Source: Myxococcota bacterium (GTDB lineage Bacteria; Myxococcota; XYA12-FULL-58-9; JALHOP01). Taken from it: a stretch of DNA of 64,000 bases. A program made the translations under genes and the position numbers. The notes under the pieces were generated by a model. That model was not told where the DNA came from and ran no database searches. It saw only the letters and a program-made list of their open reading frames with translations. Every line of letters starts with the position of its first letter. Position 1 is the first letter of the stretch. The stretch covers positions 1 through 64,000 of the forward strand of contig JBGGMJ010000099.1 of assembly GCA_041288095.1 (NCBI GenBank), in the 5' to 3' direction. Positions 1 to 64,000 of this stretch are shown in pieces.

Positions 1-35
1 GAATGCCAGTAGCGCATAGCTCCGACCGCACGTTG

Positions 36-191
36 GTTGCGGCCCCGGGCGGTTCGGGCGGGGGTCAGCCCGCCCTCCACTTGCTATGGGCGCTTCGGAT
101 GGGGCCGCGGTGGTGTCGCTCGCGGCCGGTTCGAAGATCCCAATAGCAAGCGGAGGGCGGCACTCCGCCCGAGCCGCCGCGTAGCCGCAAC
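36..191 (+). other. Long imperfect inverted repeat forming a rod-like hairpin (candidate structured RNA or ssDNA element)
   Basis: Nested pairings: 36-43/184-191, 48-63/163-178, 70-90/139-160, 93-100/129-136, 103-110/120-127. Five G-U wobble pairs occur on the + strand versus one on the - strand. Confidence 0.65.
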
Positions 192-224
192 GCTCCCCCG
201 AACGAAGCGCGGTGGAAGCTGGCA

Positions 225-257
225 GTCGGGCTTCGCCCTTTCTTAGGCGAACCCGAC
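225..257. repeat. Short REP-like hairpin
   Basis: GTCGGG-C-TTCGCC pairs with GGCGAA-CCCGAC around an 8-nt loop. Confidence 0.45.
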
Positions 258-290
258 AGCCCCGCCGCGCGTCAGCGCGGAACAAGGGGC

Positions 291-323
291 AATAAACCGT
301 GTTTTCGCCTTGCGAAAACACGG
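291..323 (-). terminator. Rho-independent terminator of tRNA-Ser
   Basis: Perfect 12-bp stem CCGTGTTTTCGC/GCGAAAACACGG (297-308/312-323), followed on the - strand by TTTATT. Confidence 0.75.
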
Positions 324-407
324 AGCAGGAGGGATTCGAACCCCCGGTCGACTTTCGCCGACTTCGGTTTTCAAGACCGACGCCTTAAACCACTCGGCCA
401 CTGCTCC
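321..407 (-). tRNA. tRNA-Ser (anticodon UGA)
   Basis: Reverse complement reads GGAGCAG TGGCCGAGTGGTTTAAGGC ... TCGGT CT TGA AA ACCGA, then a long variable arm, GGTTCGAATCC and CTGCTCC-G. CCA is not encoded. Confidence 0.96.
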
Positions 408-454
408 GAACGGCTGGAGGATATACGGGTTTCAGTCCGTCGCTGGCAATCAAG

Positions 455-1207
455 TCATTCGACGTCGTTGGTGCCGCACATCGCGCTCCCCTCCCATGTC
501 TTTGCCGGCAACAGGCTGCTCAAACGCACGGTTTTCTTGCCGGTGTGGCTGGTTACGCGCGTCGAGGCCCGCTTCATTTCGCAGCAACCGCCGCCGCAGT
601 CGTGGACAGCCGTGAGGTAGAGATCCCAGCAGCCGGTGAAGAAGGGATCGTATTCCCAGGCGCCGGTCTGCACGGTGAGGTCGTAGTCCGGCCCATCGAC
701 CTCGAAGGTGCGCGTGCCGCCGACCGCGATGCTCGTGGGATCGCACGACGCATCGCCCTCGGTGAGCAGCTCCGTGGCATCGATGGTGAGGCGCACCAAG
801 GTGTTCATGCGCGACCAGTTACCGTCAGCGTCCTTGCCGCCGGGGAGGTCGTTGATGATCTCGAGCATGGCTGCGTCGGACGGCTCGTCGCCTTCGGGGC
901 CGAACTGCGCCGTCAGCGTCAGGTCGCCGTCGATCACCACGTTGGTCTCGGCGTTGTCGCTCGATAAACCTCCGCTATAGCGAACAAAGGCATTGCCGTT
1001 GGAGGGCTGCGCACGCAGCAGGACGTGGTCGCCGGCCGCGTAGGCCGGTCGGTCCGGCACGAAGGCCACTGAGCCGGAACCCGTAGGGCTCACGAAAGCG
1101 AGGATGCGATAACTCGCTTCGTCGTCCGCCTCGGCGGGGGCACTCCCGCATGCCACCGCCGAGACCACCCCGAGACCCAGAACCGTGCGCCACGAACCCT
1201 GCTGCAT
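455..1207 (-). CDS. Predicted lipoprotein with one InlB-B/bacterial-repeat-like beta domain and a Cys-rich C-terminal part
   Basis: Lipobox-like VSAVAC; repeat-type pattern YAAGDHVLLRAQPSNGNAFVRYSG...LTLTAQF. Confidence 0.7.
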   Translation of the reverse strand: MQQGSWRTVLGLGVVSAVACGSAPAEADDEASYRILAFVSPTGSGSVAFVPDRPAYAAGDHVLLRAQPSNGNAFVRYSGGLSSDNAETNVVIDGDLTLTAQFGPEGDEPSDAAMLEIINDLPGGKDADGNWSRMNTLVRLTIDATELLTEGDASCDPTSIAVGGTRTFEVDGPDYDLTVQTGAWEYDPFFTGCWDLYLTAVHDCGGGCCEMKRASTRVTSHTGKKTVRLSSLLPAKTWEGSAMCGTNDVE

Positions 1208-1350
1208 GCGCGCCTCCGGGACGTGAGCATTTCAAGTGGCGTGCCGAGTCGCGAGGGGACCAAACCGCATCGACGCGGCGTCGCAGCCCGTGACCACGAG
1301 CATGTGTCGCAAAACGCGACGCGAATTCGAAGAGCTCGGCGCCGCGCTGC

Positions 1351-7736
<6,386 letters not shown>

Positions 7737-7737
<1 letters not shown>

Positions 7738-8555
7738 CAATCGTCCTGGTCGTGAAACCTGCGCTTGAGCTGTTGGTACTGGTTGTACTGAGCGGCGAGC
7801 GCGGCCTCGTTGTGTTTCAGGTCACGAACCGAGATGTGCAGTGCCTTGAGCAGGCGCTTGAGCGCTTGTTGTTGAGTCGGCTGCTCCTTCGGAGCTTCAC
7901 GCTGACTGCCGGGCTCAGGGTCATACTTGCGTTTGAGGTCGAGGAAAGTGCTGTAGTCGTCGAGCGTCTTGAGCCCCGCGACGAGGACGTCGGCGCCTTC
8001 GATGCGGATGATACCCGCGCGCTCGAGCCGGGCGACGACCTCGCGGGCTTCCGTCGACGAGATGCCGGCGTGTGCCGCGATGTCGACGAGCGTCGTGTTT
8101 GCTGACAGGCGGATGTACTCGCCGGCGGCGACGCCGTTGGGCAGCAGCCAGCGCAGCACTTCGACGGCGCGGCCGACGCCGCTCTCGAGCAACAAGTGCT
8201 GCAGGCGTCGATCGAGCTCGCGCACGCGCGAGGCGAGCTTGCGCATGATGCGGACGGCGATCTCGACGTTGCCGCGCACCATCTCTTCGAAGGTGCGCAG
8301 GTCGACCTCGACGAGATCGGCTTCCTCGACCACCGTCGCGGTCGCGGAGCGGGGGAGATTCTCGAGCAGCGCCATCTCACCGAAGAACTCGCCGGGCCCG
8401 AGCACCGCGAGAACGATTTCGTGCTCGCCGTTGTGCCGCGCGATTTTCACCTTGCCGCGGCGAATGACGTACATGCGCGAACCCGGGTCGTACTCCTCGA
8501 AGAGCACGGTGCCTGCCGGGTAACTTCGCGTCAGCGCCGCAGTGGCCTCGCTCAT
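7737..8555 (-). CDS. Crp/Fnr-family cyclic-nucleotide-binding regulator
   Basis: GEFFGEMALL...PRSATA cNMP-binding motif plus a C-terminal HTH-like segment. GGAG RBS before ATG 8555. Confidence 0.88.
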
Positions 8556-8638
8556 ATCTCCACGCATAGCACCCACGCCCACTCCGACGCGACATAACGT
8601 CGGAGCGCGGTGGCCGCCCGAATCGAAACAGTTCTGCC

Positions 8639-9397
8639 CTATTGGTACAGCGTATAGAGCACGGCGCCAAAAACGTTGCAGAGTGCGTGGAAACAGATCG
8701 AGCCGAAAACCGACCCGGTGGCGTTGCGAAGCCAGGCAAACGCGAGAGCCGGGAAAAAAGGTCCTAGCCGCAAGGGGTTCCATTCACCGAGGTAATGGCC
8801 CAGGGCGAAGAGCAGGCAGGCAATGACGGCCGCCTTGCCCAAGGGCACGCCGAAGATCCGCGCCTTGGGCGGATAAAGGTGCTCGAGCTGGGGCTGCAGG
8901 TAGCCGCGGTAGAAGGTCTCCTCGGGCAGGGCGACGCCGATCAGATGGGTGGCCACGGTCTGGGTGAGCCACCAAGCGCCGGCCATGAGCGCCGCCGTGT
9001 CGGCTGGCCATCGCCACGCGAACACCTTGGCGGGCACATGCCGCGCGAGCTCGTGCAGACCAAAGAGGTCGAGCACTCCGTGCGCGCGGGTCACCAATAG
9101 GTGATATGCTATAGCATACAATGGTAGGATCGCGGCCGCGAACAGTAATACGTGCACGACATCGCGTCGCCACGCCGCTAGGTGCAGACCGACCCAGGTG
9201 ACGTCGCCGCCGTTCTTCTCGGCGCGGCGGATCGGCAAATAGAGCTGCAGCACCGCCGCCGCCGTTGCGGCCGCGACCCCGAGAAAAGGAATTCCCGCGA
9301 TCGGTTTCACGACCGTCAACGTCAGCAGCACCACGAGCGTGAGCTGCAAGGCGACCTTGGGCTCGACGAAGGCAGCTGGCGTGCGTGGCGCGTCCAC
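8639..9397 (-). CDS. CPBP (Abi/CAAX) intramembrane glutamic protease, myxosortase-like
   Basis: EETFYRG, FALGH and FHALCN motifs; RLGPFFPALAFAWLR segment; multiple TM helices. Confidence 0.85.
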   Translation of the reverse strand: MDAPRTPAAFVEPKVALQLTLVVLLTLTVVKPIAGIPFLGVAAATAAAVLQLYLPIRRAEKNGGDVTWVGLHLAAWRRDVVHVLLFAAAILPLYAIAYHLLVTRAHGVLDLFGLHELARHVPAKVFAWRWPADTAALMAGAWWLTQTVATHLIGVALPEETFYRGYLQPQLEHLYPPKARIFGVPLGKAAVIACLLFALGHYLGEWNPLRLGPFFPALAFAWLRNATGSVFGSICFHALCNVFGAVLYTLYQ

Positions 9398-9424
9398 GCA
9401 CCCGACCTATCACGAGGCCGCGAC

Positions 9425-10441
9425 CTATGCCGCTTTCTTCAGCTCTGCTCCCTTGCTCTTCTCGAGGATCTCCTGCCGCAGCGTCGCAGCGAGCTTGGCG
9501 TCGGCCTCGATCGCCAACGCCGTACGCTCGCGACCCTGGCCGAGCTGCTTTTCGCCATGGGCAATCCACGCCCCCGTCCGCGTTAGCACACCGCTCTCGA
9601 GCCCCTGGTCGACGAGGTCGCCCGGCGCCCAGAAACCCCGGCCATACAAGACGTCGAGCTCCACCTCGCGGAATGGCGGCGCGAGCTTGTTCTTCACCAC
9701 CTTCACGCGCGTACGGTTGCCGATGACCTTCTCGCCGTCCTTGATCGGCGACATGCGGCGCACCTCGACGCGCACCGAGGCATAGAACTTCAACGCGTTG
9801 CCGCCGGTCGTGACCTCGGGGTTGCCGAAGACGACGCCGATCTTCTGGCGCAGCTGGTTGATGAACAGCATCGTGGTGCGGCTCTTGTTGGCGACGCCGG
9901 TGAGCTTGCGCATGGCCTGACTCATCAAGCGTGCCTGCAGGCCCATGTGTGCGTCGCCCATCTCGCCTTCGATCTCGGCGCGCGGCACCAGGGCCGCCAC
10001 CGAGTCGAGCACCAAGATGTCGATCGACCCGGAGCGCACCAGCGTTTCGCAGATCTCGAGCGCTTGCTCGCCGCTGTCGGGTTGCGACACCAGGAGCTGA
10101 TCGAGGTCGACCCCGAGCTTCTGCGCGTAGCGCACGTCGAACGCATGCTCGGCGTCGATGAAGGCGCAGATGCCGCCGGTCTTCTGCGCCTCGGCGATGG
10201 CGTGCAAGGCGAGCGTCGTTTTGCCCGACGACTCGGGCCCGAAGATCTCGACGATGCGCCCGCGCGGGAAGCCGCCCACCCCGAGCGCCAGATCGACACC
10301 GATGCTCCCCGACGGGATCACCAGCGTCGGCTCGAGCGTCTCGCGCTCCCCCATGCGCATGATCGACCCCTTGCCGAACTGCTTTTCGATGGCGCTGATC
10401 GCCTCTTTCACGACCTTCAGCTTCTCGGTGATGCTGCTCAT
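9425..10441 (-). CDS. recA: Recombinase RecA
   Basis: [28 protein letters not shown] and [10 protein letters not shown] motifs. Confidence 0.98.
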
Positions 10442-10494
10442 GCGAGCCTCCTGGGGTGGAGCTTCGCAATCGCGGTGCCAACGCCGGAGCCCGT

Positions 10495-10560
10495 AAAACG
10501 CGCCTCAGCGGGTCCCGCGCGATCGGCCGGCAGCGCGTGTGTCATGTTGAGACGCGTTTT
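10495..10560. promoter_or_regulatory. 13-bp inverted repeat in the divergent recA/dnaG intergenic region
   Basis: AAAACGCGCCTCA (10495-10507) versus TGAGACGCGTTTT (10548-10560), one mismatch, 40-nt spacer. Confidence 0.45.
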
Positions 10561-10581
10561 TTCGTCTAGTATGGGCGCGCC

Positions 10582-12465
10582 GTGATCGACTCCGACAAAA
10601 TCGAGGCCATCCGTAGCCGAGCCGACATCGTGCGCATCATCGGCGCTCACGTGCAGCTGCGGCGCCAGGGCCAGCGCTTCACCGGCCTCTGCCCCTTTCA
10701 CGGCGAAAAGAGCCCGAGCTTTTCGGTCTCGGCCGACAAGGGCCTCTTTTATTGCTTCGGCTGCCATGCCCGCGGCGACGTCTTCAGCTTCGTCGAGCAG
10801 ATGCAGGGGCTCGACTTCATCTCCGCGGCGCGCTGGTTGGCGAAGGAGGTTGGCGTCGAGCTCGAGCCCGAGTCGCCGGCCGAGGCCAAGAAGCGCTCGC
10901 TCGAAAAAGGCGTGGCCGAGGTCAATCGCTACGCCCTGGCGTTCTTCCAGCACGAGCTCTGGGCCAAGGACGGCGTGGTCGCGCGCAAGTACCTCGAGGA
11001 CCGCGGCATCCCCGAGGAGCAAGCGCGCGAGCGGGGCTTGGGCTTCGGCGCCGCTCCCGGGAAGCTCCTCGCTTTTCTTCAGGCCAAGAAGGTGGCGTTC
11101 GACGGCGCCAAGGCCGCCGGCTTGCTCAACGATCAAGGCGACCGCTGCCTCTTCGACGAGCGGCTCATTTTCCCGATCGTCGACCAGAATGGGCGCATCG
11201 CTGGTTTCGGCGGCCGCTGGCTCGGCGACACCAAGATCGACGGCGAGCGCACGCGCCCGAAGTACGTGAACACGCGCGAGAGCCCGCTCTTCAGCAAGCG
11301 GACGCTCCTCTACGGTTGGGATGTGGCGCAGCCGGCGGTGCGGCGGCTCAAGCGTGTCACCATCTGCGAGGGTTACACCGACGTCCTCGCGTGCCAGCGC
11401 GCCGGCATCGACGATGCTGTTGCGGCGCTCGGCACCGCCTTCACCTCTGAGCATGCGAGCCTCGTCAAGCGTCTCGCGAACGACGCCATCATCTTGCTCG
11501 ACAGCGATGCGGCCGGTGAGCGTGCGAGCAAGGAGGCCGCCGAGAAGTGCATCGCGGCCGGCTTGAAGACGCTCATTGCTCCGCTGCCCGCGGGTGATGA
11601 CCCCGACAGCGTCGTGCGCAAGAGCGGCGCCAAGACCCTCGGTCACTACGTCAACAACGCCAAGCCCGCGGTCGAGCACTTCATCGATCGCGCCTTCGCC
11701 AACGCCGCCATGGGCGTCGAAGACAAGGCGCGCGCCGCGCTCGCCCTTTGGCCACTTTTCAAGGCGCTCGGGCCGAGTCTCGAGCGCGACCTTTATCTCG
11801 CACAGCTCGCCAACAAGGTCGGTATCGAGCAGTCACAGCTCGAGCGGAGAATGGCGGCTCAGGAGCAGGAAGACCGCAGGAGCCAGCGAGCCCAGCGGCC
11901 GCCCGACGGCCGAGGACCGAGAGCTGACGGTCGCTCACCGACGGCCGATGGCCGGGAGCCGACAGGCGATAGCCGAGAGCCGATGACCGACGGGCCGCTG
12001 CCGACCGAAAGGCCCAAGCCTGCGCCGCAGCCGACGGACGACGAGCTGCGCGCCATCACCGAGCTGCTCATTTACCCGTCGCTGCGCAACCGGCTTTCCG
12101 AGCTTTCCACCTTTGCATCCGCGCCGCTGCTGCCCATCATAGAGGCGCTCAGCAGCTCGGCCGACCCCGCCCACGAGATTCTGACCCGGCATGGGGTCGC
12201 TTCCCGTTGGGTCAAGCAGGCCGAGAAAGCACTCACGGTGCTTAACGGGGCGCCCGTGAACGATGATTCGAACCTGGAGGATCGGGCTCAGCGTACATTT
12301 GGCGACGTTCTGCGGAATTTCGAGCGGCGTGCCGCCCGCGGCCGCAAGCACGCAATAGAAGAGGCGATTCGGGAAGCCGAAGCGCGCGGAGAGTCGACGA
12401 GCGAGCTGGAAATCCAGCGCAGAGACTTGACGTTGCGCCAGCGCGAGCTAAAACCGCGCGATTGA
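10582..12465 (+). CDS. dnaG: DNA primase
   Basis: Zinc finger CPFH...CFGC, PKYVN, TOPRIM EGYTD and DSDAAG; directly upstream of rpoD. Confidence 0.97.
   Translation: MIDSDKIEAIRSRADIVRIIGAHVQLRRQGQRFTGLCPFHGEKSPSFSVSADKGLFYCFGCHARGDVFSFVEQMQGLDFISAARWLAKEVGVELEPESPAEAKKRSLEKGVAEVNRYALAFFQHELWAKDGVVARKYLEDRGIPEEQARERGLGFGAAPGKLLAFLQAKKVAFDGAKAAGLLNDQGDRCLFDERLIFPIVDQNGRIAGFGGRWLGDTKIDGERTRPKYVNTRESPLFSKRTLLYGWDVAQPAVRRLKRVTICEGYTDVLACQRAGIDDAVAALGTAFTSEHASLVKRLANDAIILLDSDAAGERASKEAAEKCIAAGLKTLIAPLPAGDDPDSVVRKSGAKTLGHYVNNAKPAVEHFIDRAFANAAMGVEDKARAALALWPLFKALGPSLERDLYLAQLANKVGIEQSQLERRMAAQEQEDRRSQRAQRPPDGRGPRADGRSPTADGREPTGDSREPMTDGPLPTERPKPAPQPTDDELRAITELLIYPSLRNRLSELSTFASAPLLPIIEALSSSADPAHEILTRHGVASRWVKQAEKALTVLNGAPVNDDSNLEDRAQRTFGDVLRNFERRAARGRKHAIEEAIREAEARGESTSELEIQRRDLTLRQRELKPRD
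11902..11992 (+). repeat. Degenerate 7-nt tandem repeat (about 13 units, consensus RCCGANR) inside the dnaG linker
   Basis: cccgacg gccgagg accgaga gctgacg gtcgctc accgacg gccgatg gccggga gccgaca ggcgata gccgaga gccgatg accgacg. Confidence 0.7.
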
Positions 12466-12582
12466 TCGCCGAAACAGCACGTACGACGTAGGCAGCGGCG
12501 CACCCGCTGTGATACGTGCGGGCCCCAATTTTCATGTCCGAAAGCGCGCGCCGTAGAGGTGCGCCAAAGGCTCGTGACAACG

Positions 12583-14640
<2,058 letters not shown>

Positions 14641-14707
14641 GGGTTTCCCAGGTCCGCGAAAAGTCGTGCGGTGCCAGCGCTGCACTCGAATTCGTGGTGA
14701 CATGGCG

Positions 14708-14734
14708 GCAACACGCCGCGTGCCGACTCGATAC
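14708..14734 (+). promoter_or_regulatory. Putative alternative-sigma promoter, strong copy (GCAACA-N14-TCGATAC)
   Basis: Ends 11 nt before the ggt ATG; same motif and spacing as the copies at 19082-19108 and 33328-33354. Confidence 0.6.
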
Positions 14735-14745
14735 ACCCCCCCTGC

Positions 14746-16554
14746 ATGGCGCGTATCGACTCGCACGGTGATGGTGTTGTTGGGCAGGTAACCTCGAAGG
14801 CAGCCCGCGCGGTCGACGTTTCGACCTCGGGTGGGCCGGCGAAGCCGCCGATGCGGCGAGTTGGTTTCACCGCGACCGACGGCATGGAAGCGCCAAGGCT
14901 CTTCGAGATGGCGCCGACCATGGTGCACAAGCGCTCGGTCGTCTACGCGACCGGCGGCATGGTCGCGGCCTCGCACCCGCAGGCCGTGCAAATCGGCGTC
15001 GACATACTCAAGAAGGGTGGCTCGGCCATCGACGCGGCGCTCGCCACCAACATCGCTCTTGGAGTGATGGAGCCCGGCATGTGCGGCATGGGCGGCGACC
15101 TCTTCGCCATCGTCTGGGACAACAAGGCGAAGCGCCTCTACGGCTTGAATGCCTCAGGTCGCAGTCCGCTAAAGCTTACAGCCGATAAGGTACAGCCGGG
15201 TCCCGACGGTACTATCCCCATCGCCGGCCCCGCGTCGATGTCCGTTCCCGGCGCCGTCGATGGGTGGGCAAAGCTGCACCAGCGTTTCGGCAAGCTCGAC
15301 TGGGCCGAGCTCTTCAAGCCCGCTATCGCGGCCGCCGAAGACGGGGTTCCCGTGGCGCCGGTCGTGGCCAAGGAGTGGGATTGGCCGGGTTGGCTCCCCA
15401 AGGTGAAGGATCACCACGGTTTCGCCGAGACCTTCCTGCCGAACGGCAAGCTGCCGAAGCCCGGTCAGATCTTTCGCAATCCCGAGCTCGCGAAGTCCCT
15501 GCGTCTGGTTGCGGAAGGCGGTCGCGATGCCTTCTACAAAGGTCAGATCGCTCGCGACATCGTCGCGGTCGCAGGCAAAGTCTCCGGCTTCTTTTCGCTC
15601 GCCGACTTCGATCGCGAGCATGCCGAGTGGGTCGAGCCCGTCGGTAGCACCTTCGGCGGCACCACGGTGTGGCAGCTCCCGCCCAACTGTCAGGGCGTCG
15701 TCGCCTTGCAGATGCTCAACATCCTCGAGTGCTTCGACTTGAAGAGCATCGGCCGCGACTCGCCGCTCTACTGGCACATCCTCATCGAAGCGAAGAAGCT
15801 CGCCTTCGAAGATCGCGCGCGTCACTACGCCGATCCCGACTTCGCGAAGATCCCAATCGCCACGCTGGTCTCGAAGGAGTACGCGAAGAAGCAAGCCGCG
15901 CGCATCGATCTCGACAAGGCCGCCGACCGCTATGAGGGCGACCCTGTCCTCGATCGCGGAGACACGACGTACCTCTCCGTCGCCGATAAAGACGGCAACA
16001 TGGTGTCGCTCATCCAGAGCAACTTCATGCCGTTCGGCAGCGGCAACGTGGTGGGCGGGTTTGGCATCCAGAATCGCGGCGCGCTCTTCAACTTGAAGCC
16101 CGGCCACCCCAACTCACTCGTGCCCGGTAAGCGCCCCTTCAACACCATCATGCCTGGCTTCGTGACCAAGGATGGCAAGCCGCTGATGTCTTTCGGCGTC
16201 ATGGGCGGCAACATGCAGCCGCTCGGTCACATGCAGGTGCTCGTCAATCACCTCCTCTTCGGCGACGACATCCAGGTCGCGAGCGACCGGCCGCGTTTCC
16301 AGCACGAGGGGTCCTCCGAGCCGACCGGTCCCGAGATGAAGACCGGCGGCGTGCTCTTTCTCGAGCAGGGCGTGCCCGACTACATCCGCGAGGGTCTCGC
16401 GGCGCGCGGCCACAAGGTTCAACCCGCTGGCGGCTACTTCGGTGGCTGCCAGATCGTGAAGGCGACGCCCGACGGTTACGAAGGCGCGAGCGAGTCGCGC
16501 AAGGACGGCTTGGCGCTTGGCTACAACGTTCCCAAGCGCGACCGCGTGTCCTGA
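14746..16554 (+). CDS. ggt: Gamma-glutamyltransferase family (Ntn hydrolase) with a roughly 60-aa non-Sec N-terminal leader
   Basis: GMVAASHP, GGSAIDAA, GMGGDLF, SVPGAVDGW, catalytic Thr in GDTTYLS, PGKRP and GVMGG motifs. Confidence 0.93.
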   Translation: MARIDSHGDGVVGQVTSKAARAVDVSTSGGPAKPPMRRVGFTATDGMEAPRLFEMAPTMVHKRSVVYATGGMVAASHPQAVQIGVDILKKGGSAIDAALATNIALGVMEPGMCGMGGDLFAIVWDNKAKRLYGLNASGRSPLKLTADKVQPGPDGTIPIAGPASMSVPGAVDGWAKLHQRFGKLDWAELFKPAIAAAEDGVPVAPVVAKEWDWPGWLPKVKDHHGFAETFLPNGKLPKPGQIFRNPELAKSLRLVAEGGRDAFYKGQIARDIVAVAGKVSGFFSLADFDREHAEWVEPVGSTFGGTTVWQLPPNCQGVVALQMLNILECFDLKSIGRDSPLYWHILIEAKKLAFEDRARHYADPDFAKIPIATLVSKEYAKKQAARIDLDKAADRYEGDPVLDRGDTTYLSVADKDGNMVSLIQSNFMPFGSGNVVGGFGIQNRGALFNLKPGHPNSLVPGKRPFNTIMPGFVTKDGKPLMSFGVMGGNMQPLGHMQVLVNHLLFGDDIQVASDRPRFQHEGSSEPTGPEMKTGGVLFLEQGVPDYIREGLAARGHKVQPAGGYFGGCQIVKATPDGYEGASESRKDGLALGYNVPKRDRVS

Positions 16555-16576
16555 CATCACGTCGGGTTACACCTCG

Positions 16577-16604
16577 GCACCCGCGTTAACCACGCGACCG
16601 ATAT
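16577..16604 (+). promoter_or_regulatory. Degenerate copy of the alternative-sigma motif (GCACCC-N15-CCGATAT)
   Basis: Lies 32 nt upstream of the ATG at 16637. Confidence 0.4.
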
Positions 16605-16636
16605 TGCCCGCCTAACCGCCGCAATTGAGGTTCGTC

Positions 16637-17026
16637 ATGGAATCGTCGCGTACTCCTGCTTCTGCTCCCTCGGGTCCCGTCATCTGCCCTCGACCGATCA
16701 CGGTCGTCGTCGATGGCCAAAAAATCAACGGCACGACCGTCACGGTCGCGTTCGGCAACAAGCTGGTGGTCGAGCTGCCGAAACAGCCGGCCAACGGCTA
16801 CAAATGGGGCGTGAGCTCGGTGCCGCGCGAGCTTGGTCAGCCGACGGTTGAAAACTCCGGTGGCGACCGCAAGGCGGGCGGCAGCAAAGGCAGCACCACC
16901 TTCACGTGGGCGATCGGTGGTCCGCTCATTCAGGCGGGCGTGAGCTACGAGGTTACCATCGGCCTCAAGCGTCCTTGGGAAGCGAAGGCGGCCGAGACCA
17001 TCGTCTTCAAAGTCAAAGTCGCCTAG
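16637..17026 (+). CDS. Chagasin-like cysteine protease inhibitor (I42 family)
   Basis: LVVELPKQPANGYKW, GG...TFTW and KRPWE match the chagasin loop motifs NPxTGYxW, GxGG and RPWE. Confidence 0.75.
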   Translation: MESSRTPASAPSGPVICPRPITVVVDGQKINGTTVTVAFGNKLVVELPKQPANGYKWGVSSVPRELGQPTVENSGGDRKAGGSKGSTTFTWAIGGPLIQAGVSYEVTIGLKRPWEAKAAETIVFKVKVA

Positions 17027-17030
17027 GCGA

Positions 17031-17651
17031 TCAGCGGAACTGCGCGAGGTAGCTCTGCAGCTCGGTGAACGAGGTGATCGCCTTAGCGGACGGCGCCTCG
17101 ACGAGCGGGCGATTGTAGCCACGGCTCGAATCGAGCATGCCAGCGTAGATGCGACCATGCACGGCGAGGGTGTACGCGACCTCGTCGGCGTCCAAGCGCC
17201 AATGGCGTCTGACGTTGTCGATCTTCTCGGAGATCGGCACCGGCGCGATTGCGAAACCGATGCCGGCCTTCTTCGCGGCGTCGATTTGCCGCCGCATGGT
17301 CCGCACCTCGTCGAACGAGAGTTTACCGTAGGCCGCTTGAATCTCCGGGAGACTCTTCGCACGTGTGCGCCGGGAATCCGCGCTCTCGCCGTACGCGCGG
17401 CTGCTCTCCACGCCTTCGATGACTAGCGCGACACCGCTCGTGCCGATGAGAGCGCCGGCAACACCCGCCGCGAGGCAATAAGGCAGGGCGAGGCGCAAGA
17501 GCCGCTTCCCCTTGCTGGGACGCGCCTTCGGGGCGGCGACGGTCGCGGGAACGCGGTCGCTGCTATCGGCGACCATCTGGGGGACGCCAACGTCGAACGC
17601 CGTGGACGGCGGGTTGCCTTGGGCACGCGAAACCGTGCTGGTGCTCGTCAT
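17031..17651 (-). CDS. Hypothetical protein, paralog 1 of a tandem triplet (leader, TM helix, HGR domain)
   Basis: C-terminal LAVHGRIYAG...SAKAITSFTELQSYL is shared with the two upstream ORFs. Confidence 0.8.
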   Translation of the reverse strand: MTSTSTVSRAQGNPPSTAFDVGVPQMVADSSDRVPATVAAPKARPSKGKRLLRLALPYCLAAGVAGALIGTSGVALVIEGVESSRAYGESADSRRTRAKSLPEIQAAYGKLSFDEVRTMRRQIDAAKKAGIGFAIAPVPISEKIDNVRRHWRLDADEVAYTLAVHGRIYAGMLDSSRGYNRPLVEAPSAKAITSFTELQSYLAQFR

Positions 17652-18271
17652 CGTCCGACCTCAGCGAGATAGCGCTGGAGCTCGTCGATCGACGTGATTG
17701 CTTTCGCGGACGATTGCTCGATCACCGGGCCAGTGCGCACGATGCCGGCGTAGACGCGACCGTGCAACGCGAGGGTTCGCGCGATGGCCTCGGAGTCGAG
17801 GACCTTATACCGGTCCAGCTTTGCTTCGTCGGGCGGCGCCGATAACGGCAGCGGCTCGATGGCGAACATGATGTCGAGGTTTTTCCGGGCCGCGTCCGCC
17901 TGTTGCTTCATCGCCCGCATATCGCTGATCGAGACGCGTTCGTACGCCGAGCGCACCGCCGCCAGATGCGCGTCGCGTTCCGCCTTGGTCGCCTTGGCCG
18001 TCGCGACTTTGACCGCCTTCTCGCTCGGCGCCGAGGCGAGCACGCCGGCCTCGAGCGCGAGGGTGAAGCTACCGCCGAGGGCCGCGCAGGCGATGCCAGT
18101 GGCGATCCAGTAAGGACGGACGAGGCGTCGCAGGCGCTTGGAGACGCGCCGAGGACTGTTCACGACGACCGCTGGAACCTTGGCTTCGCTCACCGGCACG
18201 ACGGGCGACAGGTCCGACGCTAGCGACGACGTGTGGCTCTGCGTGCGCACGATCGGGCCTGGACCAGTCAT
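17648..18271 (-). CDS. Hypothetical protein, paralog 2 of the triplet
   Basis: LALHGRVYAG...SAKAITSIDELQRYL. Start reassigned to ATG 18271 (207 aa, matching paralog 1 and lying just after a CGATAA box). Confidence 0.78.
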   Translation of the reverse strand: MTGPGPIVRTQSHTSSLASDLSPVVPVSEAKVPAVVVNSPRRVSKRLRRLVRPYWIATGIACAALGGSFTLALEAGVLASAPSEKAVKVATAKATKAERDAHLAAVRSAYERVSISDMRAMKQQADAARKNLDIMFAIEPLPLSAPPDEAKLDRYKVLDSEAIARTLALHGRVYAGIVRTGPVIEQSSAKAITSIDELQRYLAEVGR

Positions 18272-18279
18272 GGCCCCAG

Positions 18280-18307
18280 TTATCGCGGGCGCCGACGAAC
18301 CGGTCAC
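18280..18307 (-). promoter_or_regulatory. Degenerate copy of the alternative-sigma motif (GTGACC-N15-GCGATAA)
   Basis: Ends 8 nt before ATG 18271; CGATAACT is identical to the box upstream of paralog 3. Confidence 0.4.
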
Positions 18308-18373
18308 ACATTCGTCAGTGCCGACGGGGCTTCCTGCTGTGGTCGCACGCACACGCGAGCGCGACCCGGCGCT

Positions 18374-19042
18374 CTAGCGAAACAGGTTCAAGTACGAGCG
18401 CAGCGCTTCGTACGAGATGATCGCTTCAGCGGAGCTGGCATCGACGACTTGATAGTTGCCTTGCGCGGGCGGCGGCTTCGGGATGCTGGTGAGCGAGCCC
18501 ACGTAAATGCGTCCATGGCGCGCGAGCGCACCGTCGACAGCGCCAGCGCTCAAACGCAGATGAGTCTCTGGCTGCGGCCCAGGCGGGGCCGGAAGCTCCA
18601 GCGGCTCGACGACGAAACCGTAGCCACTGTCTCTCGCGCGTTCTGCTAGCTCTCGGAGGCGGGTGACTTCCGCGGGCGGCAGCTGCGAGAGCCGATCGCG
18701 CAGCGCCGAAAGACGATCAGGATCATCGTGCGCGAGCTCGACTGGTGTCTCTTCGTGCTCGACGATATCCGCGTTCGCCTGCGAGCCCTTGCGACCGCCG
18801 GGGGCGAAAGCGGCGATGCGGCCGGTGTGCAGCAGCACCGCGATGCCGGCGTGAATCGCGGCGTGGGCCGGCGTGACCACGAATGGTGGCGGCAGAGGCG
18901 CGGAGCGGACGCGATCGAACGATCGCCGGCGCGCGGGTTTGACCGCGGGCGACGCATTTTCCTGCAGAGCCGCCGGAGCCGTCGCGGGAGCGATCGGAAA
19001 GGACACCGCAGCGGCTTTGCCGCCTACGCCTTCGACGCTCAT
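18374..19042 (-). CDS. Hypothetical protein, paralog 3 of the triplet
   Basis: LARHGRIYVG...SAEAIISYEALRSYL; leader MSVEGVGGKAAAVS. Confidence 0.8.
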   Translation of the reverse strand: MSVEGVGGKAAAVSFPIAPATAPAALQENASPAVKPARRRSFDRVRSAPLPPPFVVTPAHAAIHAGIAVLLHTGRIAAFAPGGRKGSQANADIVEHEETPVELAHDDPDRLSALRDRLSQLPPAEVTRLRELAERARDSGYGFVVEPLELPAPPGPQPETHLRLSAGAVDGALARHGRIYVGSLTSIPKPPPAQGNYQVVDASSAEAIISYEALRSYLNLFR

Positions 19043-19081
19043 CTCTGCACAGTTCCGAGGCTCTTCATTGAACTGCCGGAG

Positions 19082-19108
19082 TTATCGAGCCCGGGGGCCA
19101 CGAGTTGT
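19082..19108 (-). promoter_or_regulatory. Putative alternative-sigma promoter, strong copy (ACAACT-N14-TCGATAA)
   Basis: Lies 39 nt upstream of ATG 19042 at the head of the paralog triplet. Confidence 0.6.
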
Positions 19109-19207
19109 CTGCCGTGCCGTACGCGGTTTGTGTCACCTTGGCATTTTGCCAGGGAAATCAGGCCGTTTCACGGATACGAGCGGAAAAGACCTGACACTTT
19201 ATCAGGG

Positions 19208-19810
19208 TCAAAGGCCCGCCGGGCAGCCCTGGACGTGGTCGTCGACCATCCCCATGGCCTGCATGAAGGCGTAAGCGGTCGTCGGCCCGACGAAGCTGAA
19301 ACCGCGTTTCTTGAGCTCCTTGGACAAGCGCTTGGACTCCTCGCTCGTCGTGTTGTTGCGTAGCTCCTTCAAGGTCCAGCGCCGGCCGCGCGCCGCCGGC
19401 CTGAAGCTCCAGACGAAGGTGTCGAAGTCGCCCTGCTTGGGAAAGTGCTCGAGCAAGCGCCGCGCGTTGTTGATAGTCGACTCGATCTTACCGCGATGGC
19501 GGACGATGCCGGCGTCGCCCAGCAAGCGCTTGACGTCCCTCGCGCCGAACGCCGCCACCTTCTTGGGATCGAAGCCGGCGAAGGCTCCGCGGAAGTTGTC
19601 GCGTTTCTTGAGGATGGTGAACCACGAGAGGCCGGACTGAAAACCCTCGAGGCACAGCTTCTCGAACAGTCGTGTGTCGGAGTGCACGGCCGTGCCCCAC
19701 TCGTCGTCGTGGTAGCGCCGATAGATCGGGTCGTCCGAGCACCAGAAGCAGCGCACGACGCCGTCGTCGTGAAGCCGCAAGCCGTCCGCGAGTCGCGCTG
19801 GTTTGGCCAT
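19208..19810 (-). CDS. tag: DNA-3-methyladenine glycosylase I
   Basis: RCFWC, YHDDEWG, LEGFQSGLSW, IVRHRGKI, GFSFVGPTT and DDHVQGC motifs. Confidence 0.95.
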   Translation of the reverse strand: MAKPARLADGLRLHDDGVVRCFWCSDDPIYRRYHDDEWGTAVHSDTRLFEKLCLEGFQSGLSWFTILKKRDNFRGAFAGFDPKKVAAFGARDVKRLLGDAGIVRHRGKIESTINNARRLLEHFPKQGDFDTFVWSFRPAARGRRWTLKELRNNTTSEESKRLSKELKKRGFSFVGPTTAYAFMQAMGMVDDHVQGCPAGL

Positions 19811-19901
19811 TGGTGCCTTTTTACACGAATGTGCCTTCTACGTTACGGCCCTCCGTTGCGGGAGCTTGACCAAGGTGTTAGAGGCGGGGCGGCCTGAAAC
19901 T

Positions 19902-19973
19902 GGGCCCATAGCTCAGCGGTAGAGCCGTCGGCTCATAACCGATAGGTCCCAGGTTCGATCCCTGGTGGGCCCA
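19902..19973 (+). tRNA. tRNA with CAU anticodon, most likely tRNA-Ile2 (lysidine-modified)
   Basis: GGGCCCA TAGCTCAGCGGTAGAGC ... GTCGG CT CAT AA CCGAT ... GGTTCGATCC ... TGGGCCC-A. Paired G1-C72 excludes fMet. Confidence 0.92.
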
Positions 19974-19998
19974 TTCGACGTCCGGAGGGTTTCTCGGC

Positions 19999-20742
19999 GT
20001 GCTTCAGCAGATGCTCGACTTGTACGAAATTCAAAAGATCGATCTCGGTATCCGCGACGTGCAGAAACGTCTCGACGAGATTCCCAAAGACCTCCGCCGA
20101 CTCGAGTCCCAGACCGGCGACCTGAAGCACGAAGTCGACAAGACCCGTCTCGAGCGCGACGCGCTCCTTCGCGAGATCAAAACTCTCGAAGACAGCGTCG
20201 TGATGGAGAACCAGAAGCACAAGAAGTGGGAATCGCGCCTCGCCGAGATCCGCAACCAACGTGAGTACCTGGCACTCTCCCGCGAGATCGAGGGCGGCAA
20301 GAGGCAGAACCGCGAAGCCGAAGAGAAGGTGCAGGAGCTCAAGAAGCGCCAGGCCGAGCTCGAGAAGAAGCTCGGCGACATGCAGACGCAGGTGTCCTCG
20401 CAAGAAGGCGAAGCCACCAGCGAGCGCACCAAGGTCGACACCGACGTCAACGCGGTGAAGGAAAAGCTCACGAGCGAGACTCAGCGCCGCGACGAGCTGC
20501 TCCCCAAGATTCCGCGGCCGCTGCTCGCCAAGTACGACTCGATCCGGGCCAAGCGCTTGGGCATCGGCATCGTCCCGGTGATCGGTGGCTTGTGCCAGGG
20601 CTGCAACATGCGGATCCCGCCACAGCTCTTCAACATCCTGCAACGCGGCCAAACCGTCGAGCAGTGCCCCAGCTGCCAGCGCATCATCTTCTGGGACAAA
20701 CTCCTCGCCACCGGTGGCACCGCCGCCGCGCCGGCGAGCTAG
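19999..20742 (+). CDS. Coiled-coil protein with C-terminal C4 zinc ribbon (DUF164/CT398-like)
   Basis: LYEIQKID start, long coiled coil, CQGCNMRIPPQ...CPSCQRII. Confidence 0.92.
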   Translation: MLQQMLDLYEIQKIDLGIRDVQKRLDEIPKDLRRLESQTGDLKHEVDKTRLERDALLREIKTLEDSVVMENQKHKKWESRLAEIRNQREYLALSREIEGGKRQNREAEEKVQELKKRQAELEKKLGDMQTQVSSQEGEATSERTKVDTDVNAVKEKLTSETQRRDELLPKIPRPLLAKYDSIRAKRLGIGIVPVIGGLCQGCNMRIPPQLFNILQRGQTVEQCPSCQRIIFWDKLLATGGTAAAPAS

Positions 20743-20761
20743 CCAAAAAAGGCGACCCGCC

Positions 20762-21400
20762 ATGTCGTCACGCCGCCGCCGCGATCCGGATCCGCTCGAG
20801 CTCATCACTTTCATCGCTGATCACGAGTCGCTGACTCTGTCGCGTGACGAGTTCTCGGGTGTGACCGAAGAGCGGCTGCGCTCGATCTTGCGGGCTTTCG
20901 TGGCGGAAGTCACCGGCGTTCCGCCAAAGCGGACGAACCTGGCGGCGGCCACCGTGGCGGCTAAGAACGAGCCCAAGAAGGCGGCGAACCGCGTCGTCCT
21001 CTTCACCGACGGCGCCTCGCGCGGCAATCCCGGCCCAGCCGGCGCTGGCTGGGTGATCACGGACGAGTCCGGCGAGACGCTGGGCAAAGGCGGAGCCTTC
21101 CTCGGCCGCCGCACCAACAACGAAGCCGAATACGAAGCGGTGATCCGCGGACTGCACGCCTGCCTCGAGACCGGCGCCAACGAGGTCTATCTGCGCAGCG
21201 ACAGCGAGCTGCTCGTGAAGCAGATCAACGGCACCTACCGCGTCAAAGAAGAACGTTTGCAGGCGCTCTATCACCAGGCGCGGGAGAAGCTGCAGAAGTT
21301 CCGCCGCTTCGACGTGAAGCATGTACCGCGCGAGCAAAACTCCGCGGCCGATGCTCAGGCGAACCAGGCCATCGACCAGGGCCCGTCGATCGCGGTCTAA
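20762..21400 (+). CDS. rnhA: Ribonuclease HI with an N-terminal extension
   Basis: FTDGASRGNPG, TNNEAEY, SDSELL and HVPREQNSAAD; all four catalytic acidic residues are present. Confidence 0.93.
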   Translation: MSSRRRRDPDPLELITFIADHESLTLSRDEFSGVTEERLRSILRAFVAEVTGVPPKRTNLAAATVAAKNEPKKAANRVVLFTDGASRGNPGPAGAGWVITDESGETLGKGGAFLGRRTNNEAEYEAVIRGLHACLETGANEVYLRSDSELLVKQINGTYRVKEERLQALYHQAREKLQKFRRFDVKHVPREQNSAADAQANQAIDQGPSIAV

Positions 21401-22320
21401 TCGGTAAGACCCGCGGCTGCCTGGACGAGCTGCTCGCGCAGGAAGCGATGCGCGGGATCGGTGTCGGTACGCTCGTGCCACACCATGGCGACGCGAAAAC
21501 CGGGCAGGGCGACCGGCGGCGGCACCTGCACGAGAGGCAATCGCCGCATGAAGACCCGCGCGATGCGGGACGCGAGGGTGATGATGAGGTCGGTTTTCGC
21601 GACCACCTGCGGCGCCACCAGGAAGTTCGCTGTCGTGAAAGCGATGTGGCGAGAGCGTCCGACCTTGGCGAGCGCGTCGTCGACGGCGCCGCCGGGGCGT
21701 CCACTCGGGGCGATGAAGGCGTGCTGCGCTTCGGCGTAGCGGGCCACCGTGAGCCTCCGGCGAGCCAGGGGATGGCCCTTGCGCATGACCACCACGAACT
21801 CGTCCCTCCAGAGGTCGACGCTGCGCACGCCGGCGCGGCCCGCGTAGATTTCTGGTGGCGCGATCATCAGATCGAGCTCGGCATTGGCGAGGGCGAGGCC
21901 GTCGTCCGCTGGAGGGGATCGCGCCCAGATGTCCATGTTAGGGCCGGCGGAGGCGAGCTTCCCCATGAGGACCGGCATGATGATGTGCTCGGCGTAATCG
22001 CTGCTACCGATCCTGAAGGTGCGGCGGGCAGTCAGCGGGTCGAAGCCGATGGGCGCGAAGAAGGTGCTCTCGATGGCGGAGAGCGCGGACGCCAGTGTGC
22101 CCGCCATCGCTTCGGCGCGCGCTGTCGGCACGAGCCCACGAGGCGTGCGCACGAACAGGGGATCGCCGAGCAGATGGCGCAGGCGAGCCAGTGCGTGGCT
22201 GGTCGCCGATTGACTCAGGGCCAGGCGCTTGCCGGCGCGTGAGACGCTGCGCTCTTCCAGCAGGGCGTGCAGCACCAGCGCCAAGTTCATGTCGATGCCC
22301 GAGATATGCATGCCATGCAT
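21397..22320 (-). CDS. LysR-family transcriptional regulator
   Basis: IDMNLALVL...SVSRAG..LALSQSATSHALARLR...DPLFVRT; divergent from the NmrA-like gene. Confidence 0.93.
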   Translation of the reverse strand: MHGMHISGIDMNLALVLHALLEERSVSRAGKRLALSQSATSHALARLRHLLGDPLFVRTPRGLVPTARAEAMAGTLASALSAIESTFFAPIGFDPLTARRTFRIGSSDYAEHIIMPVLMGKLASAGPNMDIWARSPPADDGLALANAELDLMIAPPEIYAGRAGVRSVDLWRDEFVVVMRKGHPLARRRLTVARYAEAQHAFIAPSGRPGGAVDDALAKVGRSRHIAFTTANFLVAPQVVAKTDLIITLASRIARVFMRRLPLVQVPPPVALPGFRVAMVWHERTDTDPAHRFLREQLVQAAAGLTD

Positions 22321-22395
22321 GATGCACACAGGATCATTGCATTGGCCACATGTGAAGCGCGGGCGTAGGTTTCTCTCGGACAAAAGGAGAACCCC

Positions 22396-23250
22396 ATGAC
22401 GTTCGCAATCGCAGGTACCTCGGGACGCACCGGAAAAATCATCGCCGACTCGCTGCTCGCCGCGGGCAAGAAGGTCCGCGTCATCGTGCGCGACGCCGCC
22501 AAGGGCGAGGAGTGGAAGCGCCGTGGCGCCGAAGTCGCGGTCGCTGATCTCACGGATGCGAAGGCGCTCGCCCGGGCGCTCGAGGGCGCGAGCGGCGCCT
22601 ACCTCTTGGTGCCGCCGGCATTCACCGACGACTATCGCCGCCAGCAGGATGAGACATCGAAGGCCTTGGCGGCCGCGTTGGCCACCAGCCGCGTCCCGCA
22701 TGTCGTCCTGCTCTCGTCGATCGGCGCGCAGCACGCGAGCGGCACCGGGCCGATCGCTGGTCTCCATGCCACCGAGAACCTCTTCGCCAAGATCCCGGGC
22801 ACGGTCTTCACCTTCCTGCGTGCCGCCTATTTCGTCGAGAACATCGGCGCGTCGTTAGGTGCCGTTCGCGAGGCTGGTGTCCTGCCGTCCTTCTTTCCCG
22901 CGGACCTGCGCTTCCCGATGACCAACACCACCGACATCGGCAAGCAGGCAGCGCGGCTCCTGCTCGAGCCGCCGGCGAAATCGAGCATCGTCGAGCTCGG
23001 CACCGACCGCTCGTTCGCCGAGCTTGCGACGACGCTCGCGCGCATCACCGGCAAACAAGTGACGGTGCAGGAAGCGCCGCTCTCCGTGATGGTCGAGACG
23101 CTGACCGGATTCGGCTTTCCACGCGGGCTTGCCGAGCTCTACCACGAGATGACCGGCGCGATTCGAACGGGCCATGTCCGCTTCGACGGACACAAGCGCG
23201 TCGAGGACGGTGAGCCGCTCGAGCGCACCTTGAAGCAGCTCTTGGGCTAG
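22396..23250 (+). CDS. NmrA-like NAD(P)-binding SDR protein
   Basis: N-terminal GTSGRTG Rossmann motif, VVLLSSIGA; AAGGAG RBS. Confidence 0.9.
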   Translation: MTFAIAGTSGRTGKIIADSLLAAGKKVRVIVRDAAKGEEWKRRGAEVAVADLTDAKALARALEGASGAYLLVPPAFTDDYRRQQDETSKALAAALATSRVPHVVLLSSIGAQHASGTGPIAGLHATENLFAKIPGTVFTFLRAAYFVENIGASLGAVREAGVLPSFFPADLRFPMTNTTDIGKQAARLLLEPPAKSSIVELGTDRSFAELATTLARITGKQVTVQEAPLSVMVETLTGFGFPRGLAELYHEMTGAIRTGHVRFDGHKRVEDGEPLERTLKQLLG

Positions 23251-23254
23251 CGGC

Positions 23255-24781
23255 TCACTTCGACAGCGCTGGCCAGGAGACCTGGGCTTCGAGAGGCAGG
23301 TCCAGGACGAGACTGGCGGAACCGCCGGACTCGACCGACTCCGCCTTCGCGTTGATGCCGATCTTGCCCGGTCGCACGGTGAGCTTGTTGCCGCCGAGAT
23401 CGAGCTGGCCGCCCTGGACTTTGACGTCGATCGAGCCGTCAGCGCCTCGTGCGACGATGCCTGTCTTGCCGACGGCGAGCTCCGCCAACTTGAAAGTGGC
23501 GCTCGACGGGTTGCCCAAGGCGAGAGTGAAGCGCGGACTCGCCGCGGCGGCGTCGTTCAAGCCGAGGGTTGCCTCGACGTTGTTGGCCGTAACGCTGAGC
23601 GAGCCGTCCTTCGCGAAGGCGATCTTGAGCTCGGAGGAGACATCGGCGCTGGTCTTGGCGTCGAGCGATAGCGAGTCACCGACGAACACCGAGAGCTGAC
23701 CGGCGATGGCGCGGCAGATCTGCAAGTCGCCGGCGTCGACGACCAGGCGTTGATCGCGATAGGCGATGGTCATGCCGTTGGCCGCGATAGCGTTTTCGGT
23801 CGGCTTCAAGGCTATGGTGGCGGCGATCGAGGCGTCGAGCTTGCCGGACGTCTTGCCGGTGAGGGCGCCACTGACGTCACGCGCGAGCGCGCCCGCGAGC
23901 TTCAAGGTGCCGCGGCCTGCGGGTGATTGGATCTCGGCGCCGTCGGTGCCGATCTTGACGGTCTCGGCCGCGCCGTTGAGCTCGAGCTTGAAGTCGGCCT
24001 TTTCGACCATGCCGCCGAGCGTCGCGATGAGCTGACGTGGGTCCATCGTCGGCAGCTTGGGGAGGCTCGAGGGTTTGCCGCCACCGAAGAAGCGGTTGAG
24101 ATGGAGATCATAGCGAGGCAACACAGCCGTCGGAATGGCGTTCTCGAGAGGGCTCTCGCCGAAGATCGGCTTCTTCAAAATGCCGTACGGCTGCAGCTGG
24201 CCGGCGGCGTCGATCGCGAGACGTTTTATCTTCACGCCGACGGCACCGCTGACGAAGCTCCCGACGAGTCCGCCACCCAGCAAGAGCCCGGGATTGAGCA
24301 CTTCGAGAGGCTTGCTGAAGTCGATGCTGACGTCACAGAGCAACAAGCCCTTCGACGTCGGCTTGAGCTTGGCGCTGACCGTCGCGATCGTGCCCGGGGA
24401 CACGCGGAGCTGAATTGGCTCGTCCTTGCCGATATCCAAGGAGACGGTACCCGCACGCAGCGGCACGGTCGCCGCGAGCTTGCCGCCGCTGACGCTGTGG
24501 TGCGCCATCTCGCAGAGACTGACGGCGTCGACAGTGACGAATGCCGACTTCAACGATTCTTTCACCGTGCTCGGGTGGAGGGCCGTGGTGCTGGGAGCGA
24601 CGCCGCGTTCTTCGGCGGCGAAGCGAGCGAGCTCGGGACCGGGTGCAGGGGGGTCGGGTCGGATGGCGCGTTTCGCGCGTGCGGCGCCTTTCTCGGGTTG
24701 CGACTGCTCGCCGACGGTCGTGGCGGCGGAAGCGGAAGCGGGGTTCGCAAGGCGAGAGAGCTCCGAATTTCGCATCGACAT
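23255..24781 (-). CDS. Hypothetical beta-strand-rich protein with a disordered N-terminal leader
   Basis: 508-aa ORF with host-like codon usage; about 70 aa of low-complexity leader, then extended beta strands. May start at ATG 24775. Confidence 0.72.
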   Translation of the reverse strand: MSMRNSELSRLANPASASAATTVGEQSQPEKGAARAKRAIRPDPPAPGPELARFAAEERGVAPSTTALHPSTVKESLKSAFVTVDAVSLCEMAHHSVSGGKLAATVPLRAGTVSLDIGKDEPIQLRVSPGTIATVSAKLKPTSKGLLLCDVSIDFSKPLEVLNPGLLLGGGLVGSFVSGAVGVKIKRLAIDAAGQLQPYGILKKPIFGESPLENAIPTAVLPRYDLHLNRFFGGGKPSSLPKLPTMDPRQLIATLGGMVEKADFKLELNGAAETVKIGTDGAEIQSPAGRGTLKLAGALARDVSGALTGKTSGKLDASIAATIALKPTENAIAANGMTIAYRDQRLVVDAGDLQICRAIAGQLSVFVGDSLSLDAKTSADVSSELKIAFAKDGSLSVTANNVEATLGLNDAAAASPRFTLALGNPSSATFKLAELAVGKTGIVARGADGSIDVKVQGGQLDLGGNKLTVRPGKIGINAKAESVESGGSASLVLDLPLEAQVSWPALSK

Positions 24782-24784
24782 CTT

Positions 24785-24812
24785 TTATCGGTGCCGAGCG
24801 GTCGCCTGGCGC
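24785..24812 (-). promoter_or_regulatory. Degenerate copy of the alternative-sigma motif (GCGCCA-N15-CCGATAA)
   Basis: Lies in the 44-nt gap immediately upstream of the 24781/24775 starts. Confidence 0.4.
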
Positions 24813-24825
24813 TTGAAAGTCGAGC

Positions 24826-26082
24826 TTAGAGGTAGCCCACGAAACCGAGGCCGTGGAGCCGACCGCAGAGCTGTTTGGCGGCCTCCAACGCGTCCGGTCC
24901 GACCAGCTCGGAGAGTGTGAGATTTCCGTTCAAGTTGCGCGCAATGACGGGCCAAAGCCCGCTGGGGTCGGCGAAGGCGTAAGAGCGGTTTTGCTTGCGG
25001 ACCCAAGCGTGGGTCACGGCGCCGTTGCCGTCGCGAGTGTCGGCATGGCAGCCGTACGTCGCGCCGTCGATGAGCAGGGGCTTGGCTTCGTCGGATGGTA
25101 GGTCCGCCTCACGCAGCACTTTCACCGGGTCGAAGGCGCGGATCTGCTTTTCGAGCCAGGCGGTCTCGGCCGAGAGGCGTCCCACCCATACATCTAGATC
25201 GATGCCAATGGCGCTGGCCGCGGCCTGAATGTCCGGGAACTCCGGCATCGGGTCGCAGGCGTAACCGAGCATCCGCATCGGGCCGGCGAGCAGCGGCGCG
25301 AGGAGGATACGCAACTCTGGAGCTAGATCGCGCAAGTAACGATTGCGACGCGGCCCTTGGGCCTGGCTGTGCGAGAAGCCGAGGCTTCCTGGGGCGCCGG
25401 GCATGTCCGTCGTAGCGGTTACGGCCGCGTTTTGGGCCGGGTCGAAGGGCAGCCCGACGAAGCGCATCACTTCCTCGAGACGTTCGCGTGGCTCGGCGAC
25501 CAAGTCTTCGTAGCGCAGCCGCAGGACCTTGTCCGCTCCAGCGAACCGCAAGTCCAAGAATGACCGCGTGACATGGTAATACCAGGCGCAGCCGGCGCGC
25601 AGGTGCGGATGCTCGAAGGTCTGCGCGGCCCAGAGCGACAACGGATCCGGGGCGGGGCCCAGGAGGCGCGGGTGATCTTGCTCCGCTTGCAAGGTGAGGC
25701 GCAGATCTTCCATCGAGCATGTGGTGTCGCGGCCGTCGCGCACGCACTGGATGAAGCGAGCGTCCGGGAAGATGGCGAGCACGTAGTCGACCTGCTGCGA
25801 GAGCGTCGAGATCTTCACGACCAGCTGTGACTTGTTGGCGGCGGCGAGCGCCCTGTCGACCGCGTCGTGATATTCGGCGACGAGCTCCGGCGTGGCGTCA
25901 CGCGCAGTGAGACGGAAGTGATCGTCCTCGCCGTGGCGGTGCGGGAACTTCGCGAGGTCGTGGTGAAAGCGATGCAGCTCCGCGCCCAGCGCGAGCACCC
26001 TGGGGTTAAGCCCCAAGGCGTCGAGCATGAGCGTGGTCCCGCCTCGGGGTGGGCCAATCACGAATATGGGCGAGCGATTCAC
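24826..26082 (-). CDS. Sulfotransferase-family protein with a C-terminal extension
   Basis: PIFVIGPPRGGTTLM (5'-PSB loop), FPDARFI..VRDGRDTTCS (3'-PB) and LRYEDLV..P. GTG start at 26082 inferred because the upstream in-frame sequence is rnpB. Confidence 0.85.
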   Translation of the reverse strand: MNRSPIFVIGPPRGGTTLMLDALGLNPRVLALGAELHRFHHDLAKFPHRHGEDDHFRLTARDATPELVAEYHDAVDRALAAANKSQLVVKISTLSQQVDYVLAIFPDARFIQCVRDGRDTTCSMEDLRLTLQAEQDHPRLLGPAPDPLSLWAAQTFEHPHLRAGCAWYYHVTRSFLDLRFAGADKVLRLRYEDLVAEPRERLEEVMRFVGLPFDPAQNAAVTATTDMPGAPGSLGFSHSQAQGPRRNRYLRDLAPELRILLAPLLAGPMRMLGYACDPMPEFPDIQAAASAIGIDLDVWVGRLSAETAWLEKQIRAFDPVKVLREADLPSDEAKPLLIDGATYGCHADTRDGNGAVTHAWVRKQNRSYAFADPSGLWPVIARNLNGNLTLSELVGPDALEAAKQLCGRLHGLGFVGYL

Positions 26083-26508
26083 CGGAGCCGACCTATAAGC
26101 CGAGTTCTGTGCCGCGACTTGCGCCGCGGTGACGACCATTCCTCTAGGCGCGCGATTACTCGAGCGCTCGAGCTGCCGACCCGAACCGTAGGCCAACGAG
26201 CAGCTGGCTGACACACTTTCCGCCGAAACGGACGGCGTGTCTGACGGTTCCTATTTGACATTGCTCCGAGTGGGGTTTGCCTTGCCGGTCCACGTCTCCG
26301 TAACCGCGGTGCGCTCTTACCGCACCTTTTCACCGTGACCGTCGTGCTTGCGCATTGAGACGGCCGTTTGTTTTCTGTGGCACTTTCCGTCGGGTCGCCC
26401 CGCCTGGCCGTTAGCCAGCACTCTTGCTCTCTGGAGCTCGGACTTTCCTCCCGCGACGCCAGCTCTCGAGAGCGCTGGCGTCACCGGCGGTCATCCAGCC
26501 TGCTCCGG
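26082..26508 (-). ncRNA. rnpB: RNase P RNA (type A)
   Basis: On the - strand: GAGGAAAGTCCG, AGTGCCACAGAAA, GGTGAAAAGGTGCGGTAAGAGCGCACC, GGCAAACCCCAC.CGGAGCAA and ACAGAACTCGGCTTA. P1 is formed by CCGGAGC and GCTCCGG. Confidence 0.96.
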
Positions 26509-26648
26509 TGAAGGCGGCATCATAACACGCCGCACCCACATTGGGGAGTGTAGCCGCCATAGCGTCTCAAACCTCGCATGGCGCGTCCCTCGAAACCGGG
26601 CTAAACCGACGTCTGCAGCTCAAAAGGACCCCGTAACCAGGATTGCTC

Positions 26649-27599
26649 ATGCGGCTATCTGCGATCGTCTCTGCGCTCCTTCTCACGCTTGCCGTCAACG
26701 CCCACGCCCGACCCGCGAAGGAGAAGCGGAAGACCGCCGAACGCGGCGCGCAGGCGGAAGAAAAAGGCGGTGGCGAGGAGGCTGCCGCTGACAACAAGCC
26801 GTTCGTGCCGCCACTCCCCGGCGTCAAGTGGGTCATGGGCCCCGGCAAGGGTGACCTGGGCAACGCCGCCATCGAAGTGCCCGCGGGCTTCGCCTTCACC
26901 GGCCGCGAAGGCACCAAGGCGTTTCTCGAGGCCACCGAGAACCCAGTCGGCACCACCGAACGCGGTACGCTTTGGCGCATTCCGCCGCAGGGCAGCACCA
27001 ACTCGTGGTTCGTGATCTTCGAGTACGAAGACAGCGGCCACATCAAGGACGACGACAAGGACGACATCGACGCCGACGCGCTGCTCTCGAGCCTTCAGGA
27101 AGGCACGGAGGCCTCGAACGAAGAGCGCCGTCAGCGTGGCTGGTCGACCATCAAGGTCACCGGCTGGCACGTGAAGCCGCAGTATGACGAGGCCTCGCAC
27201 AACGTCGAGTGGGCGACCAAGGCCGTCGACGAGCAGACCAACAGCATGAGCATCAACCACAACGTCCGCATCCTCGGACGTACGGGTGTCACCAGCGCCG
27301 TTCTGGTTGCCGGTGAAGACGAGCTCGCCAGCGCCACGCCTGAGTTCAAGAAGACGCTTGCCGGCTTCAACTACAACGCCGGCGACAAGTACGGTGACTA
27401 CAAGCAGGGCGACAAGCTCGCCGCCTACGGCATCGCCGGCCTCGTCCTCGGTGGCGCGGTGGCGGTCGCCGCGAAGTCGGGTCTTCTCGGCAAGCTGATC
27501 AAGCCGATCATCCTCGGCATCGCGGCCATTGGCGCCGGCATCGCCAAGTTGTTCAAGCGCGGCGGTGGCACCAAGGCAGAGCCGCCGAAGCAGGCCTGA
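26649..27599 (+). CDS. DUF2167-family membrane-anchored protein
   Basis: Signal peptide; SGHIKDDD, GW...PQYD, RILGRTG and GDKLAAYGIAGLVLGG..AAKSG; C-terminal TM. Confidence 0.85.
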   Translation: MRLSAIVSALLLTLAVNAHARPAKEKRKTAERGAQAEEKGGGEEAAADNKPFVPPLPGVKWVMGPGKGDLGNAAIEVPAGFAFTGREGTKAFLEATENPVGTTERGTLWRIPPQGSTNSWFVIFEYEDSGHIKDDDKDDIDADALLSSLQEGTEASNEERRQRGWSTIKVTGWHVKPQYDEASHNVEWATKAVDEQTNSMSINHNVRILGRTGVTSAVLVAGEDELASATPEFKKTLAGFNYNAGDKYGDYKQGDKLAAYGIAGLVLGGAVAVAAKSGLLGKLIKPIILGIAAIGAGIAKLFKRGGGTKAEPPKQA

Positions 27600-28671
27600 T
27601 ATCGACACTCAGTTTCTCCAGCTCGCTGCCGTAGCGGTTCTCCTCTACGTCATCGAGCTGGCCGTCTACTTGCCGCCCGGCCGCGTCGGCTTCGTGCTAC
27701 GCGGTCGGAGTGTGCGCCTCATTCGGGGCCTGGGCTTCAAGAGCCCATTTCCCTGGGGTGCGTTCTACGCCGTCGACGACTTCTATCTCGAGCTGGGGGC
27801 GACAGGCGCCTTGCTCTCACGCCCCTCGCGTGACGGCCGCGCGCACCCCGTCTATCTCGACTACGCGGTCATCAAGGACGTGACGGTTCGTGAGACGAAG
27901 CTCTTCGTCGACGGCAAGGAAGTGTTCAGGGCTCCGTCCGCTAAAGCGGCTGAGCGCGTCAAGCACGACCTCGATGCCATACGCGCGCTGCCCGAGAAGA
28001 AGCGCGCGGACGCCGTGAAGAAGCTCATCGCCGGGCAGATCGATGCGGACAAGGCGGTCGAGATCCGTAAGACCGACGACAAGACGTTGGTGACCCTTCG
28101 CGGCTTCGGAGTCCTCTTGCTGCTCCTGGTCGCCGGCGTCATTGGCTACCTCTTGATGGGGCGCACCGAGCGCTTGACCTCGATTGGCCTGGGAGCGCTG
28201 GCGCTCACGGTCTTCGCCATTGGCAAGTTCATCTCCGCGCACGCAAAGCTCTGGCCTCGCGAGCGCGCGCAGCGTTGGACGCGCGCCTTCACGTACATTT
28301 ACCCCCTCGCTCTGGCGAAGAGCTCGGACGTCTGCACGCACGACCGGATGTCCGGCTTGCACGTGCTCGCGCCGATGCGTGCTTTTACGACGCCGGCGGA
28401 GCAGGGTCGCATGATCGAAGCCATGCTCGCCGATGCCAAGGCGGCGGACACCTCGCTCGACAACGACAACGCGGACGTGAAGCGCACCCGCGCCGAGGTC
28501 CATGCGACGCTGATGGGGGTGCTCTCCACCATTGCTCCCGCTCCGCAAAAGAAGACGGCGGAAAACGATGACGGCGTGGTCGTGCGTTGCCCGCGTTGCG
28601 GCGCCGGCTATACGCGGCAAGTCTCGGAGTGTTTCGACTGCGGAGCGGCGATCGAGCAGCAGGCTGGCTGA
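27529..28671 (+). CDS. Hypothetical membrane protein with a C-terminal zinc ribbon (start uncertain)
   Basis: Three hydrophobic helices and CPRC...CFDC near the C-terminus. No ATG or GTG before the first TM helix. Confidence 0.7.
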   Translation: MAPASPSCSSAAVAPRQSRRSRPDIDTQFLQLAAVAVLLYVIELAVYLPPGRVGFVLRGRSVRLIRGLGFKSPFPWGAFYAVDDFYLELGATGALLSRPSRDGRAHPVYLDYAVIKDVTVRETKLFVDGKEVFRAPSAKAAERVKHDLDAIRALPEKKRADAVKKLIAGQIDADKAVEIRKTDDKTLVTLRGFGVLLLLLVAGVIGYLLMGRTERLTSIGLGALALTVFAIGKFISAHAKLWPRERAQRWTRAFTYIYPLALAKSSDVCTHDRMSGLHVLAPMRAFTTPAEQGRMIEAMLADAKAADTSLDNDNADVKRTRAEVHATLMGVLSTIAPAPQKKTAENDDGVVVRCPRCGAGYTRQVSECFDCGAAIEQQAG

Positions 28672-28826
28672 GTGCGTGTGCGCCCGTCGCTCGGGGGCCG
28701 TGGACAACACTACGTGTGGCCTCGCCAACGCACGACATCGTGTCAGTCTCCAAGTATCGCGCTCTTGTGCGCTGCGACGGATAGTGGCGCGGGTCATGCA
28801 TCGCGCTTGGCAACGAGGAGGCACGC

Positions 28827-29207
28827 ATGTCGCACGGTGGGAAATTCACGATGCTCGAGGCCATGGGGAGCCCGCGTTTCGACGCCCGGCTGGGTGATGC
28901 CGTGGCTGCGTCTCCGGCCGTGTCTCCGGCGGTCGTGCGTGAGACCTTGAAGCAGGTCGAGACCGCCCGCGACGAGATGGCAACGGAGATCGTCGCGTAC
29001 AGCGCGGCGCTCGCCGATGCCGCGGCCCTACGGAGCGAGGCGATCGTGCTTGGCCCGCTTGCTTGGGCGCGTGGTCGCGTCCATCTGTCCTCGACCCTCG
29101 ACGAAAATGTCGGCGCGCGTGAGACGGAGCTCCGCGTAACGCGCGATGCGCACACGTCACTCACGCAATCGTATCAGCGCCTGCGCGATCGACTGAAAGA
29201 GCCGTAG
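28827..29207 (+). CDS. Hypothetical alpha-helical protein
   Basis: GAGGAGG RBS before the ATG; coiled-coil character. Confidence 0.65.
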   Translation: MSHGGKFTMLEAMGSPRFDARLGDAVAASPAVSPAVVRETLKQVETARDEMATEIVAYSAALADAAALRSEAIVLGPLAWARGRVHLSSTLDENVGARETELRVTRDAHTSLTQSYQRLRDRLKEP

Positions 29208-29212
29208 TCAGG

Positions 29213-29998
29213 CTATCCCGCCGGCGAGCCCGCCGACGCCTGCGTGACATTCGCCGCCTTGCGCTTGCGCGCGACGATCCGCGCGCCCAGGATGCCGAGC
29301 TCCCAGAAGAGCACGAGTGGCACCGCCATCAAGCACATGCTGACCGGCGATGGGTCCGCGGTGACCACGCCGCCGATGATGAACGACGCGACCACCCAAT
29401 ACTTGCGCCACTTGGCGAAGCTCGCGGCCGTGACGAGACCCGCCGCCGCGAGGATCCACATGACCAGCGGCAGCTCGAAGACGAAGCCGAAGGCAAGCAG
29501 CATGTGGAACACCAAGTTGAAGTAGGTCTCGACCGAGTACGTGTTCTCGACGCCGACCGGCACCATCGCGGTCAGGTATTTGAACATGTTCGGGATCACC
29601 ACGTAGTAGCCAAAGGCGCCGCCGCCGACGAACGACAGCGTACCCATGATGATGAAGGGCGCGATCCAACGCTTCTCGTGGGAGTAGAGCCCGGGGGCGA
29701 CGAACAGCCACAGCTGCGCGAGCATCCATGGCGCCGTGCCGAAGACGGCCGCTAAAATGGACAGCTTCATGTACGTGAAGACCATCTCGAGCGGCGACAG
29801 CACCACGAGCTTTTGCCCGCCGGTCGCGACGTCGAGTGGCTGGCGCATGATGTTGAAGAGCTCGGGCGCATAGCTGAAGGCCGCGAACGTCGCGACCAAC
29901 AGCACGATCAAGACGTACATGAGGCGCTTGCGCAGCTCGGTCAGGTGCTCGACCAGGCTCATGCGGGATTGGGCGAAGGGGTCGTGCTGGTCGGTCAT
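29213..29998 (-). CDS. tatC: Twin-arginine translocase subunit TatC
   Basis: SLVEHLTELRKRL, QLWLFVAPGLY..EK and FGFVFELP motifs. Confidence 0.96.
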   Translation of the reverse strand: MTDQHDPFAQSRMSLVEHLTELRKRLMYVLIVLLVATFAAFSYAPELFNIMRQPLDVATGGQKLVVLSPLEMVFTYMKLSILAAVFGTAPWMLAQLWLFVAPGLYSHEKRWIAPFIIMGTLSFVGGGAFGYYVVIPNMFKYLTAMVPVGVENTYSVETYFNLVFHMLLAFGFVFELPLVMWILAAAGLVTAASFAKWRKYWVVASFIIGGVVTADPSPVSMCLMAVPLVLFWELGILGARIVARKRKAANVTQASAGSPAG

Positions 29999-30342
29999 GG
30001 CTTGGGCTCGGAGGTGACGGCCGCGCCCGGCTCGGGTGCCGGCGTTGTCGTTTCTGGTGCCACCGGCGAGCCGTCCGCCTGCGGCAGCGGCTCATTCGCG
30101 GCGACGGGCAAGTGCTCGGGCGGCGCCATGCCGATGGCGGCCTTGCGCTCGCGCTCCCGCTCTTCACGCTCTGCCTCCCGCGCCACCTCGTCGAAGGTGT
30201 GCTGCAGGTCGCTCGCGTGACGCCGGAACTCGCGCAGGCCCTTGCCGACTTGGCGGGCGACCTGGGGTAGCTTGGTCGGCCCAAGCACCACGAGGGCGAC
30301 GACCAGGATGATGATGACTTCGCCGACGCCTAAGCCGAGCAT
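29995..30342 (-). CDS. tatB: Twin-arginine translocase subunit TatB (TatA/B family)
   Basis: GEVIIILVVALVVLGPTKLPQVARQVGKGLREFR; 4-nt overlap with tatC. Confidence 0.88.
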   Translation of the reverse strand: MLGLGVGEVIIILVVALVVLGPTKLPQVARQVGKGLREFRRHASDLQHTFDEVAREAEREERERERKAAIGMAPPEHLPVAANEPLPQADGSPVAPETTTPAPEPGAAVTSEPKP

Positions 30343-30424
30343 TCCCCTAAGAAAACACGAAGGCGCCGATAAGCCAACGCTGTTGGACCTACCGGCGCCT
30401 TTGGGTGTGCTCAGACCTTATTGA

Positions 30425-32074
30425 TTAGAGGCCAGTGCCGCTGCCGCTGCGCGAGGGCGAGCTGCTGGACCGGCTCGGCGAGCTGTAGCTCGGCGAGGGG
30501 CTGCTGTACGACGGCGAGCGGCTCGGTGAGCTGTAGCTCGGCGAGCTGCCGAGGCCAGTGCCCGAACCGGAGCTGCGCGGCGGCGTATACGACGGCGGCG
30601 GCGTGTACGACGGCGTGCTGCGCGGCGGCGTGTACGACGGCGACGGCGAGCTGCCGAGACCCGTACCCGAGCCCGAGCTACGCGGCGGGGTATAGGTCGG
30701 CGAGGTCGACGGCGACGGCGACGAGCCTAGGCCCGTGCCACTGCCGCTGCTGCGGGGAGGAAGCCCCGAGCCGGGGCTGGTGCCACCGGGGAGACCGGTG
30801 CCCGAGCCTGGCAGGCCCGTGCCTGAACCCGTCCCCGAGCGGGGCGGCAGGCCCGTACCCGAACCCGGGAGACCCGTGCCCGAGCCCGGAAGACCGGTGC
30901 CCGAGCGGGGCGGCAGACCCGTGCCACTGCCGGGAAGGCCAGTGCCCGAACCCGAACCCGGCAAGCCGGTGCCCGAGCCTGGACGGCGGGGATACGGATC
31001 GAGACCGGTGCCACTGCGACCATCCGGATAGCGGGGGGTCGGGAAGTAGCGGTGGTCACGGTAGTAGTCGGGATAATACTGGTAGTAGTAATCGTGGTAG
31101 CGCGGCTGCGTGAGGCACTGCAGGGTCGAGAGCTGATCGTTCAGCCGCTCCATGCTGTACTGCTGCGCGAGCTGCGTGCGCAGGATCTGCGCCGCCTGGC
31201 TTCCCGGGGGGAAGGTCGACAGGATGGTCTCGAGACGCGCCATGCTCTGCATGCGCTGGCTCTCGAGGTACTGCTGCATGCTCTGGCGCTGCAGGATGTC
31301 GTAGAAGCTGTCGCAGCCGTACATGTTCATCGGCGACCAGAACGACAGGCCGCGCATGAAGATGCCGCGTTGCACGAGCTCCATGAGAACGGCGTCCGCG
31401 AAAGCGGGGCTGTTCGTGGCGTTGAGCGACGACACCGCCAAAGCGATGGTCGACTCGTTGCCCCACGGATACATGCGCTCGAGCACCTGGGCCGCCGCTT
31501 GGGGGCTGCTCATGCCGGAGAGGCTCTGGCGCAGCACCATGTTGAGAGCGCTGCTCTCGTAGCCGCTGGTGCGGTCCATGACCTGCTGCAAGAGGCCCAT
31601 GCTGGCCAAGCGCTCGACGAACGCGCCGCGGATCTCCGGCGGGTAGCGATTGAGGATCGCCAGCGTCTCTTGCTCTTCGGCTTGGTCGAAGCAGAAGAGG
31701 CCGAGGAACGAGCAGCTGTTGAGCATCTGGCTGATGCGGGCCGCGTCGTTCGCCATCTGCGCCTGCAACGACGGGTCGACGATGCGTGAGGCGACGCTTG
31801 GGTCCCAGTACTGGGTGTACTGCGCCAGGGTGACTTCCGGCGCCGCGGTCTCGCGGTTCACGCCAGGGGTAAAGCGCGGCGTCGCGAGGCCGGCAGTCGT
31901 GCTGCGCGGCTGCGCCGTGACGGTGGTGCGCGAGGCGGCATCGGGCTCCGGCGCGCGGAGCGCTTCGGGCGCTGCGGGACGAACCTCGGTGCTCGGAGCC
32001 GCGTCGGTGTTGGCCACCACGCTGCTCGTGCTCGAAACTTGGGGATTTGGCTCGAGAGCCGTCACTGCTGCCAT
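30425..32074 (-). CDS. Hypothetical protein: disordered leader, helical core, Tyr-rich spacer, tail with 13 SGTGL repeats ending at the stop codon
   Basis: AAGGAG RBS about 7 nt before ATG 32074; C-terminus ...SRSGSGTGL*. Confidence 0.82.
   Translation of the reverse strand: MAAVTALEPNPQVSSTSSVVANTDAAPSTEVRPAAPEALRAPEPDAASRTTVTAQPRSTTAGLATPRFTPGVNRETAAPEVTLAQYTQYWDPSVASRIVDPSLQAQMANDAARISQMLNSCSFLGLFCFDQAEEQETLAILNRYPPEIRGAFVERLASMGLLQQVMDRTSGYESSALNMVLRQSLSGMSSPQAAAQVLERMYPWGNESTIALAVSSLNATNSPAFADAVLMELVQRGIFMRGLSFWSPMNMYGCDSFYDILQRQSMQQYLESQRMQSMARLETILSTFPPGSQAAQILRTQLAQQYSMERLNDQLSTLQCLTQPRYHDYYYQYYPDYYRDHRYFPTPRYPDGRSGTGLDPYPRRPGSGTGLPGSGSGTGLPGSGTGLPPRSGTGLPGSGTGLPGSGTGLPPRSGTGSGTGLPGSGTGLPGGTSPGSGLPPRSSGSGTGLGSSPSPSTSPTYTPPRSSGSGTGLGSSPSPSYTPPRSTPSYTPPPSYTPPRSSGSGTGLGSSPSYSSPSRSPSYSSPSPSYSSPSRSSSSPSRSGSGTGL
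30428..31015 (-). repeat. SGTGL peptide-repeat tail (13 copies)
   Basis: Counted in the translation; codons vary between copies. Confidence 0.9.
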
Positions 32075-32089
32075 GATCATTCTCCTTGA

Positions 32090-32117
32090 GTATCTAAATC
32101 GTCGATCGTTGAGTTGT
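32090..32117 (-). promoter_or_regulatory. Degenerate copy of the alternative-sigma motif (ACAACT-N15-TAGATAC)
   Basis: Shares the 11-mer GCAGACAACTC with the copy upstream of 19042. Confidence 0.45.
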
Positions 32118-32203
32118 CTGCTATAGCGGACACTTGCAAGAACGACCGACCGGTGCGAGCGAACTTGCGCGCGCGCGTCACCGGTCAGTCACTCGTTGCT
32201 TGG

Positions 32204-32614
32204 TTACTTCGCGAGGACCTGCCACCAGGGCAGGCCATTGACGTCGTCGGTCTCGCGTTCGACGGCAGGTGCGTTCGCGACGGCGAGAAATTTCTTCGCG
32301 GCCGTGCGACGCATGTCTTCGCTGTTTCTCACCGGTACACCGCGTCCGGGCGCGGGACCGATGATCGCGAACGTATTCATCAGGTCCACTGCAGCGGACT
32401 TACACTGCAATTGTTTGTGCACGTAGAGAGCGCAGCGCATCATCTCCTGCGCGGCCGCGTGAGCGACCTCGTAGGTGGTAAAGCTCTGGAAGAGCTTGAC
32501 GATGGCTTGGCGGCCCTCCGCCGTGACGACGTAGCCTTTGGCTTCGTCTTTTCGCAGTGCGCCCAAGACTACGTCAGCGACGCGTTGCTCGAGCTCGGTG
32601 GGTGGTGGAAGCAT
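32204..32614 (-). CDS. Hypothetical small helical protein
   Basis: 136-aa ORF with host-like codon usage, co-oriented with its neighbours. Confidence 0.65.
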   Translation of the reverse strand: MLPPPTELEQRVADVVLGALRKDEAKGYVVTAEGRQAIVKLFQSFTTYEVAHAAAQEMMRCALYVHKQLQCKSAAVDLMNTFAIIGPAPGRGVPVRNSEDMRRTAAKKFLAVANAPAVERETDDVNGLPWWQVLAK

Positions 32615-32660
32615 TGAAGGTATATCCTGTGGAATTGATGCAGTTCAGTAGCGCTACGAA

Positions 32661-33263
32661 CTAGTCCCAGAACGAGCGGATGGCCTTCTGAGCTTCGGGG
32701 CTCAGATTGCCCGGCTGATCCAGGATCGCGCGGAACTGCTGCTGCTCGGCGTGCGTCAGCTCGCTGCGGCGATCGTTGAACTCTTGCTTCAGAGCGCCAC
32801 GCTCTTCGCCGTCGATGGCGAGGGCGTTGCCCCAGAAGTCGCGCTCGACTTCGCCGTAGCGGTTGAAGAAGCTCGCCTCGACGCCGCGCGCGAAGCCCAG
32901 CACCATGACGGCGCGAGCGTGCGACCCAGCGACCCAGCTAGCGGTCTGGCCAACGGGGCTGGTGAAGCGATCGAGGTAGGGCAAGAGGACGTCACGCGCG
33001 TAGCCCGTGAGGTTCGTCTTCAGCGTCTCGGTGAAGTCATGAACGTCGACCGGGTTCGCGATTGCCGAGCGGCGCTCGTGATACTCCGCGACCATACGGC
33101 CGCTCTCGTCGCCGTTGACGCCGCCGACTTCGCTGCCGCGCACGAACGCAAGCATGCCGACCGCTTGAGCTTTTCCGAGGGTAACTGGATCTGACATTTC
33201 AAACACTCCATCGCATGTCGCAAGCTCTTGTGAGCTTGCAACCTGGGTAACGCCGCGAACCAC
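32661..33263 (-). CDS. Hypothetical protein (alternative start ATG 33197 with a GGAG RBS)
   Basis: ORF with good codon usage; no recognisable motif. Confidence 0.68.
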   Translation of the reverse strand: MVRGVTQVASSQELATCDGVFEMSDPVTLGKAQAVGMLAFVRGSEVGGVNGDESGRMVAEYHERRSAIANPVDVHDFTETLKTNLTGYARDVLLPYLDRFTSPVGQTASWVAGSHARAVMVLGFARGVEASFFNRYGEVERDFWGNALAIDGEERGALKQEFNDRRSELTHAEQQQFRAILDQPGNLSPEAQKAIRSFWD

Positions 33264-33327
33264 TTGATGCGGCTATGTTGGTGGGTTGCGACTCACCCAC
33301 TTGGGGAGCCAGCAACGAGTATCGGGA

Positions 33328-33354
33328 GTATCGAGGGTGCCGCTGTTACGTTGC
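33328..33354 (-). promoter_or_regulatory. Putative alternative-sigma promoter, strong copy (GCAACG-N14-TCGATAC)
   Basis: Upstream of the 33263-32204 genes; a second CCGATAC follows 9 nt later. Confidence 0.6.
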
Positions 33355-33461
33355 TGAAAATGATGCGACGCGTCTGTCAGGCGCTGGCGGCACGTCGATT
33401 CACGAAACGGCGTGACCTCGTCGCGCGACATTAGCCCATTCCCTAAAATTCGGAGCCTTAG

Positions 33462-36026
33462 ATGGCAAGCGCAGCTCAAGTCGGTACGGCAGCGGTCGTA
33501 CCGGACTATTCTCTTTTGGCGGACGAGTCCGTCGCGACGGACACCTCTGTAGCGGCAGAGCAGCCCGCTGACGCACGTGAAACAGCTCGTCCCCGCGCCA
33601 CGTTGACGAACGCCGGCCCCGCAGCCTCGCCGCTCGCCCCCGGTTTCTCGCCCGCGGTCCTGCGCGGCAACGATCGCGCGACGGTCACCCTGGCGGCTAA
33701 TCAAGGCAGCAACGAAGCCGAAGCTCGGCGCTTGTTAGCGACGGTGCAGCAGCGCGCCGCGGCGCTCGTCACCGCGCGCACGGCAACACAATCGCAGACG
33801 CAGACCTTGGTCGGCGGTTTGACGCCTCAGGCAGCGCAGCAGCGCTTCGACGGGACCACCGAAGCCGAAGCCACGACGATCATCGGCAACATCACGCGCC
33901 TGCAGGCTCTGCAGACCGAGCTGGCAGCGAAGATCAAAGAGGTGGAAACCGAGATGCAGCCGGGCTTCGTCGGCCGCATGCGCGGTGACGGCTACTACGC
34001 CTCGCGCGTCGGCATGTTGCGCAACGCCGAGATCCGCGTCGATCGCGGCAGCCAGCTCTACACCTTGTTGGGCGGCACCGGCCGTTACGCCGAGGTCTCG
34101 TTCGAGCAGATCCTCGCCGCCATGGAGCGTCTCGCCGGCAGCACCCGCGAGAGCGTCACTGGTCTCGCCGCGGCACCGAACGCCGCCGAAGCTCACTTCG
34201 TCGAGCTCGATGCGCGCATCAATCGTCTCAAGGCGTCGGCCGATGAGCTCGGCGACGCCTCGACCCCGTTCGGTCTCGCCCAGATCGGCGCCGTCACGGT
34301 GCCGGCCTTGCAACGCCTCGTCGCTCAGCAGCGCGCCGGCGCCGGCCGAGATCCGATGGGAGCGGCGCGCGAGCGTACGATCGCCGTCATGCTCGAGCAG
34401 GCCGAAAGCCTGGTTCGCGTCATGAAAGACGCGCGCGACAAGCTTACCAACGAAGTGCCAGGCGCGATCCGCGCCCTGCAACAGAACGGCGTCCAGACCG
34501 CGTGGGTGGCCAACGCCCTCACCGGGCTCGTCGGCGGCGCCAACCGCATCGCGGAAGGCACCACGCAGGGTGACGTTCGCCCGCAGATCGCGCAGCTCGA
34601 GACCGGCATCGGTCAGCTCCGCGCGGCGCTCAAGAGCGCCGTCGAGCTCAACACCGAGCGCTTGGGACCGGCCACGACCGCGATCGCCGACACCGAGCGT
34701 GCCGTCACCGCGGCTCGCACCCGGATCGGTGGAGCCCTCAAGGTGCAGCCTTCGGCGGTGCTCGCCGAGCAGCAGTACGCTCCCGAGACGTCGATCACCC
34801 GCGCCCGCGAGCGGCTTGGCGACATGCACAAGGCGCTCAACACCGGCGATGTCGCCGCGGCGACCCGCGCCCGCACCGAGAGCGCCGCCGCCTTGCGGCA
34901 GGTGACCGATCTCATCGCCGAGGCCGACCGTTCGGTGGCGACGCATGCCGACACCATCGCGGCACAGCGCCGCCGTCACACCGAGCTGCAGGGCGTCGTC
35001 CAGCAGCGCGGTGAGGTGCTGGTCGGCATGGAGCGCACCTACGCGCAGCAGCTTGCCGAGCCGTCACGCACGGAGCTCGAGCAGAGCGCCGCCGCGCTCG
35101 ACCAGATCCCGGCGCGCATCGACCAGGCGCACACCACGTATTCGCGTGGTGGCGTGGTTGGTGCTTCACGTCAGCTGCAGGGCACCGCCGGTGACCTCGA
35201 CGCGATCTCGCGCCGTCTCGACAGCATCGTCGAGGCGCAGCGTGGTCTCGCGGCGACCGACGCGAGCAACGCGCAGGCAGTGGCGTCGCTTGCTGGCGAG
35301 CTCGCGAACATCCAGCGCTTCGCAGCCGACGGCCGCACCCGCGGTCCGGCCCGCCAGCACGTCGCCACCGCGGCCCGCTCCGTCGAGCAGCTCCGCGCGG
35401 CTATCGCGGCTCCCGGCCGCAACCCGGCCGACCTCGCCCGTGGCATCCAAGAGACCGTCGGCTTTGTCCGCCAGGGCAACGCCGCCATCCAAGCGGACTG
35501 GGCTCTGTACGCGCAAGCGGACAACGCCGTCGACCGCGTGCAGGCGGTGCTGAACGCGCGCGTCATGTTCCAGCGCAACCGCGGCTTCCTCCTCGAGTGG
35601 GCCGTGTGGCAGGGGCAGATCGCCGGCATGCGCCGCGACCTCGCGAACGGCAACTACGAGGGCGTGATCCAGCAGGCTCAGTTCACCGAAGCAGCCGTCG
35701 TCGCCGCCGCGATCGCTGTCGAGCGCGCCGAGCGTGAAGAGCAGGAGCGCATCGAAGCCGAGCAGCGCGCCCGCGAACGCGCCGAGGCCGAAGCCCGCCG
35801 CCGCCGCGAGGAAGCCGAAGAGGCAGAGCGCCAGCGCCGCAACTCATCGTCGGGCACCGGCCTGCCGTCGACGTCGCCGGGCAGCGGCTCGGGTACGGGT
35901 CTGCCGCGCTCGTCGGGCTCCGGCTCCGGCACCGGCTTGCCGTCGTCCTCACCGTCGACGCCGTCGCGTTCGGGCACCGGCCTGCCGAGCAGCAGCCCAC
36001 CGCGCTCCTCGGGCACCGGCCTGTAA
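33462..36026 (+). CDS. Large helical/coiled-coil hypothetical protein with a disordered leader, E/R-rich helix and tail of 5 SGTGL repeats ending at the stop codon
   Basis: GGAG RBS; C-terminus ...PPRSSGTGL*. Confidence 0.85.
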   Translation: MASAAQVGTAAVVPDYSLLADESVATDTSVAAEQPADARETARPRATLTNAGPAASPLAPGFSPAVLRGNDRATVTLAANQGSNEAEARRLLATVQQRAAALVTARTATQSQTQTLVGGLTPQAAQQRFDGTTEAEATTIIGNITRLQALQTELAAKIKEVETEMQPGFVGRMRGDGYYASRVGMLRNAEIRVDRGSQLYTLLGGTGRYAEVSFEQILAAMERLAGSTRESVTGLAAAPNAAEAHFVELDARINRLKASADELGDASTPFGLAQIGAVTVPALQRLVAQQRAGAGRDPMGAARERTIAVMLEQAESLVRVMKDARDKLTNEVPGAIRALQQNGVQTAWVANALTGLVGGANRIAEGTTQGDVRPQIAQLETGIGQLRAALKSAVELNTERLGPATTAIADTERAVTAARTRIGGALKVQPSAVLAEQQYAPETSITRARERLGDMHKALNTGDVAAATRARTESAAALRQVTDLIAEADRSVATHADTIAAQRRRHTELQGVVQQRGEVLVGMERTYAQQLAEPSRTELEQSAAALDQIPARIDQAHTTYSRGGVVGASRQLQGTAGDLDAISRRLDSIVEAQRGLAATDASNAQAVASLAGELANIQRFAADGRTRGPARQHVATAARSVEQLRAAIAAPGRNPADLARGIQETVGFVRQGNAAIQADWALYAQADNAVDRVQAVLNARVMFQRNRGFLLEWAVWQGQIAGMRRDLANGNYEGVIQQAQFTEAAVVAAAIAVERAEREEQERIEAEQRARERAEAEARRRREEAEEAERQRRNSSSGTGLPSTSPGSGSGTGLPRSSGSGSGTGLPSSSPSTPSRSGTGLPSSSPPRSSGTGL
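35850..36023 (+). repeat. SGTGL peptide-repeat tail (5 copies)
   Basis: Counted in the translation. Confidence 0.9.
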
Positions 36027-36027
36027 A

Positions 36028-36131
36028 GGGACACACTCCATTTTCCCGAAATTGGGACACTAACCATTTCCGTCGGGAAAATGGTGTGTGTCCCCATTTC
36101 TACATTTAGAAAATGGTTGGTGTCCCCATTT
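36028..36131. repeat. Cluster of four GGGACAC-N3/4-CCATTT(T)C units, two forward and two inverted (REP/BIME-like), between convergent genes
   Basis: 36028-36047 pairs with 36075-36094 (19 of 20 positions); 36049-36070 pairs with 36109-36131. Confidence 0.75.
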
Positions 36132-36145
36132 TAGCGGTCTGTAAC

Positions 36146-37879
36146 CTAGCTCGGTAGACTCTGTTCCAGTTGTTCGAGCTGCCTCATCGAATCACCGACG
36201 AGGCGCTCGAGCGATCGGCACACCTCGACGCTGCGCTCGGTCGCCGTCTTCACCTGCGTCGACGCCGCCGAGGCGCGATCGTTGCCGCGGTACAGCGCCT
36301 GCAACGCCTGCGTGATCTGCTCGACCATGTCGCGAATGTTCTCGATCGCCTCGGTCATCTGACGGCCGCCGCGGTTCTGCTCTTCGGTGGAGCGCTCGAC
36401 CTGTTGCGTGATCACCTTCATGCGCTCGGCGCTCTTCATGATCTGCTCGGAGCCCTTGGCCTGCTCGGCGGTCGCTAGAGCGATCTGCTGCACGGTCTCG
36501 GCGATGCGGCTGATGGCGTTGGTGACCTGCTTCGAGCCCTTCGATTGCTCGACCGTCGCTTGCGCGATCGCCTTGATCATCAAGGTCGAGCGCTTCGCGG
36601 ACTCGACGATCTTGCGCAGGGCGTCTTCGGCGTTGTGGCCGAGGCGAACGCCTTCTTCGACGTCTTCGACGCCCTGGGACATGACTTGAATGGCGTTGCG
36701 CGACTCGTCCTGCACCGCCTTGATGAGCTCGGCGATCTCCTTGGTGGACGAGCCCGTGCGCTCCGCCAGCGCCTTGATCTCGTCGGCAACGACCGCGAAC
36801 CCGCGTCCGTGCTCGCCCGCCTGTGCCGCGATGATCGCCGCGTTCAAGGCGAGGAGGTTCGTCTGCTCGGCGACGTCGTCGATGACCGTGAGGATGTTGC
36901 CGATCTCGTCGATCTTCTGACCCAGATTGCCGATGACCTCGGCGGCGACGCGCGAGGACTCCTTGATCTTGTCGATGCCGTTGATGGTCTTGTTGATCGC
37001 GGACACGCCTGTCTCGGCGTCGCTGGTGACCGTCTCCGACAGCTTCGAAGTCTCGTTGGCGTTGGTCTCGACCTGGCTGATCGAGACGTCCATCTCGTTC
37101 ATCGACGCCGCGGTTTCCTCGGCGGCGGTGGACAGCTCTTCGATGTTCTTCGCGACTTCCTTCACCGAGAAGGTCATCTCCTCGATCGCGGTCGTGGTCT
37201 CCTGCACCGACAAGGCGAGGTTGTGGATGTTCTCGGTCACCTCGGTGTTGATGGCGACCATCTGCAAGATCGACGAGCTCGTGGCTTCGGCGCTGCGTGA
37301 CAGGCCGTCGATACCCTCGGTGATGTGCCGGTGCGAGCCCATGCTCTCTTCGACGGCGCGCGCGCCATCGCCGGCGGCGTTGCTTTGCAGCGACAGGCTC
37401 TCGCCCAACGTCGTGAGCGAGGTGCCCAGTGAGTCGAGGTTGTTGCGTTGGCCGCGGCTGCTGTTCTTGGCCTGCGAGCTACGCTCGACCATGCGGGCGA
37501 GGGCGTCTTCGCCGATTCGACTGATGTGTCCGCTATTGCGGGCCTCGTGCATGGCGCCAGCGAAGTCGCCTCGCGCCAAGCGTTCGGCGAAAGCATCGAG
37601 GCTGACGGGGGGCGCGATGGCGCGGCGCAGGCGCTGCCACAAGATGCCGGCGCCGATGACCGCGCCGGCGAGTCCCGACCAGAAGAACAGGCGCGTGACG
37701 CGCTCGGCGAGCTGGCCGACCGCGGCCCCGGCTTCGTCGATCAGCGAGCCGGAGACGGCGCTGGCGGCGAGGAGCGCGATGGCGATGGGGATGAAGCTGA
37801 CTGCGATGATCGCGGCGCCGGTCGCCTGACGTGGCTGCGCTCGAACACCGCTGGTGCCGGGTGGCGATAAGGATGTCAC
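36146..37879 (-). CDS. Methyl-accepting chemotaxis protein with a very short periplasmic loop
   Basis: Two TM helices and the hairpin-tip motif IDDVAEQTNLLALNAAIIAAQAGEHGRGFAVVADEIKALAERT. Confidence 0.93.
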   Translation of the reverse strand: MTSLSPPGTSGVRAQPRQATGAAIIAVSFIPIAIALLAASAVSGSLIDEAGAAVGQLAERVTRLFFWSGLAGAVIGAGILWQRLRRAIAPPVSLDAFAERLARGDFAGAMHEARNSGHISRIGEDALARMVERSSQAKNSSRGQRNNLDSLGTSLTTLGESLSLQSNAAGDGARAVEESMGSHRHITEGIDGLSRSAEATSSSILQMVAINTEVTENIHNLALSVQETTTAIEEMTFSVKEVAKNIEELSTAAEETAASMNEMDVSISQVETNANETSKLSETVTSDAETGVSAINKTINGIDKIKESSRVAAEVIGNLGQKIDEIGNILTVIDDVAEQTNLLALNAAIIAAQAGEHGRGFAVVADEIKALAERTGSSTKEIAELIKAVQDESRNAIQVMSQGVEDVEEGVRLGHNAEDALRKIVESAKRSTLMIKAIAQATVEQSKGSKQVTNAISRIAETVQQIALATAEQAKGSEQIMKSAERMKVITQQVERSTEEQNRGGRQMTEAIENIRDMVEQITQALQALYRGNDRASAASTQVKTATERSVEVCRSLERLVGDSMRQLEQLEQSLPS

Positions 37880-37913
37880 GGGCCCAAGGATAACCCTTTA
37901 GGGTAGGGCACGG

Positions 37914-39011
37914 CTATTTTTCGTCGAAGAGGTCCTTGGCCGACGACCCCTTCTTGTCCTTGATGGTCGGTTTGCCCTTCTGCATGTCGTCCATCATCTT
38001 GTCCATCGACTTCATGGAGAGGTCGGTCCCCTCTTTGACCATGGCATCGAACTGCGCCTTGAGCTTCCGCAGGGTCTTCGCTTCGGCGAGCATCGTCTTG
38101 CGGTCAATCATGCCGAAGCGCGGATCGTTGGCGAGATCGGCGAGGTGGTCGACGTACCCGAATTGGCTCTCGCTCGCGTCCGCGAGGTCGGCGATCTGGC
38201 TGCCCAGGGTGGCCAGCTCTTTTTCGGCCTTCTTCACCTCGGCGGCGGCGGCGCTGTCGCCCATTTCGGCGCGCTTCAAGGCCGAGTCGCGCTGCTTGAC
38301 CAGCTGGGTCTGACGCTCGCGCAGCGATTGCAGCTTCTGCCGGCGCGCGTCGAGCCGCTCGCGCATACCCTTGGCGATGGTGCCGCCGTCCTTCTTGGCG
38401 CGGGCGCTGCCGTCGCTCGAGAACTTGTCCCACTGCGCCTCGCCGCTCGAGGACGCGGCGTCACCGACTCCCTTGGCGTCGGCGGTGGTCTCCTCGCCGC
38501 GGCTCACGTCTTCGGCCTCGCTATCGACGTCGCTCGCCACCGCGACTTTGCCCTCGGTGACCCGCACTTTGGCGGTGCCGTCGTCCGCGACCGCGGTCTC
38601 GAACTCCGTGCCGCGCACGCCTGCGACGGCGTTCGGCGTGTTCACTTCGAAGTTGGTTTCGGCGCCGACGCTGCGGCTGACCTTGCTCCAGACACGTCCG
38701 AAGAAGAGCACGACCGAGCTCTTCTGCTCGTTGCGTTTGGCGTTCGAGAGGGCGACCGTCGTGCCCGGCCGGACCTGCATTTTCGTACCGTCGGCGAAGG
38801 TCACCTCGGCTTGACCGTCGGCGCCGGTGCGGATGCGCGTGCCACCAGGGACCGACTCACCGGTCTTGCCCGCCTGTTCGGCGCCTTCGCCTGTCTTGAT
38901 GAACACAGCGCCCTGGGCCTGAGTCAGCTTGCCGTTGGTCTGGGCCTTGGCGGTGTTGGCGACGAAGACGAGGGCTACGGCCAGCGCGGCACGGGTGACG
39001 AGGAACGACAT
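37914..39011 (-). CDS. Exported FecR-domain protein with a C-terminal coiled coil
   Basis: Signal peptide ending AKA; IRTGADG, FEVNTPNAVAGVRGTEF and VTEGKV. Confidence 0.87.
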   Translation of the reverse strand: MSFLVTRAALAVALVFVANTAKAQTNGKLTQAQGAVFIKTGEGAEQAGKTGESVPGGTRIRTGADGQAEVTFADGTKMQVRPGTTVALSNAKRNEQKSSVVLFFGRVWSKVSRSVGAETNFEVNTPNAVAGVRGTEFETAVADDGTAKVRVTEGKVAVASDVDSEAEDVSRGEETTADAKGVGDAASSSGEAQWDKFSSDGSARAKKDGGTIAKGMRERLDARRQKLQSLRERQTQLVKQRDSALKRAEMGDSAAAAEVKKAEKELATLGSQIADLADASESQFGYVDHLADLANDPRFGMIDRKTMLAEAKTLRKLKAQFDAMVKEGTDLSMKSMDKMMDDMQKGKPTIKDKKGSSAKDLFDEK

Positions 39012-39112
39012 GCGAGAGCTCTCCCGAGAAGTCAGAGGATGTTCGTTAAAGACGGGCGGCAGCTCAAGCAAATTTCATCCATGACGCTTCCGGGCCGACG
39101 GTTTATCAGGAT

Positions 39113-41083
39113 CTACAGAACTTGTTGAATTTTGAGGGGAATCGTCACCTGAAAGTCTTTTTGGGGGTGCCTGTGGAAGCGCAGGGATCGCAGGGTCTTG
39201 TCGAGGCATCGGCTCACCACCTCGACCTCGACGGCGGGGGCGAGGCTCACGTTCGAGACCCTCCCGGTCGGCTCGATGGTCAAGCGAGCGTCCACTTTAG
39301 CGGGCGCCTTGGCCCCTTCGAACTTCTGTAGACACTGCGCTATTTGCTGCGAGCTGCGTTGCACTACCGCCTGAATCTCCGGGCCGGTGAGCGGTGTTTC
39401 ACGGCCGGCGGGGCGTGGCGCGGGATCGTCGCCGCCACATTCCATGCTCTTGGGCTGGGGCAAGCTCACCACGGTCTCGAAGACCGGCGTCGCCGTTGGG
39501 CGAAAGAGCATCTCGGTGAGCACGTCTTGGACGCAACCGCCCGCGCGGCCGAGCTTCTCCGCGGCCGGAGTCAACGCGACGCTGACGACGCCGCCGGTGG
39601 AGACGATGGCCACTTTCGCGGATAGCTGCTCGACGGCTTTGAGCTCCTTGACCGCGGCGCAGTAGCACTCGCGTATGCGGGTGGTTTCGCCTTTGATGGC
39701 GAGCTCGACCTCGGCGGTCGTGAGCGGCGTGAGGCGCGGGTCGGCCGGTGTCGGCGCGGCCTGGGTCGGCGGTTGCGTGACCACGGCGGCGGTCGGCGTG
39801 CCGGTGCGTCGCGCCACCTCCTCGGCGATCAAGGGCCAGCCGGCCACGAGCCCGACGGCTATGGTGGCGACCGCGGCGAGGGCCACGATCGGCCACATGC
39901 GGCGCTTGCCGGTCGGCGCCGGTGCTCCCCTTGGGCGCTCGAGGAAGTCACCGATGGGTTGCAGCTGGTCGTCGGGAATCGCCGAGTCGCGCGCGTCGAC
40001 CGGTGTCGGTGCCCGCTCGCTCGCTTTCACGGCTTCGTCGAAAAACTCGGGGTGCTCGTGAAAATACGTGCGTGCCGCGCGCCCCAGCTCGTCCACGGTG
40101 CGCGGGTAGATGGCCTGCACCAGTCCGTTGTAGAAGTCGTCCGCTTTGGCGTACCGAGCGTCGGGTTCGCGCGCGAGGCCCTTGTGCAAGGTCTTCTCGA
40201 TGCCCGGCGAGACATCGTTGCGAATGGCGCCGAGCGGTGGGATGCGCGCCTCCGCGATCAGGCGGAAGGTATCGACCTCGTCGACGCCCTTGAAGAGGCG
40301 GCGGGCGGCGAGCGACTCCCACAAGAGAATGCCGGCGCAGAAGATGTCGACGCGCTGGTCGGGGGCGCGGCCGCTGAGCTGCTCCGGCGCGATGTACCCG
40401 AGCTTGCCCTTGATCATGCCGGGGCTCGTCGTCGAGATCTCGTTGCGGGCCTTGGCGATACCGAAGTCGGTGATCTTCACCCATGCGTCGGGCGTCACCA
40501 GGATGTTCTGCGGCGTGATGTCGCGATGCAGGATGTGCATCGGCTCGCCGCCGGCGTCGCGCAGGTCGTGGGCGTAAGCCAAGCCCTTGAGCACCTGCAT
40601 GGTGATGAAGACGGCGACGTCGACGGGCAGGCGGACGCCGTTGTTGTAGCAGACCTCGAGCAGGTGCCCGACGTTGGTGCCGGGCACGAACTCCATGGCG
40701 ATGTAGTAGTCGGAGCCCTCGCGCGCCAGATCGTAGACCTGGACGATATTGGGGTGGTTCAAGAGGACGGTGAGCTTCGCCTCCTTCACCATCATGTCGA
40801 TGAAGGCACGGTCGGCCGCGAGGTGCGGCAGCATCTTCTTGATGGCGACCTCGCGCTCGAAGCCCTCGATTCCGCCTGCCTTGGCGTAGAAGATCTCGCC
40901 CATGCCACCGACGGCGATGCGGCGCGCGAGCTGATATTTGCCCAGGCGTTGCGGCCCGGTGCCCGAGGCGTCGCGTGTCAGACGTAGCCGCGCTCCGCAA
41001 ACGCACCTGACGACTTTGGGTAGCGGTGTGCGCTCGCCGTCGACGTCGAAGTGACGCCCGCAGGAGGAGCAGTTGATCTCCAC
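39113..41083 (-). CDS. Membrane Ser/Thr protein kinase with an N-terminal zinc ribbon and two periplasmic AgmX/PglI-C-like (TonB-C-like) domains
   Basis: CSSC...CVC, GGMGEIF, VAIKK, HRDITPQN, DFG and APE motifs; one TM helix; two repeats of I..C......G.V..V......C.....F. Confidence 0.9.
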   Translation of the reverse strand: MEINCSSCGRHFDVDGERTPLPKVVRCVCGARLRLTRDASGTGPQRLGKYQLARRIAVGGMGEIFYAKAGGIEGFEREVAIKKMLPHLAADRAFIDMMVKEAKLTVLLNHPNIVQVYDLAREGSDYYIAMEFVPGTNVGHLLEVCYNNGVRLPVDVAVFITMQVLKGLAYAHDLRDAGGEPMHILHRDITPQNILVTPDAWVKITDFGIAKARNEISTTSPGMIKGKLGYIAPEQLSGRAPDQRVDIFCAGILLWESLAARRLFKGVDEVDTFRLIAEARIPPLGAIRNDVSPGIEKTLHKGLAREPDARYAKADDFYNGLVQAIYPRTVDELGRAARTYFHEHPEFFDEAVKASERAPTPVDARDSAIPDDQLQPIGDFLERPRGAPAPTGKRRMWPIVALAAVATIAVGLVAGWPLIAEEVARRTGTPTAAVVTQPPTQAAPTPADPRLTPLTTAEVELAIKGETTRIRECYCAAVKELKAVEQLSAKVAIVSTGGVVSVALTPAAEKLGRAGGCVQDVLTEMLFRPTATPVFETVVSLPQPKSMECGGDDPAPRPAGRETPLTGPEIQAVVQRSSQQIAQCLQKFEGAKAPAKVDARLTIEPTGRVSNVSLAPAVEVEVVSRCLDKTLRSLRFHRHPQKDFQVTIPLKIQQVL

Positions 41084-41139
41084 GGCTCGAACTTCCCACA
41101 GAGCGGCACACGAGGCCAGGAAAGCTGCGTCTCGGCTGA

Positions 41140-43089
41140 CTAGCGCTTGAGCTCGCGCAAGTAGAAGCGCTGCACCCCGTCCGCCGCCTGGGTGCGATAG
41201 ACGAGGTTGCGCTCGCCGTGTGGCAGCGTCACCGCGACCTTGAAGCGCCCCTTCGAGTCGAGGTCGGCCTGCTTGCCGTTGATGAACAGGCGGGCTCCGA
41301 GCGCGAGCTCGCCCATCGTGGTCACCCGGTCGCCGGTCACCCGTTGCCCGCTCTTTGGCGCGCGGATCACCAGGTCGTTGATGACGTTGTCGTAGGCGAT
41401 CTCGAGACCATTGGTGCGGCCGGTACCGCCGATGGCCTTGCCCGCGGCGTCGACGGCGGAGACCAGCCAGAAGTACTTCCCGTCCTCGAGAGCGCCGGCC
41501 TGAAAAGCGAGGCTCGTGTTCTCGCTGGTCGCTTCGAGGTGCGGCCGCTCGAAGGCGCCATCGGCGAAGATCTTCACTCGGTACTGCACCGCGCCCGCTA
41601 CCGCCTTCCACTGGAAGGTGATGGCGGGAAGCGCCTGCTGGAAATAGACGACCGTCTTCTCGCCCGTGTCCTGAATGATGTTCGTGCGTTTGCAGTTGGC
41701 GCAGTCGTTTTCACCGCCGCGCTGGATGAGCAGTGAGCCTTCGCGCACCGCGTCGCCGCCTTTGACGCGCCAGAAATAGCGACCCGGCTTGAAGGCGTCG
41801 TACACGAACCCGGCTTTGCGGACGGTTTCGCTGAAGACCACGTCCTTGAACGCCTTGTCGGAGGCGACGGTGATCTGCGCGCTCGCGACCGCGTTGTCGG
41901 TGGTCTCGGCGCGCCAGTCGAAGGCCACCGGCGGGACCGACCCCTGGTAGTAGACGACCGACGTGGTGCCGGCGCGCAGCTCGACGTCCGCCGCCGCGAC
42001 CGGACGGGTGTCGCTCACCGGCTTGCCGTCCTTGACCGTGATAGCGGTGCCGGCGTCGAGCTCGGTGCCATCCGACAAACGCACGCGGCCGAACCGCACC
42101 CCAACCTCGTAGGCGCCGCCGCTGATCGCGCGCAGCTCGACTTCGGCCTCGCGGTCGCCGGGGCGCACGTCGACGCCGAGTCCCGCGACCGTGACCTCGT
42201 GGCTCGCCTCCACGCCTTCGCGGCGCGTGAGGCGCAGGTCGGCCGCGCCCGCGGTCACCACGTAGCGCGCCTTCTGCTGTTTGTCGCTCCCTTGAGCCTC
42301 CTCGAAGCGGAGCTCGGCGCCGGGAGACAGCGCCACCGTAGAGCCGTCGTCGAAACGCACCTGCGTGCCCTTGGCCTTGCGTGTGCGCACACCAGCGCCT
42401 GGCTCGAGCTCTTGCCGGCTCTCCGCCGCCACCCAGTCGCTGACACTGGAGGTCTGAACCTGCACGCCGCGCGAAGCGATGAGTGTCGCGCGTTGCGGCT
42501 TGAGTGTCGTCGTGAGCCCCGCGACCTCGAGGTTGACGCCGGCGGCGATCGGTACGACGAGACCATCGATCGACAAGGCGTTGCCCGCGGCCAGCGTGGT
42601 GCTCGTGCCGTCCCTGACCACGGTGACCTCGCCGACGAGCACCGACAGTCCTCGTGACAGATCGACGTCGACGACGAGCTCGCTGCTACCGAGCTCGGTC
42701 ATACCGAAGGGAGAGCCGATGACCAGCAAGCTCGTGGCGCCCGGCGAGGCGGCCCGAGCGCTACCGGTGATGACGACGGCACCGAGCGTGGTCCCGGTGG
42801 CCCCGCCACGACGGATGACCACGGTGGTCGACGGCGCCAGGGTCAGGGTGTTGCCGCCGGCGAAGGCGAGGATGACGTGACCGTCCGCTCCAGTGGACAC
42901 GGTGTCGGTCTCGTAGAGGCCGGTGTTGACCGTCGCGTCGAGCGCCGCTCCGCTTCCACCTTTACGGACACTCGCCTCGCCGTCTCGCGAGGTGATGGTG
43001 GCGTCGGGCGGCGGACGATTGTGGCAGGCGGTGGCGAGCAGCGCGGTGCTCACCATTGCCATGCCGACCCATCGTTGAAGAACCCTCAT
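41140..43089 (-). CDS. Predicted lipoprotein with two FecR-like domains and FnIII/Ig-like C-terminal domains
   Basis: LLATAC lipobox; DTVSTGADG; GRYFWRV and GKYFWLV. Confidence 0.78.
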   Translation of the reverse strand: MRVLQRWVGMAMVSTALLATACHNRPPPDATITSRDGEASVRKGGSGAALDATVNTGLYETDTVSTGADGHVILAFAGGNTLTLAPSTTVVIRRGGATGTTLGAVVITGSARAASPGATSLLVIGSPFGMTELGSSELVVDVDLSRGLSVLVGEVTVVRDGTSTTLAAGNALSIDGLVVPIAAGVNLEVAGLTTTLKPQRATLIASRGVQVQTSSVSDWVAAESRQELEPGAGVRTRKAKGTQVRFDDGSTVALSPGAELRFEEAQGSDKQQKARYVVTAGAADLRLTRREGVEASHEVTVAGLGVDVRPGDREAEVELRAISGGAYEVGVRFGRVRLSDGTELDAGTAITVKDGKPVSDTRPVAAADVELRAGTTSVVYYQGSVPPVAFDWRAETTDNAVASAQITVASDKAFKDVVFSETVRKAGFVYDAFKPGRYFWRVKGGDAVREGSLLIQRGGENDCANCKRTNIIQDTGEKTVVYFQQALPAITFQWKAVAGAVQYRVKIFADGAFERPHLEATSENTSLAFQAGALEDGKYFWLVSAVDAAGKAIGGTGRTNGLEIAYDNVINDLVIRAPKSGQRVTGDRVTTMGELALGARLFINGKQADLDSKGRFKVAVTLPHGERNLVYRTQAADGVQRFYLRELKR

Positions 43090-43104
43090 GCGTCTCGCGG
43101 AGCT

Positions 43105-44730
43105 TTACTTCTTGCCGACCATGTCGAGGTTCAAGATCACCACTTCACCAGCGCGAATCTCGATCTCTTTCTTTTGCGTGACGTATTTGGGTGCCGAGAT
43201 CAGGACCTGATAGCGGCCGGATTTGAGCTCGGCATCGAACAGTCCGTCCTTGTCGGAGGTGAGCCGCTTGCCGAGCGCCGGGATGAAGATCTCCCCCTTG
43301 AGCGGCTTGCCGCTGCGTCCGTCCTTGATGCTGCCCTTCATCTGGCCCGTAGCGGCCTCGCCTAGCGACTGCAGCTTGAAGGTGAGCTGGGTGGTTTGAT
43401 CACCGGTGCCCCGTTGAATGGTCTGCTCAGCCGGACGGTAGTTCGGGGCGCTCACCGTCACCTTGATGAGGCCCTCGCCGACCGGGATTGGGAACGAATG
43501 GAACTTGCCGGTCTGGAAATCGACCGCGAGAGGGCTGGTCTCGTAGCCGCCGAGGGTGACGACCGCGGAGCCAACGGGATCGCCGCTCGTCTGGTCGAGC
43601 ACCGCGCCGTCGACGGAGAAGGTCGGCGCCGCGAGCGGCACCTCTTTGGTGACCTCGCGTATGACCTCGCGGGTGATGGTGCAGACGTGGTCCATGCAGG
43701 TTTGACCCTTGCCGCAGTCATCGTTGCCGCTGCACGTATTCTTCTCGGTCACGCTGACGACGTGCTCGCCGCCACCACCGCCCAAGTGCACCGACATGCG
43801 CGCGAAGACCTGCCACGGCGGAATGCCCGGTAGACGCAGCGAATCGTCACGCGGCGCGCCGGACACGCGGATGTCGCCGCCGAGGCTGATGTCGACCACG
43901 TCCTTGCCCGCTGGTTGGATGCGGCCGCCGAGCGTCGCCAGGATGGGGTTCTGCGCCGACGGACCGCCACCTCCGGCGATGCCGGCGGTGAGCTCGGCGA
44001 AAGGCCCGATCGCGGCTCTGTCGCCCACGAGGAAAAAGGTGTCGGCACCGACGCCGACGAGGATCTGGTTGACGGTCGCGACGCTGGCGGTGAAGCGCTG
44101 GGCGCGGCTGATCTCGCGGCTCCCGAAGATCTCGTCCGTGTTGTCGAGACGGTAGCCCGCGTTAGCGGACAGGGCGAGCCACGGCGTCGGCAAGTAGGAG
44201 ACGAGGGCGCGCGCGTCGAGCGCGAAGGCGCTGGGCTTGAGACCGCTGCCGCCTGCCGAGGTCGGAATCAAGAGCACGGTGTCGAGACCAAGACCGAGCT
44301 TGTTGCCCAGCACGTGCGTGAGCTTCACGCCGAAGGTCGGATCGCCGAGGCTCTGGGTCGTGCGTGGCTCGGCTTGGTCATTCTTGTTCGACACCACCGA
44401 CCAGCTGGCGGTGATGGCGATGAGCTCGATGGGCTGCCAGGCGAGGGTGAACTGGCCGCTGCTGTAGGTGTTGCTGTCGCCGTCGGCGAGGAAGTCACTG
44501 CTGTGAAAGTACCGACCCCCGGCGGTCAGGACCCAGGTGCCGCCGGGCATGGGCACGGCTGCTTCGACGCGATTCACGCCGCGCGTACCACGAGCGCCGG
44601 AGCCGGCCGGCCATTTCCGGCCCGAGTAGGGCGTGCTGTCTGTTGTCGGTAATGAGGTCGAGACCGTCGACTGCGCCTGCGCCATCCCCGAAGTGGCAAA
44701 GATGGCCACCACGACGACCCATTTGAACAT
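43105..44730 (-). CDS. Outer-membrane beta-barrel protein with two carboxypeptidase-regulatory-like (PEGA-like) C-terminal domains
   Basis: Signal peptide AQA; amphipathic strands; small Cys cluster CSGNDDCGKGQTCMDHVC; GRYQVLISAPKY. Confidence 0.75.
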   Translation of the reverse strand: MFKWVVVVAIFATSGMAQAQSTVSTSLPTTDSTPYSGRKWPAGSGARGTRGVNRVEAAVPMPGGTWVLTAGGRYFHSSDFLADGDSNTYSSGQFTLAWQPIELIAITASWSVVSNKNDQAEPRTTQSLGDPTFGVKLTHVLGNKLGLGLDTVLLIPTSAGGSGLKPSAFALDARALVSYLPTPWLALSANAGYRLDNTDEIFGSREISRAQRFTASVATVNQILVGVGADTFFLVGDRAAIGPFAELTAGIAGGGGPSAQNPILATLGGRIQPAGKDVVDISLGGDIRVSGAPRDDSLRLPGIPPWQVFARMSVHLGGGGGEHVVSVTEKNTCSGNDDCGKGQTCMDHVCTITREVIREVTKEVPLAAPTFSVDGAVLDQTSGDPVGSAVVTLGGYETSPLAVDFQTGKFHSFPIPVGEGLIKVTVSAPNYRPAEQTIQRGTGDQTTQLTFKLQSLGEAATGQMKGSIKDGRSGKPLKGEIFIPALGKRLTSDKDGLFDAELKSGRYQVLISAPKYVTQKKEIEIRAGEVVILNLDMVGKK

Positions 44731-44788
44731 GCGAGGCAGTATAGACGAAGGTCGGCCCGGACGCTCAAAACCCTGCGAAAAGGTTTGC

Positions 44789-45502
44789 CTACGGCTGGGC
44801 CAGGTATCGCGTGAGACCCAGGTCGTCGAGCCTTTCCGGAGCGTAAGCGAGCAACACGAGGTCTTTGATGCGCTCGTTGTAGGCAGCGACAGCCGCGACT
44901 TTCATCGCCGTCACCTTGGCGCCGGCGTCTGGACGGATCCAGAAGGAGCGGCAGCGCGGGCTATACGTGATCTCGTCGCTCTCGATGTCGAGCGCGTAGG
45001 GGAACCGGGCACACGAGGTCGGCCAGTGGGGATAGAGCGTGCACTTACCTTCGTCGCTCAAAGCCTTGCAGGCGCCAAACGAGTTTTGCACGAGCACTGG
45101 AAAACGCCGCCAGGCTTCACTCGCGACGGTGCGCGCTAGCGCCGGCTTCTCCGCTAGAGTGGTGGCGCTGAACACCGGCTTGGTGGTGGTCATGAGGTCT
45201 TCGCGGCCGATGTCCACGAGCGTCGCGATGTCGCGAAAGCGGAGGGACACGGTTTGCTCGTGACCGATGCAACAGAGCTCGGTGCACGCCGAGCAATCGT
45301 TGACCTTGCCTTCCGGGACGATGCTCGTGAGCTGCTCCGGCCGGACCATGGCGAGGCGCATGCGGGCGCGCAGTCGCAGGTAGAGGAAGAATCGTCCCCC
45401 GGCCCAGAGCGGTCGGGCGGCGACCTCGTCCCACAGGCGTTCGAGCGCCGCCACCGTCGGTAACGGCTTCGCGCGTTCGTCGACAATGGGTAGACGCGAC
45501 AT
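44789..45502 (-). CDS. YkgJ/UPF0153-like cysteine-cluster protein
   Basis: CSACTELCC ... CKAL...GKCTLYPHWPTSCARFP. Confidence 0.85.
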   Translation of the reverse strand: MSRLPIVDERAKPLPTVAALERLWDEVAARPLWAGGRFFLYLRLRARMRLAMVRPEQLTSIVPEGKVNDCSACTELCCIGHEQTVSLRFRDIATLVDIGREDLMTTTKPVFSATTLAEKPALARTVASEAWRRFPVLVQNSFGACKALSDEGKCTLYPHWPTSCARFPYALDIESDEITYSPRCRSFWIRPDAGAKVTAMKVAAVAAYNERIKDLVLLAYAPERLDDLGLTRYLAQP

Positions 45503-45529
45503 TGCCCCGCTGTGATAAGCGAGCGGCGC

Positions 45530-47161
45530 ATGAATCGCCATCACCGACGCCTCGTTGCCTCGTTTGCGCTCTTTCTCGCGAGCTGTCGCGGCTGCCAGAA
45601 GGACACCGGGAGCCTCGTCGACCTCGCGGCGCCCGACGCGCGGGCCGTCGTCATGGTGCCGAGCCTCACCACCCTCGCGAAGAACCTCGGAGCCTTCACC
45701 AGCGCCGCCACCAAGCGCGCCGGGAAAGAGGCCCTCGACGGCGCCCGACGGAGCCTCGTCGAGCAGCTCGGCTTCGATCCGTTCACGCCCAAGGGCTTCA
45801 AAGCGAGCGGTGTCGACCCCGATCGCGGCATCGTCATGTTCACCGAGGGTAACGCTGCCCAGGCGATTCTCGCGGTGCACGTCGACGACCGAGCCGCCTT
45901 CGGTAACTGGCTGAAGGGCATGGCGCAGCGGGCCGGCGCCAGCAAGGTCACCAGCGAAACGCGTGACGGCGTGACGTTCGATCTTGCTTCGCGGCCGTTC
46001 GGCACCGAGAGCGCGCCGACCCTGGCTTGGGGCTTCGTCGGCGACGACGCTTTGATCGCGTCGGCGGACGCTATCGACTCCTTCGTCGTCGCCATGAAGC
46101 GGCTCGGCACGCGGCAGTCGGGCGCGGCGGTGGCTTCGACGCCGCTCACGAAGGATCCCACCTATCTCGCGCTCTCGAGCAAGGTAGAAGGCGGGGATGT
46201 CCGCGTCTTCGCGCGCGGCGCGCCGCCGGTGGACGGTGAGAAGGCGCAAAGCGCCGGCATCGTCGCGAGCCTCTCGCTCGGCGGCACCGGGCTGCGCCTC
46301 GATAGCTTCGTCGATTTCAAGGTCGAAGGCCTCGCGGCGGCGCTCGATGGTGAGCCGCCGCTCCCGCTCGGCAAGCGTGTCGAAGACGATGCCGTCGCGG
46401 TCGCCCTCACCCGGATTGCCAAGCCAGAGGGCATCGCGGCGTTGCGCGGCAGTCCCTTGACCAAGGACGGCGTCGAGCAGGCGCTCGACAGGTTCAAGCG
46501 CGCGACGCAGCTCGACCTCGAGAACGATCTGATGAAGGTGCTCGCCGGCCCGCTGACCGTCGGCGTCCATGTCATGGATTTGAACGACCTGCCGCAGGCC
46601 CTCGCCAGGCGCCTGGGCATGAACGCGGTCCTCGAATTCGTGCACGTCACCATCAGCGCCGAGGTGAAGGACCGCGAGGCCCTCATCACCCTGCTCGATC
46701 GCTCGAAGGGTCAGCTCGAGGAGCAGGGCAATAAGGTGAACAAGCGCAGCGCCACCATTGGCGGCAAGGAGGCCGTGATCTACGAGCCTTCCGGCGACCG
46801 TCCGAGCATTGGCTGGGGCGTCATCGACAACTTCTACGTGTACGGCGCCGGCCGCGGCCGCATCGAACGGGCGATGGCGCAGGTGCTGCCGCAAGCGCCG
46901 GGCGGTGTCGCGCCCAAGCTCACGAGCGGTGTCGCGAACGAGCTCGGTCAAGCGCGCGGTTCGTTCTTGGTTGTCGTACGCGCGGCCGCTTTGGCGGACA
47001 ACGTCGCGAAGCTCCAGAAGTCGCAGGACGCCGTGGTCATGGCGGTGATGCCGATGGTCTCTCAAGGCATCGAGGTCTTGCGCACCATCGGTGACGTCGC
47101 GGTGGCCGCCAAGGTCGAGAAGGACGGCGTGCGTATCGAAGCTCGGCAGAAGCTGCAGTGA
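45530..47161 (+). CDS. Predicted lipoprotein (DUF3352-like) associated with the ABC exporter
   Basis: FLASC lipobox; GVDPDRG motif; 4-nt overlap with the ATPase gene. Confidence 0.75.
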   Translation: MNRHHRRLVASFALFLASCRGCQKDTGSLVDLAAPDARAVVMVPSLTTLAKNLGAFTSAATKRAGKEALDGARRSLVEQLGFDPFTPKGFKASGVDPDRGIVMFTEGNAAQAILAVHVDDRAAFGNWLKGMAQRAGASKVTSETRDGVTFDLASRPFGTESAPTLAWGFVGDDALIASADAIDSFVVAMKRLGTRQSGAAVASTPLTKDPTYLALSSKVEGGDVRVFARGAPPVDGEKAQSAGIVASLSLGGTGLRLDSFVDFKVEGLAAALDGEPPLPLGKRVEDDAVAVALTRIAKPEGIAALRGSPLTKDGVEQALDRFKRATQLDLENDLMKVLAGPLTVGVHVMDLNDLPQALARRLGMNAVLEFVHVTISAEVKDREALITLLDRSKGQLEEQGNKVNKRSATIGGKEAVIYEPSGDRPSIGWGVIDNFYVYGAGRGRIERAMAQVLPQAPGGVAPKLTSGVANELGQARGSFLVVVRAAALADNVAKLQKSQDAVVMAVMPMVSQGIEVLRTIGDVAVAAKVEKDGVRIEARQKLQ

Positions 47162-47817
47162 CCCTGCTAGCGGCCAGCAACATCATCAAGGAGGTGCGCG
47201 ACGGCGAACGTACCGCGCGCATCCTCGACGGCGTATCCTTGGAGCTCGCCGCGGGCGAGCGGGTGGCGCTGGTCGGACCGTCGGGCTCGGGCAAGAGCAC
47301 TCTCCTGCACATTCTGGGCGCGCTCGACGGCGACTATAAAGGTGAGGTCCGGCTCGCCGGTACGCCGCTCGAAGGCCTGTCCGATCGCGCCCGCTCGCGC
47401 CTGCGCGGCCGCGACGTCGGTTTCGTCTTCCAGGCCTACAACCTGGTGGCGCGCGCGACGGTCGCCGAAAACGTGGCGTTGCCTTCGCGCTTCAACGGAT
47501 CGCATGTGTCCGTCGAGGCGGTGCGCGAAGTGATCGACCGCGTCGGCTTGTCCGGCAAAGCGGACAGGAGACCGCATCAGCTCTCCGGCGGCGAACGCCA
47601 GCGCGTCGCCATTGCTCGCGCCTTGGTGCAAAAGCCCAAGGTCGTGCTCTGCGACGAGCCCACCGGCAACCTCGACGCCGAAACCGGCGACAAGATTCTC
47701 GAGCTCTTCGACACGCTGACAGCCGCGGGCGTGGGGTTGCTCATCGCCACCCACGACCGCGCCATCGCCGACAGCTCGCGCCGCGAGCTCAAGCTCAAGG
47801 ACGGTAAGCTGTCATGA
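47158..47817 (+). CDS. ABC transporter ATP-binding protein (LolD/MacB type)
   Basis: GPSGSGKS, LSGGERQRVAIARA, DEPTGNLD and THD. Confidence 0.95.
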   Translation: MTLLAASNIIKEVRDGERTARILDGVSLELAAGERVALVGPSGSGKSTLLHILGALDGDYKGEVRLAGTPLEGLSDRARSRLRGRDVGFVFQAYNLVARATVAENVALPSRFNGSHVSVEAVREVIDRVGLSGKADRRPHQLSGGERQRVAIARALVQKPKVVLCDEPTGNLDAETGDKILELFDTLTAAGVGLLIATHDRAIADSSRRELKLKDGKLS

Positions 47818-49097
47818 AGGTCGGTGAGATGGTCGGCATGGCCGCGGCGGATGCTTGGGCGGCCCGGGCGCGCTCCCTGGTGTCCCTCGCCGGTATCGCG
47901 CTGGGCGTCGCTGTGCTCGTGGTCATCGTGGCACTGGGCCTCGGCGTGCGCGGCGCGGTGCTCGACGAGGTCGTGCAGCGCTTGCCGCTCGACACCATCG
48001 AGGTGGTGCCGAAGAGCGTGAACCTCGGCCTCATCAAGCTGGGCGGTGGCAGCATTCTCGGCGGCCGCGTCATCGATGACGGTACCGTGGCGTCGCTCGG
48101 GGCTATTCCAGACGTTTCCGCCGTCTACCCCAAGCTCGAGGTCAAGCTGCCGCTCGGCGCGCGTGGCGGCGAGAGCCTGCTCGGCAAGAGCCTTTACGCC
48201 GATCTCTTCGTCAACGGTCTGCCGGAAGAGCTGGTCCGCGCGGAAGTCGGCGACGCTTTCGCGGACAGCACCGACTTCTTGCCGGTGGTCATCTCGTCGC
48301 AGCTGCTCGAGCTCTACAACAGCTCGGTGGCGAGCACCCTCGGCACTCCTCAGCTCACGCCGCAGACCCTCATCGGTATCGAGTTCGACGTCTGGATTGG
48401 CCGCTCGCTCATCTTGGGGCAGCAGGGCGCGCGCACCACCGGCCGCGAGCGCGCCCGCGTCGTCGGGGTGTCGCGCCACGCCGTCAAGCTCGGTGCTTCA
48501 TTGCCGATGGCGACCGCGCGCAGGCTCATCGCCAAATACGGCGAGGGCAACACGTCGACCTACGGCTCGGTGATCTTGAAGGCCCACTCGGCGGCCGACG
48601 TGCCGGCGATTACCCGTGCCGTGCGCGCCCAGGGCCTCGACGTCGACCAGACGGCGCAGCAAGCGTCCGACCTGATGAGCGGCGCCACCGCGCTGGCGTC
48701 GCTGGTCGGCGTGCTCGTGCTGGTGCTCGCGGCGCTCAACATCGCCCATAGCTTCGTCGCCATGCTCGCCGAGCGCCGGCGTGAACTGGGCATCCTACGC
48801 GCCGTCGGAGCATCGCGCGGTGATATCCTCGGCGTGGTCCTCCTACAGGCGTCTTTCCTGGGCGCGGCTGGCGGCGTGCTCGGCGTCGCCGCGGCCTGGC
48901 TCGTGTGTACTATCGCGGATGCGTCGGCCAGTGTCTTGCTGCCGGACTTTCCTTTCAAGCCGAAAAGTTTTTTCGCGCTACCTTCGTGGCTTGCTTTGGC
49001 GGCCCTTCTGGCCGCAGTGTTGGCCGCCTGCCTCGGCGCAGCTTGGCCGGCGATTCGCACGGCGCGTCTGCGCGTTACCGACGCTTTAGCGGACTAA
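47814..49097 (+). CDS. ABC transporter permease (FtsX/MacB type)
   Basis: GIALGVAV N-terminal TM; ERRRELGILRAVGA; PAIRTAR. Confidence 0.92.
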   Translation: MKVGEMVGMAAADAWAARARSLVSLAGIALGVAVLVVIVALGLGVRGAVLDEVVQRLPLDTIEVVPKSVNLGLIKLGGGSILGGRVIDDGTVASLGAIPDVSAVYPKLEVKLPLGARGGESLLGKSLYADLFVNGLPEELVRAEVGDAFADSTDFLPVVISSQLLELYNSSVASTLGTPQLTPQTLIGIEFDVWIGRSLILGQQGARTTGRERARVVGVSRHAVKLGASLPMATARRLIAKYGEGNTSTYGSVILKAHSAADVPAITRAVRAQGLDVDQTAQQASDLMSGATALASLVGVLVLVLAALNIAHSFVAMLAERRRELGILRAVGASRGDILGVVLLQASFLGAAGGVLGVAAAWLVCTIADASASVLLPDFPFKPKSFFALPSWLALAALLAAVLAACLGAAWPAIRTARLRVTDALAD

Positions 49098-49122
49098 AGT
49101 CCGCCGGCGGCATTAGGGTTTC

Positions 49123-50811
49123 ATGACGTTCAAAGAACTCGGCTTGGGCGATGCTCTTCTGGCGGCGCTCGACGCCGTTGGCTACGAGTCCCCCTCTCCG
49201 ATTCAAGCGGCGACCATCCCGCCGCTGCTCGAGGGCAAGGATCTCGTCGGTCAGGCCCAGACCGGCACCGGCAAGACGGCGGCGTTCGCGCTGCCGATCT
49301 TGCAGCGTGTGCGCCTCGAGGAGCGACGACCGCAAGCGCTCGTCATCACGCCGACGCGCGAGCTCGCCGTGCAAGTCGCCGAGGCTTTCAAGAAGTACGC
49401 GAGCAAGCTGCCCGGCTTTCACGTCATGCCGATCTACGGTGGCCAGAGCTACTCGCTGCAGCTCTCGGCCCTGCGCCGTGGTGTCCACGTCGTCGTCGGC
49501 ACGCCCGGCCGCCTCATCGATCACATCGAGCGCGGTGTCCTCGATCTGTCGCGCCTGACGACGCTCGTCCTCGACGAAGCCGACGAGATGTTGCGCATGG
49601 GCTTCATCGACGACGTCGAGACCATCCTCAAGCGCACGCCGGAGTCGCGCCAGACGGCGCTGTTCTCGGCCACCATGCCGCCGCCGATCCGCCGCATCGC
49701 CCAGACCTATCTGCGCGATCCCGTCGAGATCACCATCAAGAGCAAGACGAGCACGGCCACCAACATCCGCCAGCGTTACTGGTTGGTGAGCGGCGCGCAC
49801 AAGCTCGATGCGCTCACCCGCATTCTCGAGGCAGAGACCATCGAAGGCGTGCTCATCTTCACCCGCACGAAGGCGGCGACGGAAGACCTCGCGGGTCGAC
49901 TCTCGGCGCGCGGGTTCGAGGCGAGCCCTTTGAACGGCGATATGGATCAACGGGCGCGCGAGCGCGTCGTTGCGCGGCTCAAGGCCGGCGACCTCGATAT
50001 CGTCATCGCCACCGACGTCGCCGCGCGCGGTCTCGACGTCGAGCGCGTCAGCCACGTCGTGAACTTCGACATCCCCACCGACGCGGAGAGCTACATTCAC
50101 CGCATCGGCCGCACCGGCCGCGCCGGCCGGAGCGGCGAAGCCATCCTCTTCGTGTCGCCGCGCGAACGCCATCTCTTGCGTGCCATCGAGCGCGCCACCC
50201 GGCAGCCGGTGACACCGATGGAGCTACCCACCGTCGCCGACGTCAACGATGCGCGGGTGCAACGCTTCCGCGACCGCATCGACGAGGCGTTGACCGCGCC
50301 GGACCTCGGGGTGTTCCGTGAGCAGATCGAGAGCTATGAGCGCGAGCGCAACGTGCCAGCGATCGAGATCGCGGCCGCGTTGGCACGGGTCGCGCACGGC
50401 GACGCGCCCTTCTTCTTGCAAGCACAAGACTACAAGCGGGCGGAGCTACCGCCCGATGGACCGCGTCGCGAGCCGCGCCAGCGTCAAGAAGATCCGCCGA
50501 TGGATACCTTTCGCCTCGAGATTGGCGCGGCCCACGGTGTCACCGCGAGCAACATCGTCGGGGCCGTCGCCAACGAGCTGCGTGTCCGCTCCGAATTCAT
50601 CGGTAAGATCCGCATCAACGAGGACCACAGCTTCATCGATTTACCCACGGGCATGCCCGAGCGGGTCTTCACCAAGCTCGGTCAGATCCGCGTGAACGGC
50701 CGGGAGCTGCGTGCGAGCATCCTCGGTGGGCCAAGCCCGGCGCCCGCCAAGGCTCCGCGGCCCCCCCAGGGCAAAGGCCCGCCGCGACCGCAGCGTCGCA
50801 AGGGAAAATAA
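49123..50811 (+). CDS. deaD: DEAD-box RNA helicase DeaD/CsdA
   Basis: AQTGTGKT, PTRELA, DEADEM, SAT and HRIGRTGRAG; C-terminal DbpA-type RNA-binding domain (NIVGAVANE). Confidence 0.95.
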   Translation: MTFKELGLGDALLAALDAVGYESPSPIQAATIPPLLEGKDLVGQAQTGTGKTAAFALPILQRVRLEERRPQALVITPTRELAVQVAEAFKKYASKLPGFHVMPIYGGQSYSLQLSALRRGVHVVVGTPGRLIDHIERGVLDLSRLTTLVLDEADEMLRMGFIDDVETILKRTPESRQTALFSATMPPPIRRIAQTYLRDPVEITIKSKTSTATNIRQRYWLVSGAHKLDALTRILEAETIEGVLIFTRTKAATEDLAGRLSARGFEASPLNGDMDQRARERVVARLKAGDLDIVIATDVAARGLDVERVSHVVNFDIPTDAESYIHRIGRTGRAGRSGEAILFVSPRERHLLRAIERATRQPVTPMELPTVADVNDARVQRFRDRIDEALTAPDLGVFREQIESYERERNVPAIEIAAALARVAHGDAPFFLQAQDYKRAELPPDGPRREPRQRQEDPPMDTFRLEIGAAHGVTASNIVGAVANELRVRSEFIGKIRINEDHSFIDLPTGMPERVFTKLGQIRVNGRELRASILGGPSPAPAKAPRPPQGKGPPRPQRRKGK

Positions 50812-50828
50812 GCTAGAGTACCCGCCAG

Positions 50829-52526
50829 ATGGCCGTCGAACGAAGCAGCCCCAAGCGGCGCCCGGTTTCAGCATCAGGAACGCCGGAGCGCTCGCCGCGC
50901 GCCGAGAGCGCGAAAGGCTCCAAGGCACAGCGTGGCGATGCGAAGAAGCGCGCGCCCGACCTGCCGCCGCGCGTCGACTCCGAAGCGGTCCGCGTCGACG
51001 GCCTCGCCGCCGCCAAAGCGAATGCCTATGCCTTCGATCTCCTCGCTGCTTCGGTCGCCCGCGCCGTGGTCAAGGCCCAGGACATCACGCTGCCCAAGCC
51101 CCTGGCGGCGTTCCACCAGGCGTTGACCGACGTGCCGGTCACCATCGTCCTGAAGCGCGGCGACGACAGTCTGCGCGGTTGCCTCCCCAAGGACCGCACC
51201 GAGCGCAAGACCGTCGACACCTTCCTCGACCTCTTGCCCATGCACGTTCGCGCCATGGGCTCTTCGCGTTTTTGTGACGAGCTGCGCGCGAAGCTCACGC
51301 AAATGCTCGAAGGGCCGCGCGTGCTCGATGATCTGTGGCTCGGCACCAACGAAGGTGTTTACGAGCTCGCGGTGATGCGCGTCTCGCCCGGCGGCCAAGC
51401 GGCGCGCGCCGACGAAGCCAAGCACGCTCTCGCCGAGGCTTTCCGCGGCGGCCCCCCGGCCGAGCCCGGCAGGCTCACCCAGGACGTCTTGCTGCGTCCG
51501 TACGCTGAAGCGGACCAGGCGGTCATCTACGGCATCTTGCGCGCCCTAGGGCCCATGGGCCTCGTCGCCAAGCCGGACATCAGCGCCGCAACCGGCTTGA
51601 GCAGCGGCGAGCTCGAGGCGCTCGCCGCCGGGCAATCCATCACCACGGAAGTGCCGCGCGAGCGTGTCGTCACCGGCATGCTGCGCGCCCTGATGGCCCA
51701 GCCCAAAGCGGCGCTCGCGCAGTGGCGCCGGTACATTCCCGCGACCGAGGCGGAAGTGAAGTCGCTGATGCGACGTCTCAGCCCACCGGCCAGCGCGAAC
51801 GATGCCGCTGCAGCGGACAAGCCGCGTGCCCATGTTCCGTGGCCGGTCGCGCCGATGTTCGCGCGGGTCCTCGATGGTCTGCCGCGCGCCGATCAGGAGC
51901 TGGTCATGGGCATCGTGTTCGCGCGGTTGCGGACCGGTGACTACCCGACCTGCAAGGACGTCATCGGCGTCTCGGCGGAAGAGCTCGACGCCATGATCAC
52001 GGGCGGCGGTTACGCGAGTCCCATGCCGCCGTTCCAAATCCTCGACAAGATCTTCTCCATGTTCGGCAAGAGCAACGATCTCCCCGAGCAATGGTTCGAC
52101 TACGTCGCTCTCGATCGCAACGGAGCACGCGAGCTTTGGCGACGCGTCTCCGAGCATCAATGGTCCCGCGTCAGCAGGAGCGGAAGGGCTCCCGGCCCAT
52201 CTGGCACGTACGTCATCGACGGCAAGACGCTGCTCGACTCGGTACCGGCGCGCGATCGTGCGCTCGTGAACGAGTGCCTCAACGCGTTGATGGTCAACGC
52301 TTTCGCGAACGCCGACACCATCAAGTCGATGACCGCAATGAAGCGCGACGACTTGCGGGGCGTCCTCGCCGGCGGCACCGCCAAGGCGAGTATCCCAGGC
52401 AAGGAGCTCATCGCTCTGGCTCTGCGCTACGTTGCGTCGACCGAGATCGAGCCCGCTCTGTGGTTCACCACGATGACCTTCTCGCGTGAAGACGTCGTCG
52501 CGGCGGGTAAGCGTTACTCTCCGTGA
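50829..52526 (+). CDS. Hypothetical protein with a disordered leader and three roughly 100-aa C-terminal helical repeats
   Basis: Repeats begin LLRPYAEADQ, VLDGLPRADQ and LLDSVPARDR, each with a conserved late Trp. Confidence 0.78.
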   Translation: MAVERSSPKRRPVSASGTPERSPRAESAKGSKAQRGDAKKRAPDLPPRVDSEAVRVDGLAAAKANAYAFDLLAASVARAVVKAQDITLPKPLAAFHQALTDVPVTIVLKRGDDSLRGCLPKDRTERKTVDTFLDLLPMHVRAMGSSRFCDELRAKLTQMLEGPRVLDDLWLGTNEGVYELAVMRVSPGGQAARADEAKHALAEAFRGGPPAEPGRLTQDVLLRPYAEADQAVIYGILRALGPMGLVAKPDISAATGLSSGELEALAAGQSITTEVPRERVVTGMLRALMAQPKAALAQWRRYIPATEAEVKSLMRRLSPPASANDAAAADKPRAHVPWPVAPMFARVLDGLPRADQELVMGIVFARLRTGDYPTCKDVIGVSAEELDAMITGGGYASPMPPFQILDKIFSMFGKSNDLPEQWFDYVALDRNGARELWRRVSEHQWSRVSRSGRAPGPSGTYVIDGKTLLDSVPARDRALVNECLNALMVNAFANADTIKSMTAMKRDDLRGVLAGGTAKASIPGKELIALALRYVASTEIEPALWFTTMTFSREDVVAAGKRYSP

Positions 52527-53272
52527 CGACCCGCGCCTCCGCTGAAGCGGGCGGCGCCACTCAGGGTCTCGCCGCTCGCGATGGTCTGCATGCCGAGCTC
52601 GGTCTCCCGGCGCAACGCGGCTTCGAAGCTCGAGCTCTGTTGTTCGTAGAGTGATCGGCGATCCGAGCGCAGACAGTTCTGCGGCAACGCCGCGAGCTCG
52701 GCGGCGAGCTCCTCGGCGGCGGCTCGCGACTCGCCGCGCGCGACGACACGGCTGGCAAGACCGATGGCCAAAGCCTCGCGGGCATCGACCGGGCGCCCGG
52801 TGAGCACGAGCTCCATGGCGCGACCGAAGCCGATGAGGCGGGGCAAGCGCACGGTGCCGCCGTCGATGAGCGGCACGCCCCAGCGCCGGCAGAAGACACC
52901 GAAGGTCGCGTCCTCTTCGACCACGCGCAGATCACACCAGAGCGCGAGCTCGAGGCCGCCGGCGACGGCGTAGCCCGCGACCGCGGCGATGACCGGCTTC
53001 GACAGCAGCATGCGTGTCGGCCCGAGCGGACCGTTGCCGCCTTCGGCGACACGGTTCCCCTGACCCTTGGCCAACGCTTTCAGATCCGCGCCCGAGCAAA
53101 AATTGCCGCCTTCGCCCCAGAGCACCGCGACATGCGCGCCCGCATCGGCTTCGAAGGCAGCGAACGCCGCTGCCAGCGCGTCAGCCGTCGCCGCGTCGAC
53201 GGCGTTTCGCACGTCGGGACGGGAGAGCACGATGGTCGTGACCGGGCCGTTCTTGTGGCTAGCGACGCTCAT
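52514..53272 (-). CDS. Enoyl-CoA hydratase/isomerase (crotonase family)
   Basis: FCSGADL, KPVIAAVAGYAVAGGLELALWCD and WGVPLIDGGT. Confidence 0.94.
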   Translation of the reverse strand: MSVASHKNGPVTTIVLSRPDVRNAVDAATADALAAAFAAFEADAGAHVAVLWGEGGNFCSGADLKALAKGQGNRVAEGGNGPLGPTRMLLSKPVIAAVAGYAVAGGLELALWCDLRVVEEDATFGVFCRRWGVPLIDGGTVRLPRLIGFGRAMELVLTGRPVDAREALAIGLASRVVARGESRAAAEELAAELAALPQNCLRSDRRSLYEQQSSSFEAALRRETELGMQTIASGETLSGAARFSGGAGRHGE

Positions 53273-53370
53273 GCGCGCACGCTAACGAAAAGCGTTCCCA
53301 AAGTCTCCCGCTGGAACGACCAACGGTCGCCGGGCTATGACGCTTAACGGCGTTTCACGAAGGGTCACAC

Positions 53371-56300
53371 ATGTTGCTGCGCTACGCGCGCGTCTTGGCG
53401 TCACTGTCGTTGCTCATCGCGTGCTCTCAGCCCAAGCCCACACCCACGCCGGAGTCGAAAGACGTGATGCCTAGCTCGTCGCCCGCGCCCGCCGCGCCCG
53501 AGGACGTCGAAGAGAACGGACTCACCTGGTCGATTCGCGAGACCGAAAGCACCGTGCCGGCGCCCGAGGCCGGTGTCCACGCGCCCACCAAGCCCCTCGA
53601 CGCCAAGGACGCCGAGAAGGTGTTGGCCCGCTTGCCGAAGCTCGAGGCCGAGCCCGGCGCCGCCCAAGCCTTCGCGCTCCGCGGCCCGTCGCTCAAGCCA
53701 CCGACCAGCGGCTCGACCACGACTCTACCGTTCCCGCAGCCCGAGAAGGCGCCGACCGCGAAGCCTAAAGCCCCGGTCGTTCCCATCAGGGTGAGTCGCT
53801 ACGCACCGACCGGCGAGGTGCCGATCGCGGCCCAGGTGGGCGTCACGTTTTCGCAGCCGATGATCGAGGTCTCGACCGTCGACCAAGCGAACGCAAAGGT
53901 GCCGGTGAAGCTCTCGCCGGTGGTGGAAGGTAACTGGCGCTGGATGGGCACGCAGACCTTGGTGTTCGCTCCAGCGGTCAGGCTGCCGATGGCGACGGCG
54001 TTCACCGCCGAGATCCCCAAGGGGACGAAGTCCGTCAACGGCGGCGTGCTCGCTGAAGCGGTCAAGTGGACCTTCGCGACGGCGCCGCTCACGCTGCAAT
54101 CCTCCGCGCCCCGGGATGATAGCGGCGTACAGCTCCAGCCTCTCGTCTTCCTCGGCTTCGACCAGAAGATCGATCCCAAGAGAGTCTTCGATTTCGTCGA
54201 CATGAAAGCCGGCAGGTCGAGCGTCGCCATCCGCCGCGCCAGCGACGAGGAGATCGCCGCCGACAACATGATGCCTTCGTACGTCCGCTCCTCCGAGCCC
54301 GGCCGCTACCTCGTCATCAAGTCCGAACAGCAGCTGCCCAAAGCGACCAAGATCACCGTCACGTTACAGAAGGGCGCCCCCTCGGCCGAGGGGCCACTCA
54401 CGACCAAGGCGCCGCAGAGCTTTGGTTTCACCACCTATGGCTCCTTCAAGTTCCAGGAAGGGACCTGCTGGAGCGACCAGTGCCGTCCCGACTCACCGCT
54501 GGTCATGCGCTTCAGCAACTCCATCGATTCGGCCTCGTACAAGGATTCGATGGTCAGCGTCGAACCCGCTATCGCGGATCAGCAGCTCGTTCTCTCCGGC
54601 AACCAAATCCAGGTGAACGGCAAGAAGAAGTCGCGCACCAAGTACACCGTCACGCTCCAAGGCGCGCTGCGCGACATCTACGGCCAAGAGCTCGAAGGCA
54701 AGGCCAAGCACACCTTCGACATCGGCGACGCCTGGCCACGCTTGCAGCTCGCGCGCGACGGCTTCGTCACCATGACGCCGGAGTCGCCGCGCATCGACGT
54801 GATCTCCGCCGGTCAGCCGACGGTGCACGTGGCGCTGTACAAGGTGCAACCCTCGGACTGGGCGGCATACACCGAGTTCTCGGGTCAGCTGTACCACAAT
54901 AGCGGACCGAAGGCTCCCGGCAAGCTGATCAGCGAAGGCGACGTGAAGGTCGCCGGCAGCCCCGACGACCTCGTGGCCACTCCCATCGATCTGACGCCGG
55001 GCCTCGACAAGGGCAGGGGCACCGTCGTCGTCGTCGTGAGCGGCAAGCGCCAGTATCGCTCGGACCTCTCTCGCGTCGCCGCTTGGGTGCAGGTGACGCC
55101 GATGGGGCTCGATGCCTTCAGCGACGCCACCGACCTCGTCGCTTGGGTGACCGATCTGAAGACCGGCACGCCGATCTCCGGCGCCGCCGTCGAGCTCGTG
55201 CCCACCAAGGTGACCGCCAAGACCGACAGCGACGGCGTCGCCAAGCTCACGATGACGCCCTCGAACAACGACTACCGCCAACGCATGCTGGTGGCGCGCC
55301 ACGGCGACGATAGCGTCATGCTGCCGAACGGCAACTGGTACTCCCAGCCGCGGGGCACGGGTTATCTCACCTGGGTCACCGACGACCGCGGTATGTACAA
55401 GCCGGGCGAAACCGCGAGCTTCAAGGGCTTCGTGCGCCGCCTCTCCGCGGCGAAGAACGCCAGCATCGAAGCGGCGAGCGTCAAGGAGCTCAAGTACGAG
55501 GTGAATGACCCGCGCGGCAGCAAGATCGCCGAGGGCACCTTCAAGCTGTCGGCGCTCGGCGGCTTCGACTTCTCCGTGAAGCTCCCCGACAACGCGAACC
55601 TCGGCCAAGCCATGGTCTACTTCAAGGACGGCACTGACCATGTCGGCTACCACCACTTCGACATCCAGGAGTTTCGCCGACCGGAGTTCGAGGTGTCCGC
55701 CAGCGTGAACGACGGCGTCCACGTCATCGGTCAAGCGCAGAGCGCGACCGTCAAAGCGGCCTATTACGCGGGTGGCGCGCTCACCGGCGCTCCGGTCAAC
55801 TGGATGGTGACCTCGTCGCGCGCGAGCTTTACGCCTCCGGGCCGCGACAGCTTCATCTTCGGCACCTGGAAGCCGTGGTGGTATTTCCACCACTACGAAG
55901 AGCGCGACCAGCTGGTGTCGACGCAGATCAGCGGCACCACCGATACGGCAGGCAAGCACAGCATCGCCATCGAGCCGAAGAGCATCAAACCCGCGTCGGC
56001 GGTGAGCATCGAAGCGCAGGCTAGCGTCACCGACGTGAACCGCCAGACTTGGTCGGCGCGCGCCACCATGCTGGTGCACCCGGCGACCACTTACGTCGGC
56101 GTGAAGCCCGAGCGCATGTTCGTCGAGCCGGGTAAGCCCGCGAGCTTCGACATCATCGCGGTCGACCTCGACGGCAAGGCCGAGAAGGACCGCAAGGTGC
56201 GCATCGAGATCGAGCGCAACGCGACGCGCGTCGAGAACGGTCAATGGCACGAAGAAGTAGTGCGCGAGGCCGACGAGACGGTCAGCACCAAGGACACGCC

Positions 56301-59300
56301 GTTCAATTGGACCTTCAAGCCCAAGGAAGGCGGGCGTCATCGTCTCCAGTTCACGGTGACCGACGCGCAGGGCCGCGCCAACCGGACCGAGCTGACGCTT
56401 TGGGTCTCGGGCGAGAAGCGCCCGCCGGTCAACGAGGTGAAACACGACGAGGTGACGCTCATCCCCTCGAAGAAGACCTACGAGCCCGGCGACACCGCCG
56501 AGGTGCTCGTGCAGTCGCCGTTCGCGGAGGCGTCGGGCATCGTCCTCGTCGAGCGCAACGGCGTGCTCTCGACCGAGCGTATTCACATCAAGGACAGCTC
56601 GGCGATCGTTAAGCTACCAATCAAGGAAGCGCACGCGCCGAACGTACACCTCGCGGTCGAGCTCACCGGCTCCGTGGACGCTCCGAACGGCAAGGGGAAG
56701 CGCCCGGCCTACGCGAGCGGCGCCCTCGACCTCGCGGTCTCGACCAAACACCTGGCGCTGACCGTCGACGTGGTGCCCGCGTCACGCGGCCTCGAGCCGG
56801 GCAGCACCACCGAAGTAAGCGCCATCATCAAGGACGGGCGCGGTAAGCCCGTCGACGGCGCCGAGGTGACCATCATCGTCGTCGACGAAGCGGTGCTCGC
56901 TCTCTCCGGGTTCACCTTGAAAGACCCGCTGGCGCTGATGACGCCGCACCGGGAGCGCGACGTCTCCAATACCTATATCCGCGATAGCGTTGTGCTGGCG
57001 CGCGTCGAAGCCGAAGAAGACATGGAGGAGAAGTCCAAGGAGGCCATGGCCGACGGCATGGAGATGCCGGCGCCGGCGATGATGATGGCCCAAGCGCCGG
57101 CGAAGCGTATGCGCGCGAAGGCCGAAGCGCCCGGCGAGCCCGAACAACAGATCGCCGTACGCAAGGACTTCTCCGCGCTCGCGGCCTTCGTGCCGAAGCT
57201 CACCAGCAACGGCGCCGGCAAGGTCACCACGACCGTGAAGCTCCCCGACAACCTGACGCGTTACCGGGTCATGGCGGTCGCGGCCGGGTCGGTGAGCCAG
57301 TTCGGCAAGGGCGAGTCGACGATCACGGCGCGCCTGCCGCTCATGGTGCGCCCGTCGGCGCCGCGCTTCCTCAACTTCGGCGATAGCTTCGAGCTTCCCG
57401 CGGTCGTGCACAATCAGACCGAGCAGGCGATGGACGTCGACGTCGTGGCCCGTGCCGTGAATCTCGAGCTTGCGCAAGCCGGCTTTCGCGTGCGGGTCGA
57501 GCCGGGCCAGCGTGTCGAGGTGCGCTTCCCAGCGAAGACGGTGTCCGCTGGAACGGCCCGCTTCCAGATTGGCGCCGCCAGCGGCAAGGCCGCCGACGCG
57601 GCCGACGTGTCCATCAAGGTGTGGACGCCAGCGACCACCGAGTCGTTCGCGACCTACGGTGTTCTCGACGGTAACGGCGTCATCGCTCAACCCATCGCCG
57701 CTCCAGCCGACGTCTTCCCGCAAGCCGGCGGCTTGAAGGTGAGCACTGCTTCGACGGCGTTGCAGTCGCTGACCGACGCGGTGGTTTATCTGTCGAGCTA
57801 CCCCTACGCCTGTACCGAGCAGCTCTCGTCGCGTGTCTTGGGCCTGACCGCGATGAAAGACGTGCTCGCGGCCTTTCACGCCGATGGGGTGCCGACGCCC
57901 AAGGAGCTCGCCGCCAGCGTCGATGCCGACCTCGCGACCCTCGCGACGCGGCAGGCGGGTAGCGGCGGCTTCGGCTTCTGGGGTCACGACAGGGTCTCAC
58001 CGTATGCATCGATCCACGCGGCGCATGCGCTGCTGCGCGCAAAGGGCGCGGGGTTCGCGGTCAATAAGGACGTGCTGACACGGGCCTTGAAGTATCTGCA
58101 GGTCATCGAGAAGGATCTCGGCGACTACCCAGAGGCGGCGCGGCAAGTCGTCATCGCCTACGCCTTGGCCGTGCGCGCTCGCGCCGGCGACGTCGACATC
58201 AAGCGCGCGAACGAGCTGGTCAACAAGGCGGGGGTCAAGAAGGTCGCGGTCGAAGCCGCCGGCAACCTCTTGGTCGTCGCCAAGCGCGGATCGGACAACC
58301 GGCTCGCGGCCAACCTCATCGGCGAGCTCGAGCGTCGGGTCACCGAGACGGCATCGAGCGCTCACTTCGTCACGCACTACGATGACGGCGCCCATCTCAT
58401 CTTGGCCTCCGACCGGCGCTCCGATGCGGTGGTGCTGGGCGGTCTTCTCGAGGCCCAAGCAAGCAGTGACCTCGTTCCCAAAGTGGTGCGTGGCCTCCTC
58501 GACGCGCGCAAAAAGGGCCGCTGGTACACGACCCAAGAGAACGTCTTCGTGCTGCTCGCCCTCGGCGACTACTTCCAGGCCTTCGAAAAACAGACACCGG
58601 AGTTCGTGGCGCGCATGTGGCTCGGCGATGACTACGCCGGCGAGGTGCCGTTCCACGGTCGCGACACGGTGACCCGTGAGCTCGAGGTGCCGATGGAGCA
58701 GCTGGTGTCGGCGGGCAAGCAGCTCACGGTGCAGAAGCAGGGGGTGGGCCGCCTCTACTACCGCATCGGTCTCGACTACGCGCCGAAGTCGCTCGAGCTC
58801 GCTGCCCGCGATGCCGGCTTCCAGGTGCAACGCACGTACGAGCCCGTCGACGGGCCCGACACCGTGAAGCGCGACGCCGACGGCACCTGGCGCGTCAAAT
58901 CCGGCGCTCGCGTGCGCGTGAAGCTGGAGATGGTCGTGCCTGCCGTCCGCTATCATGTGGCGTTGGTCGATCCGATGCCCGCGGGCTTCGAAGCGGTAAA
59001 CGGCGCCTTGGCGGTCAGCGAGCGTGTTCCCGAGGAAGACGAGAGCGTCGAGGAAGAGCGTCCGCTCCAGCGGTCACGTGGGTACCGTCACTTCTGGTGG
59101 CGCTCGCATTGGTACGAGCACCAGAACCTGCGCGACGAGCGTGTCGAAGCCTTCGGCACCGAGGTCTGGGCCGGTGTTCACACGTACAGCTACGTTGCGC
59201 GCGCCACGACCCCGGGCACCTACGTCGTGCCGCCGACCAAGGCCGAGGAGATGTACGCGCCCGAGACTTTCGGACGCTCGGCGAGCACCAAGGTGATCGT

Positions 59301-59307
59301 CGAGTAG
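53371..59307 (+). CDS. Bacterial alpha-2-macroglobulin-family lipoprotein with N-terminal Ig-like domains
   Basis: LLIAC lipobox; TDDRGMYKPGE, EFRRPEF, VVDEAVL, LPDNLT, thioester YPYACTEQ, TTQEN and AEEMYAPE. Confidence 0.94.
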   Translation: MLLRYARVLASLSLLIACSQPKPTPTPESKDVMPSSSPAPAAPEDVEENGLTWSIRETESTVPAPEAGVHAPTKPLDAKDAEKVLARLPKLEAEPGAAQAFALRGPSLKPPTSGSTTTLPFPQPEKAPTAKPKAPVVPIRVSRYAPTGEVPIAAQVGVTFSQPMIEVSTVDQANAKVPVKLSPVVEGNWRWMGTQTLVFAPAVRLPMATAFTAEIPKGTKSVNGGVLAEAVKWTFATAPLTLQSSAPRDDSGVQLQPLVFLGFDQKIDPKRVFDFVDMKAGRSSVAIRRASDEEIAADNMMPSYVRSSEPGRYLVIKSEQQLPKATKITVTLQKGAPSAEGPLTTKAPQSFGFTTYGSFKFQEGTCWSDQCRPDSPLVMRFSNSIDSASYKDSMVSVEPAIADQQLVLSGNQIQVNGKKKSRTKYTVTLQGALRDIYGQELEGKAKHTFDIGDAWPRLQLARDGFVTMTPESPRIDVISAGQPTVHVALYKVQPSDWAAYTEFSGQLYHNSGPKAPGKLISEGDVKVAGSPDDLVATPIDLTPGLDKGRGTVVVVVSGKRQYRSDLSRVAAWVQVTPMGLDAFSDATDLVAWVTDLKTGTPISGAAVELVPTKVTAKTDSDGVAKLTMTPSNNDYRQRMLVARHGDDSVMLPNGNWYSQPRGTGYLTWVTDDRGMYKPGETASFKGFVRRLSAAKNASIEAASVKELKYEVNDPRGSKIAEGTFKLSALGGFDFSVKLPDNANLGQAMVYFKDGTDHVGYHHFDIQEFRRPEFEVSASVNDGVHVIGQAQSATVKAAYYAGGALTGAPVNWMVTSSRASFTPPGRDSFIFGTWKPWWYFHHYEERDQLVSTQISGTTDTAGKHSIAIEPKSIKPASAVSIEAQASVTDVNRQTWSARATMLVHPATTYVGVKPERMFVEPGKPASFDIIAVDLDGKAEKDRKVRIEIERNATRVENGQWHEEVVREADETVSTKDTPFNWTFKPKEGGRHRLQFTVTDAQGRANRTELTLWVSGEKRPPVNEVKHDEVTLIPSKKTYEPGDTAEVLVQSPFAEASGIVLVERNGVLSTERIHIKDSSAIVKLPIKEAHAPNVHLAVELTGSVDAPNGKGKRPAYASGALDLAVSTKHLALTVDVVPASRGLEPGSTTEVSAIIKDGRGKPVDGAEVTIIVVDEAVLALSGFTLKDPLALMTPHRERDVSNTYIRDSVVLARVEAEEDMEEKSKEAMADGMEMPAPAMMMAQAPAKRMRAKAEAPGEPEQQIAVRKDFSALAAFVPKLTSNGAGKVTTTVKLPDNLTRYRVMAVAAGSVSQFGKGESTITARLPLMVRPSAPRFLNFGDSFELPAVVHNQTEQAMDVDVVARAVNLELAQAGFRVRVEPGQRVEVRFPAKTVSAGTARFQIGAASGKAADAADVSIKVWTPATTESFATYGVLDGNGVIAQPIAAPADVFPQAGGLKVSTASTALQSLTDAVVYLSSYPYACTEQLSSRVLGLTAMKDVLAAFHADGVPTPKELAASVDADLATLATRQAGSGGFGFWGHDRVSPYASIHAAHALLRAKGAGFAVNKDVLTRALKYLQVIEKDLGDYPEAARQVVIAYALAVRARAGDVDIKRANELVNKAGVKKVAVEAAGNLLVVAKRGSDNRLAANLIGELERRVTETASSAHFVTHYDDGAHLILASDRRSDAVVLGGLLEAQASSDLVPKVVRGLLDARKKGRWYTTQENVFVLLALGDYFQAFEKQTPEFVARMWLGDDYAGEVPFHGRDTVTRELEVPMEQLVSAGKQLTVQKQGVGRLYYRIGLDYAPKSLELAARDAGFQVQRTYEPVDGPDTVKRDADGTWRVKSGARVRVKLEMVVPAVRYHVALVDPMPAGFEAVNGALAVSERVPEEDESVEEERPLQRSRGYRHFWWRSHWYEHQNLRDERVEAFGTEVWAGVHTYSYVARATTPGTYVVPPTKAEEMYAPETFGRSASTKVIVE

Positions 59308-60111
59308 TTAGAAGGGGCGGTGGGTCATGCTCCACTGCTGCCAGAGCGCGACATAGTCGTTGTTGTCGAGGCCGCTGGCACGGACGCCTGAGTGGAGCGC
59401 GCGGGTGCGCTCCGCCATGGCGTCGGCGAGCGGACCTTCCGTGATGCCCAGACGACCGCGCAGGCTTTCGGGCACGGGGCGACCACGAGCCTCCAGGCGC
59501 TTCACCAGTGCATCGCGGTCCGCGGTCATGATTCGGCCGACCGCCGCCTCTTGTACGCTGCCGGCGAAAGCCGCCGTCGCCATCGCCCCGTAGCCCAGGC
59601 TCGTGTCGATCTCTCGGTCGAGCTGCCGCACGGTTTGGTCGCCGAGCGCCGCCTGGACACCCGGGCTCACGAGTAGCTCGCGCAGGTCGAGATAGGCGCG
59701 AACGCCGGTGCGAAGCGTCGCAAGCGGCGCCGGCTCGTAGGCGATGCGGCCGTTCGTGAGCGCGGGGAGCTGCGAGCCGAGGTCGGTCGTCGCGACTTGC
59801 TGCTCGTACTGCTTGAAACGGAGCTGGCCCCGGCGCAAATGCAGCTCGTGGTCCGGATGCAAGGCGCCGGTCGAGGTGCGGCGCAATGGCTCCAGGAGGT
59901 CGGCGGCACTAGCGAAGGCCCCGCGACCTTCGTGGATGCTCGCGAGGTTCCAGCGGGCGCGGTAGGCGGTATCGACGGTGTCGCTGACGGTCGGGCTCGC
60001 CGCGATGACCTCCTCGTAGCCGCGCTCGGCGGCCTCGAGCTCGCCGCGCTGATGGGCGTCTCGCGCGGCATCGAAGGTCGCTTGCGGGGTCGCGGTTTTC
60101 ACCGAGGTCAT
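59308..60111 (-). CDS. Hypothetical TPR-like protein
   Basis: HQRGELEAAERGYEEVI and ARWNLASIHEGRG helical-hairpin pattern. Confidence 0.7.
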   Translation of the reverse strand: MTSVKTATPQATFDAARDAHQRGELEAAERGYEEVIAASPTVSDTVDTAYRARWNLASIHEGRGAFASAADLLEPLRRTSTGALHPDHELHLRRGQLRFKQYEQQVATTDLGSQLPALTNGRIAYEPAPLATLRTGVRAYLDLRELLVSPGVQAALGDQTVRQLDREIDTSLGYGAMATAAFAGSVQEAAVGRIMTADRDALVKRLEARGRPVPESLRGRLGITEGPLADAMAERTRALHSGVRASGLDNNDYVALWQQWSMTHRPF

Positions 60112-60213
60112 GTGCCGATTATGGCAAAGCGCGCGGTTTTTGGGTACCCCGAGGGTCCTGACACGGTTACGGGGCTTGCCTCTTCACCGGCCCATGCCTA
60201 CGATGCGCGCCGA

Positions 60214-60450
60214 ATGATTGAGCCGAGCGAGATCGAGCGCCGCATCCGTGAAGTCCTCCCCGACGCCAAAATTAGCGTCGAAGACCTCACTGGCGGCAAA
60301 GATCACTACCAGGTGCACATCGTCAGCAAGGCCTTCGAGGGCCTCATGCCGCTGAAGCGCCACCGCTTGGTGTACGAGCCATTCAGGGACGTAATCGGTG
60401 GACCGCTGCACGCGCTCACCCTCACGACCAAAACCCCCGACGAGACGTAG
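60214..60450 (+). CDS. bolA: BolA-family protein
   Basis: DHYQVHIVSKAFEG...RHRLVY...LHALTL; adjacent to grxD. Confidence 0.92.
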   Translation: MIEPSEIERRIREVLPDAKISVEDLTGGKDHYQVHIVSKAFEGLMPLKRHRLVYEPFRDVIGGPLHALTLTTKTPDET

Positions 60451-60462
60451 TAGGAGTACCCC

Positions 60463-60789
60463 ATGGCCCGCGACCTCAACGCCGAGATCGAACAGCAAGT
60501 GAAGGACAACAAGGTAGTGCTCTACATGAAGGGCACGCCCACCTTCCCGATGTGTGGCTTTTCCGCCGCCGCCGTGGCCGTGCTCGAGGACATCGGCGCC
60601 GAGTTCAAGGCGGTGAACATCCTCGAGGACCAAGAGATCCGCGAGGCCATCAAGAGCTACTCCGATTGGCCGACCATTCCGCAGCTTTACGTCGCCGGTG
60701 AGTTCATCGGTGGCTCCGACATCATGCGTGATTTGCACTCTAAAGGTGAGCTCGCGGGCATCATCGCGAAAGCCACCGGAAAAGGTTGA
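60463..60789 (+). CDS. grxD: Monothiol glutaredoxin Grx4
   Basis: MKGTP..PMCGFS, WPTIPQLY and GGSDI. Confidence 0.95.
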   Translation: MARDLNAEIEQQVKDNKVVLYMKGTPTFPMCGFSAAAVAVLEDIGAEFKAVNILEDQEIREAIKSYSDWPTIPQLYVAGEFIGGSDIMRDLHSKGELAGIIAKATGKG

Positions 60790-61313
60790 TTGCTTTGCGC
60801 CGACTATTGCTCGCGGCCTTGTTGATTCTTGCCCTGCCGCGTGACGCGTTCGCTTTAGCGGATTCACGCAATCTCAACGGCCACTTCGGTCTGGGCTTCC
60901 AGATCGGCGCGCCCTTCGCGATCACGGGTAAGTACTGGCTCTCGAAAGAGCAGGCGTTGCAGGCCTATATCGGCACCTTCGGCCGCGGCTGGAACGCGGT
61001 GGGCGCCGATTGGGTCTACGAGTTCGCGCACGTCAGTCCGGGCGCGCCGGTGCACTTCGGCTTCCACATCGGCGTCGGCGGCATCATCGCTTTCGGCGAC
61101 GGTGACTGCTTCGATACCTGGGGCCGCAACCGCTGCCGCTTCGACGACAACGACGATGACATCGGGGTCGGCGTGCGCATGCCCATCGCGGCTAACATGT
61201 ATTTCAACAAGGTGCCGATCGAGGTCTACCTCGAGCTCGCCCCGGTGTTCATCGTGGTGCCCGGGTTCGCCGGCGATTTGCTCGCTGGATTGGGCGGGCG
61301 CTTCTACTTCTAG
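60786..61313 (+). CDS. Small outer-membrane beta-barrel protein (DUF3996-like)
   Basis: Signal peptide; FGLGFQIGAP, EVYLELAP and C-terminal GGRFYF. Confidence 0.75.
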   Translation: MIALRRLLLAALLILALPRDAFALADSRNLNGHFGLGFQIGAPFAITGKYWLSKEQALQAYIGTFGRGWNAVGADWVYEFAHVSPGAPVHFGFHIGVGGIIAFGDGDCFDTWGRNRCRFDDNDDDIGVGVRMPIAANMYFNKVPIEVYLELAPVFIVVPGFAGDLLAGLGGRFYF

Positions 61314-61333
61314 TGCCTTAGGTTCCCGGTACG

Positions 61334-64000
61334 ATGGGCCTCGCCAAGTACCACGCCAAACGCAACTTCTCGAAGACGCCCGAGCCCAAGGGTAAGGCGC
61401 GCAAGTCCAAGCGTAAGGGGCTGCTCTACGTCATTCAGAAGCATGCGGCGTCACGCATGCACTACGATTTTCGGCTCGAGCACGATGGGGTGCTCTTGAG
61501 CTGGGCGGTACCGAAAGGCCCGAGCTTCGACACGCACGACAAGCGCCTGGCGGTGCACGTCGAGGACCACCCGATCGAATACGGTGACTTCGAGGGCATC
61601 ATCCCGCGCGGCGAATACGGCGGTGGCAGCGTCATGTTGTGGGACCGTGGCACCTGGGAACCGCTCGGCGACATCGATGCGATGTATCGCGAGGGCAAGC
61701 TCAAGTTCCTGGTGCACGGCGAGAAGCTCAAAGGGTCGTGGACCCTCGTCCGCATGGGCGGACGCGCGGGCGAGCAAGGCAAGAACTGGCTCCTCATCAA
61801 GGAGCGCGACGAGCACGTGCGTCCGATCGCGGAGCTCGATGTCGTCGAAGACGAGCCCGACAGCGTCGTGACCGGCCGCACCATGGCGCAGATCGCCGCG
61901 GATCAAGACACGGTCTGGCACAGCGGCAAGACGGTCGACGCCAAGACCATCGAGAAGAAGAAGGTGGCGCCGCCAAAACGGACCAAGGCCGCGAAGACCG
62001 TCGACGCATCCGGGCTCACCGGCGCGGTGAAAAAGGCGATGCCGTCGTTCATCCCGCCTCAGCTCGCGACCCTGAGCGAGGACGTGCCCGAAGGCGATGC
62101 CTGGCTCTACGAGCTCAAGCTCGACGGCTACCGCATGCTCTCGTTCGTCGACGACAAAGAGACGCGCGTCGTTACGCGGAAGGCCAACGACTGGACCTCG
62201 AAGTTCGCCACGGTGGCGCGGGCGGCGAGCGGAGTCGCGGGGCCGGCGGTGCTCGACGGCGAGGTTTGCATTGTCCGCAATGACGGAACGACGGATTTCC
62301 AGGCACTGCAGAACGCCCTCTCCGAGGGTCGCATGGAGAACCTCGTTTACTACGTGTTCGATATGCCGTGGTGCGCCGGCTACGACCTCACCAAGACACC
62401 GTTGCACGAGCGCAAGGAGCTGCTGCGCGAGGTGCTCGCGGCGGCACCCGAGCTCGGCACCACGTTGGTGTACGGCGAGCACATCGAGGGCCGTGGTAAC
62501 GACGTCTTCGAGCACGCCTGTCAGATGGGGATGGAAGGCATCATCGCCAAACGGCGCGACTCACCGTACCTCGGCAAGCGCACGGGCTCGTGGCTCAAGA
62601 TCAAGTGCCATCTGCGGCAAGAGCTGGTGGTTGGCGGTTATAGCGAGCCGGCCGGCACGCGTGTCGGTTTTGGCGCACTGCTGCTCGGGCACTACGACGA
62701 CGGCAAGCTGATCTACGCCGGGCGCACCGGCACGGGCTTCGACGAGAGGACGCTCGAGGCGCTGTACAAGCGTATGAAGAAGCTCGAGCGTGACGAGCCG
62801 GCGTTCGTGAACCCGCCAACGGGAGCGGAGGCTCGCGGCGTGCACTGGCTCACGCCGAGTCTCGTCGCCGAGGTGCAGTTCTCGGAGTGGACGCGGGAAG
62901 GGACGATCCGGCAGTCGGTGTTTCAGGGGCTGCGGGAGGATAAGCCGGCGGACGAGGTGAAGAGGGAGAGGGCGGAAGTGCGGCAGGGGAGTAAAAGGGC
63001 GAAGAACGAGGGCCGATCGCCGAAAGCCGAAAGCCGATCTGCGAAGGCCGATAGCCGATCACCGAAAGCCGATGGCCGAAAGCCGATGGCCGACGACCGA
63101 ATACCGAAGGCTTCGCGCAAAGACGAGAAGCCCGTCACGGTGGCGGGGATTCGCGTGACGCATCCCTCGCGCATCGTCTACCCCGAGCTCGACATCACCA
63201 AGCGCCAGCTCGTCGAATACTACGACGCCGTGGCGGACCGCATGCTTCCGTACGTCGCCCACCGTCCGCTCTCGCTGCTGCGCTGCCCCGACGGCGCCGG
63301 CTCCGCCTGCTTCTTCCAGAAGCACCTCGGCGCCCACAAGAACGAGCCGGGCCTTCACGGTATCGAGGTGAAGGACAAAGAGAACAAAGGTCTCTATGTG
63401 CTCATCAAGGATCGCGTCGGCTTGCTCATGCTGGTGCAGCTCGGCGCCATGGAGTTTCACCCCTGGGCATCACGCGACGACGAGCTCGAGCACCCCGAAT
63501 TCATGGTCTTCGATCTCGATCCCGGTGAAGGTGTCGTCTGGGATCGCATCCTCGAAGCCGCGCTGGTGTTGCGCGCCCGCCTCGAAGAGGTCGGTCTCGA
63601 CAGCTATGTCCGCACGAGCGGAGGCAAGGGCCTGCACGTTTGTGTGCCGCTCGCTCGCAAGAACGACTGGGACGAGGTGAAGGCCTTCAGCCAGGCGGTC
63701 ACCCTCGACCTCGAGCGCCGTGAGCCGCGCAAGTACATCTCGGTGATGACCAAGCGCGACCGCACCGGCAAGATCTTCGTCGACTACTTGCGCAACGGCC
63801 GGGGCGCGACCGCCGTCGCGACCTACAGCACGCGCGCCCGCGCTAGCGCGGGCATCGCGATGCCGCTCGACTGGCGCGAGCTCGACAAGATCACCGGCGG
63901 CGACATGTTCACCTTGCCGGAGATCGCGGCGCGCTTACGCAAGCCCGACCCGTGGGCCGATTTCTTCGACACCAAGCAGGCCATCACCAAGGCGATGGTG
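61334..64000 (+). CDS. ligD: NHEJ DNA ligase D (phosphoesterase, ligase and polymerase domains), running off the window end
   Basis: YHAKRNFSKTPEP, IQKHAASRMHYDFRLE, ELKLDGYR, EGIIAKR, SGGKGLH and FVDYLRNGRG, all in one frame with no stop before 64000. Confidence 0.96.
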   Translation, partial: MGLAKYHAKRNFSKTPEPKGKARKSKRKGLLYVIQKHAASRMHYDFRLEHDGVLLSWAVPKGPSFDTHDKRLAVHVEDHPIEYGDFEGIIPRGEYGGGSVMLWDRGTWEPLGDIDAMYREGKLKFLVHGEKLKGSWTLVRMGGRAGEQGKNWLLIKERDEHVRPIAELDVVEDEPDSVVTGRTMAQIAADQDTVWHSGKTVDAKTIEKKKVAPPKRTKAAKTVDASGLTGAVKKAMPSFIPPQLATLSEDVPEGDAWLYELKLDGYRMLSFVDDKETRVVTRKANDWTSKFATVARAASGVAGPAVLDGEVCIVRNDGTTDFQALQNALSEGRMENLVYYVFDMPWCAGYDLTKTPLHERKELLREVLAAAPELGTTLVYGEHIEGRGNDVFEHACQMGMEGIIAKRRDSPYLGKRTGSWLKIKCHLRQELVVGGYSEPAGTRVGFGALLLGHYDDGKLIYAGRTGTGFDERTLEALYKRMKKLERDEPAFVNPPTGAEARGVHWLTPSLVAEVQFSEWTREGTIRQSVFQGLREDKPADEVKRERAEVRQGSKRAKNEGRSPKAESRSAKADSRSPKADGRKPMADDRIPKASRKDEKPVTVAGIRVTHPSRIVYPELDITKRQLVEYYDAVADRMLPYVAHRPLSLLRCPDGAGSACFFQKHLGAHKNEPGLHGIEVKDKENKGLYVLIKDRVGLLMLVQLGAMEFHPWASRDDELEHPEFMVFDLDPGEGVVWDRILEAALVLRARLEEVGLDSYVRTSGGKGLHVCVPLARKNDWDEVKAFSQAVTLDLERREPRKYISVMTKRDRTGKIFVDYLRNGRGATAVATYSTRARASAGIAMPLDWRELDKITGGDMFTLPEIAARLRKPDPWADFFDTKQAITKAMV
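63012..63109 (+). repeat. 7-nt tandem repeat (14 units, consensus GCCGAWN) inside the ligD ligase-polymerase linker
   Basis: gccgatc gccgaaa gccgaaa gccgatc tgcgaag gccgata gccgatc accgaaa gccgatg gccgaaa gccgatg gccgacg accgaat accgaag. Confidence 0.88.

Follow-up and report, generated by a model that had tools for sequence, protein, structure and literature searches.

An element made of two different, conserved boxes at a fixed distance was found before genes of the analysed DNA, and the upstream regions of housekeeping genes in the window lacked it. The window, i.e., the whole stretch of 64 kb under analysis, lies on a contig of 64,862 bp; the genome has approximately 66% G+C, and its phylum label was taken from the database record of a MAG. 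An element with such features resembles promoters used by alternative sigma factors, and the sequence comparisons slightly favour a reader of the flagellar (sigma-28-like) type, in which the -35 preference would be shifted to GCAA(C). The sites and the adjacent genes are listed in Table 1.

Table 1. Motif sites and adjacent genes in the window.
Feature	Coordinates	Strand	Remark
Candidate promoter motif GCAACA-N14-TCGATAC before ggt	14708..14734	+	exact match
ggt (gamma-glutamyltranspeptidase)	14746..16554	+	Pfam PF01019, E 3.8e-145
Variant motif GCACCC-N15-CCGATAT before I42 inhibitor gene	16577..16604	+	
Chagasin-family (I42) peptidase inhibitor gene	16637..17026	+	Pfam PF09394, E 1.3e-6
Paralog 2 (17648-18271) and paralog 3 (17031-17651)	17031..18271	-	BLASTP 37% identity, E 3e-31
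Variant motif GTGACC-N15-GCGATAA before paralog 2	18280..18307	-	
Paralog 1 (18374-19042) and preceding 9-codon upstream ORF (19039-19068)	18374..19068	-	
Candidate promoter motif ACAACT-N14-TCGATAA before paralog 1	19082..19108	-	exact match
Beta-rich orphan	23255..24775	-	second ATG, 9 nt past box in both genomes, is the likely start
Variant motif GCGCCA-N15-CCGATAA before beta-rich orphan	24785..24812	-	
Candidate ACAACT-N15-TAGATAC before SGTGL1	32090..32117	-	not supported
Structured leader (33198-33322), 178-aa hypothetical gene (32661-33197), 136-aa hypothetical gene (32204-32614)	32204..33322	-	
Candidate promoter motif GCAACG-N14-TCGATAC before hypothetical pair	33328..33354	-	exact match
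Very weak candidate GAAACG-N15-GCGACAT before SGTGL2	33404..33431	+	not supported

Eight motif stretches had been listed in a preliminary description of this DNA, and all eight were confirmed in position and strand. Three of them had been described as identically spaced copies, each upstream of a gene in the sense direction. These three proved to be the only matches to RCAAC-N15-TCGATAH in the 64 kb, and all were intergenic and sense-upstream of a gene. The mean number of matches in shuffled sequences was 0.02, and none of 100 shuffles reached three; this enrichment is inflated because the pattern was defined after the sites had been seen. The looser pattern CAAC-N{14,17}-CGATA gave 4 matches in the 64 kb versus 0.76 expected, a count reached by one shuffle in 100. 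CGATA ranked seventh in an unbiased 5-mer count of 29 sense upstream regions (2,442 nt), where 7 occurrences were observed versus 1.22 expected (Poisson p 2.7e-4), and this enrichment was lost on correction for 1,024 words. The 5-mer was present in 6 of the 29 regions, every one before a gene of the earlier list. None of the 23 other regions contained it, including those of recA, dnaG, rpoD, tag, both tRNAs, RNase P RNA and tatA, which bears out the earlier remark that housekeeping genes were not preceded by the motif.

CGATA was found at six of the eight listed sites, and the upstream box contained AAC at four of the eight, with GCAAC, ACAAC, GCACC, GTGAC and GCGCC as variants. The motif can be written as GCAA-N15-CTCGATAC at the three exact sites, with N16 at the variant sites. 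As read from the sequence, neither box was a direct or inverted copy of the other, and about two helical turns separated them, as is the case for sigma contacts. The degenerate copies scored 12.8-15.9 bits in a scan with a weight matrix trained on these very sites, and shuffled sequences gave on average 6.6 hits of at least 12 bits and 1.4 hits of at least 14 bits. By score alone, the degenerate copies are not above chance.

Conservation was evaluated against a single relative, L001, a 21.8-kb sequence from a MAG labelled Bdellovibrionales that is syntenic with window positions 6275-25093. L001 ends at window position 25093, and the comparison therefore covers neither the third exact site nor the two SGTGL sites. 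At the ggt site, the -35 box was identical at 6/6 positions and the -10 box at 7/7, versus 4/14 for the spacer; the corresponding values for the paralog-1 site were 5/6, 6/7 and 2/14, with the run CGATAACTCCGGCAGTT identical. The boxes of these two sites were thus identical at 24 of 26 positions and the 14-nt spacers at 6 of 28, with four-fold sites (155/256 identical, 60.5%) as the yardstick, and the spacer length of 14 nt was unchanged at both. Further conserved blocks, including the palindrome TGGCAAAATGCCA, were present upstream of the paralog-1 site.

The CGATA box was retained in L001 at all five comparable sites (ggt, paralog 1, I42, paralog 2 and beta-rich orphan). At the I42 site, GGCACCC and ACCGATATTGCC were kept, and the L001 spacer was one base shorter (N14). 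The paralog-2 site reads GCGACC-N14-TCGATAA in L001, where both CGATAAC and the ATG 8 nt past the box were kept. Hence, two of these three variant sites have the canonical N14 spacing in the relative. The beta-orphan site is not discriminating because the entire short intergenic region, including the box, was conserved. Six of the eight listed sites, namely the three exact copies and those before the I42 gene, paralog 2 and the beta-rich orphan, therefore look real. CAAC-N16-CGATA occurred three times in the 21.8 kb of L001 versus once across 13 unrelated loci (~231 kb); the third L001 copy (19982-20006, minus strand) lies within an NmrA gene and has no counterpart in the window.

The two SGTGL sites were without support. 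In the candidate before SGTGL1, the CGA core is missing. The closest relative starts at the second ATG, 32074, which has an AAGGAG ribosome site in front, and a transcript start 7-9 nt past the box would cut into this ribosome site. The letters of the SGTGL2 candidate were present, but it fell outside the 40 best weight-matrix hits. Of the weaker copies in the preliminary description, those before the I42 gene, paralog 2 and the beta-rich orphan, where CGATA was kept in L001, found support, unlike those before SGTGL1 and, very weak, SGTGL2.

The distance from box to start codon was short at three genes. It was 7 nt for ggt in L001 and 11 nt in the window, 8 nt for paralog 2 in both genomes and 9 nt for the second ATG of the beta-rich orphan in both genomes. 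The ggt N-terminus MxRIDS showed in-frame conservation with L001. For paralog 2, an upstream start of the GVG type was rejected in favour of the ATG at 18271, at the counterpart of which the L001 ORF begins; the motif therefore lies upstream of this gene and not inside it. The database copy of the beta-rich orphan (506 aa) begins at the second ATG, and residue 3 is also where the Atlas record begins. No ribosome-binding site was found before these motif-proximal starts of ggt, paralog 2 and the beta-rich orphan in the window or in L001. Starts 7-11 nt past the box suggest leaderless mRNAs. A -10-like TAGTAT lies just 9 nt before the GTG of dnaG, so short leaders also occur outside the motif genes.

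The remaining genes stood further from their boxes. The I42 inhibitor gene has a leader of about 25 nt with a GAGG ribosome site, and its start codon is ATG in the window and GTG in L001. The stop of the 9-codon ORF before paralog 1 overlaps the main ATG, and the same ORF and ATGA overlap were present in L001. Paralogs 2 and 3, which share an ATGA overlap, are likely carried on one transcript. For the 178-aa hypothetical gene, whose homologues have the same length and begin with MSDP or MADP, the start is ATG 33197, which gives a leader of about 120 nt. A second CGATAC occurs 9 nt downstream of the motif before this gene, and a folding energy of -51.9 kcal/mol (z -3.95) was obtained for the leader, which was equalled by none of 200 shuffles.

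The preliminary description had regarded the downstream genes as orphan and effector-like. They were indeed largely lineage-restricted: among 5.8 billion, 7 clusters were found for the paralog family, 5 for the 178-aa hypothetical gene and only 4 for the beta-rich orphan, and there were 6 representatives in 1.84 billion for the SGTGL1 N-domain. However, ggt and the I42 inhibitor gene are neither orphan nor effector-like. No Sec-type signal peptide was read by eye in the products of the motif genes, and no effector or secreted-cargo match was obtained among their family and fold search hits; the proposal of secreted cargo or effectors thus found no backing. No type III export gene was present within the window, where the secretion-system domains were TatA and TatC only.

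The only sigma gene in the window was rpoD (12559-14640). A sigma-28-dependent promoter calls for a group-3 sigma-28-family gene in the genome, usually with an anti-sigma; in the 64-kb window and the 21.8 kb of L001, neither a sigma-28-family gene nor FlgM nor any flagellar gene was found. The sole chemotaxis gene in the window (MCP, 36146-37897) and its upstream FecR-domain gene carried no CGATA-type site. The window also encodes Ser/Thr kinases and two FecR-domain proteins (37914-39074 and 41140-43104).

In enterobacteria and Pseudomonas, class 3 flagellar promoters have the form TAAA-N15-GCCGATAA and are not known for leaderless starts; sigma-28-dependent transcription is expected to begin 7-8 nt past the -10 box. 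The spacing of the present motif, written as GCAA-N15-nnCGATAa, agrees with this form, whereas the first two -35 bases differ and the targets here are not flagellar or chemotaxis genes. Sigma-28-family promoters of P. aeruginosa carry TCTAAAG at -36 to -30 and GCCGATAA at -15 to -8 (PMC12784957). With a -10 element ending 8 positions before +1 as there, the transcript would start on the ATG of genes 7-9 nt past the box. For Actinomycetota, the published forms are T(A/C)AA-N16-GCCGATAA and CTCA-N16-17-GCCGAACT, with the central CGA as the most conserved part (PMC12871210).

The -10 box and spacing of the motif fit these published sigma-28-family consensus sequences, in keeping with the earlier comparison of the downstream box to the sigma-28 -10 element. 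The invariant central CGA of GCCGATAA was present, and the preceding GC was replaced by CT, AC or CG. The 4-base -35 core was separated from the 8-base -10 element by 15-16 nt, as in sigma-28-dependent promoters, and this length was kept in L001. The -35 box was also rightly said to differ from the canonical one: GCAAC and its variants match no sigma-28 -35 element (TAAA, T(A/C)AA, TTAAG or TCTAAAG) exactly, and the best sites share only the AA core and are one base from TCAA. Written as GCAA-N15/16-nnCGATAa, the motif departs from the sigma-28-family format only at the first -35 base and at the GC before CGA. Late flagellar or chemotaxis genes preceded by the motif were not found within the window.

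The closest precedent is the FliA of B. bacteriovorus, which drives many non-flagellar genes. TTAAG-N16-CCGATA occurs in 92 of 140 attack-phase promoters (PMC3627812), and about two thirds of the attack-phase genes, many of them uncharacterised, are reportedly driven by FliA (PMC3627812, PMC12622784). The two systems share a (C/T)CGATA -10 box, a layout of two boxes with spacer lengths that agree to within one base, and a reach far beyond flagella to many scattered uncharacterised genes; moreover, L001 is labelled with the same order. In contrast, the -35 element is GCAAC here and TTAAG there, the genome here has ~66% G+C, and neither fliA nor a flagellar gene was seen in the window and L001 sequences. 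No predatory life cycle is known for the organism here. WhiG-type promoters of Actinomycetota resemble the motif in high G+C, an invariant central CGA, non-flagellar regulons and a -35 element that varies between clades, with TCAA one base from the GCAA here; they belong to another phylum, and their GC before CGA is not kept here.

Reading of the same promoter class by a group 4 (extracytoplasmic-function, ECF) sigma in place of a sigma-28-family factor is less likely but a live rival. The usual ECF architecture is AAC-N16-CG, the -35 and -10 boxes being 16-17 nt apart, with a -10 element that is normally CGT, and ECF sigma/anti-sigma operons are typically autoregulated and carry the same motif. 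The ECF sigma HrpL is the textbook case of one box before scattered effector genes. This architecture fits the motif about as well on spacing, AAC is present at half of the listed sites, CG opens the -10 box of the motif after a 16-nt gap, and a single box ahead of scattered genes without known function parallels the hrp box of HrpL. Ser/Thr kinases and FecR-domain proteins also fit ECF-rich lineages. However, the -10 box extends over six bases as CGATA(A/C), and every site containing CG has CGA rather than CGT or the CCAC of the hrp box. The window contains no ECF sigma gene, anti-sigma pair or type III secretion gene, the motif was not found upstream of either FecR-domain gene, and six sites in 20 kb would be dense for a typical small ECF regulon. 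Spacers of 16-18 bp are given for ECF promoters (PMC7776599).

It is improbable that only CGATA is -10-like, with GCAAC as an activator site, or that the whole element is an operator, the genes sharing a regulator and not a sigma factor. The -35 box is indeed the more variable of the two, and the conserved blocks with the palindrome above paralog 1 would suit such a regulator, but the box spacing varies by one base at most whereas the sequence in between turns over, the boxes are asymmetric, and their location directly before start codons fits core promoter elements. Quite improbable, too, is that the housekeeping sigma RpoD uses the motif as a variant promoter for leaderless genes of the lineage. 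The short leader of dnaG and the conserved TGTGATAC before rpoD are in its favour. The candidate housekeeping promoters, however, have a TTGAC-type -35 (TTGACG before rpoD; TTGAGA...TAGTAT before dnaG) and a TAnnnT-type -10, neither of which the motif has, and CGATA was confined, among the 29 upstream regions, to those of listed genes. No sigma-70-consensus promoter, with TTGACA-like and TATAAT-like hexamers 16-18 nt apart, was found before any motif gene (scan of 14400-34300: one site, located elsewhere, versus 1.6 in shuffles). Chance resemblance combined with ordinary conservation between two close genomes is highly improbable and already disfavoured. The pattern was set after the fact, the degenerate sites are within the noise range, and the match inside the NmrA gene of L001 indicates that chance hits occur; nevertheless, boxes far exceeded and spacers fell well below the four-fold-site identity, and all three exact sites were intergenic and in the sense orientation.

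Under the sigma-28-like reading, the two boxes would serve as -35 and -10 elements for RNA polymerase with the alternative sigma factor. GCAAC would be bound by region 4 of sigma, and nnCGATA(A/C), 15-16 nt further downstream, by regions 2 and 3. The transcript would begin ~7-9 nt past the box. For ggt, paralog 2 and the beta-rich orphan, this position would coincide with the start codon or fall immediately ahead of it and yield leaderless or near-leaderless mRNAs, whereas the I42, paralog-1 and 178-aa gene mRNAs would have leaders. The sigma factor would co-express at least six transcription units, mostly lineage-restricted, fast-evolving and scattered among housekeeping genes. We infer a sigma factor rather than another protein as the reader, and likewise its family, the transcription starts and the co-expression.

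More tentatively, in this high-G+C uncultured lineage filed under Bdellovibrionales, a sigma-28-family factor re-tuned to a GCAAC -35 element could possibly control, as a global switch, numerous fast-evolving genes restricted to the lineage. Many of these would be translated from leaderless mRNAs, and a protein family with a short C-terminal SGTGL tag would be among the targets. If so, this GCAAC-tuned sigma-28 switch would be a counterpart of the Bdellovibrio attack-phase programme.

The two-part motif, a GCAAC-type -35 box followed by a CGATA -10 box, was evaluated across the window, which represented almost the entire 64,862-bp contig and had a G+C content of ~66%. All eight stretches listed in the preliminary description were present at the stated positions. 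The exact form, RCAAC-N15-TCGATAH, had exactly three matches in the window, namely before ggt, before paralog 1 of a three-member orphan family and before the first gene of a hypothetical pair; the mean for dinucleotide-preserving shuffles was 0.02, and 0/100 reached three. This pattern was derived from the sites themselves, and looser and unbiased counts were therefore added. CAAC-N{14,17}-CGATA was matched four times against 0.76 expected (1/100 shuffles reached four), and CAAC-N16-CGATA was matched once in ~231 kb of 13 unrelated loci from other phyla (29-56% identity, from a genome scan with ggt that gave 14 loci), which served as a crude frequency control only. In the 5-mer count of 29 sense upstream regions, CGATA ranked seventh, with an observed count of 7 versus an expected 1.22 (p 2.7e-4), an enrichment that was not significant once corrected for 1,024 words. 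These occurrences fell in 6 of the 29 regions, all of them before genes already listed, whose 23 counterparts had none. The three exact sites scored 18-20 bits with a weight matrix that was trained on seven of the sites and is circular for them, and no score that high was reached in 30 shuffles. The degenerate sites scored 12.8-15.9 bits, a range where shuffles gave hits too, and the remaining 11 hits of at least 12 bits were all within coding regions. A literature search by motif letters and by lineage found no description of the motif among the matches listed, although absence is not proven by it; the matches listed by letters resembled primer coincidences by title or abstract.

The conservation of the motif was explored in a related 21.8-kb MAG contig labelled Bdellovibrionales (L001; CAZAER010000008.1), the only close relative among the 14 loci found with ggt as the query. 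L001 had 65% G+C, its GGT was 86% identical, and it was colinear with positions 6275-25093 of the window except for two extra genes. At the ggt site, GACATGGCGGCAACA and CTCGATACACCCCC were identical in both genomes and the spacer between them was identical at 4/14 positions; at the paralog-1 site, GAGACAAC and CGATAACTCCGGCAGTT were identical and the spacer at 2/14. For the two sites pooled, the boxes were identical at 24/26 positions and the spacers at 6/28, with the spacer length unchanged, and the four-fold degenerate sites of ggt were identical at 155/256 (60.5%). Short, unlike boxes under constraint, separated by a constrained distance and a free spacer, are at the sequence level the signature of a core promoter element. 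The I42 inhibitor site kept its CGATA box (ACCGATATTGCC) and the paralog-2 site kept CGATAAC followed by a conserved GCCATGAC; the L001 versions, GCACCC-N14-CCGATAT and GCGACC-N14-TCGATAA, respectively, both had the canonical spacing. The box before the 506-aa beta-rich orphan (beta-orphan) was also kept, but so was the whole short intergenic region, and this site was thus uninformative. The comparison covered these five sites, with the third exact site and both sites before proteins with SGTGL-repeat tails (SGTGL1 and SGTGL2) falling outside L001. The motif is real and promoter-like. Six transcription units from the initial list of eight were supported, and the two SGTGL sites were dropped. 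The SGTGL1 site was not counted because it lacked CGA and its start conflicted with AAGGAG: in the closest relative the protein begins at the second ATG, which has AAGGAG in front of it in the window, and a start 7-9 nt past the TAGATAC box would cut into AAGGAG.

Two other features of the comparison were considered and rejected in their initial form. An operator role for the inverted repeat TCGATAC...GTATCGA, which spans the ggt start, was not accepted, because the arm distance was 18 nt versus 14 nt between the genomes and the second arm codes for the conserved residues R-I-D. The two extra 1.5-kb stretches of L001 were not insertion sequences; they encoded two 33%-identical orphan paralogs without a Pfam family, both of 480 aa and both missing from the window. 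These extra genes represent gene-level orphan turnover adjoining motif sites.

The identity of the factor that reads the motif was then weighed. The upstream regions of rpoD (TTGACG-N16-TAAAAC) and dnaG (TTGAGA...TAGTAT) held housekeeping promoter candidates unlike the motif, and the consensus scan gave no sigma-70-type consensus before the motif genes. The main rival reader is an ECF sigma factor. ECF promoters also have the AAC-N16-CG layout, but their -10 box is usually CGT and shorter. The published sigma-28 consensus is TCTAAAG and GCCGATAA in P. aeruginosa (PMC12784957), and that of the sigma-28 family in Actinomycetota is T(A/C)AA-N16-GCCGATAA and CTCA-N16-17-GCCGAACT, where the central CGA was best conserved and the -35 box differed by clade (PMC12871210). 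In the same notation, the window sites read GCAA-N15-CTCGATA(A/C), the variants having N16 instead. The -10 core and the spacing fit the published consensus, whereas the GC before CGA was not kept. The window -35 box shared the AA core and was one base off TCAA. The most likely reader of the motif is RNA polymerase with a putative sigma-28-family factor of shifted -35 preference in the uncultured lineage. The attack-phase regulon under FliA in Bdellovibrio provides the closest precedent: TTAAG-N16-CCGATA is reported in 92/140 attack-phase promoters of B. bacteriovorus (PMC3627812), and FliA is credited with ~2/3 of the attack-phase genes, many of them uncharacterised (PMC3627812, PMC12622784). 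Six sites within 20 kb point to a large regulon, as in Bdellovibrio. According to the Pfam gene map, rpoD was the sole sigma gene within the window, and flagellar and type III secretion genes were not found in these 64 kb.

The gene starts were placed close to the -10 box at several sites. In-frame conservation of ggt began at an ATG located 11 nt past the box in the window and 7 nt past it in L001. The L001 paralog-2 ORF began at an ATG 8 nt past the box, which places the window start at 18271, and the beta-orphan began at its second ATG, 9 nt past the box, in both the database copy and the Atlas copy. No ribosome-binding site was found at these three starts. In the P. aeruginosa sigma-28 open complex, the -10 box ends at -8 (PMC12784957), and a -10 box in this position would place the transcription start on or beside the ATG of all three genes. 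We infer that the three mRNAs are leaderless or near-leaderless. The -10-like TAGTAT of dnaG ended 9 nt before its GTG; this housekeeping gene thus also seems to have a very short leader, and short leaders are probably a general feature of the organism. The I42 gene had a ~25-nt leader with GAGG. The homologues of the gene behind the third exact site were 178 aa in length, and the gene therefore starts at 33197. A ~120-nt leader followed this site, with three hairpins, -51.9 kcal/mol and a z of -3.95 (0/200 shuffles as stable); it had no match in Rfam and may be either a small RNA or a leader with a regulatory role.

The products of the motif genes were examined by family and model searches. 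The label of orphan was fair for the paralogs, the beta-orphan, the 178-aa protein and the SGTGL1 N-domain, which had few clusters, but ggt and the I42 inhibitor belonged to ordinary families. Clusters among 5.8 billion numbered 7, 4 and 5 for the paralog family, the beta-orphan and the 178-aa protein, respectively, and the SGTGL1 N-domain had 6 representatives among 1.84 billion. Of the 10 proteins behind the sites, 7 had no Pfam match, SGTGL1 and SGTGL2 among them, and NCBIfam gave none for the 9 scanned (all except ggt). Evolution was fast, with paralog 3 60% identical to its L001 orthologue versus 86% for GGT. The paralogs were modelled with a disordered N-terminus, one predicted membrane helix and a well-folded C-terminal domain, which in paralog 3 was confident from ~residue 100 (pLDDT blocks of 81-94, one loop block of 68); the PDB search with this model gave 0 matches at E <= 0.001. 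The Atlas look-alikes were uninformative, as the beta-orphan model had a pLDDT of 0.40 and SGTGL2 was merely EzrA-like helical (TM 0.54). No Sec-type signal was seen by eye in any motif-gene product, and the paralog models and family searches likewise gave no evidence of secretion. The earlier reading of these products as effectors or type III export cargo is an analogy. The L001 GGT contained a stretch of 19 residues in which a lipobox-like LAGLGC followed a hydrophobic run; this stretch was deleted in frame in the window ggt, which leaves the window GGT without a visible signal peptide.

The two SGTGL proteins were otherwise unrelated and carried Ser/Pro/Gly-rich tails, both terminating precisely in SGTGL before the stop. 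A 31%-identical relative of SGTGL1 (P0019) ended in RSGTGL, and two further distant relatives had other short repeats, likewise right at the C-terminus. Judged by these sequences, the tail resembles a tag for recognition or sorting at the C-terminus, and the terminal T-G-L fits a class I PDZ ligand.

Coordinates of features in the window and in L001; the gene map was GC3-guided and then annotated with Pfam
Feature	Genome	Position (strand)	Observation
recA, dnaG, rpoD	window	rpoD 12559-14640	
ggt, chagasin-type I42 inhibitor, three paralogous orphans, tag, tRNA-Met, CT398-like gene	window		next after rpoD
RNase H, LysR/NmrA pair, 506-aa orphan	window		then
Sulfotransferase, RNase P RNA, DUF2167, TatA/TatC, two SGTGL-tail proteins, two small hypothetical genes	window		farther along
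MCP, Ser/Thr kinase, FecR-domain and PEGA proteins, ABC/FtsX pair, DeaD, alpha-2-macroglobulin, LigD	window		beyond these
recA-dnaG intergenic region	window	10505-10569	nearly identical in L001; holds the dnaG promoter candidate
ggt 5' region	window	14746-14900 (+)	in-frame deletion
GGT with lipobox-like stretch	L001	10001-10200	
Inverted motif copy in ggt 5' end	window	14753-14780 (-)	ACAACA-N14-GTCGATAC, 15.3 bits; box pairs as an inverted copy with the ggt -10 box; L001 counterpart would aim at the extra orphan gene, yet the -35 box is lost there; coincidence, or else the relic of a divergent promoter
Extra orphan paralog	L001	8462-9904 (-)	between rpoD and ggt
Extra orphan paralog	L001	14512-15957 (-)	between paralog-1 promoter and tag
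Upstream ORF of paralog 1	window	19039-19068 (-)	9 codons, between promoter and gene; stop overlaps main ATG (ATGA); L001 ORF of equal length, same overlap, different peptide; may give translational coupling from a near-leaderless mini-ORF
Palindrome TGGCAAAATGCCA	window	~19139-19151 (-)	30 nt upstream of paralog-1 -35 box, in a block conserved in L001; may be a dimeric regulator site
Intergenic CGATA	window	19940	inside tRNA-Met
RNase P RNA	window	26080-26506 (-)	280 bits; overlaps first 45 codons of the sulfotransferase long ORF, so that gene must start downstream, at or below ~26070
CGATA	window	28755-28759 (-)	gap between zinc-ribbon gene and 126-aa gene; aims at no gene, without -35-like partner; probably chance
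Intergenic CGATA	window	30367	in terminator-like hairpin after SGTGL1
SGTGL1	window	30425-32074 (-)	13 SGTGL copies
Leader of 178-aa gene	window	33198-33322 (-)	
SGTGL2	window	33462-36026 (+)	5 SGTGL copies
TTCAACA...CCTGATAAA	window	39100-39128 (-)	25-30 nt before FecR-domain gene heading FecR-MCP pair; 11.2 bits, without CGA; closer in appearance to a sigma-70-type promoter than to the motif

The kind of mechanism is not new in itself; it is of a known type with a variant -35 box. A flagellar sigma factor has become a general life-style regulator in Bdellovibrio, Streptomyces and Chlamydia, and if the present reading is true, this role extends to one more group, in which the -35 preference has changed. 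Natural sequence pairs would then be available for studying the change of specificity in region 4 of sigma-28. Furthermore, if the reading holds, one short motif would predict which of the many unknown genes in this uncultured lineage are turned on together.

Follow-up and report, generated by a model that had tools for sequence, protein, structure and literature searches.

SGTGL repeats end two otherwise unrelated, neighboring proteins of a Myxococcota bacterium

The window analyzed here is a stretch of 64,000 nucleotides from the genome of a Myxococcota bacterium, and it contains a four-gene module. Two of these genes encode otherwise unrelated soluble proteins, neighbors in the genome, which we call A and B. 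Protein A is encoded on the minus strand (30425-32080; 551 aa from the ATG at 32080); a start at 32074, as in the original prediction, is likelier because its orthologues begin with MAAVTAL. Protein B, on the plus strand (33462-36026), has 854 aa. Between them lie two small minus-strand genes encoding soluble proteins, P0003 (32204..32614; 136 aa) and P0004 (32661..33263; an ORF of 200 aa, shortened to about 178 aa by a conserved ATG at 33197 that is the probable start). Both had been described as orphans, a status that holds in family libraries, where neither has a match; neither has a recognizable peptide-binding fold, the MIT-domain match of P0003 (E = 0.63) not being significant. Of the cluster's genes, P0003 is conserved best, with 90-96% identity within the genus. 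Searches of Pfam, NCBIfam, and PADLOC returned no match for the SGTGL proteins or their cluster. In all four proteins, hydropathy stays below 1.6 over every 19-residue window, and A and B have no signal peptides or membrane segments.

Protein A consists of a disordered leader of about 80 aa, an all-helical body (about residues 80-345), a Tyr-rich segment (327-351), and an S/G/P/T tail of about 200 aa (residues 356-551; 30425..31015, minus strand). The body, for which structure comparison gave no significant neighbor, is a novel all-helical domain in which Cys256 and Cys322 are invariant. Protein B comprises a disordered leader (residues 1-80), a helical rod (83-787) with an E/R-rich helix at its end, and a disordered S/G/P tail (790-854). 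The best structural match of the rod is EzrA, and it is weak (E = 0.011; TM 0.25/0.37). In the AlphaFold2 models, the tails and leaders have a pLDDT of about 30 and adjoin confident bodies; the B tail does not dock onto the rod of the same protein, and pLDDT shows no local rise at 790-854. A segment of the A leader, TAQPRSTTAGLATPRFTPGVNRETA (about residues 55-79; 31843..31917, minus strand), resembles one of the B leader, TARPRATLTNAGPAASPLAPGFSPAVLRGNDRATVTLA (residues 41-78; 33582..33695, plus strand). This likeness, pointed out in the original prediction, holds up but is weak: when the first 100 aa of the two proteins are compared by BLASTP, 17/38 positions are identical, with an E value of 0.011 for a single comparison.

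Such leaders could mean that A and B leave the cell by a non-Sec secretion pathway, such as the genome's type III system. The leader would then be recognized during secretion or bound by chaperones, which the small genes would encode, and the tail would either provide a second signal or have an extracellular role. The leaders are S/T/A/P-rich and mutually similar, the proteins have no Sec or Tat signal, small conserved genes adjoin them, and the genome encodes nonflagellar type III secretion system (T3SS) components (SctV on contig C31; SctN, SctL, YscO, and SctJ on C92). In addition, tatA/B (29995-30342) immediately follows A on the minus strand, together with tatC (29213-29998), which encodes the genome's only TatC, and this adjacency is kept in the genus. 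Yet the T3SS genes sit on other contigs, no twin-arginine motif is present, and none of the NCBIfam models for established C-terminal sorting domains matched. P0003 looks helical and is not acidic (17 K+R versus 15 D+E), unlike class I chaperones. In paralogues of B, the rod follows a hydrophobic, membrane-anchor-like stretch (judged by eye), presumably with the topology of TPM-type proteins; this architecture suggests a cell-internal role. The tat adjacency itself is probably incidental, since no tatAC genes occur among 13 scanned genes of two sister clusters. Taken together, secretion is an unlikely explanation.

According to the translated ORFs, A contains 13 copies of SGTGL and B contains five, and in both proteins a terminal SGTGL is followed by TAA. 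In A, the terminal copy occupies 30428-30442 and the stop codon 30425-30427 (minus strand); in B, the five copies and the stop codon lie within 35850..36026 (plus strand; residues 797-854). The A tail has a dense zone with a period of 7-8 aa (PGSGTGL / PPRSGTGL), followed by a sparse zone (SSGSGTGLGSSPSYTPPRS...). Spacers between the copies are made of S, P, R, and G, as predicted, and also of Y and T. Leu is the sole hydrophobic residue of both tails and falls inside SGTGL in 5/5 cases in B and 13/14 in A; the extended form of the motif is [PR/G]-S-G-T-G-L, followed by P, G, or the C-terminus. Two features of the tails count against a docking function: one weak hydrophobic residue per motif provides little binding energy, and terminal placement could partly stem from repeats that arose via end duplication.

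We scanned the genome (5.85 Mb) in six frames across all 212 contigs, considering stop-to-stop ORFs of at least 40 aa. At least one SGTGL occurs in 18 of these ORFs; more than one copy, and likewise a terminal SGTGL, is found only in A and B. The scan and the ORFs thus agree with the predicted counts and ends, and multiple or terminal SGTGL is restricted to these two proteins in the host genome. Among 6775 coding-like ORFs, a set from which a GC2 filter had removed A, only B has TGL as its C-terminus. The pattern is far beyond chance. In 20,000 shuffles per tail that kept its own composition, the A tail yielded a mean of 0.023 copies (maximum 2, versus 13 in reality) and the B tail a mean of 0.009 (maximum 1, versus 5), and a terminal SGTGL appeared in 2/20,000 shuffles for each tail.

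The copies differ at the DNA level. Those of A are 13 distinct 15-mers, in which Ser is encoded by AGT, AGC, TCG, and TCA and Leu by CTC, TTG, CTT, CTG, and CTA. Across 68 orthologue copies (eight genes, four genomes), six Ser codons (TCG 44, TCC 8, AGC 7, AGT 5, TCA 3, TCT 1) and five Leu codons (CTG 21, CTC 20, CTT 12, TTG 8, CTA 7) are used. Because the copies vary in their codons, they are not a recent DNA duplication, and the proposal that the peptide rather than the DNA is conserved is borne out. SGTGL is the C-terminus in 13/13 A- and B-type sequences found, and this end is still kept at 63% (P0006) and 51-53% (P0013) identity; across these sequences, the tail measures 26-253 aa and carries 3-13 copies. 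Among 106 GTGL copies, 104 are preceded by S, and the following residue is P in 60, G in 25, D in four, and E in four, with 13 at the end of the protein; orthologues also contain the variants TGTGL and SGSGL. The homologues keep GTGL and the terminal Leu, and their spacers and copy number drift, the opposite of the unconstrained tails that would have refuted the original prediction. Judging by codon usage and conservation, SGTGL is a short linear motif selected at the peptide level. All sequences compared are from uncultured organisms, mostly labeled as soil metagenomes, with no sign of host association.

Remote relatives of the A body (about 28% identity; profile E = 1e-12) include P0016, which ends in ...TPRSGTGL, and P0019, which ends in ...APRTGTGL, each with a single copy. 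In P0020, one SGTGLP is internal and the protein continues for about 50 residues beyond it. P0017 and P0018, also remote relatives, each terminate in the final copy of a short repeat of their own (DG[YH]TT[IL]D, present twice, and NQRP, respectively). Moreover, two further families of the same order have clusters that include a relative of one portion of the A body, and these clusters use NPF ends. In genome G004, three adjacent proteins contain a repeated KDG-x-[TS]-x-NP[YF], and two of them end in ...KNPF; their tails match each other (BLASTP E = 5.5e-8), and the three include a relative of one portion of the A body (profile E = 5e-14 over about 130 positions). In G005, the A-body-related protein (profile E = 3e-8) ends in ...GGGSNPF. 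G004 has two sites at which NPF precedes a stop codon, both inside the cluster; in G005, the only real ORF with this ending is that of the A-body-related protein. The same design, a shared end-motif, recurs in sister clusters with another motif. Comparison of P0003 and P0004 with the small genes of these clusters gave E values of 0.055, 0.15, and 0.31, at which homology is not established; a reader conserved across clusters is thus not supported.

These comparisons bear on whether the tails have a specific partner at all. They could be entropic or elastomeric low-complexity spacers, or self-associate like prion-like or Tyr/Arg-rich domains, with SGTGL being a repeat unit fixed by expansion. 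Their composition, predicted disorder, and drifting length and copy number fit this model, as do the Tyr-rich segment that precedes the tail both in A and in a 406-aa protein of G004 and the S/G tails of B relatives, which end in F or W. We nevertheless give it little credence: all five residues are kept near-perfectly despite heavy synonymous change, the exact terminal placement is conserved, remote relatives retain a single copy, and the motif is shared by two unrelated proteins.

Exact placement at the end in 13/13 sequences, and in P0016 and P0019, would also be expected of a C-terminal degron or processing site. Here a tail-specific or PDZ protease would read the end, and the internal copies, with their regular period in the dense zone of A, would be successive cleavage or rebinding sites for timed trimming or peptide release. 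The NPF cluster of G004 directly adjoins a Peptidase_S41 gene (Pfam E = 5e-35), and G000 has four S41 homologues, of which the one on C82 shows no hydrophobic N-terminal signal by eye in a stop-to-stop ORF whose start codon is not fixed. In contrast, neither the SGTGL cluster nor its immediate surroundings contain an S41 or PDZ gene in any of four genomes of the genus, the cluster holds no peptide-maturation enzyme, 13 selected copies are hard to account for by a degron alone, and the P0020 motif lacks a free end. We consider this role improbable. The class I PDZ-binding motif is x-S/T-x-hydrophobic-COOH, which T-G-L-COOH fits; however, internal SGTGL copies, followed by P or G, have no free carboxylate. 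The originally suggested PDZ-like reading, taken strictly, is weakened by P0020.

Each motif contains an invariant Ser/Thr pair, so that the tails might be regulated or decorated polymers in which the Ser and Thr of S-G-T-G are phosphorylated or glycosylated and Leu serves enzyme recognition. The TGTGL and SGSGL variants would be tolerated under this scheme, S-G-x-G resembles the eukaryotic glycosaminoglycan attachment pattern, and genes for a Ser/Thr kinase (39113-41611) and a sulfotransferase (24826-26214) lie within 10 kb of the cluster. The kinase family is common in this phylum, though, and the position of its gene relative to the cluster differs in G003. Modification also leaves unexplained both the placement in the last five residues and the swap to NPF, whose core has no Ser/Thr; it is decidedly unlikely. 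Far less probable still is effector mimicry of eukaryotic motifs, directed at a eukaryotic host or prey, with T-G-L-COOH as a PDZ ligand, PPxY-like PPPSY/PPTY as WW ligands, and the NPF of sister clusters as an EH-domain ligand. Such patterns are present in the tails and the genome has a T3SS, but short patterns of this kind are expected in S/P/Y-rich sequence, most holders are labeled as soil metagenomes and show no sign of host association, and the kinship of B with paralogues that have a membrane-anchor-like stretch argues for a housekeeping role.

The reading we favor, and hold tentatively, is that SGTGL is a short linear motif for docking, multivalent and private to the cluster, by which A, a helical-repeat protein, and B, an EzrA-like rod, are bound to one common partner or assembly. 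Each motif would act as a single hydrophobic "sticker" on a polar disordered tail, present 13 times on A and five times on B and always including the end. We infer that these tags bind one common site, most likely a folded part of the module itself (the A body, the B rod, P0003, or P0004), and that the outcome would be a higher-order cytoplasmic scaffold. As the genome contains only two clients, a private partner is favored over a general pathway, and a common leader segment is as expected of two clients of one partner. The earlier proposal of a C-terminal docking or sorting tag gains weight from the remote A-body relative ending in PRSGTGL and from the NPF-sharing sister clusters. Nothing relevant on an SGTGL tag was found in the literature, and the results point to an undescribed shared end-tag.

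Several known systems share parts of this design. The Rubisco-binding motif of algal pyrenoid proteins and the sticker-spacer scaffolds EPYC1 and CsoS2 likewise involve a repeated short motif on disordered regions, often right at the C-terminal end of different, unrelated proteins; its multivalency targets the carriers to one assembly. Those systems are eukaryotic or carboxysomal with Rubisco as the receptor, whereas SGTGL has just two clients and no genes for carbon fixation in its vicinity. Encapsulin cargo-loading peptides, which are also short, lineage-variable, G/S/L-rich, and C-terminal, target operon mates of unrelated folds to one structure. The genome (90% completeness) yielded no Linocin_M18/encapsulin shell gene, nor does the cluster contain one, and such cargo peptides are not known to be tandemly repeated 13 times. 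LPXTG, PEP-CTERM, GlyGly-CTERM, and MYXO-CTERM are lineage-specific C-terminal signatures common to a set of proteins as well, but they consist of a motif, a transmembrane helix, and a basic tail on Sec-exported proteins handled by dedicated sortases. SGTGL, in contrast, forms the final residues, without a hydrophobic helix, signal peptide, or NCBIfam match.

The C-terminal peptide of FtsZ is bound by EzrA, FtsA, ZipA, and SepF, and the SSB tip is similarly a hub-docking peptide. These proteins, like A and B, have a folded body, a disordered linker, and a short conserved terminal peptide; their peptides are single-copy and universal in the family, whereas SGTGL is multicopy, cluster-private, and exchanged for NPF between lineages. 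The EzrA match of the B rod is weak and does not establish a link to FtsZ. In the chemoreceptors Tar and Tsr, the pentapeptide NWETF (xWxxF) docks CheR and CheB. It too is a five-residue motif that forms the very C-terminus, beyond a flexible disordered linker, and it is a docking site rather than part of a fold. It is single-copy and carried by MCPs, while SGTGL is nonaromatic, present in 5-13 copies, and carried by non-MCP proteins. An MCP gene (36146-37879) does neighbor the cluster, and its product ends in ...SLPS.

Protein A, with 13 copies of SGTGL, and protein B, with 5, are encoded in a core chromosomal stretch of a 5.85-Mb genome (66% GC, 90% complete), which also holds serS, recA, dnaG, rpoD, ggt, tatAC, deaD, and an alpha-2-macroglobulin gene. 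The ORF for A (551 aa) occupies 30425–32080 on the minus strand, and B (854 aa) is encoded at 33462–36026 on the plus strand; both end in SGTGL-TAA. The original prediction had started A at an ATG at 32074, and we agree that this start is likelier than 32080, because the orthologues open with MAAVTAL. Two small genes lie between A and B on the minus strand, P0003 (32204–32614) and P0004 (32661–33263, start probably at 33197). The strand that encodes A continues downstream with tatA/B and tatC, the latter the sole tatC of the genome, and past B lie an MCP gene, a FecR-like gene, and a Ser/Thr kinase gene. A scan for promoter and terminator signals found 0 promoter-like sites; of terminator-like sites it found 4, where 3.5 were expected.

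One run that bears the label of a soil metatranscriptome contains a 1151-nt contig from a close relative, with 86 differences, that covers P0003 and P0004 (32178–33302), and contigs of 158 to 180 nt fall on the coding region of A, presence in an RNA library being in itself no proof of transcription. The longer contig spans both small genes and breaks off beside adapter-like letters, 26 nt beyond the P0003 stop codon, which hints at a P0004-P0003 transcript apart from A. RNA-library run X7 leaves parts of the stretch without cover, and the small-share DNA runs stem mostly from other organisms.

The motif is concentrated in these two proteins. When all 212 contigs were scanned in six frames, SGTGL occurred at least once in 18 ORFs; of these, A and B alone contain more than one copy, and no others end in it. 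Among 6775 coding-like ORFs, B alone ends in TGL, A having been removed by the GC2 filter. In 20,000 composition-preserving shuffles per tail, the A tail yielded a mean of 0.023 copies (maximum, 2; observed, 13) and the B tail a mean of 0.009 (maximum, 1; observed, 5). Leucine is practically the only hydrophobic residue of the tails, and all 5 leucines of the B tail and 13 of the 14 of the A tail fall inside the motif. The SGTGL pattern is real and selected, and it is absent from the libraries and literature searched. In the titles and abstract openings returned for SGTGL, no bacterial protein motif appeared among the matches listed, and a broader search of the same kind gave nothing relevant among the matches listed.

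Two observations had been named in the original prediction as counting against a conserved motif: homologues with unconstrained tails and tails derived from one recent DNA duplication. Neither was found, as the tails do not trace to a single recent duplication and those of the homologues are constrained. The 13 copies in A form 13 distinct 15-mers. Across the 68 copies in eight genes of four genomes of the genus, serine is encoded by TCG (44), TCC (8), AGC (7), AGT (5), TCA (3), and TCT (1), so that both serine codon families are used, and leucine by CTG (21), CTC (20), CTT (12), TTG (8), and CTA (7). The first and last orthologous copies show synonymous differences between genomes. All eight genus orthologues end in SGTGL, as do the A-type (P0005 and P0006) and B-type (P0008, P0012, and P0013) relatives recovered by protein searches, including P0006, 63% identical to A overall and 58% in the body, and P0013, 51 to 53% identical to B. 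The 13 A- and B-type sequences have tails of 26 to 253 aa with 3 to 13 copies of the motif. GTGL is preceded by S in 104 of 106 copies and by T in 2, and it is followed by P (60), G (25), the protein end (13), D (4), or E (4). Near-variants are few (SGSGL, TGTGL, SSTGL, and SGTG[ST]). Taken together, these comparisons indicate that selection acts on the SGTGL peptide and not on the DNA. A peptide conserved in this way could also be a modification acceptor, to which we assign a low probability, or the tail could serve as a spacer without a partner, which is slightly less improbable. Where SGTGL is sparse in the A tail (30425–30800), the spacers SPSYTPPRS, PPPSYTPP, and SPSYSSPS are kept in orthologues; they resemble PPxY motifs and the RNA polymerase II heptad YSPTSPS.

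Neither tagged protein matches a family in the libraries searched. Pfam, NCBIfam, and PADLOC contain no family for A, B, P0003, or P0004; the sole rows from family libraries, CobT (E 0.063) and DUF3106 (E 0.061), fall below the cut-off, and NCBIfam searched at E up to 1 gave 0 families for A and B. No 19-residue Kyte-Doolittle window exceeds 1.39 in any of the four proteins, so that all lack a signal peptide and a membrane helix. The body of A (residues ~80–345) is predicted to be an all-helical repeat that closes with a long hairpin (pLDDT 78), with no significant structural neighbor (best Foldseek E 0.26); VIA wide gave Z up to 9.0, on the helical hairpin 163–263 only and within the range called generic for helical proteins. 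For the small proteins, ESM Atlas gave no usable match to P0004, and every match to P0003 scored below 0.8 with TM below 0.5. Against PDB sequences, P0004 had a single match at E 1.8, and the best for P0003, the VPS4A MIT domain, was not significant (E 0.63). Co-folding the A body with P0004, P0003, and the B tail (790–854) scored 0.24 and 0.25, the mark being 0.32.

The AF2 model of B (pLDDT 79) consists of long helices over residues 83–787, the last of them E/R-rich, flanked by disordered segments (1–80 and 790–854, pLDDT ~30), and the tail shows no confidence bump. In Foldseek it comes closest to 4uxv, the cytoplasmic domain of EzrA (E 0.011, probability 1.00, TM 0.25/0.37, 510 columns), a match that does not reach the line of E 0.001. 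EzrA (PF06160) is a spectrin-like rod with an N-terminal membrane anchor. Compared with Pfam at E up to 1, B gave 0 families and thus no PF06160 match, phmmer against PDB sequences gave 0 matches at E up to 1, and B has no N-terminal transmembrane anchor, judged by the same 1.39 hydropathy value. With sequence and anchor both failing and the fold resemblance weak, we rejected B as an EzrA member; the models point to resemblance, not membership. The B rod is distantly related (24 to 28% identity) to longer paralogues. Two relatives, one on contig C169 of the same genome (L016 4–3045) and one in G029 (C68; L015 88–4149), have, read by eye, an extra N-terminal domain and place the rod after hydrophobic, membrane-anchor-like stretches. 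Their disordered tails end in the hydrophobic residues of ...TSEF and ...SSSTW, respectively, and disordered tails that close on a hydrophobic residue may be more widespread in this rod family. The leaders of A and B have one segment in common (17/38 identities; E 0.011 as a single comparison).

We next consider how far the tag extends beyond the genus. An A-body profile matched 6 of 1.84 billion cluster representatives, namely P0005, a close relative of A; P0014, a repeat artefact; and four remote relatives with 21 to 24% identity in alignment A3 and BLASTP values from A of 7e-18 (P0016) to 1e-9. Residues C185 and C251 are invariant in that alignment. As defined by profiles A2, A3, and A7, the family has a helical body with two invariant cysteines and an FPP / R...C signature; a disordered leader precedes this body and a short-motif tail follows it. 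P0016 carries a single copy and ends in ...TPRSGTGL; its 88% relative P0019 ends in ...APRTGTGL, and its 54% relative P0020 has one internal copy (...VSGTGLPSS...) followed by ~50 more residues. The SGTGL end thus predates the genus, and judging from these proteins a free end is usual, not obligatory. P0017 terminates with the second of two SDQDG[YH]TT[IL]D units, P0018 has several N[QES]RP units and stops after the final one, and P0015 has no tail; as a rule, members of the family finish with a short repeat peculiar to their lineage. The family is rare, with profile matches in 7 of 401 sampled genomes of the phylum and 6 of 22 of the class. Two of the matched genomes, G004 and G005, represent other families of the same order and match partially; G034, G025, and G010 gave weak matches, to a sub-domain only.

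A search with the tail alone returned only two A-type proteins from 7999 scored candidates and missed B, so other proteins with few SGTGL copies may have been passed over. Searching with the wider locus recovered three genus mates among genome contigs and one close relative among metagenome contigs. A DNA pattern of three GTG[L/F] codon groups, whose YTN codon reads Phe too, matched 30 of the 401 genomes of the phylum, and 26 of these genomes do not belong to the genus; translation of 26 loci from outside the genus, taken from among the matches listed, gave no SGTGL-ended protein, the sites being off-frame, internal and G-rich, or low in GC3.

The two other families carry a different end-motif. 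In G004 (locus L073), a 763-aa protein matches part of the A body (profile A7, E 5e-14, ~130 profile positions), contains three KDG-x-T-x-NP[YF] units, and ends in ...KDGGTKNPF. A 406-aa protein has ~eight NPY units and a Tyr-rich stretch much like that of A and ends in ...GGTKNPYGR, and a 178-aa protein ends in ...KDGGSKNPF and contains three units. The three genes are on one strand, their tails match each other by BLASTP (E 5.5e-8 and 9e-7), and paralogous 77-aa and 94-aa genes are interleaved. The Tyr/Arg/Asp-rich stretch ahead of the A tail, RYHDYYYQYYPDYYRDHRYFPTPRY (A residues 327–351; window 31027–31101), is very similar to YDPGWYWRYDLPYGVPDYYHRHYYDYRPS, which precedes the NPY tail of the otherwise unrelated 406-aa protein (L073 3241–4461). 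In G005 (L074), a 622-aa protein matches part of the A body (E 3e-8), carries five GGGTPDPT[DE]PPP units, and ends in ...GGGSNPF; a 675-aa coiled-coil gene precedes it, and 179-aa and 123-aa genes follow. NPF followed by a true stop occurs genome-wide at two sites in G004, both inside the cluster, and in G005 in one real ORF, that of the A-related protein, the other site being a 5-aa ORF. The terminal motifs are therefore exclusive to the cluster, and an end-motif shared by unrelated neighbors is seen twice, as SGTGL in the genus and as KNPF in G004; the G005 end-motif is confined to the A-related protein. Comparison of P0003 and P0004 with the small genes of G004 and G005 (E 0.055, 0.15, and 0.31) does not establish homology, nor does comparison of B with the 675-aa coiled-coil protein (E 0.16). 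The G004 small genes match the G005 179-aa protein at E 0.0028, which is no more than suggestive of a relationship. An EF-hand-like loop lies near the N terminus of the remote A relatives P0016, P0018, and P0020 and of a G005 protein (L074 4231–6099), for example DVDLDGHINATD and DDDQNGVLNADD; A itself has no such loop. The G005 protein ends in NPF, the motif classically bound by EH (EF-hand pair) domains.

The flanks of the G004 cluster are a diverging ECF sigma/anti-sigma pair and a converging Peptidase_S41 gene (G004:C65; L073 36–1472, plus strand; E 5e-35), a member of the tail-specific protease family. This neighbor favors the idea that the SGTGL tail is a tail-specific degron or processing site, which we consider unlikely overall; the genome that encodes A and B has four S41 homologues. 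By eye, the peptidase has no signal peptide and a disordered leader, which shares EPGVSV with the leader of the 763-aa protein.

The SGTGL motif is selected, terminal, and multivalent, is the sole hydrophobic element of its tails, sits on disorder, and is confined to two co-located soluble proteins, and a sister cluster has a different terminal motif in common. A general sorting pathway would have many clients; thus, these traits fit better a docking motif with a private reader. Our preferred reading, to which we give somewhat less than an even chance, is that SGTGL is a multivalent docking tag that ties A and B to one site in a higher-order cytoplasmic scaffold. We infer both the binding and the assembly: the tags would bring A and B to a common binding site, the reader would be among the helical-repeat body of A, the rod of B, and the small proteins, and docking would build the scaffold.

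Alternatively, A and B could carry a non-Sec export signal, which seems improbable. In its favor, the genome encodes a type III secretion system (T3SS), with FHIPEP/SctV (E 2.9e-240) on C31 (3248–5395) and YscJ_FliF/SctJ, a T3SS ATPase, FliH/SctL, and a YscO-like protein in locus L066 (C92:8001–26000). T3SS substrates are secreted in an N-terminus-dependent manner, and small acidic alpha/beta chaperones bind their residues ~20 to 100; P0003 has 17 K+R versus 15 D+E and no assigned fold. The L066 locus further contains FliG-like and FliK-like genes, the T3SS being non-flagellar, and the T3SS genes are interspersed with a GNAT gene and a RelA/SpoT-like/DUF4781 gene. As Tat substrates, A and B were rejected: neither leader has an RR motif with a hydrophobic stretch.

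Terminal docking peptides on disordered tails are known as a kind, and a docking tag would work like the chemoreceptor NWETF tether, the terminal peptides of FtsZ and SSB, encapsulin cargo peptides, and the pyrenoid Rubisco-binding motif. Unlike the chemoreceptor tether, this is no aromatic pentapeptide on an MCP. Encapsulin cargo was rejected, with 0 Linocin_M18 (PF04454) matches in the 90%-complete genome in a search positive in 3 of 14 genomes. PEP-CTERM, GlyGly-CTERM, MYXO-CTERM, LPXTG, and T9SS CTD signals were also rejected, there being no NCBIfam match and no hydrophobic helix; in contrast to known C-terminal sorting domains, SGTGL is the last five residues and none follow. Class I PDZ ligands have S/T at −2, a hydrophobic residue at 0, and a free carboxylate. 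The T-G-L end of all 13 A- and B-type sequences and of P0016 and P0019 fits this as a pattern match only, and no PDZ gene is present among the scanned window genes. New here are SGTGL itself, the families of the proteins that bear it, its 13-fold multivalency, its private use within the cluster, and its natural swap for another motif; the docking function is a proposal.

A broader and less probable proposal, which we put forward tentatively, is that Myxococcota use cluster-private address tags, in which unrelated folds share a fast-evolving terminal pentapeptide and a co-encoded reader co-evolves with it to assemble a scaffold or condensate. The members would be the helical-repeat protein and the EzrA-like rod, joined in sister lineages by a Tyr-rich protein and a small globular one. 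The pentapeptide, repeated on disordered tails, would be SGTGL in the genus and [ST]-x-NPF in two other families, with other repeats serving metagenomic relatives. The reader might be the small helical proteins or the helical-repeat body, multivalency would drive assembly in the cytoplasm, and the second common motif, in the N-terminal leaders, would mark the same clients.

Short linear motifs on disordered tails organize much of eukaryotic cell biology; that SGTGL mimics a eukaryotic motif is very improbable, and we leave a small probability for an explanation outside those considered. In bacteria, only a handful are understood to our knowledge: the FtsZ and SSB tips, the chemoreceptor pentapeptide, and encapsulin cargo peptides. 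The present case is unusually clean, with one pentapeptide in 18 copies on exactly two unrelated neighboring proteins, and the swap between SGTGL and NPF is a ready-made specificity experiment, the reader being the co-encoded protein that tracks the motif change. Its discovery would define a peptide-recognition module of a new kind, reveal how bacteria can wire private protein assemblies in a way not seen before, and give a function to two orphan protein families, to the EzrA-like rod family, and to the S/G-rich, hydrophobic-ended tails of the relatives of B. If nothing binds, the repeat is still under strong purifying selection although it lies in a disordered region of bacterial proteins, and this calls for explanation.

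Some other genes of the window deserve mention. A sulfotransferase-family gene (24826–26214, minus strand) lies ~4 kb from A, and a 418-aa gene of genome G001 (L019 605–1861), sulfotransferase-like by eye, lies at a similar distance. At 3652–7740 (minus strand), a 1362-aa protein combines an N-terminal zinc ribbon with a TPR array at the C terminus; such arrays can recognize terminal peptides, but this gene is 23 kb from the cluster. Finally, in a 271-aa ORF at 20585–21400 (plus strand), an N-terminal extension of ~130 aa precedes an RVT_3/RNase H domain (E 9e-30).
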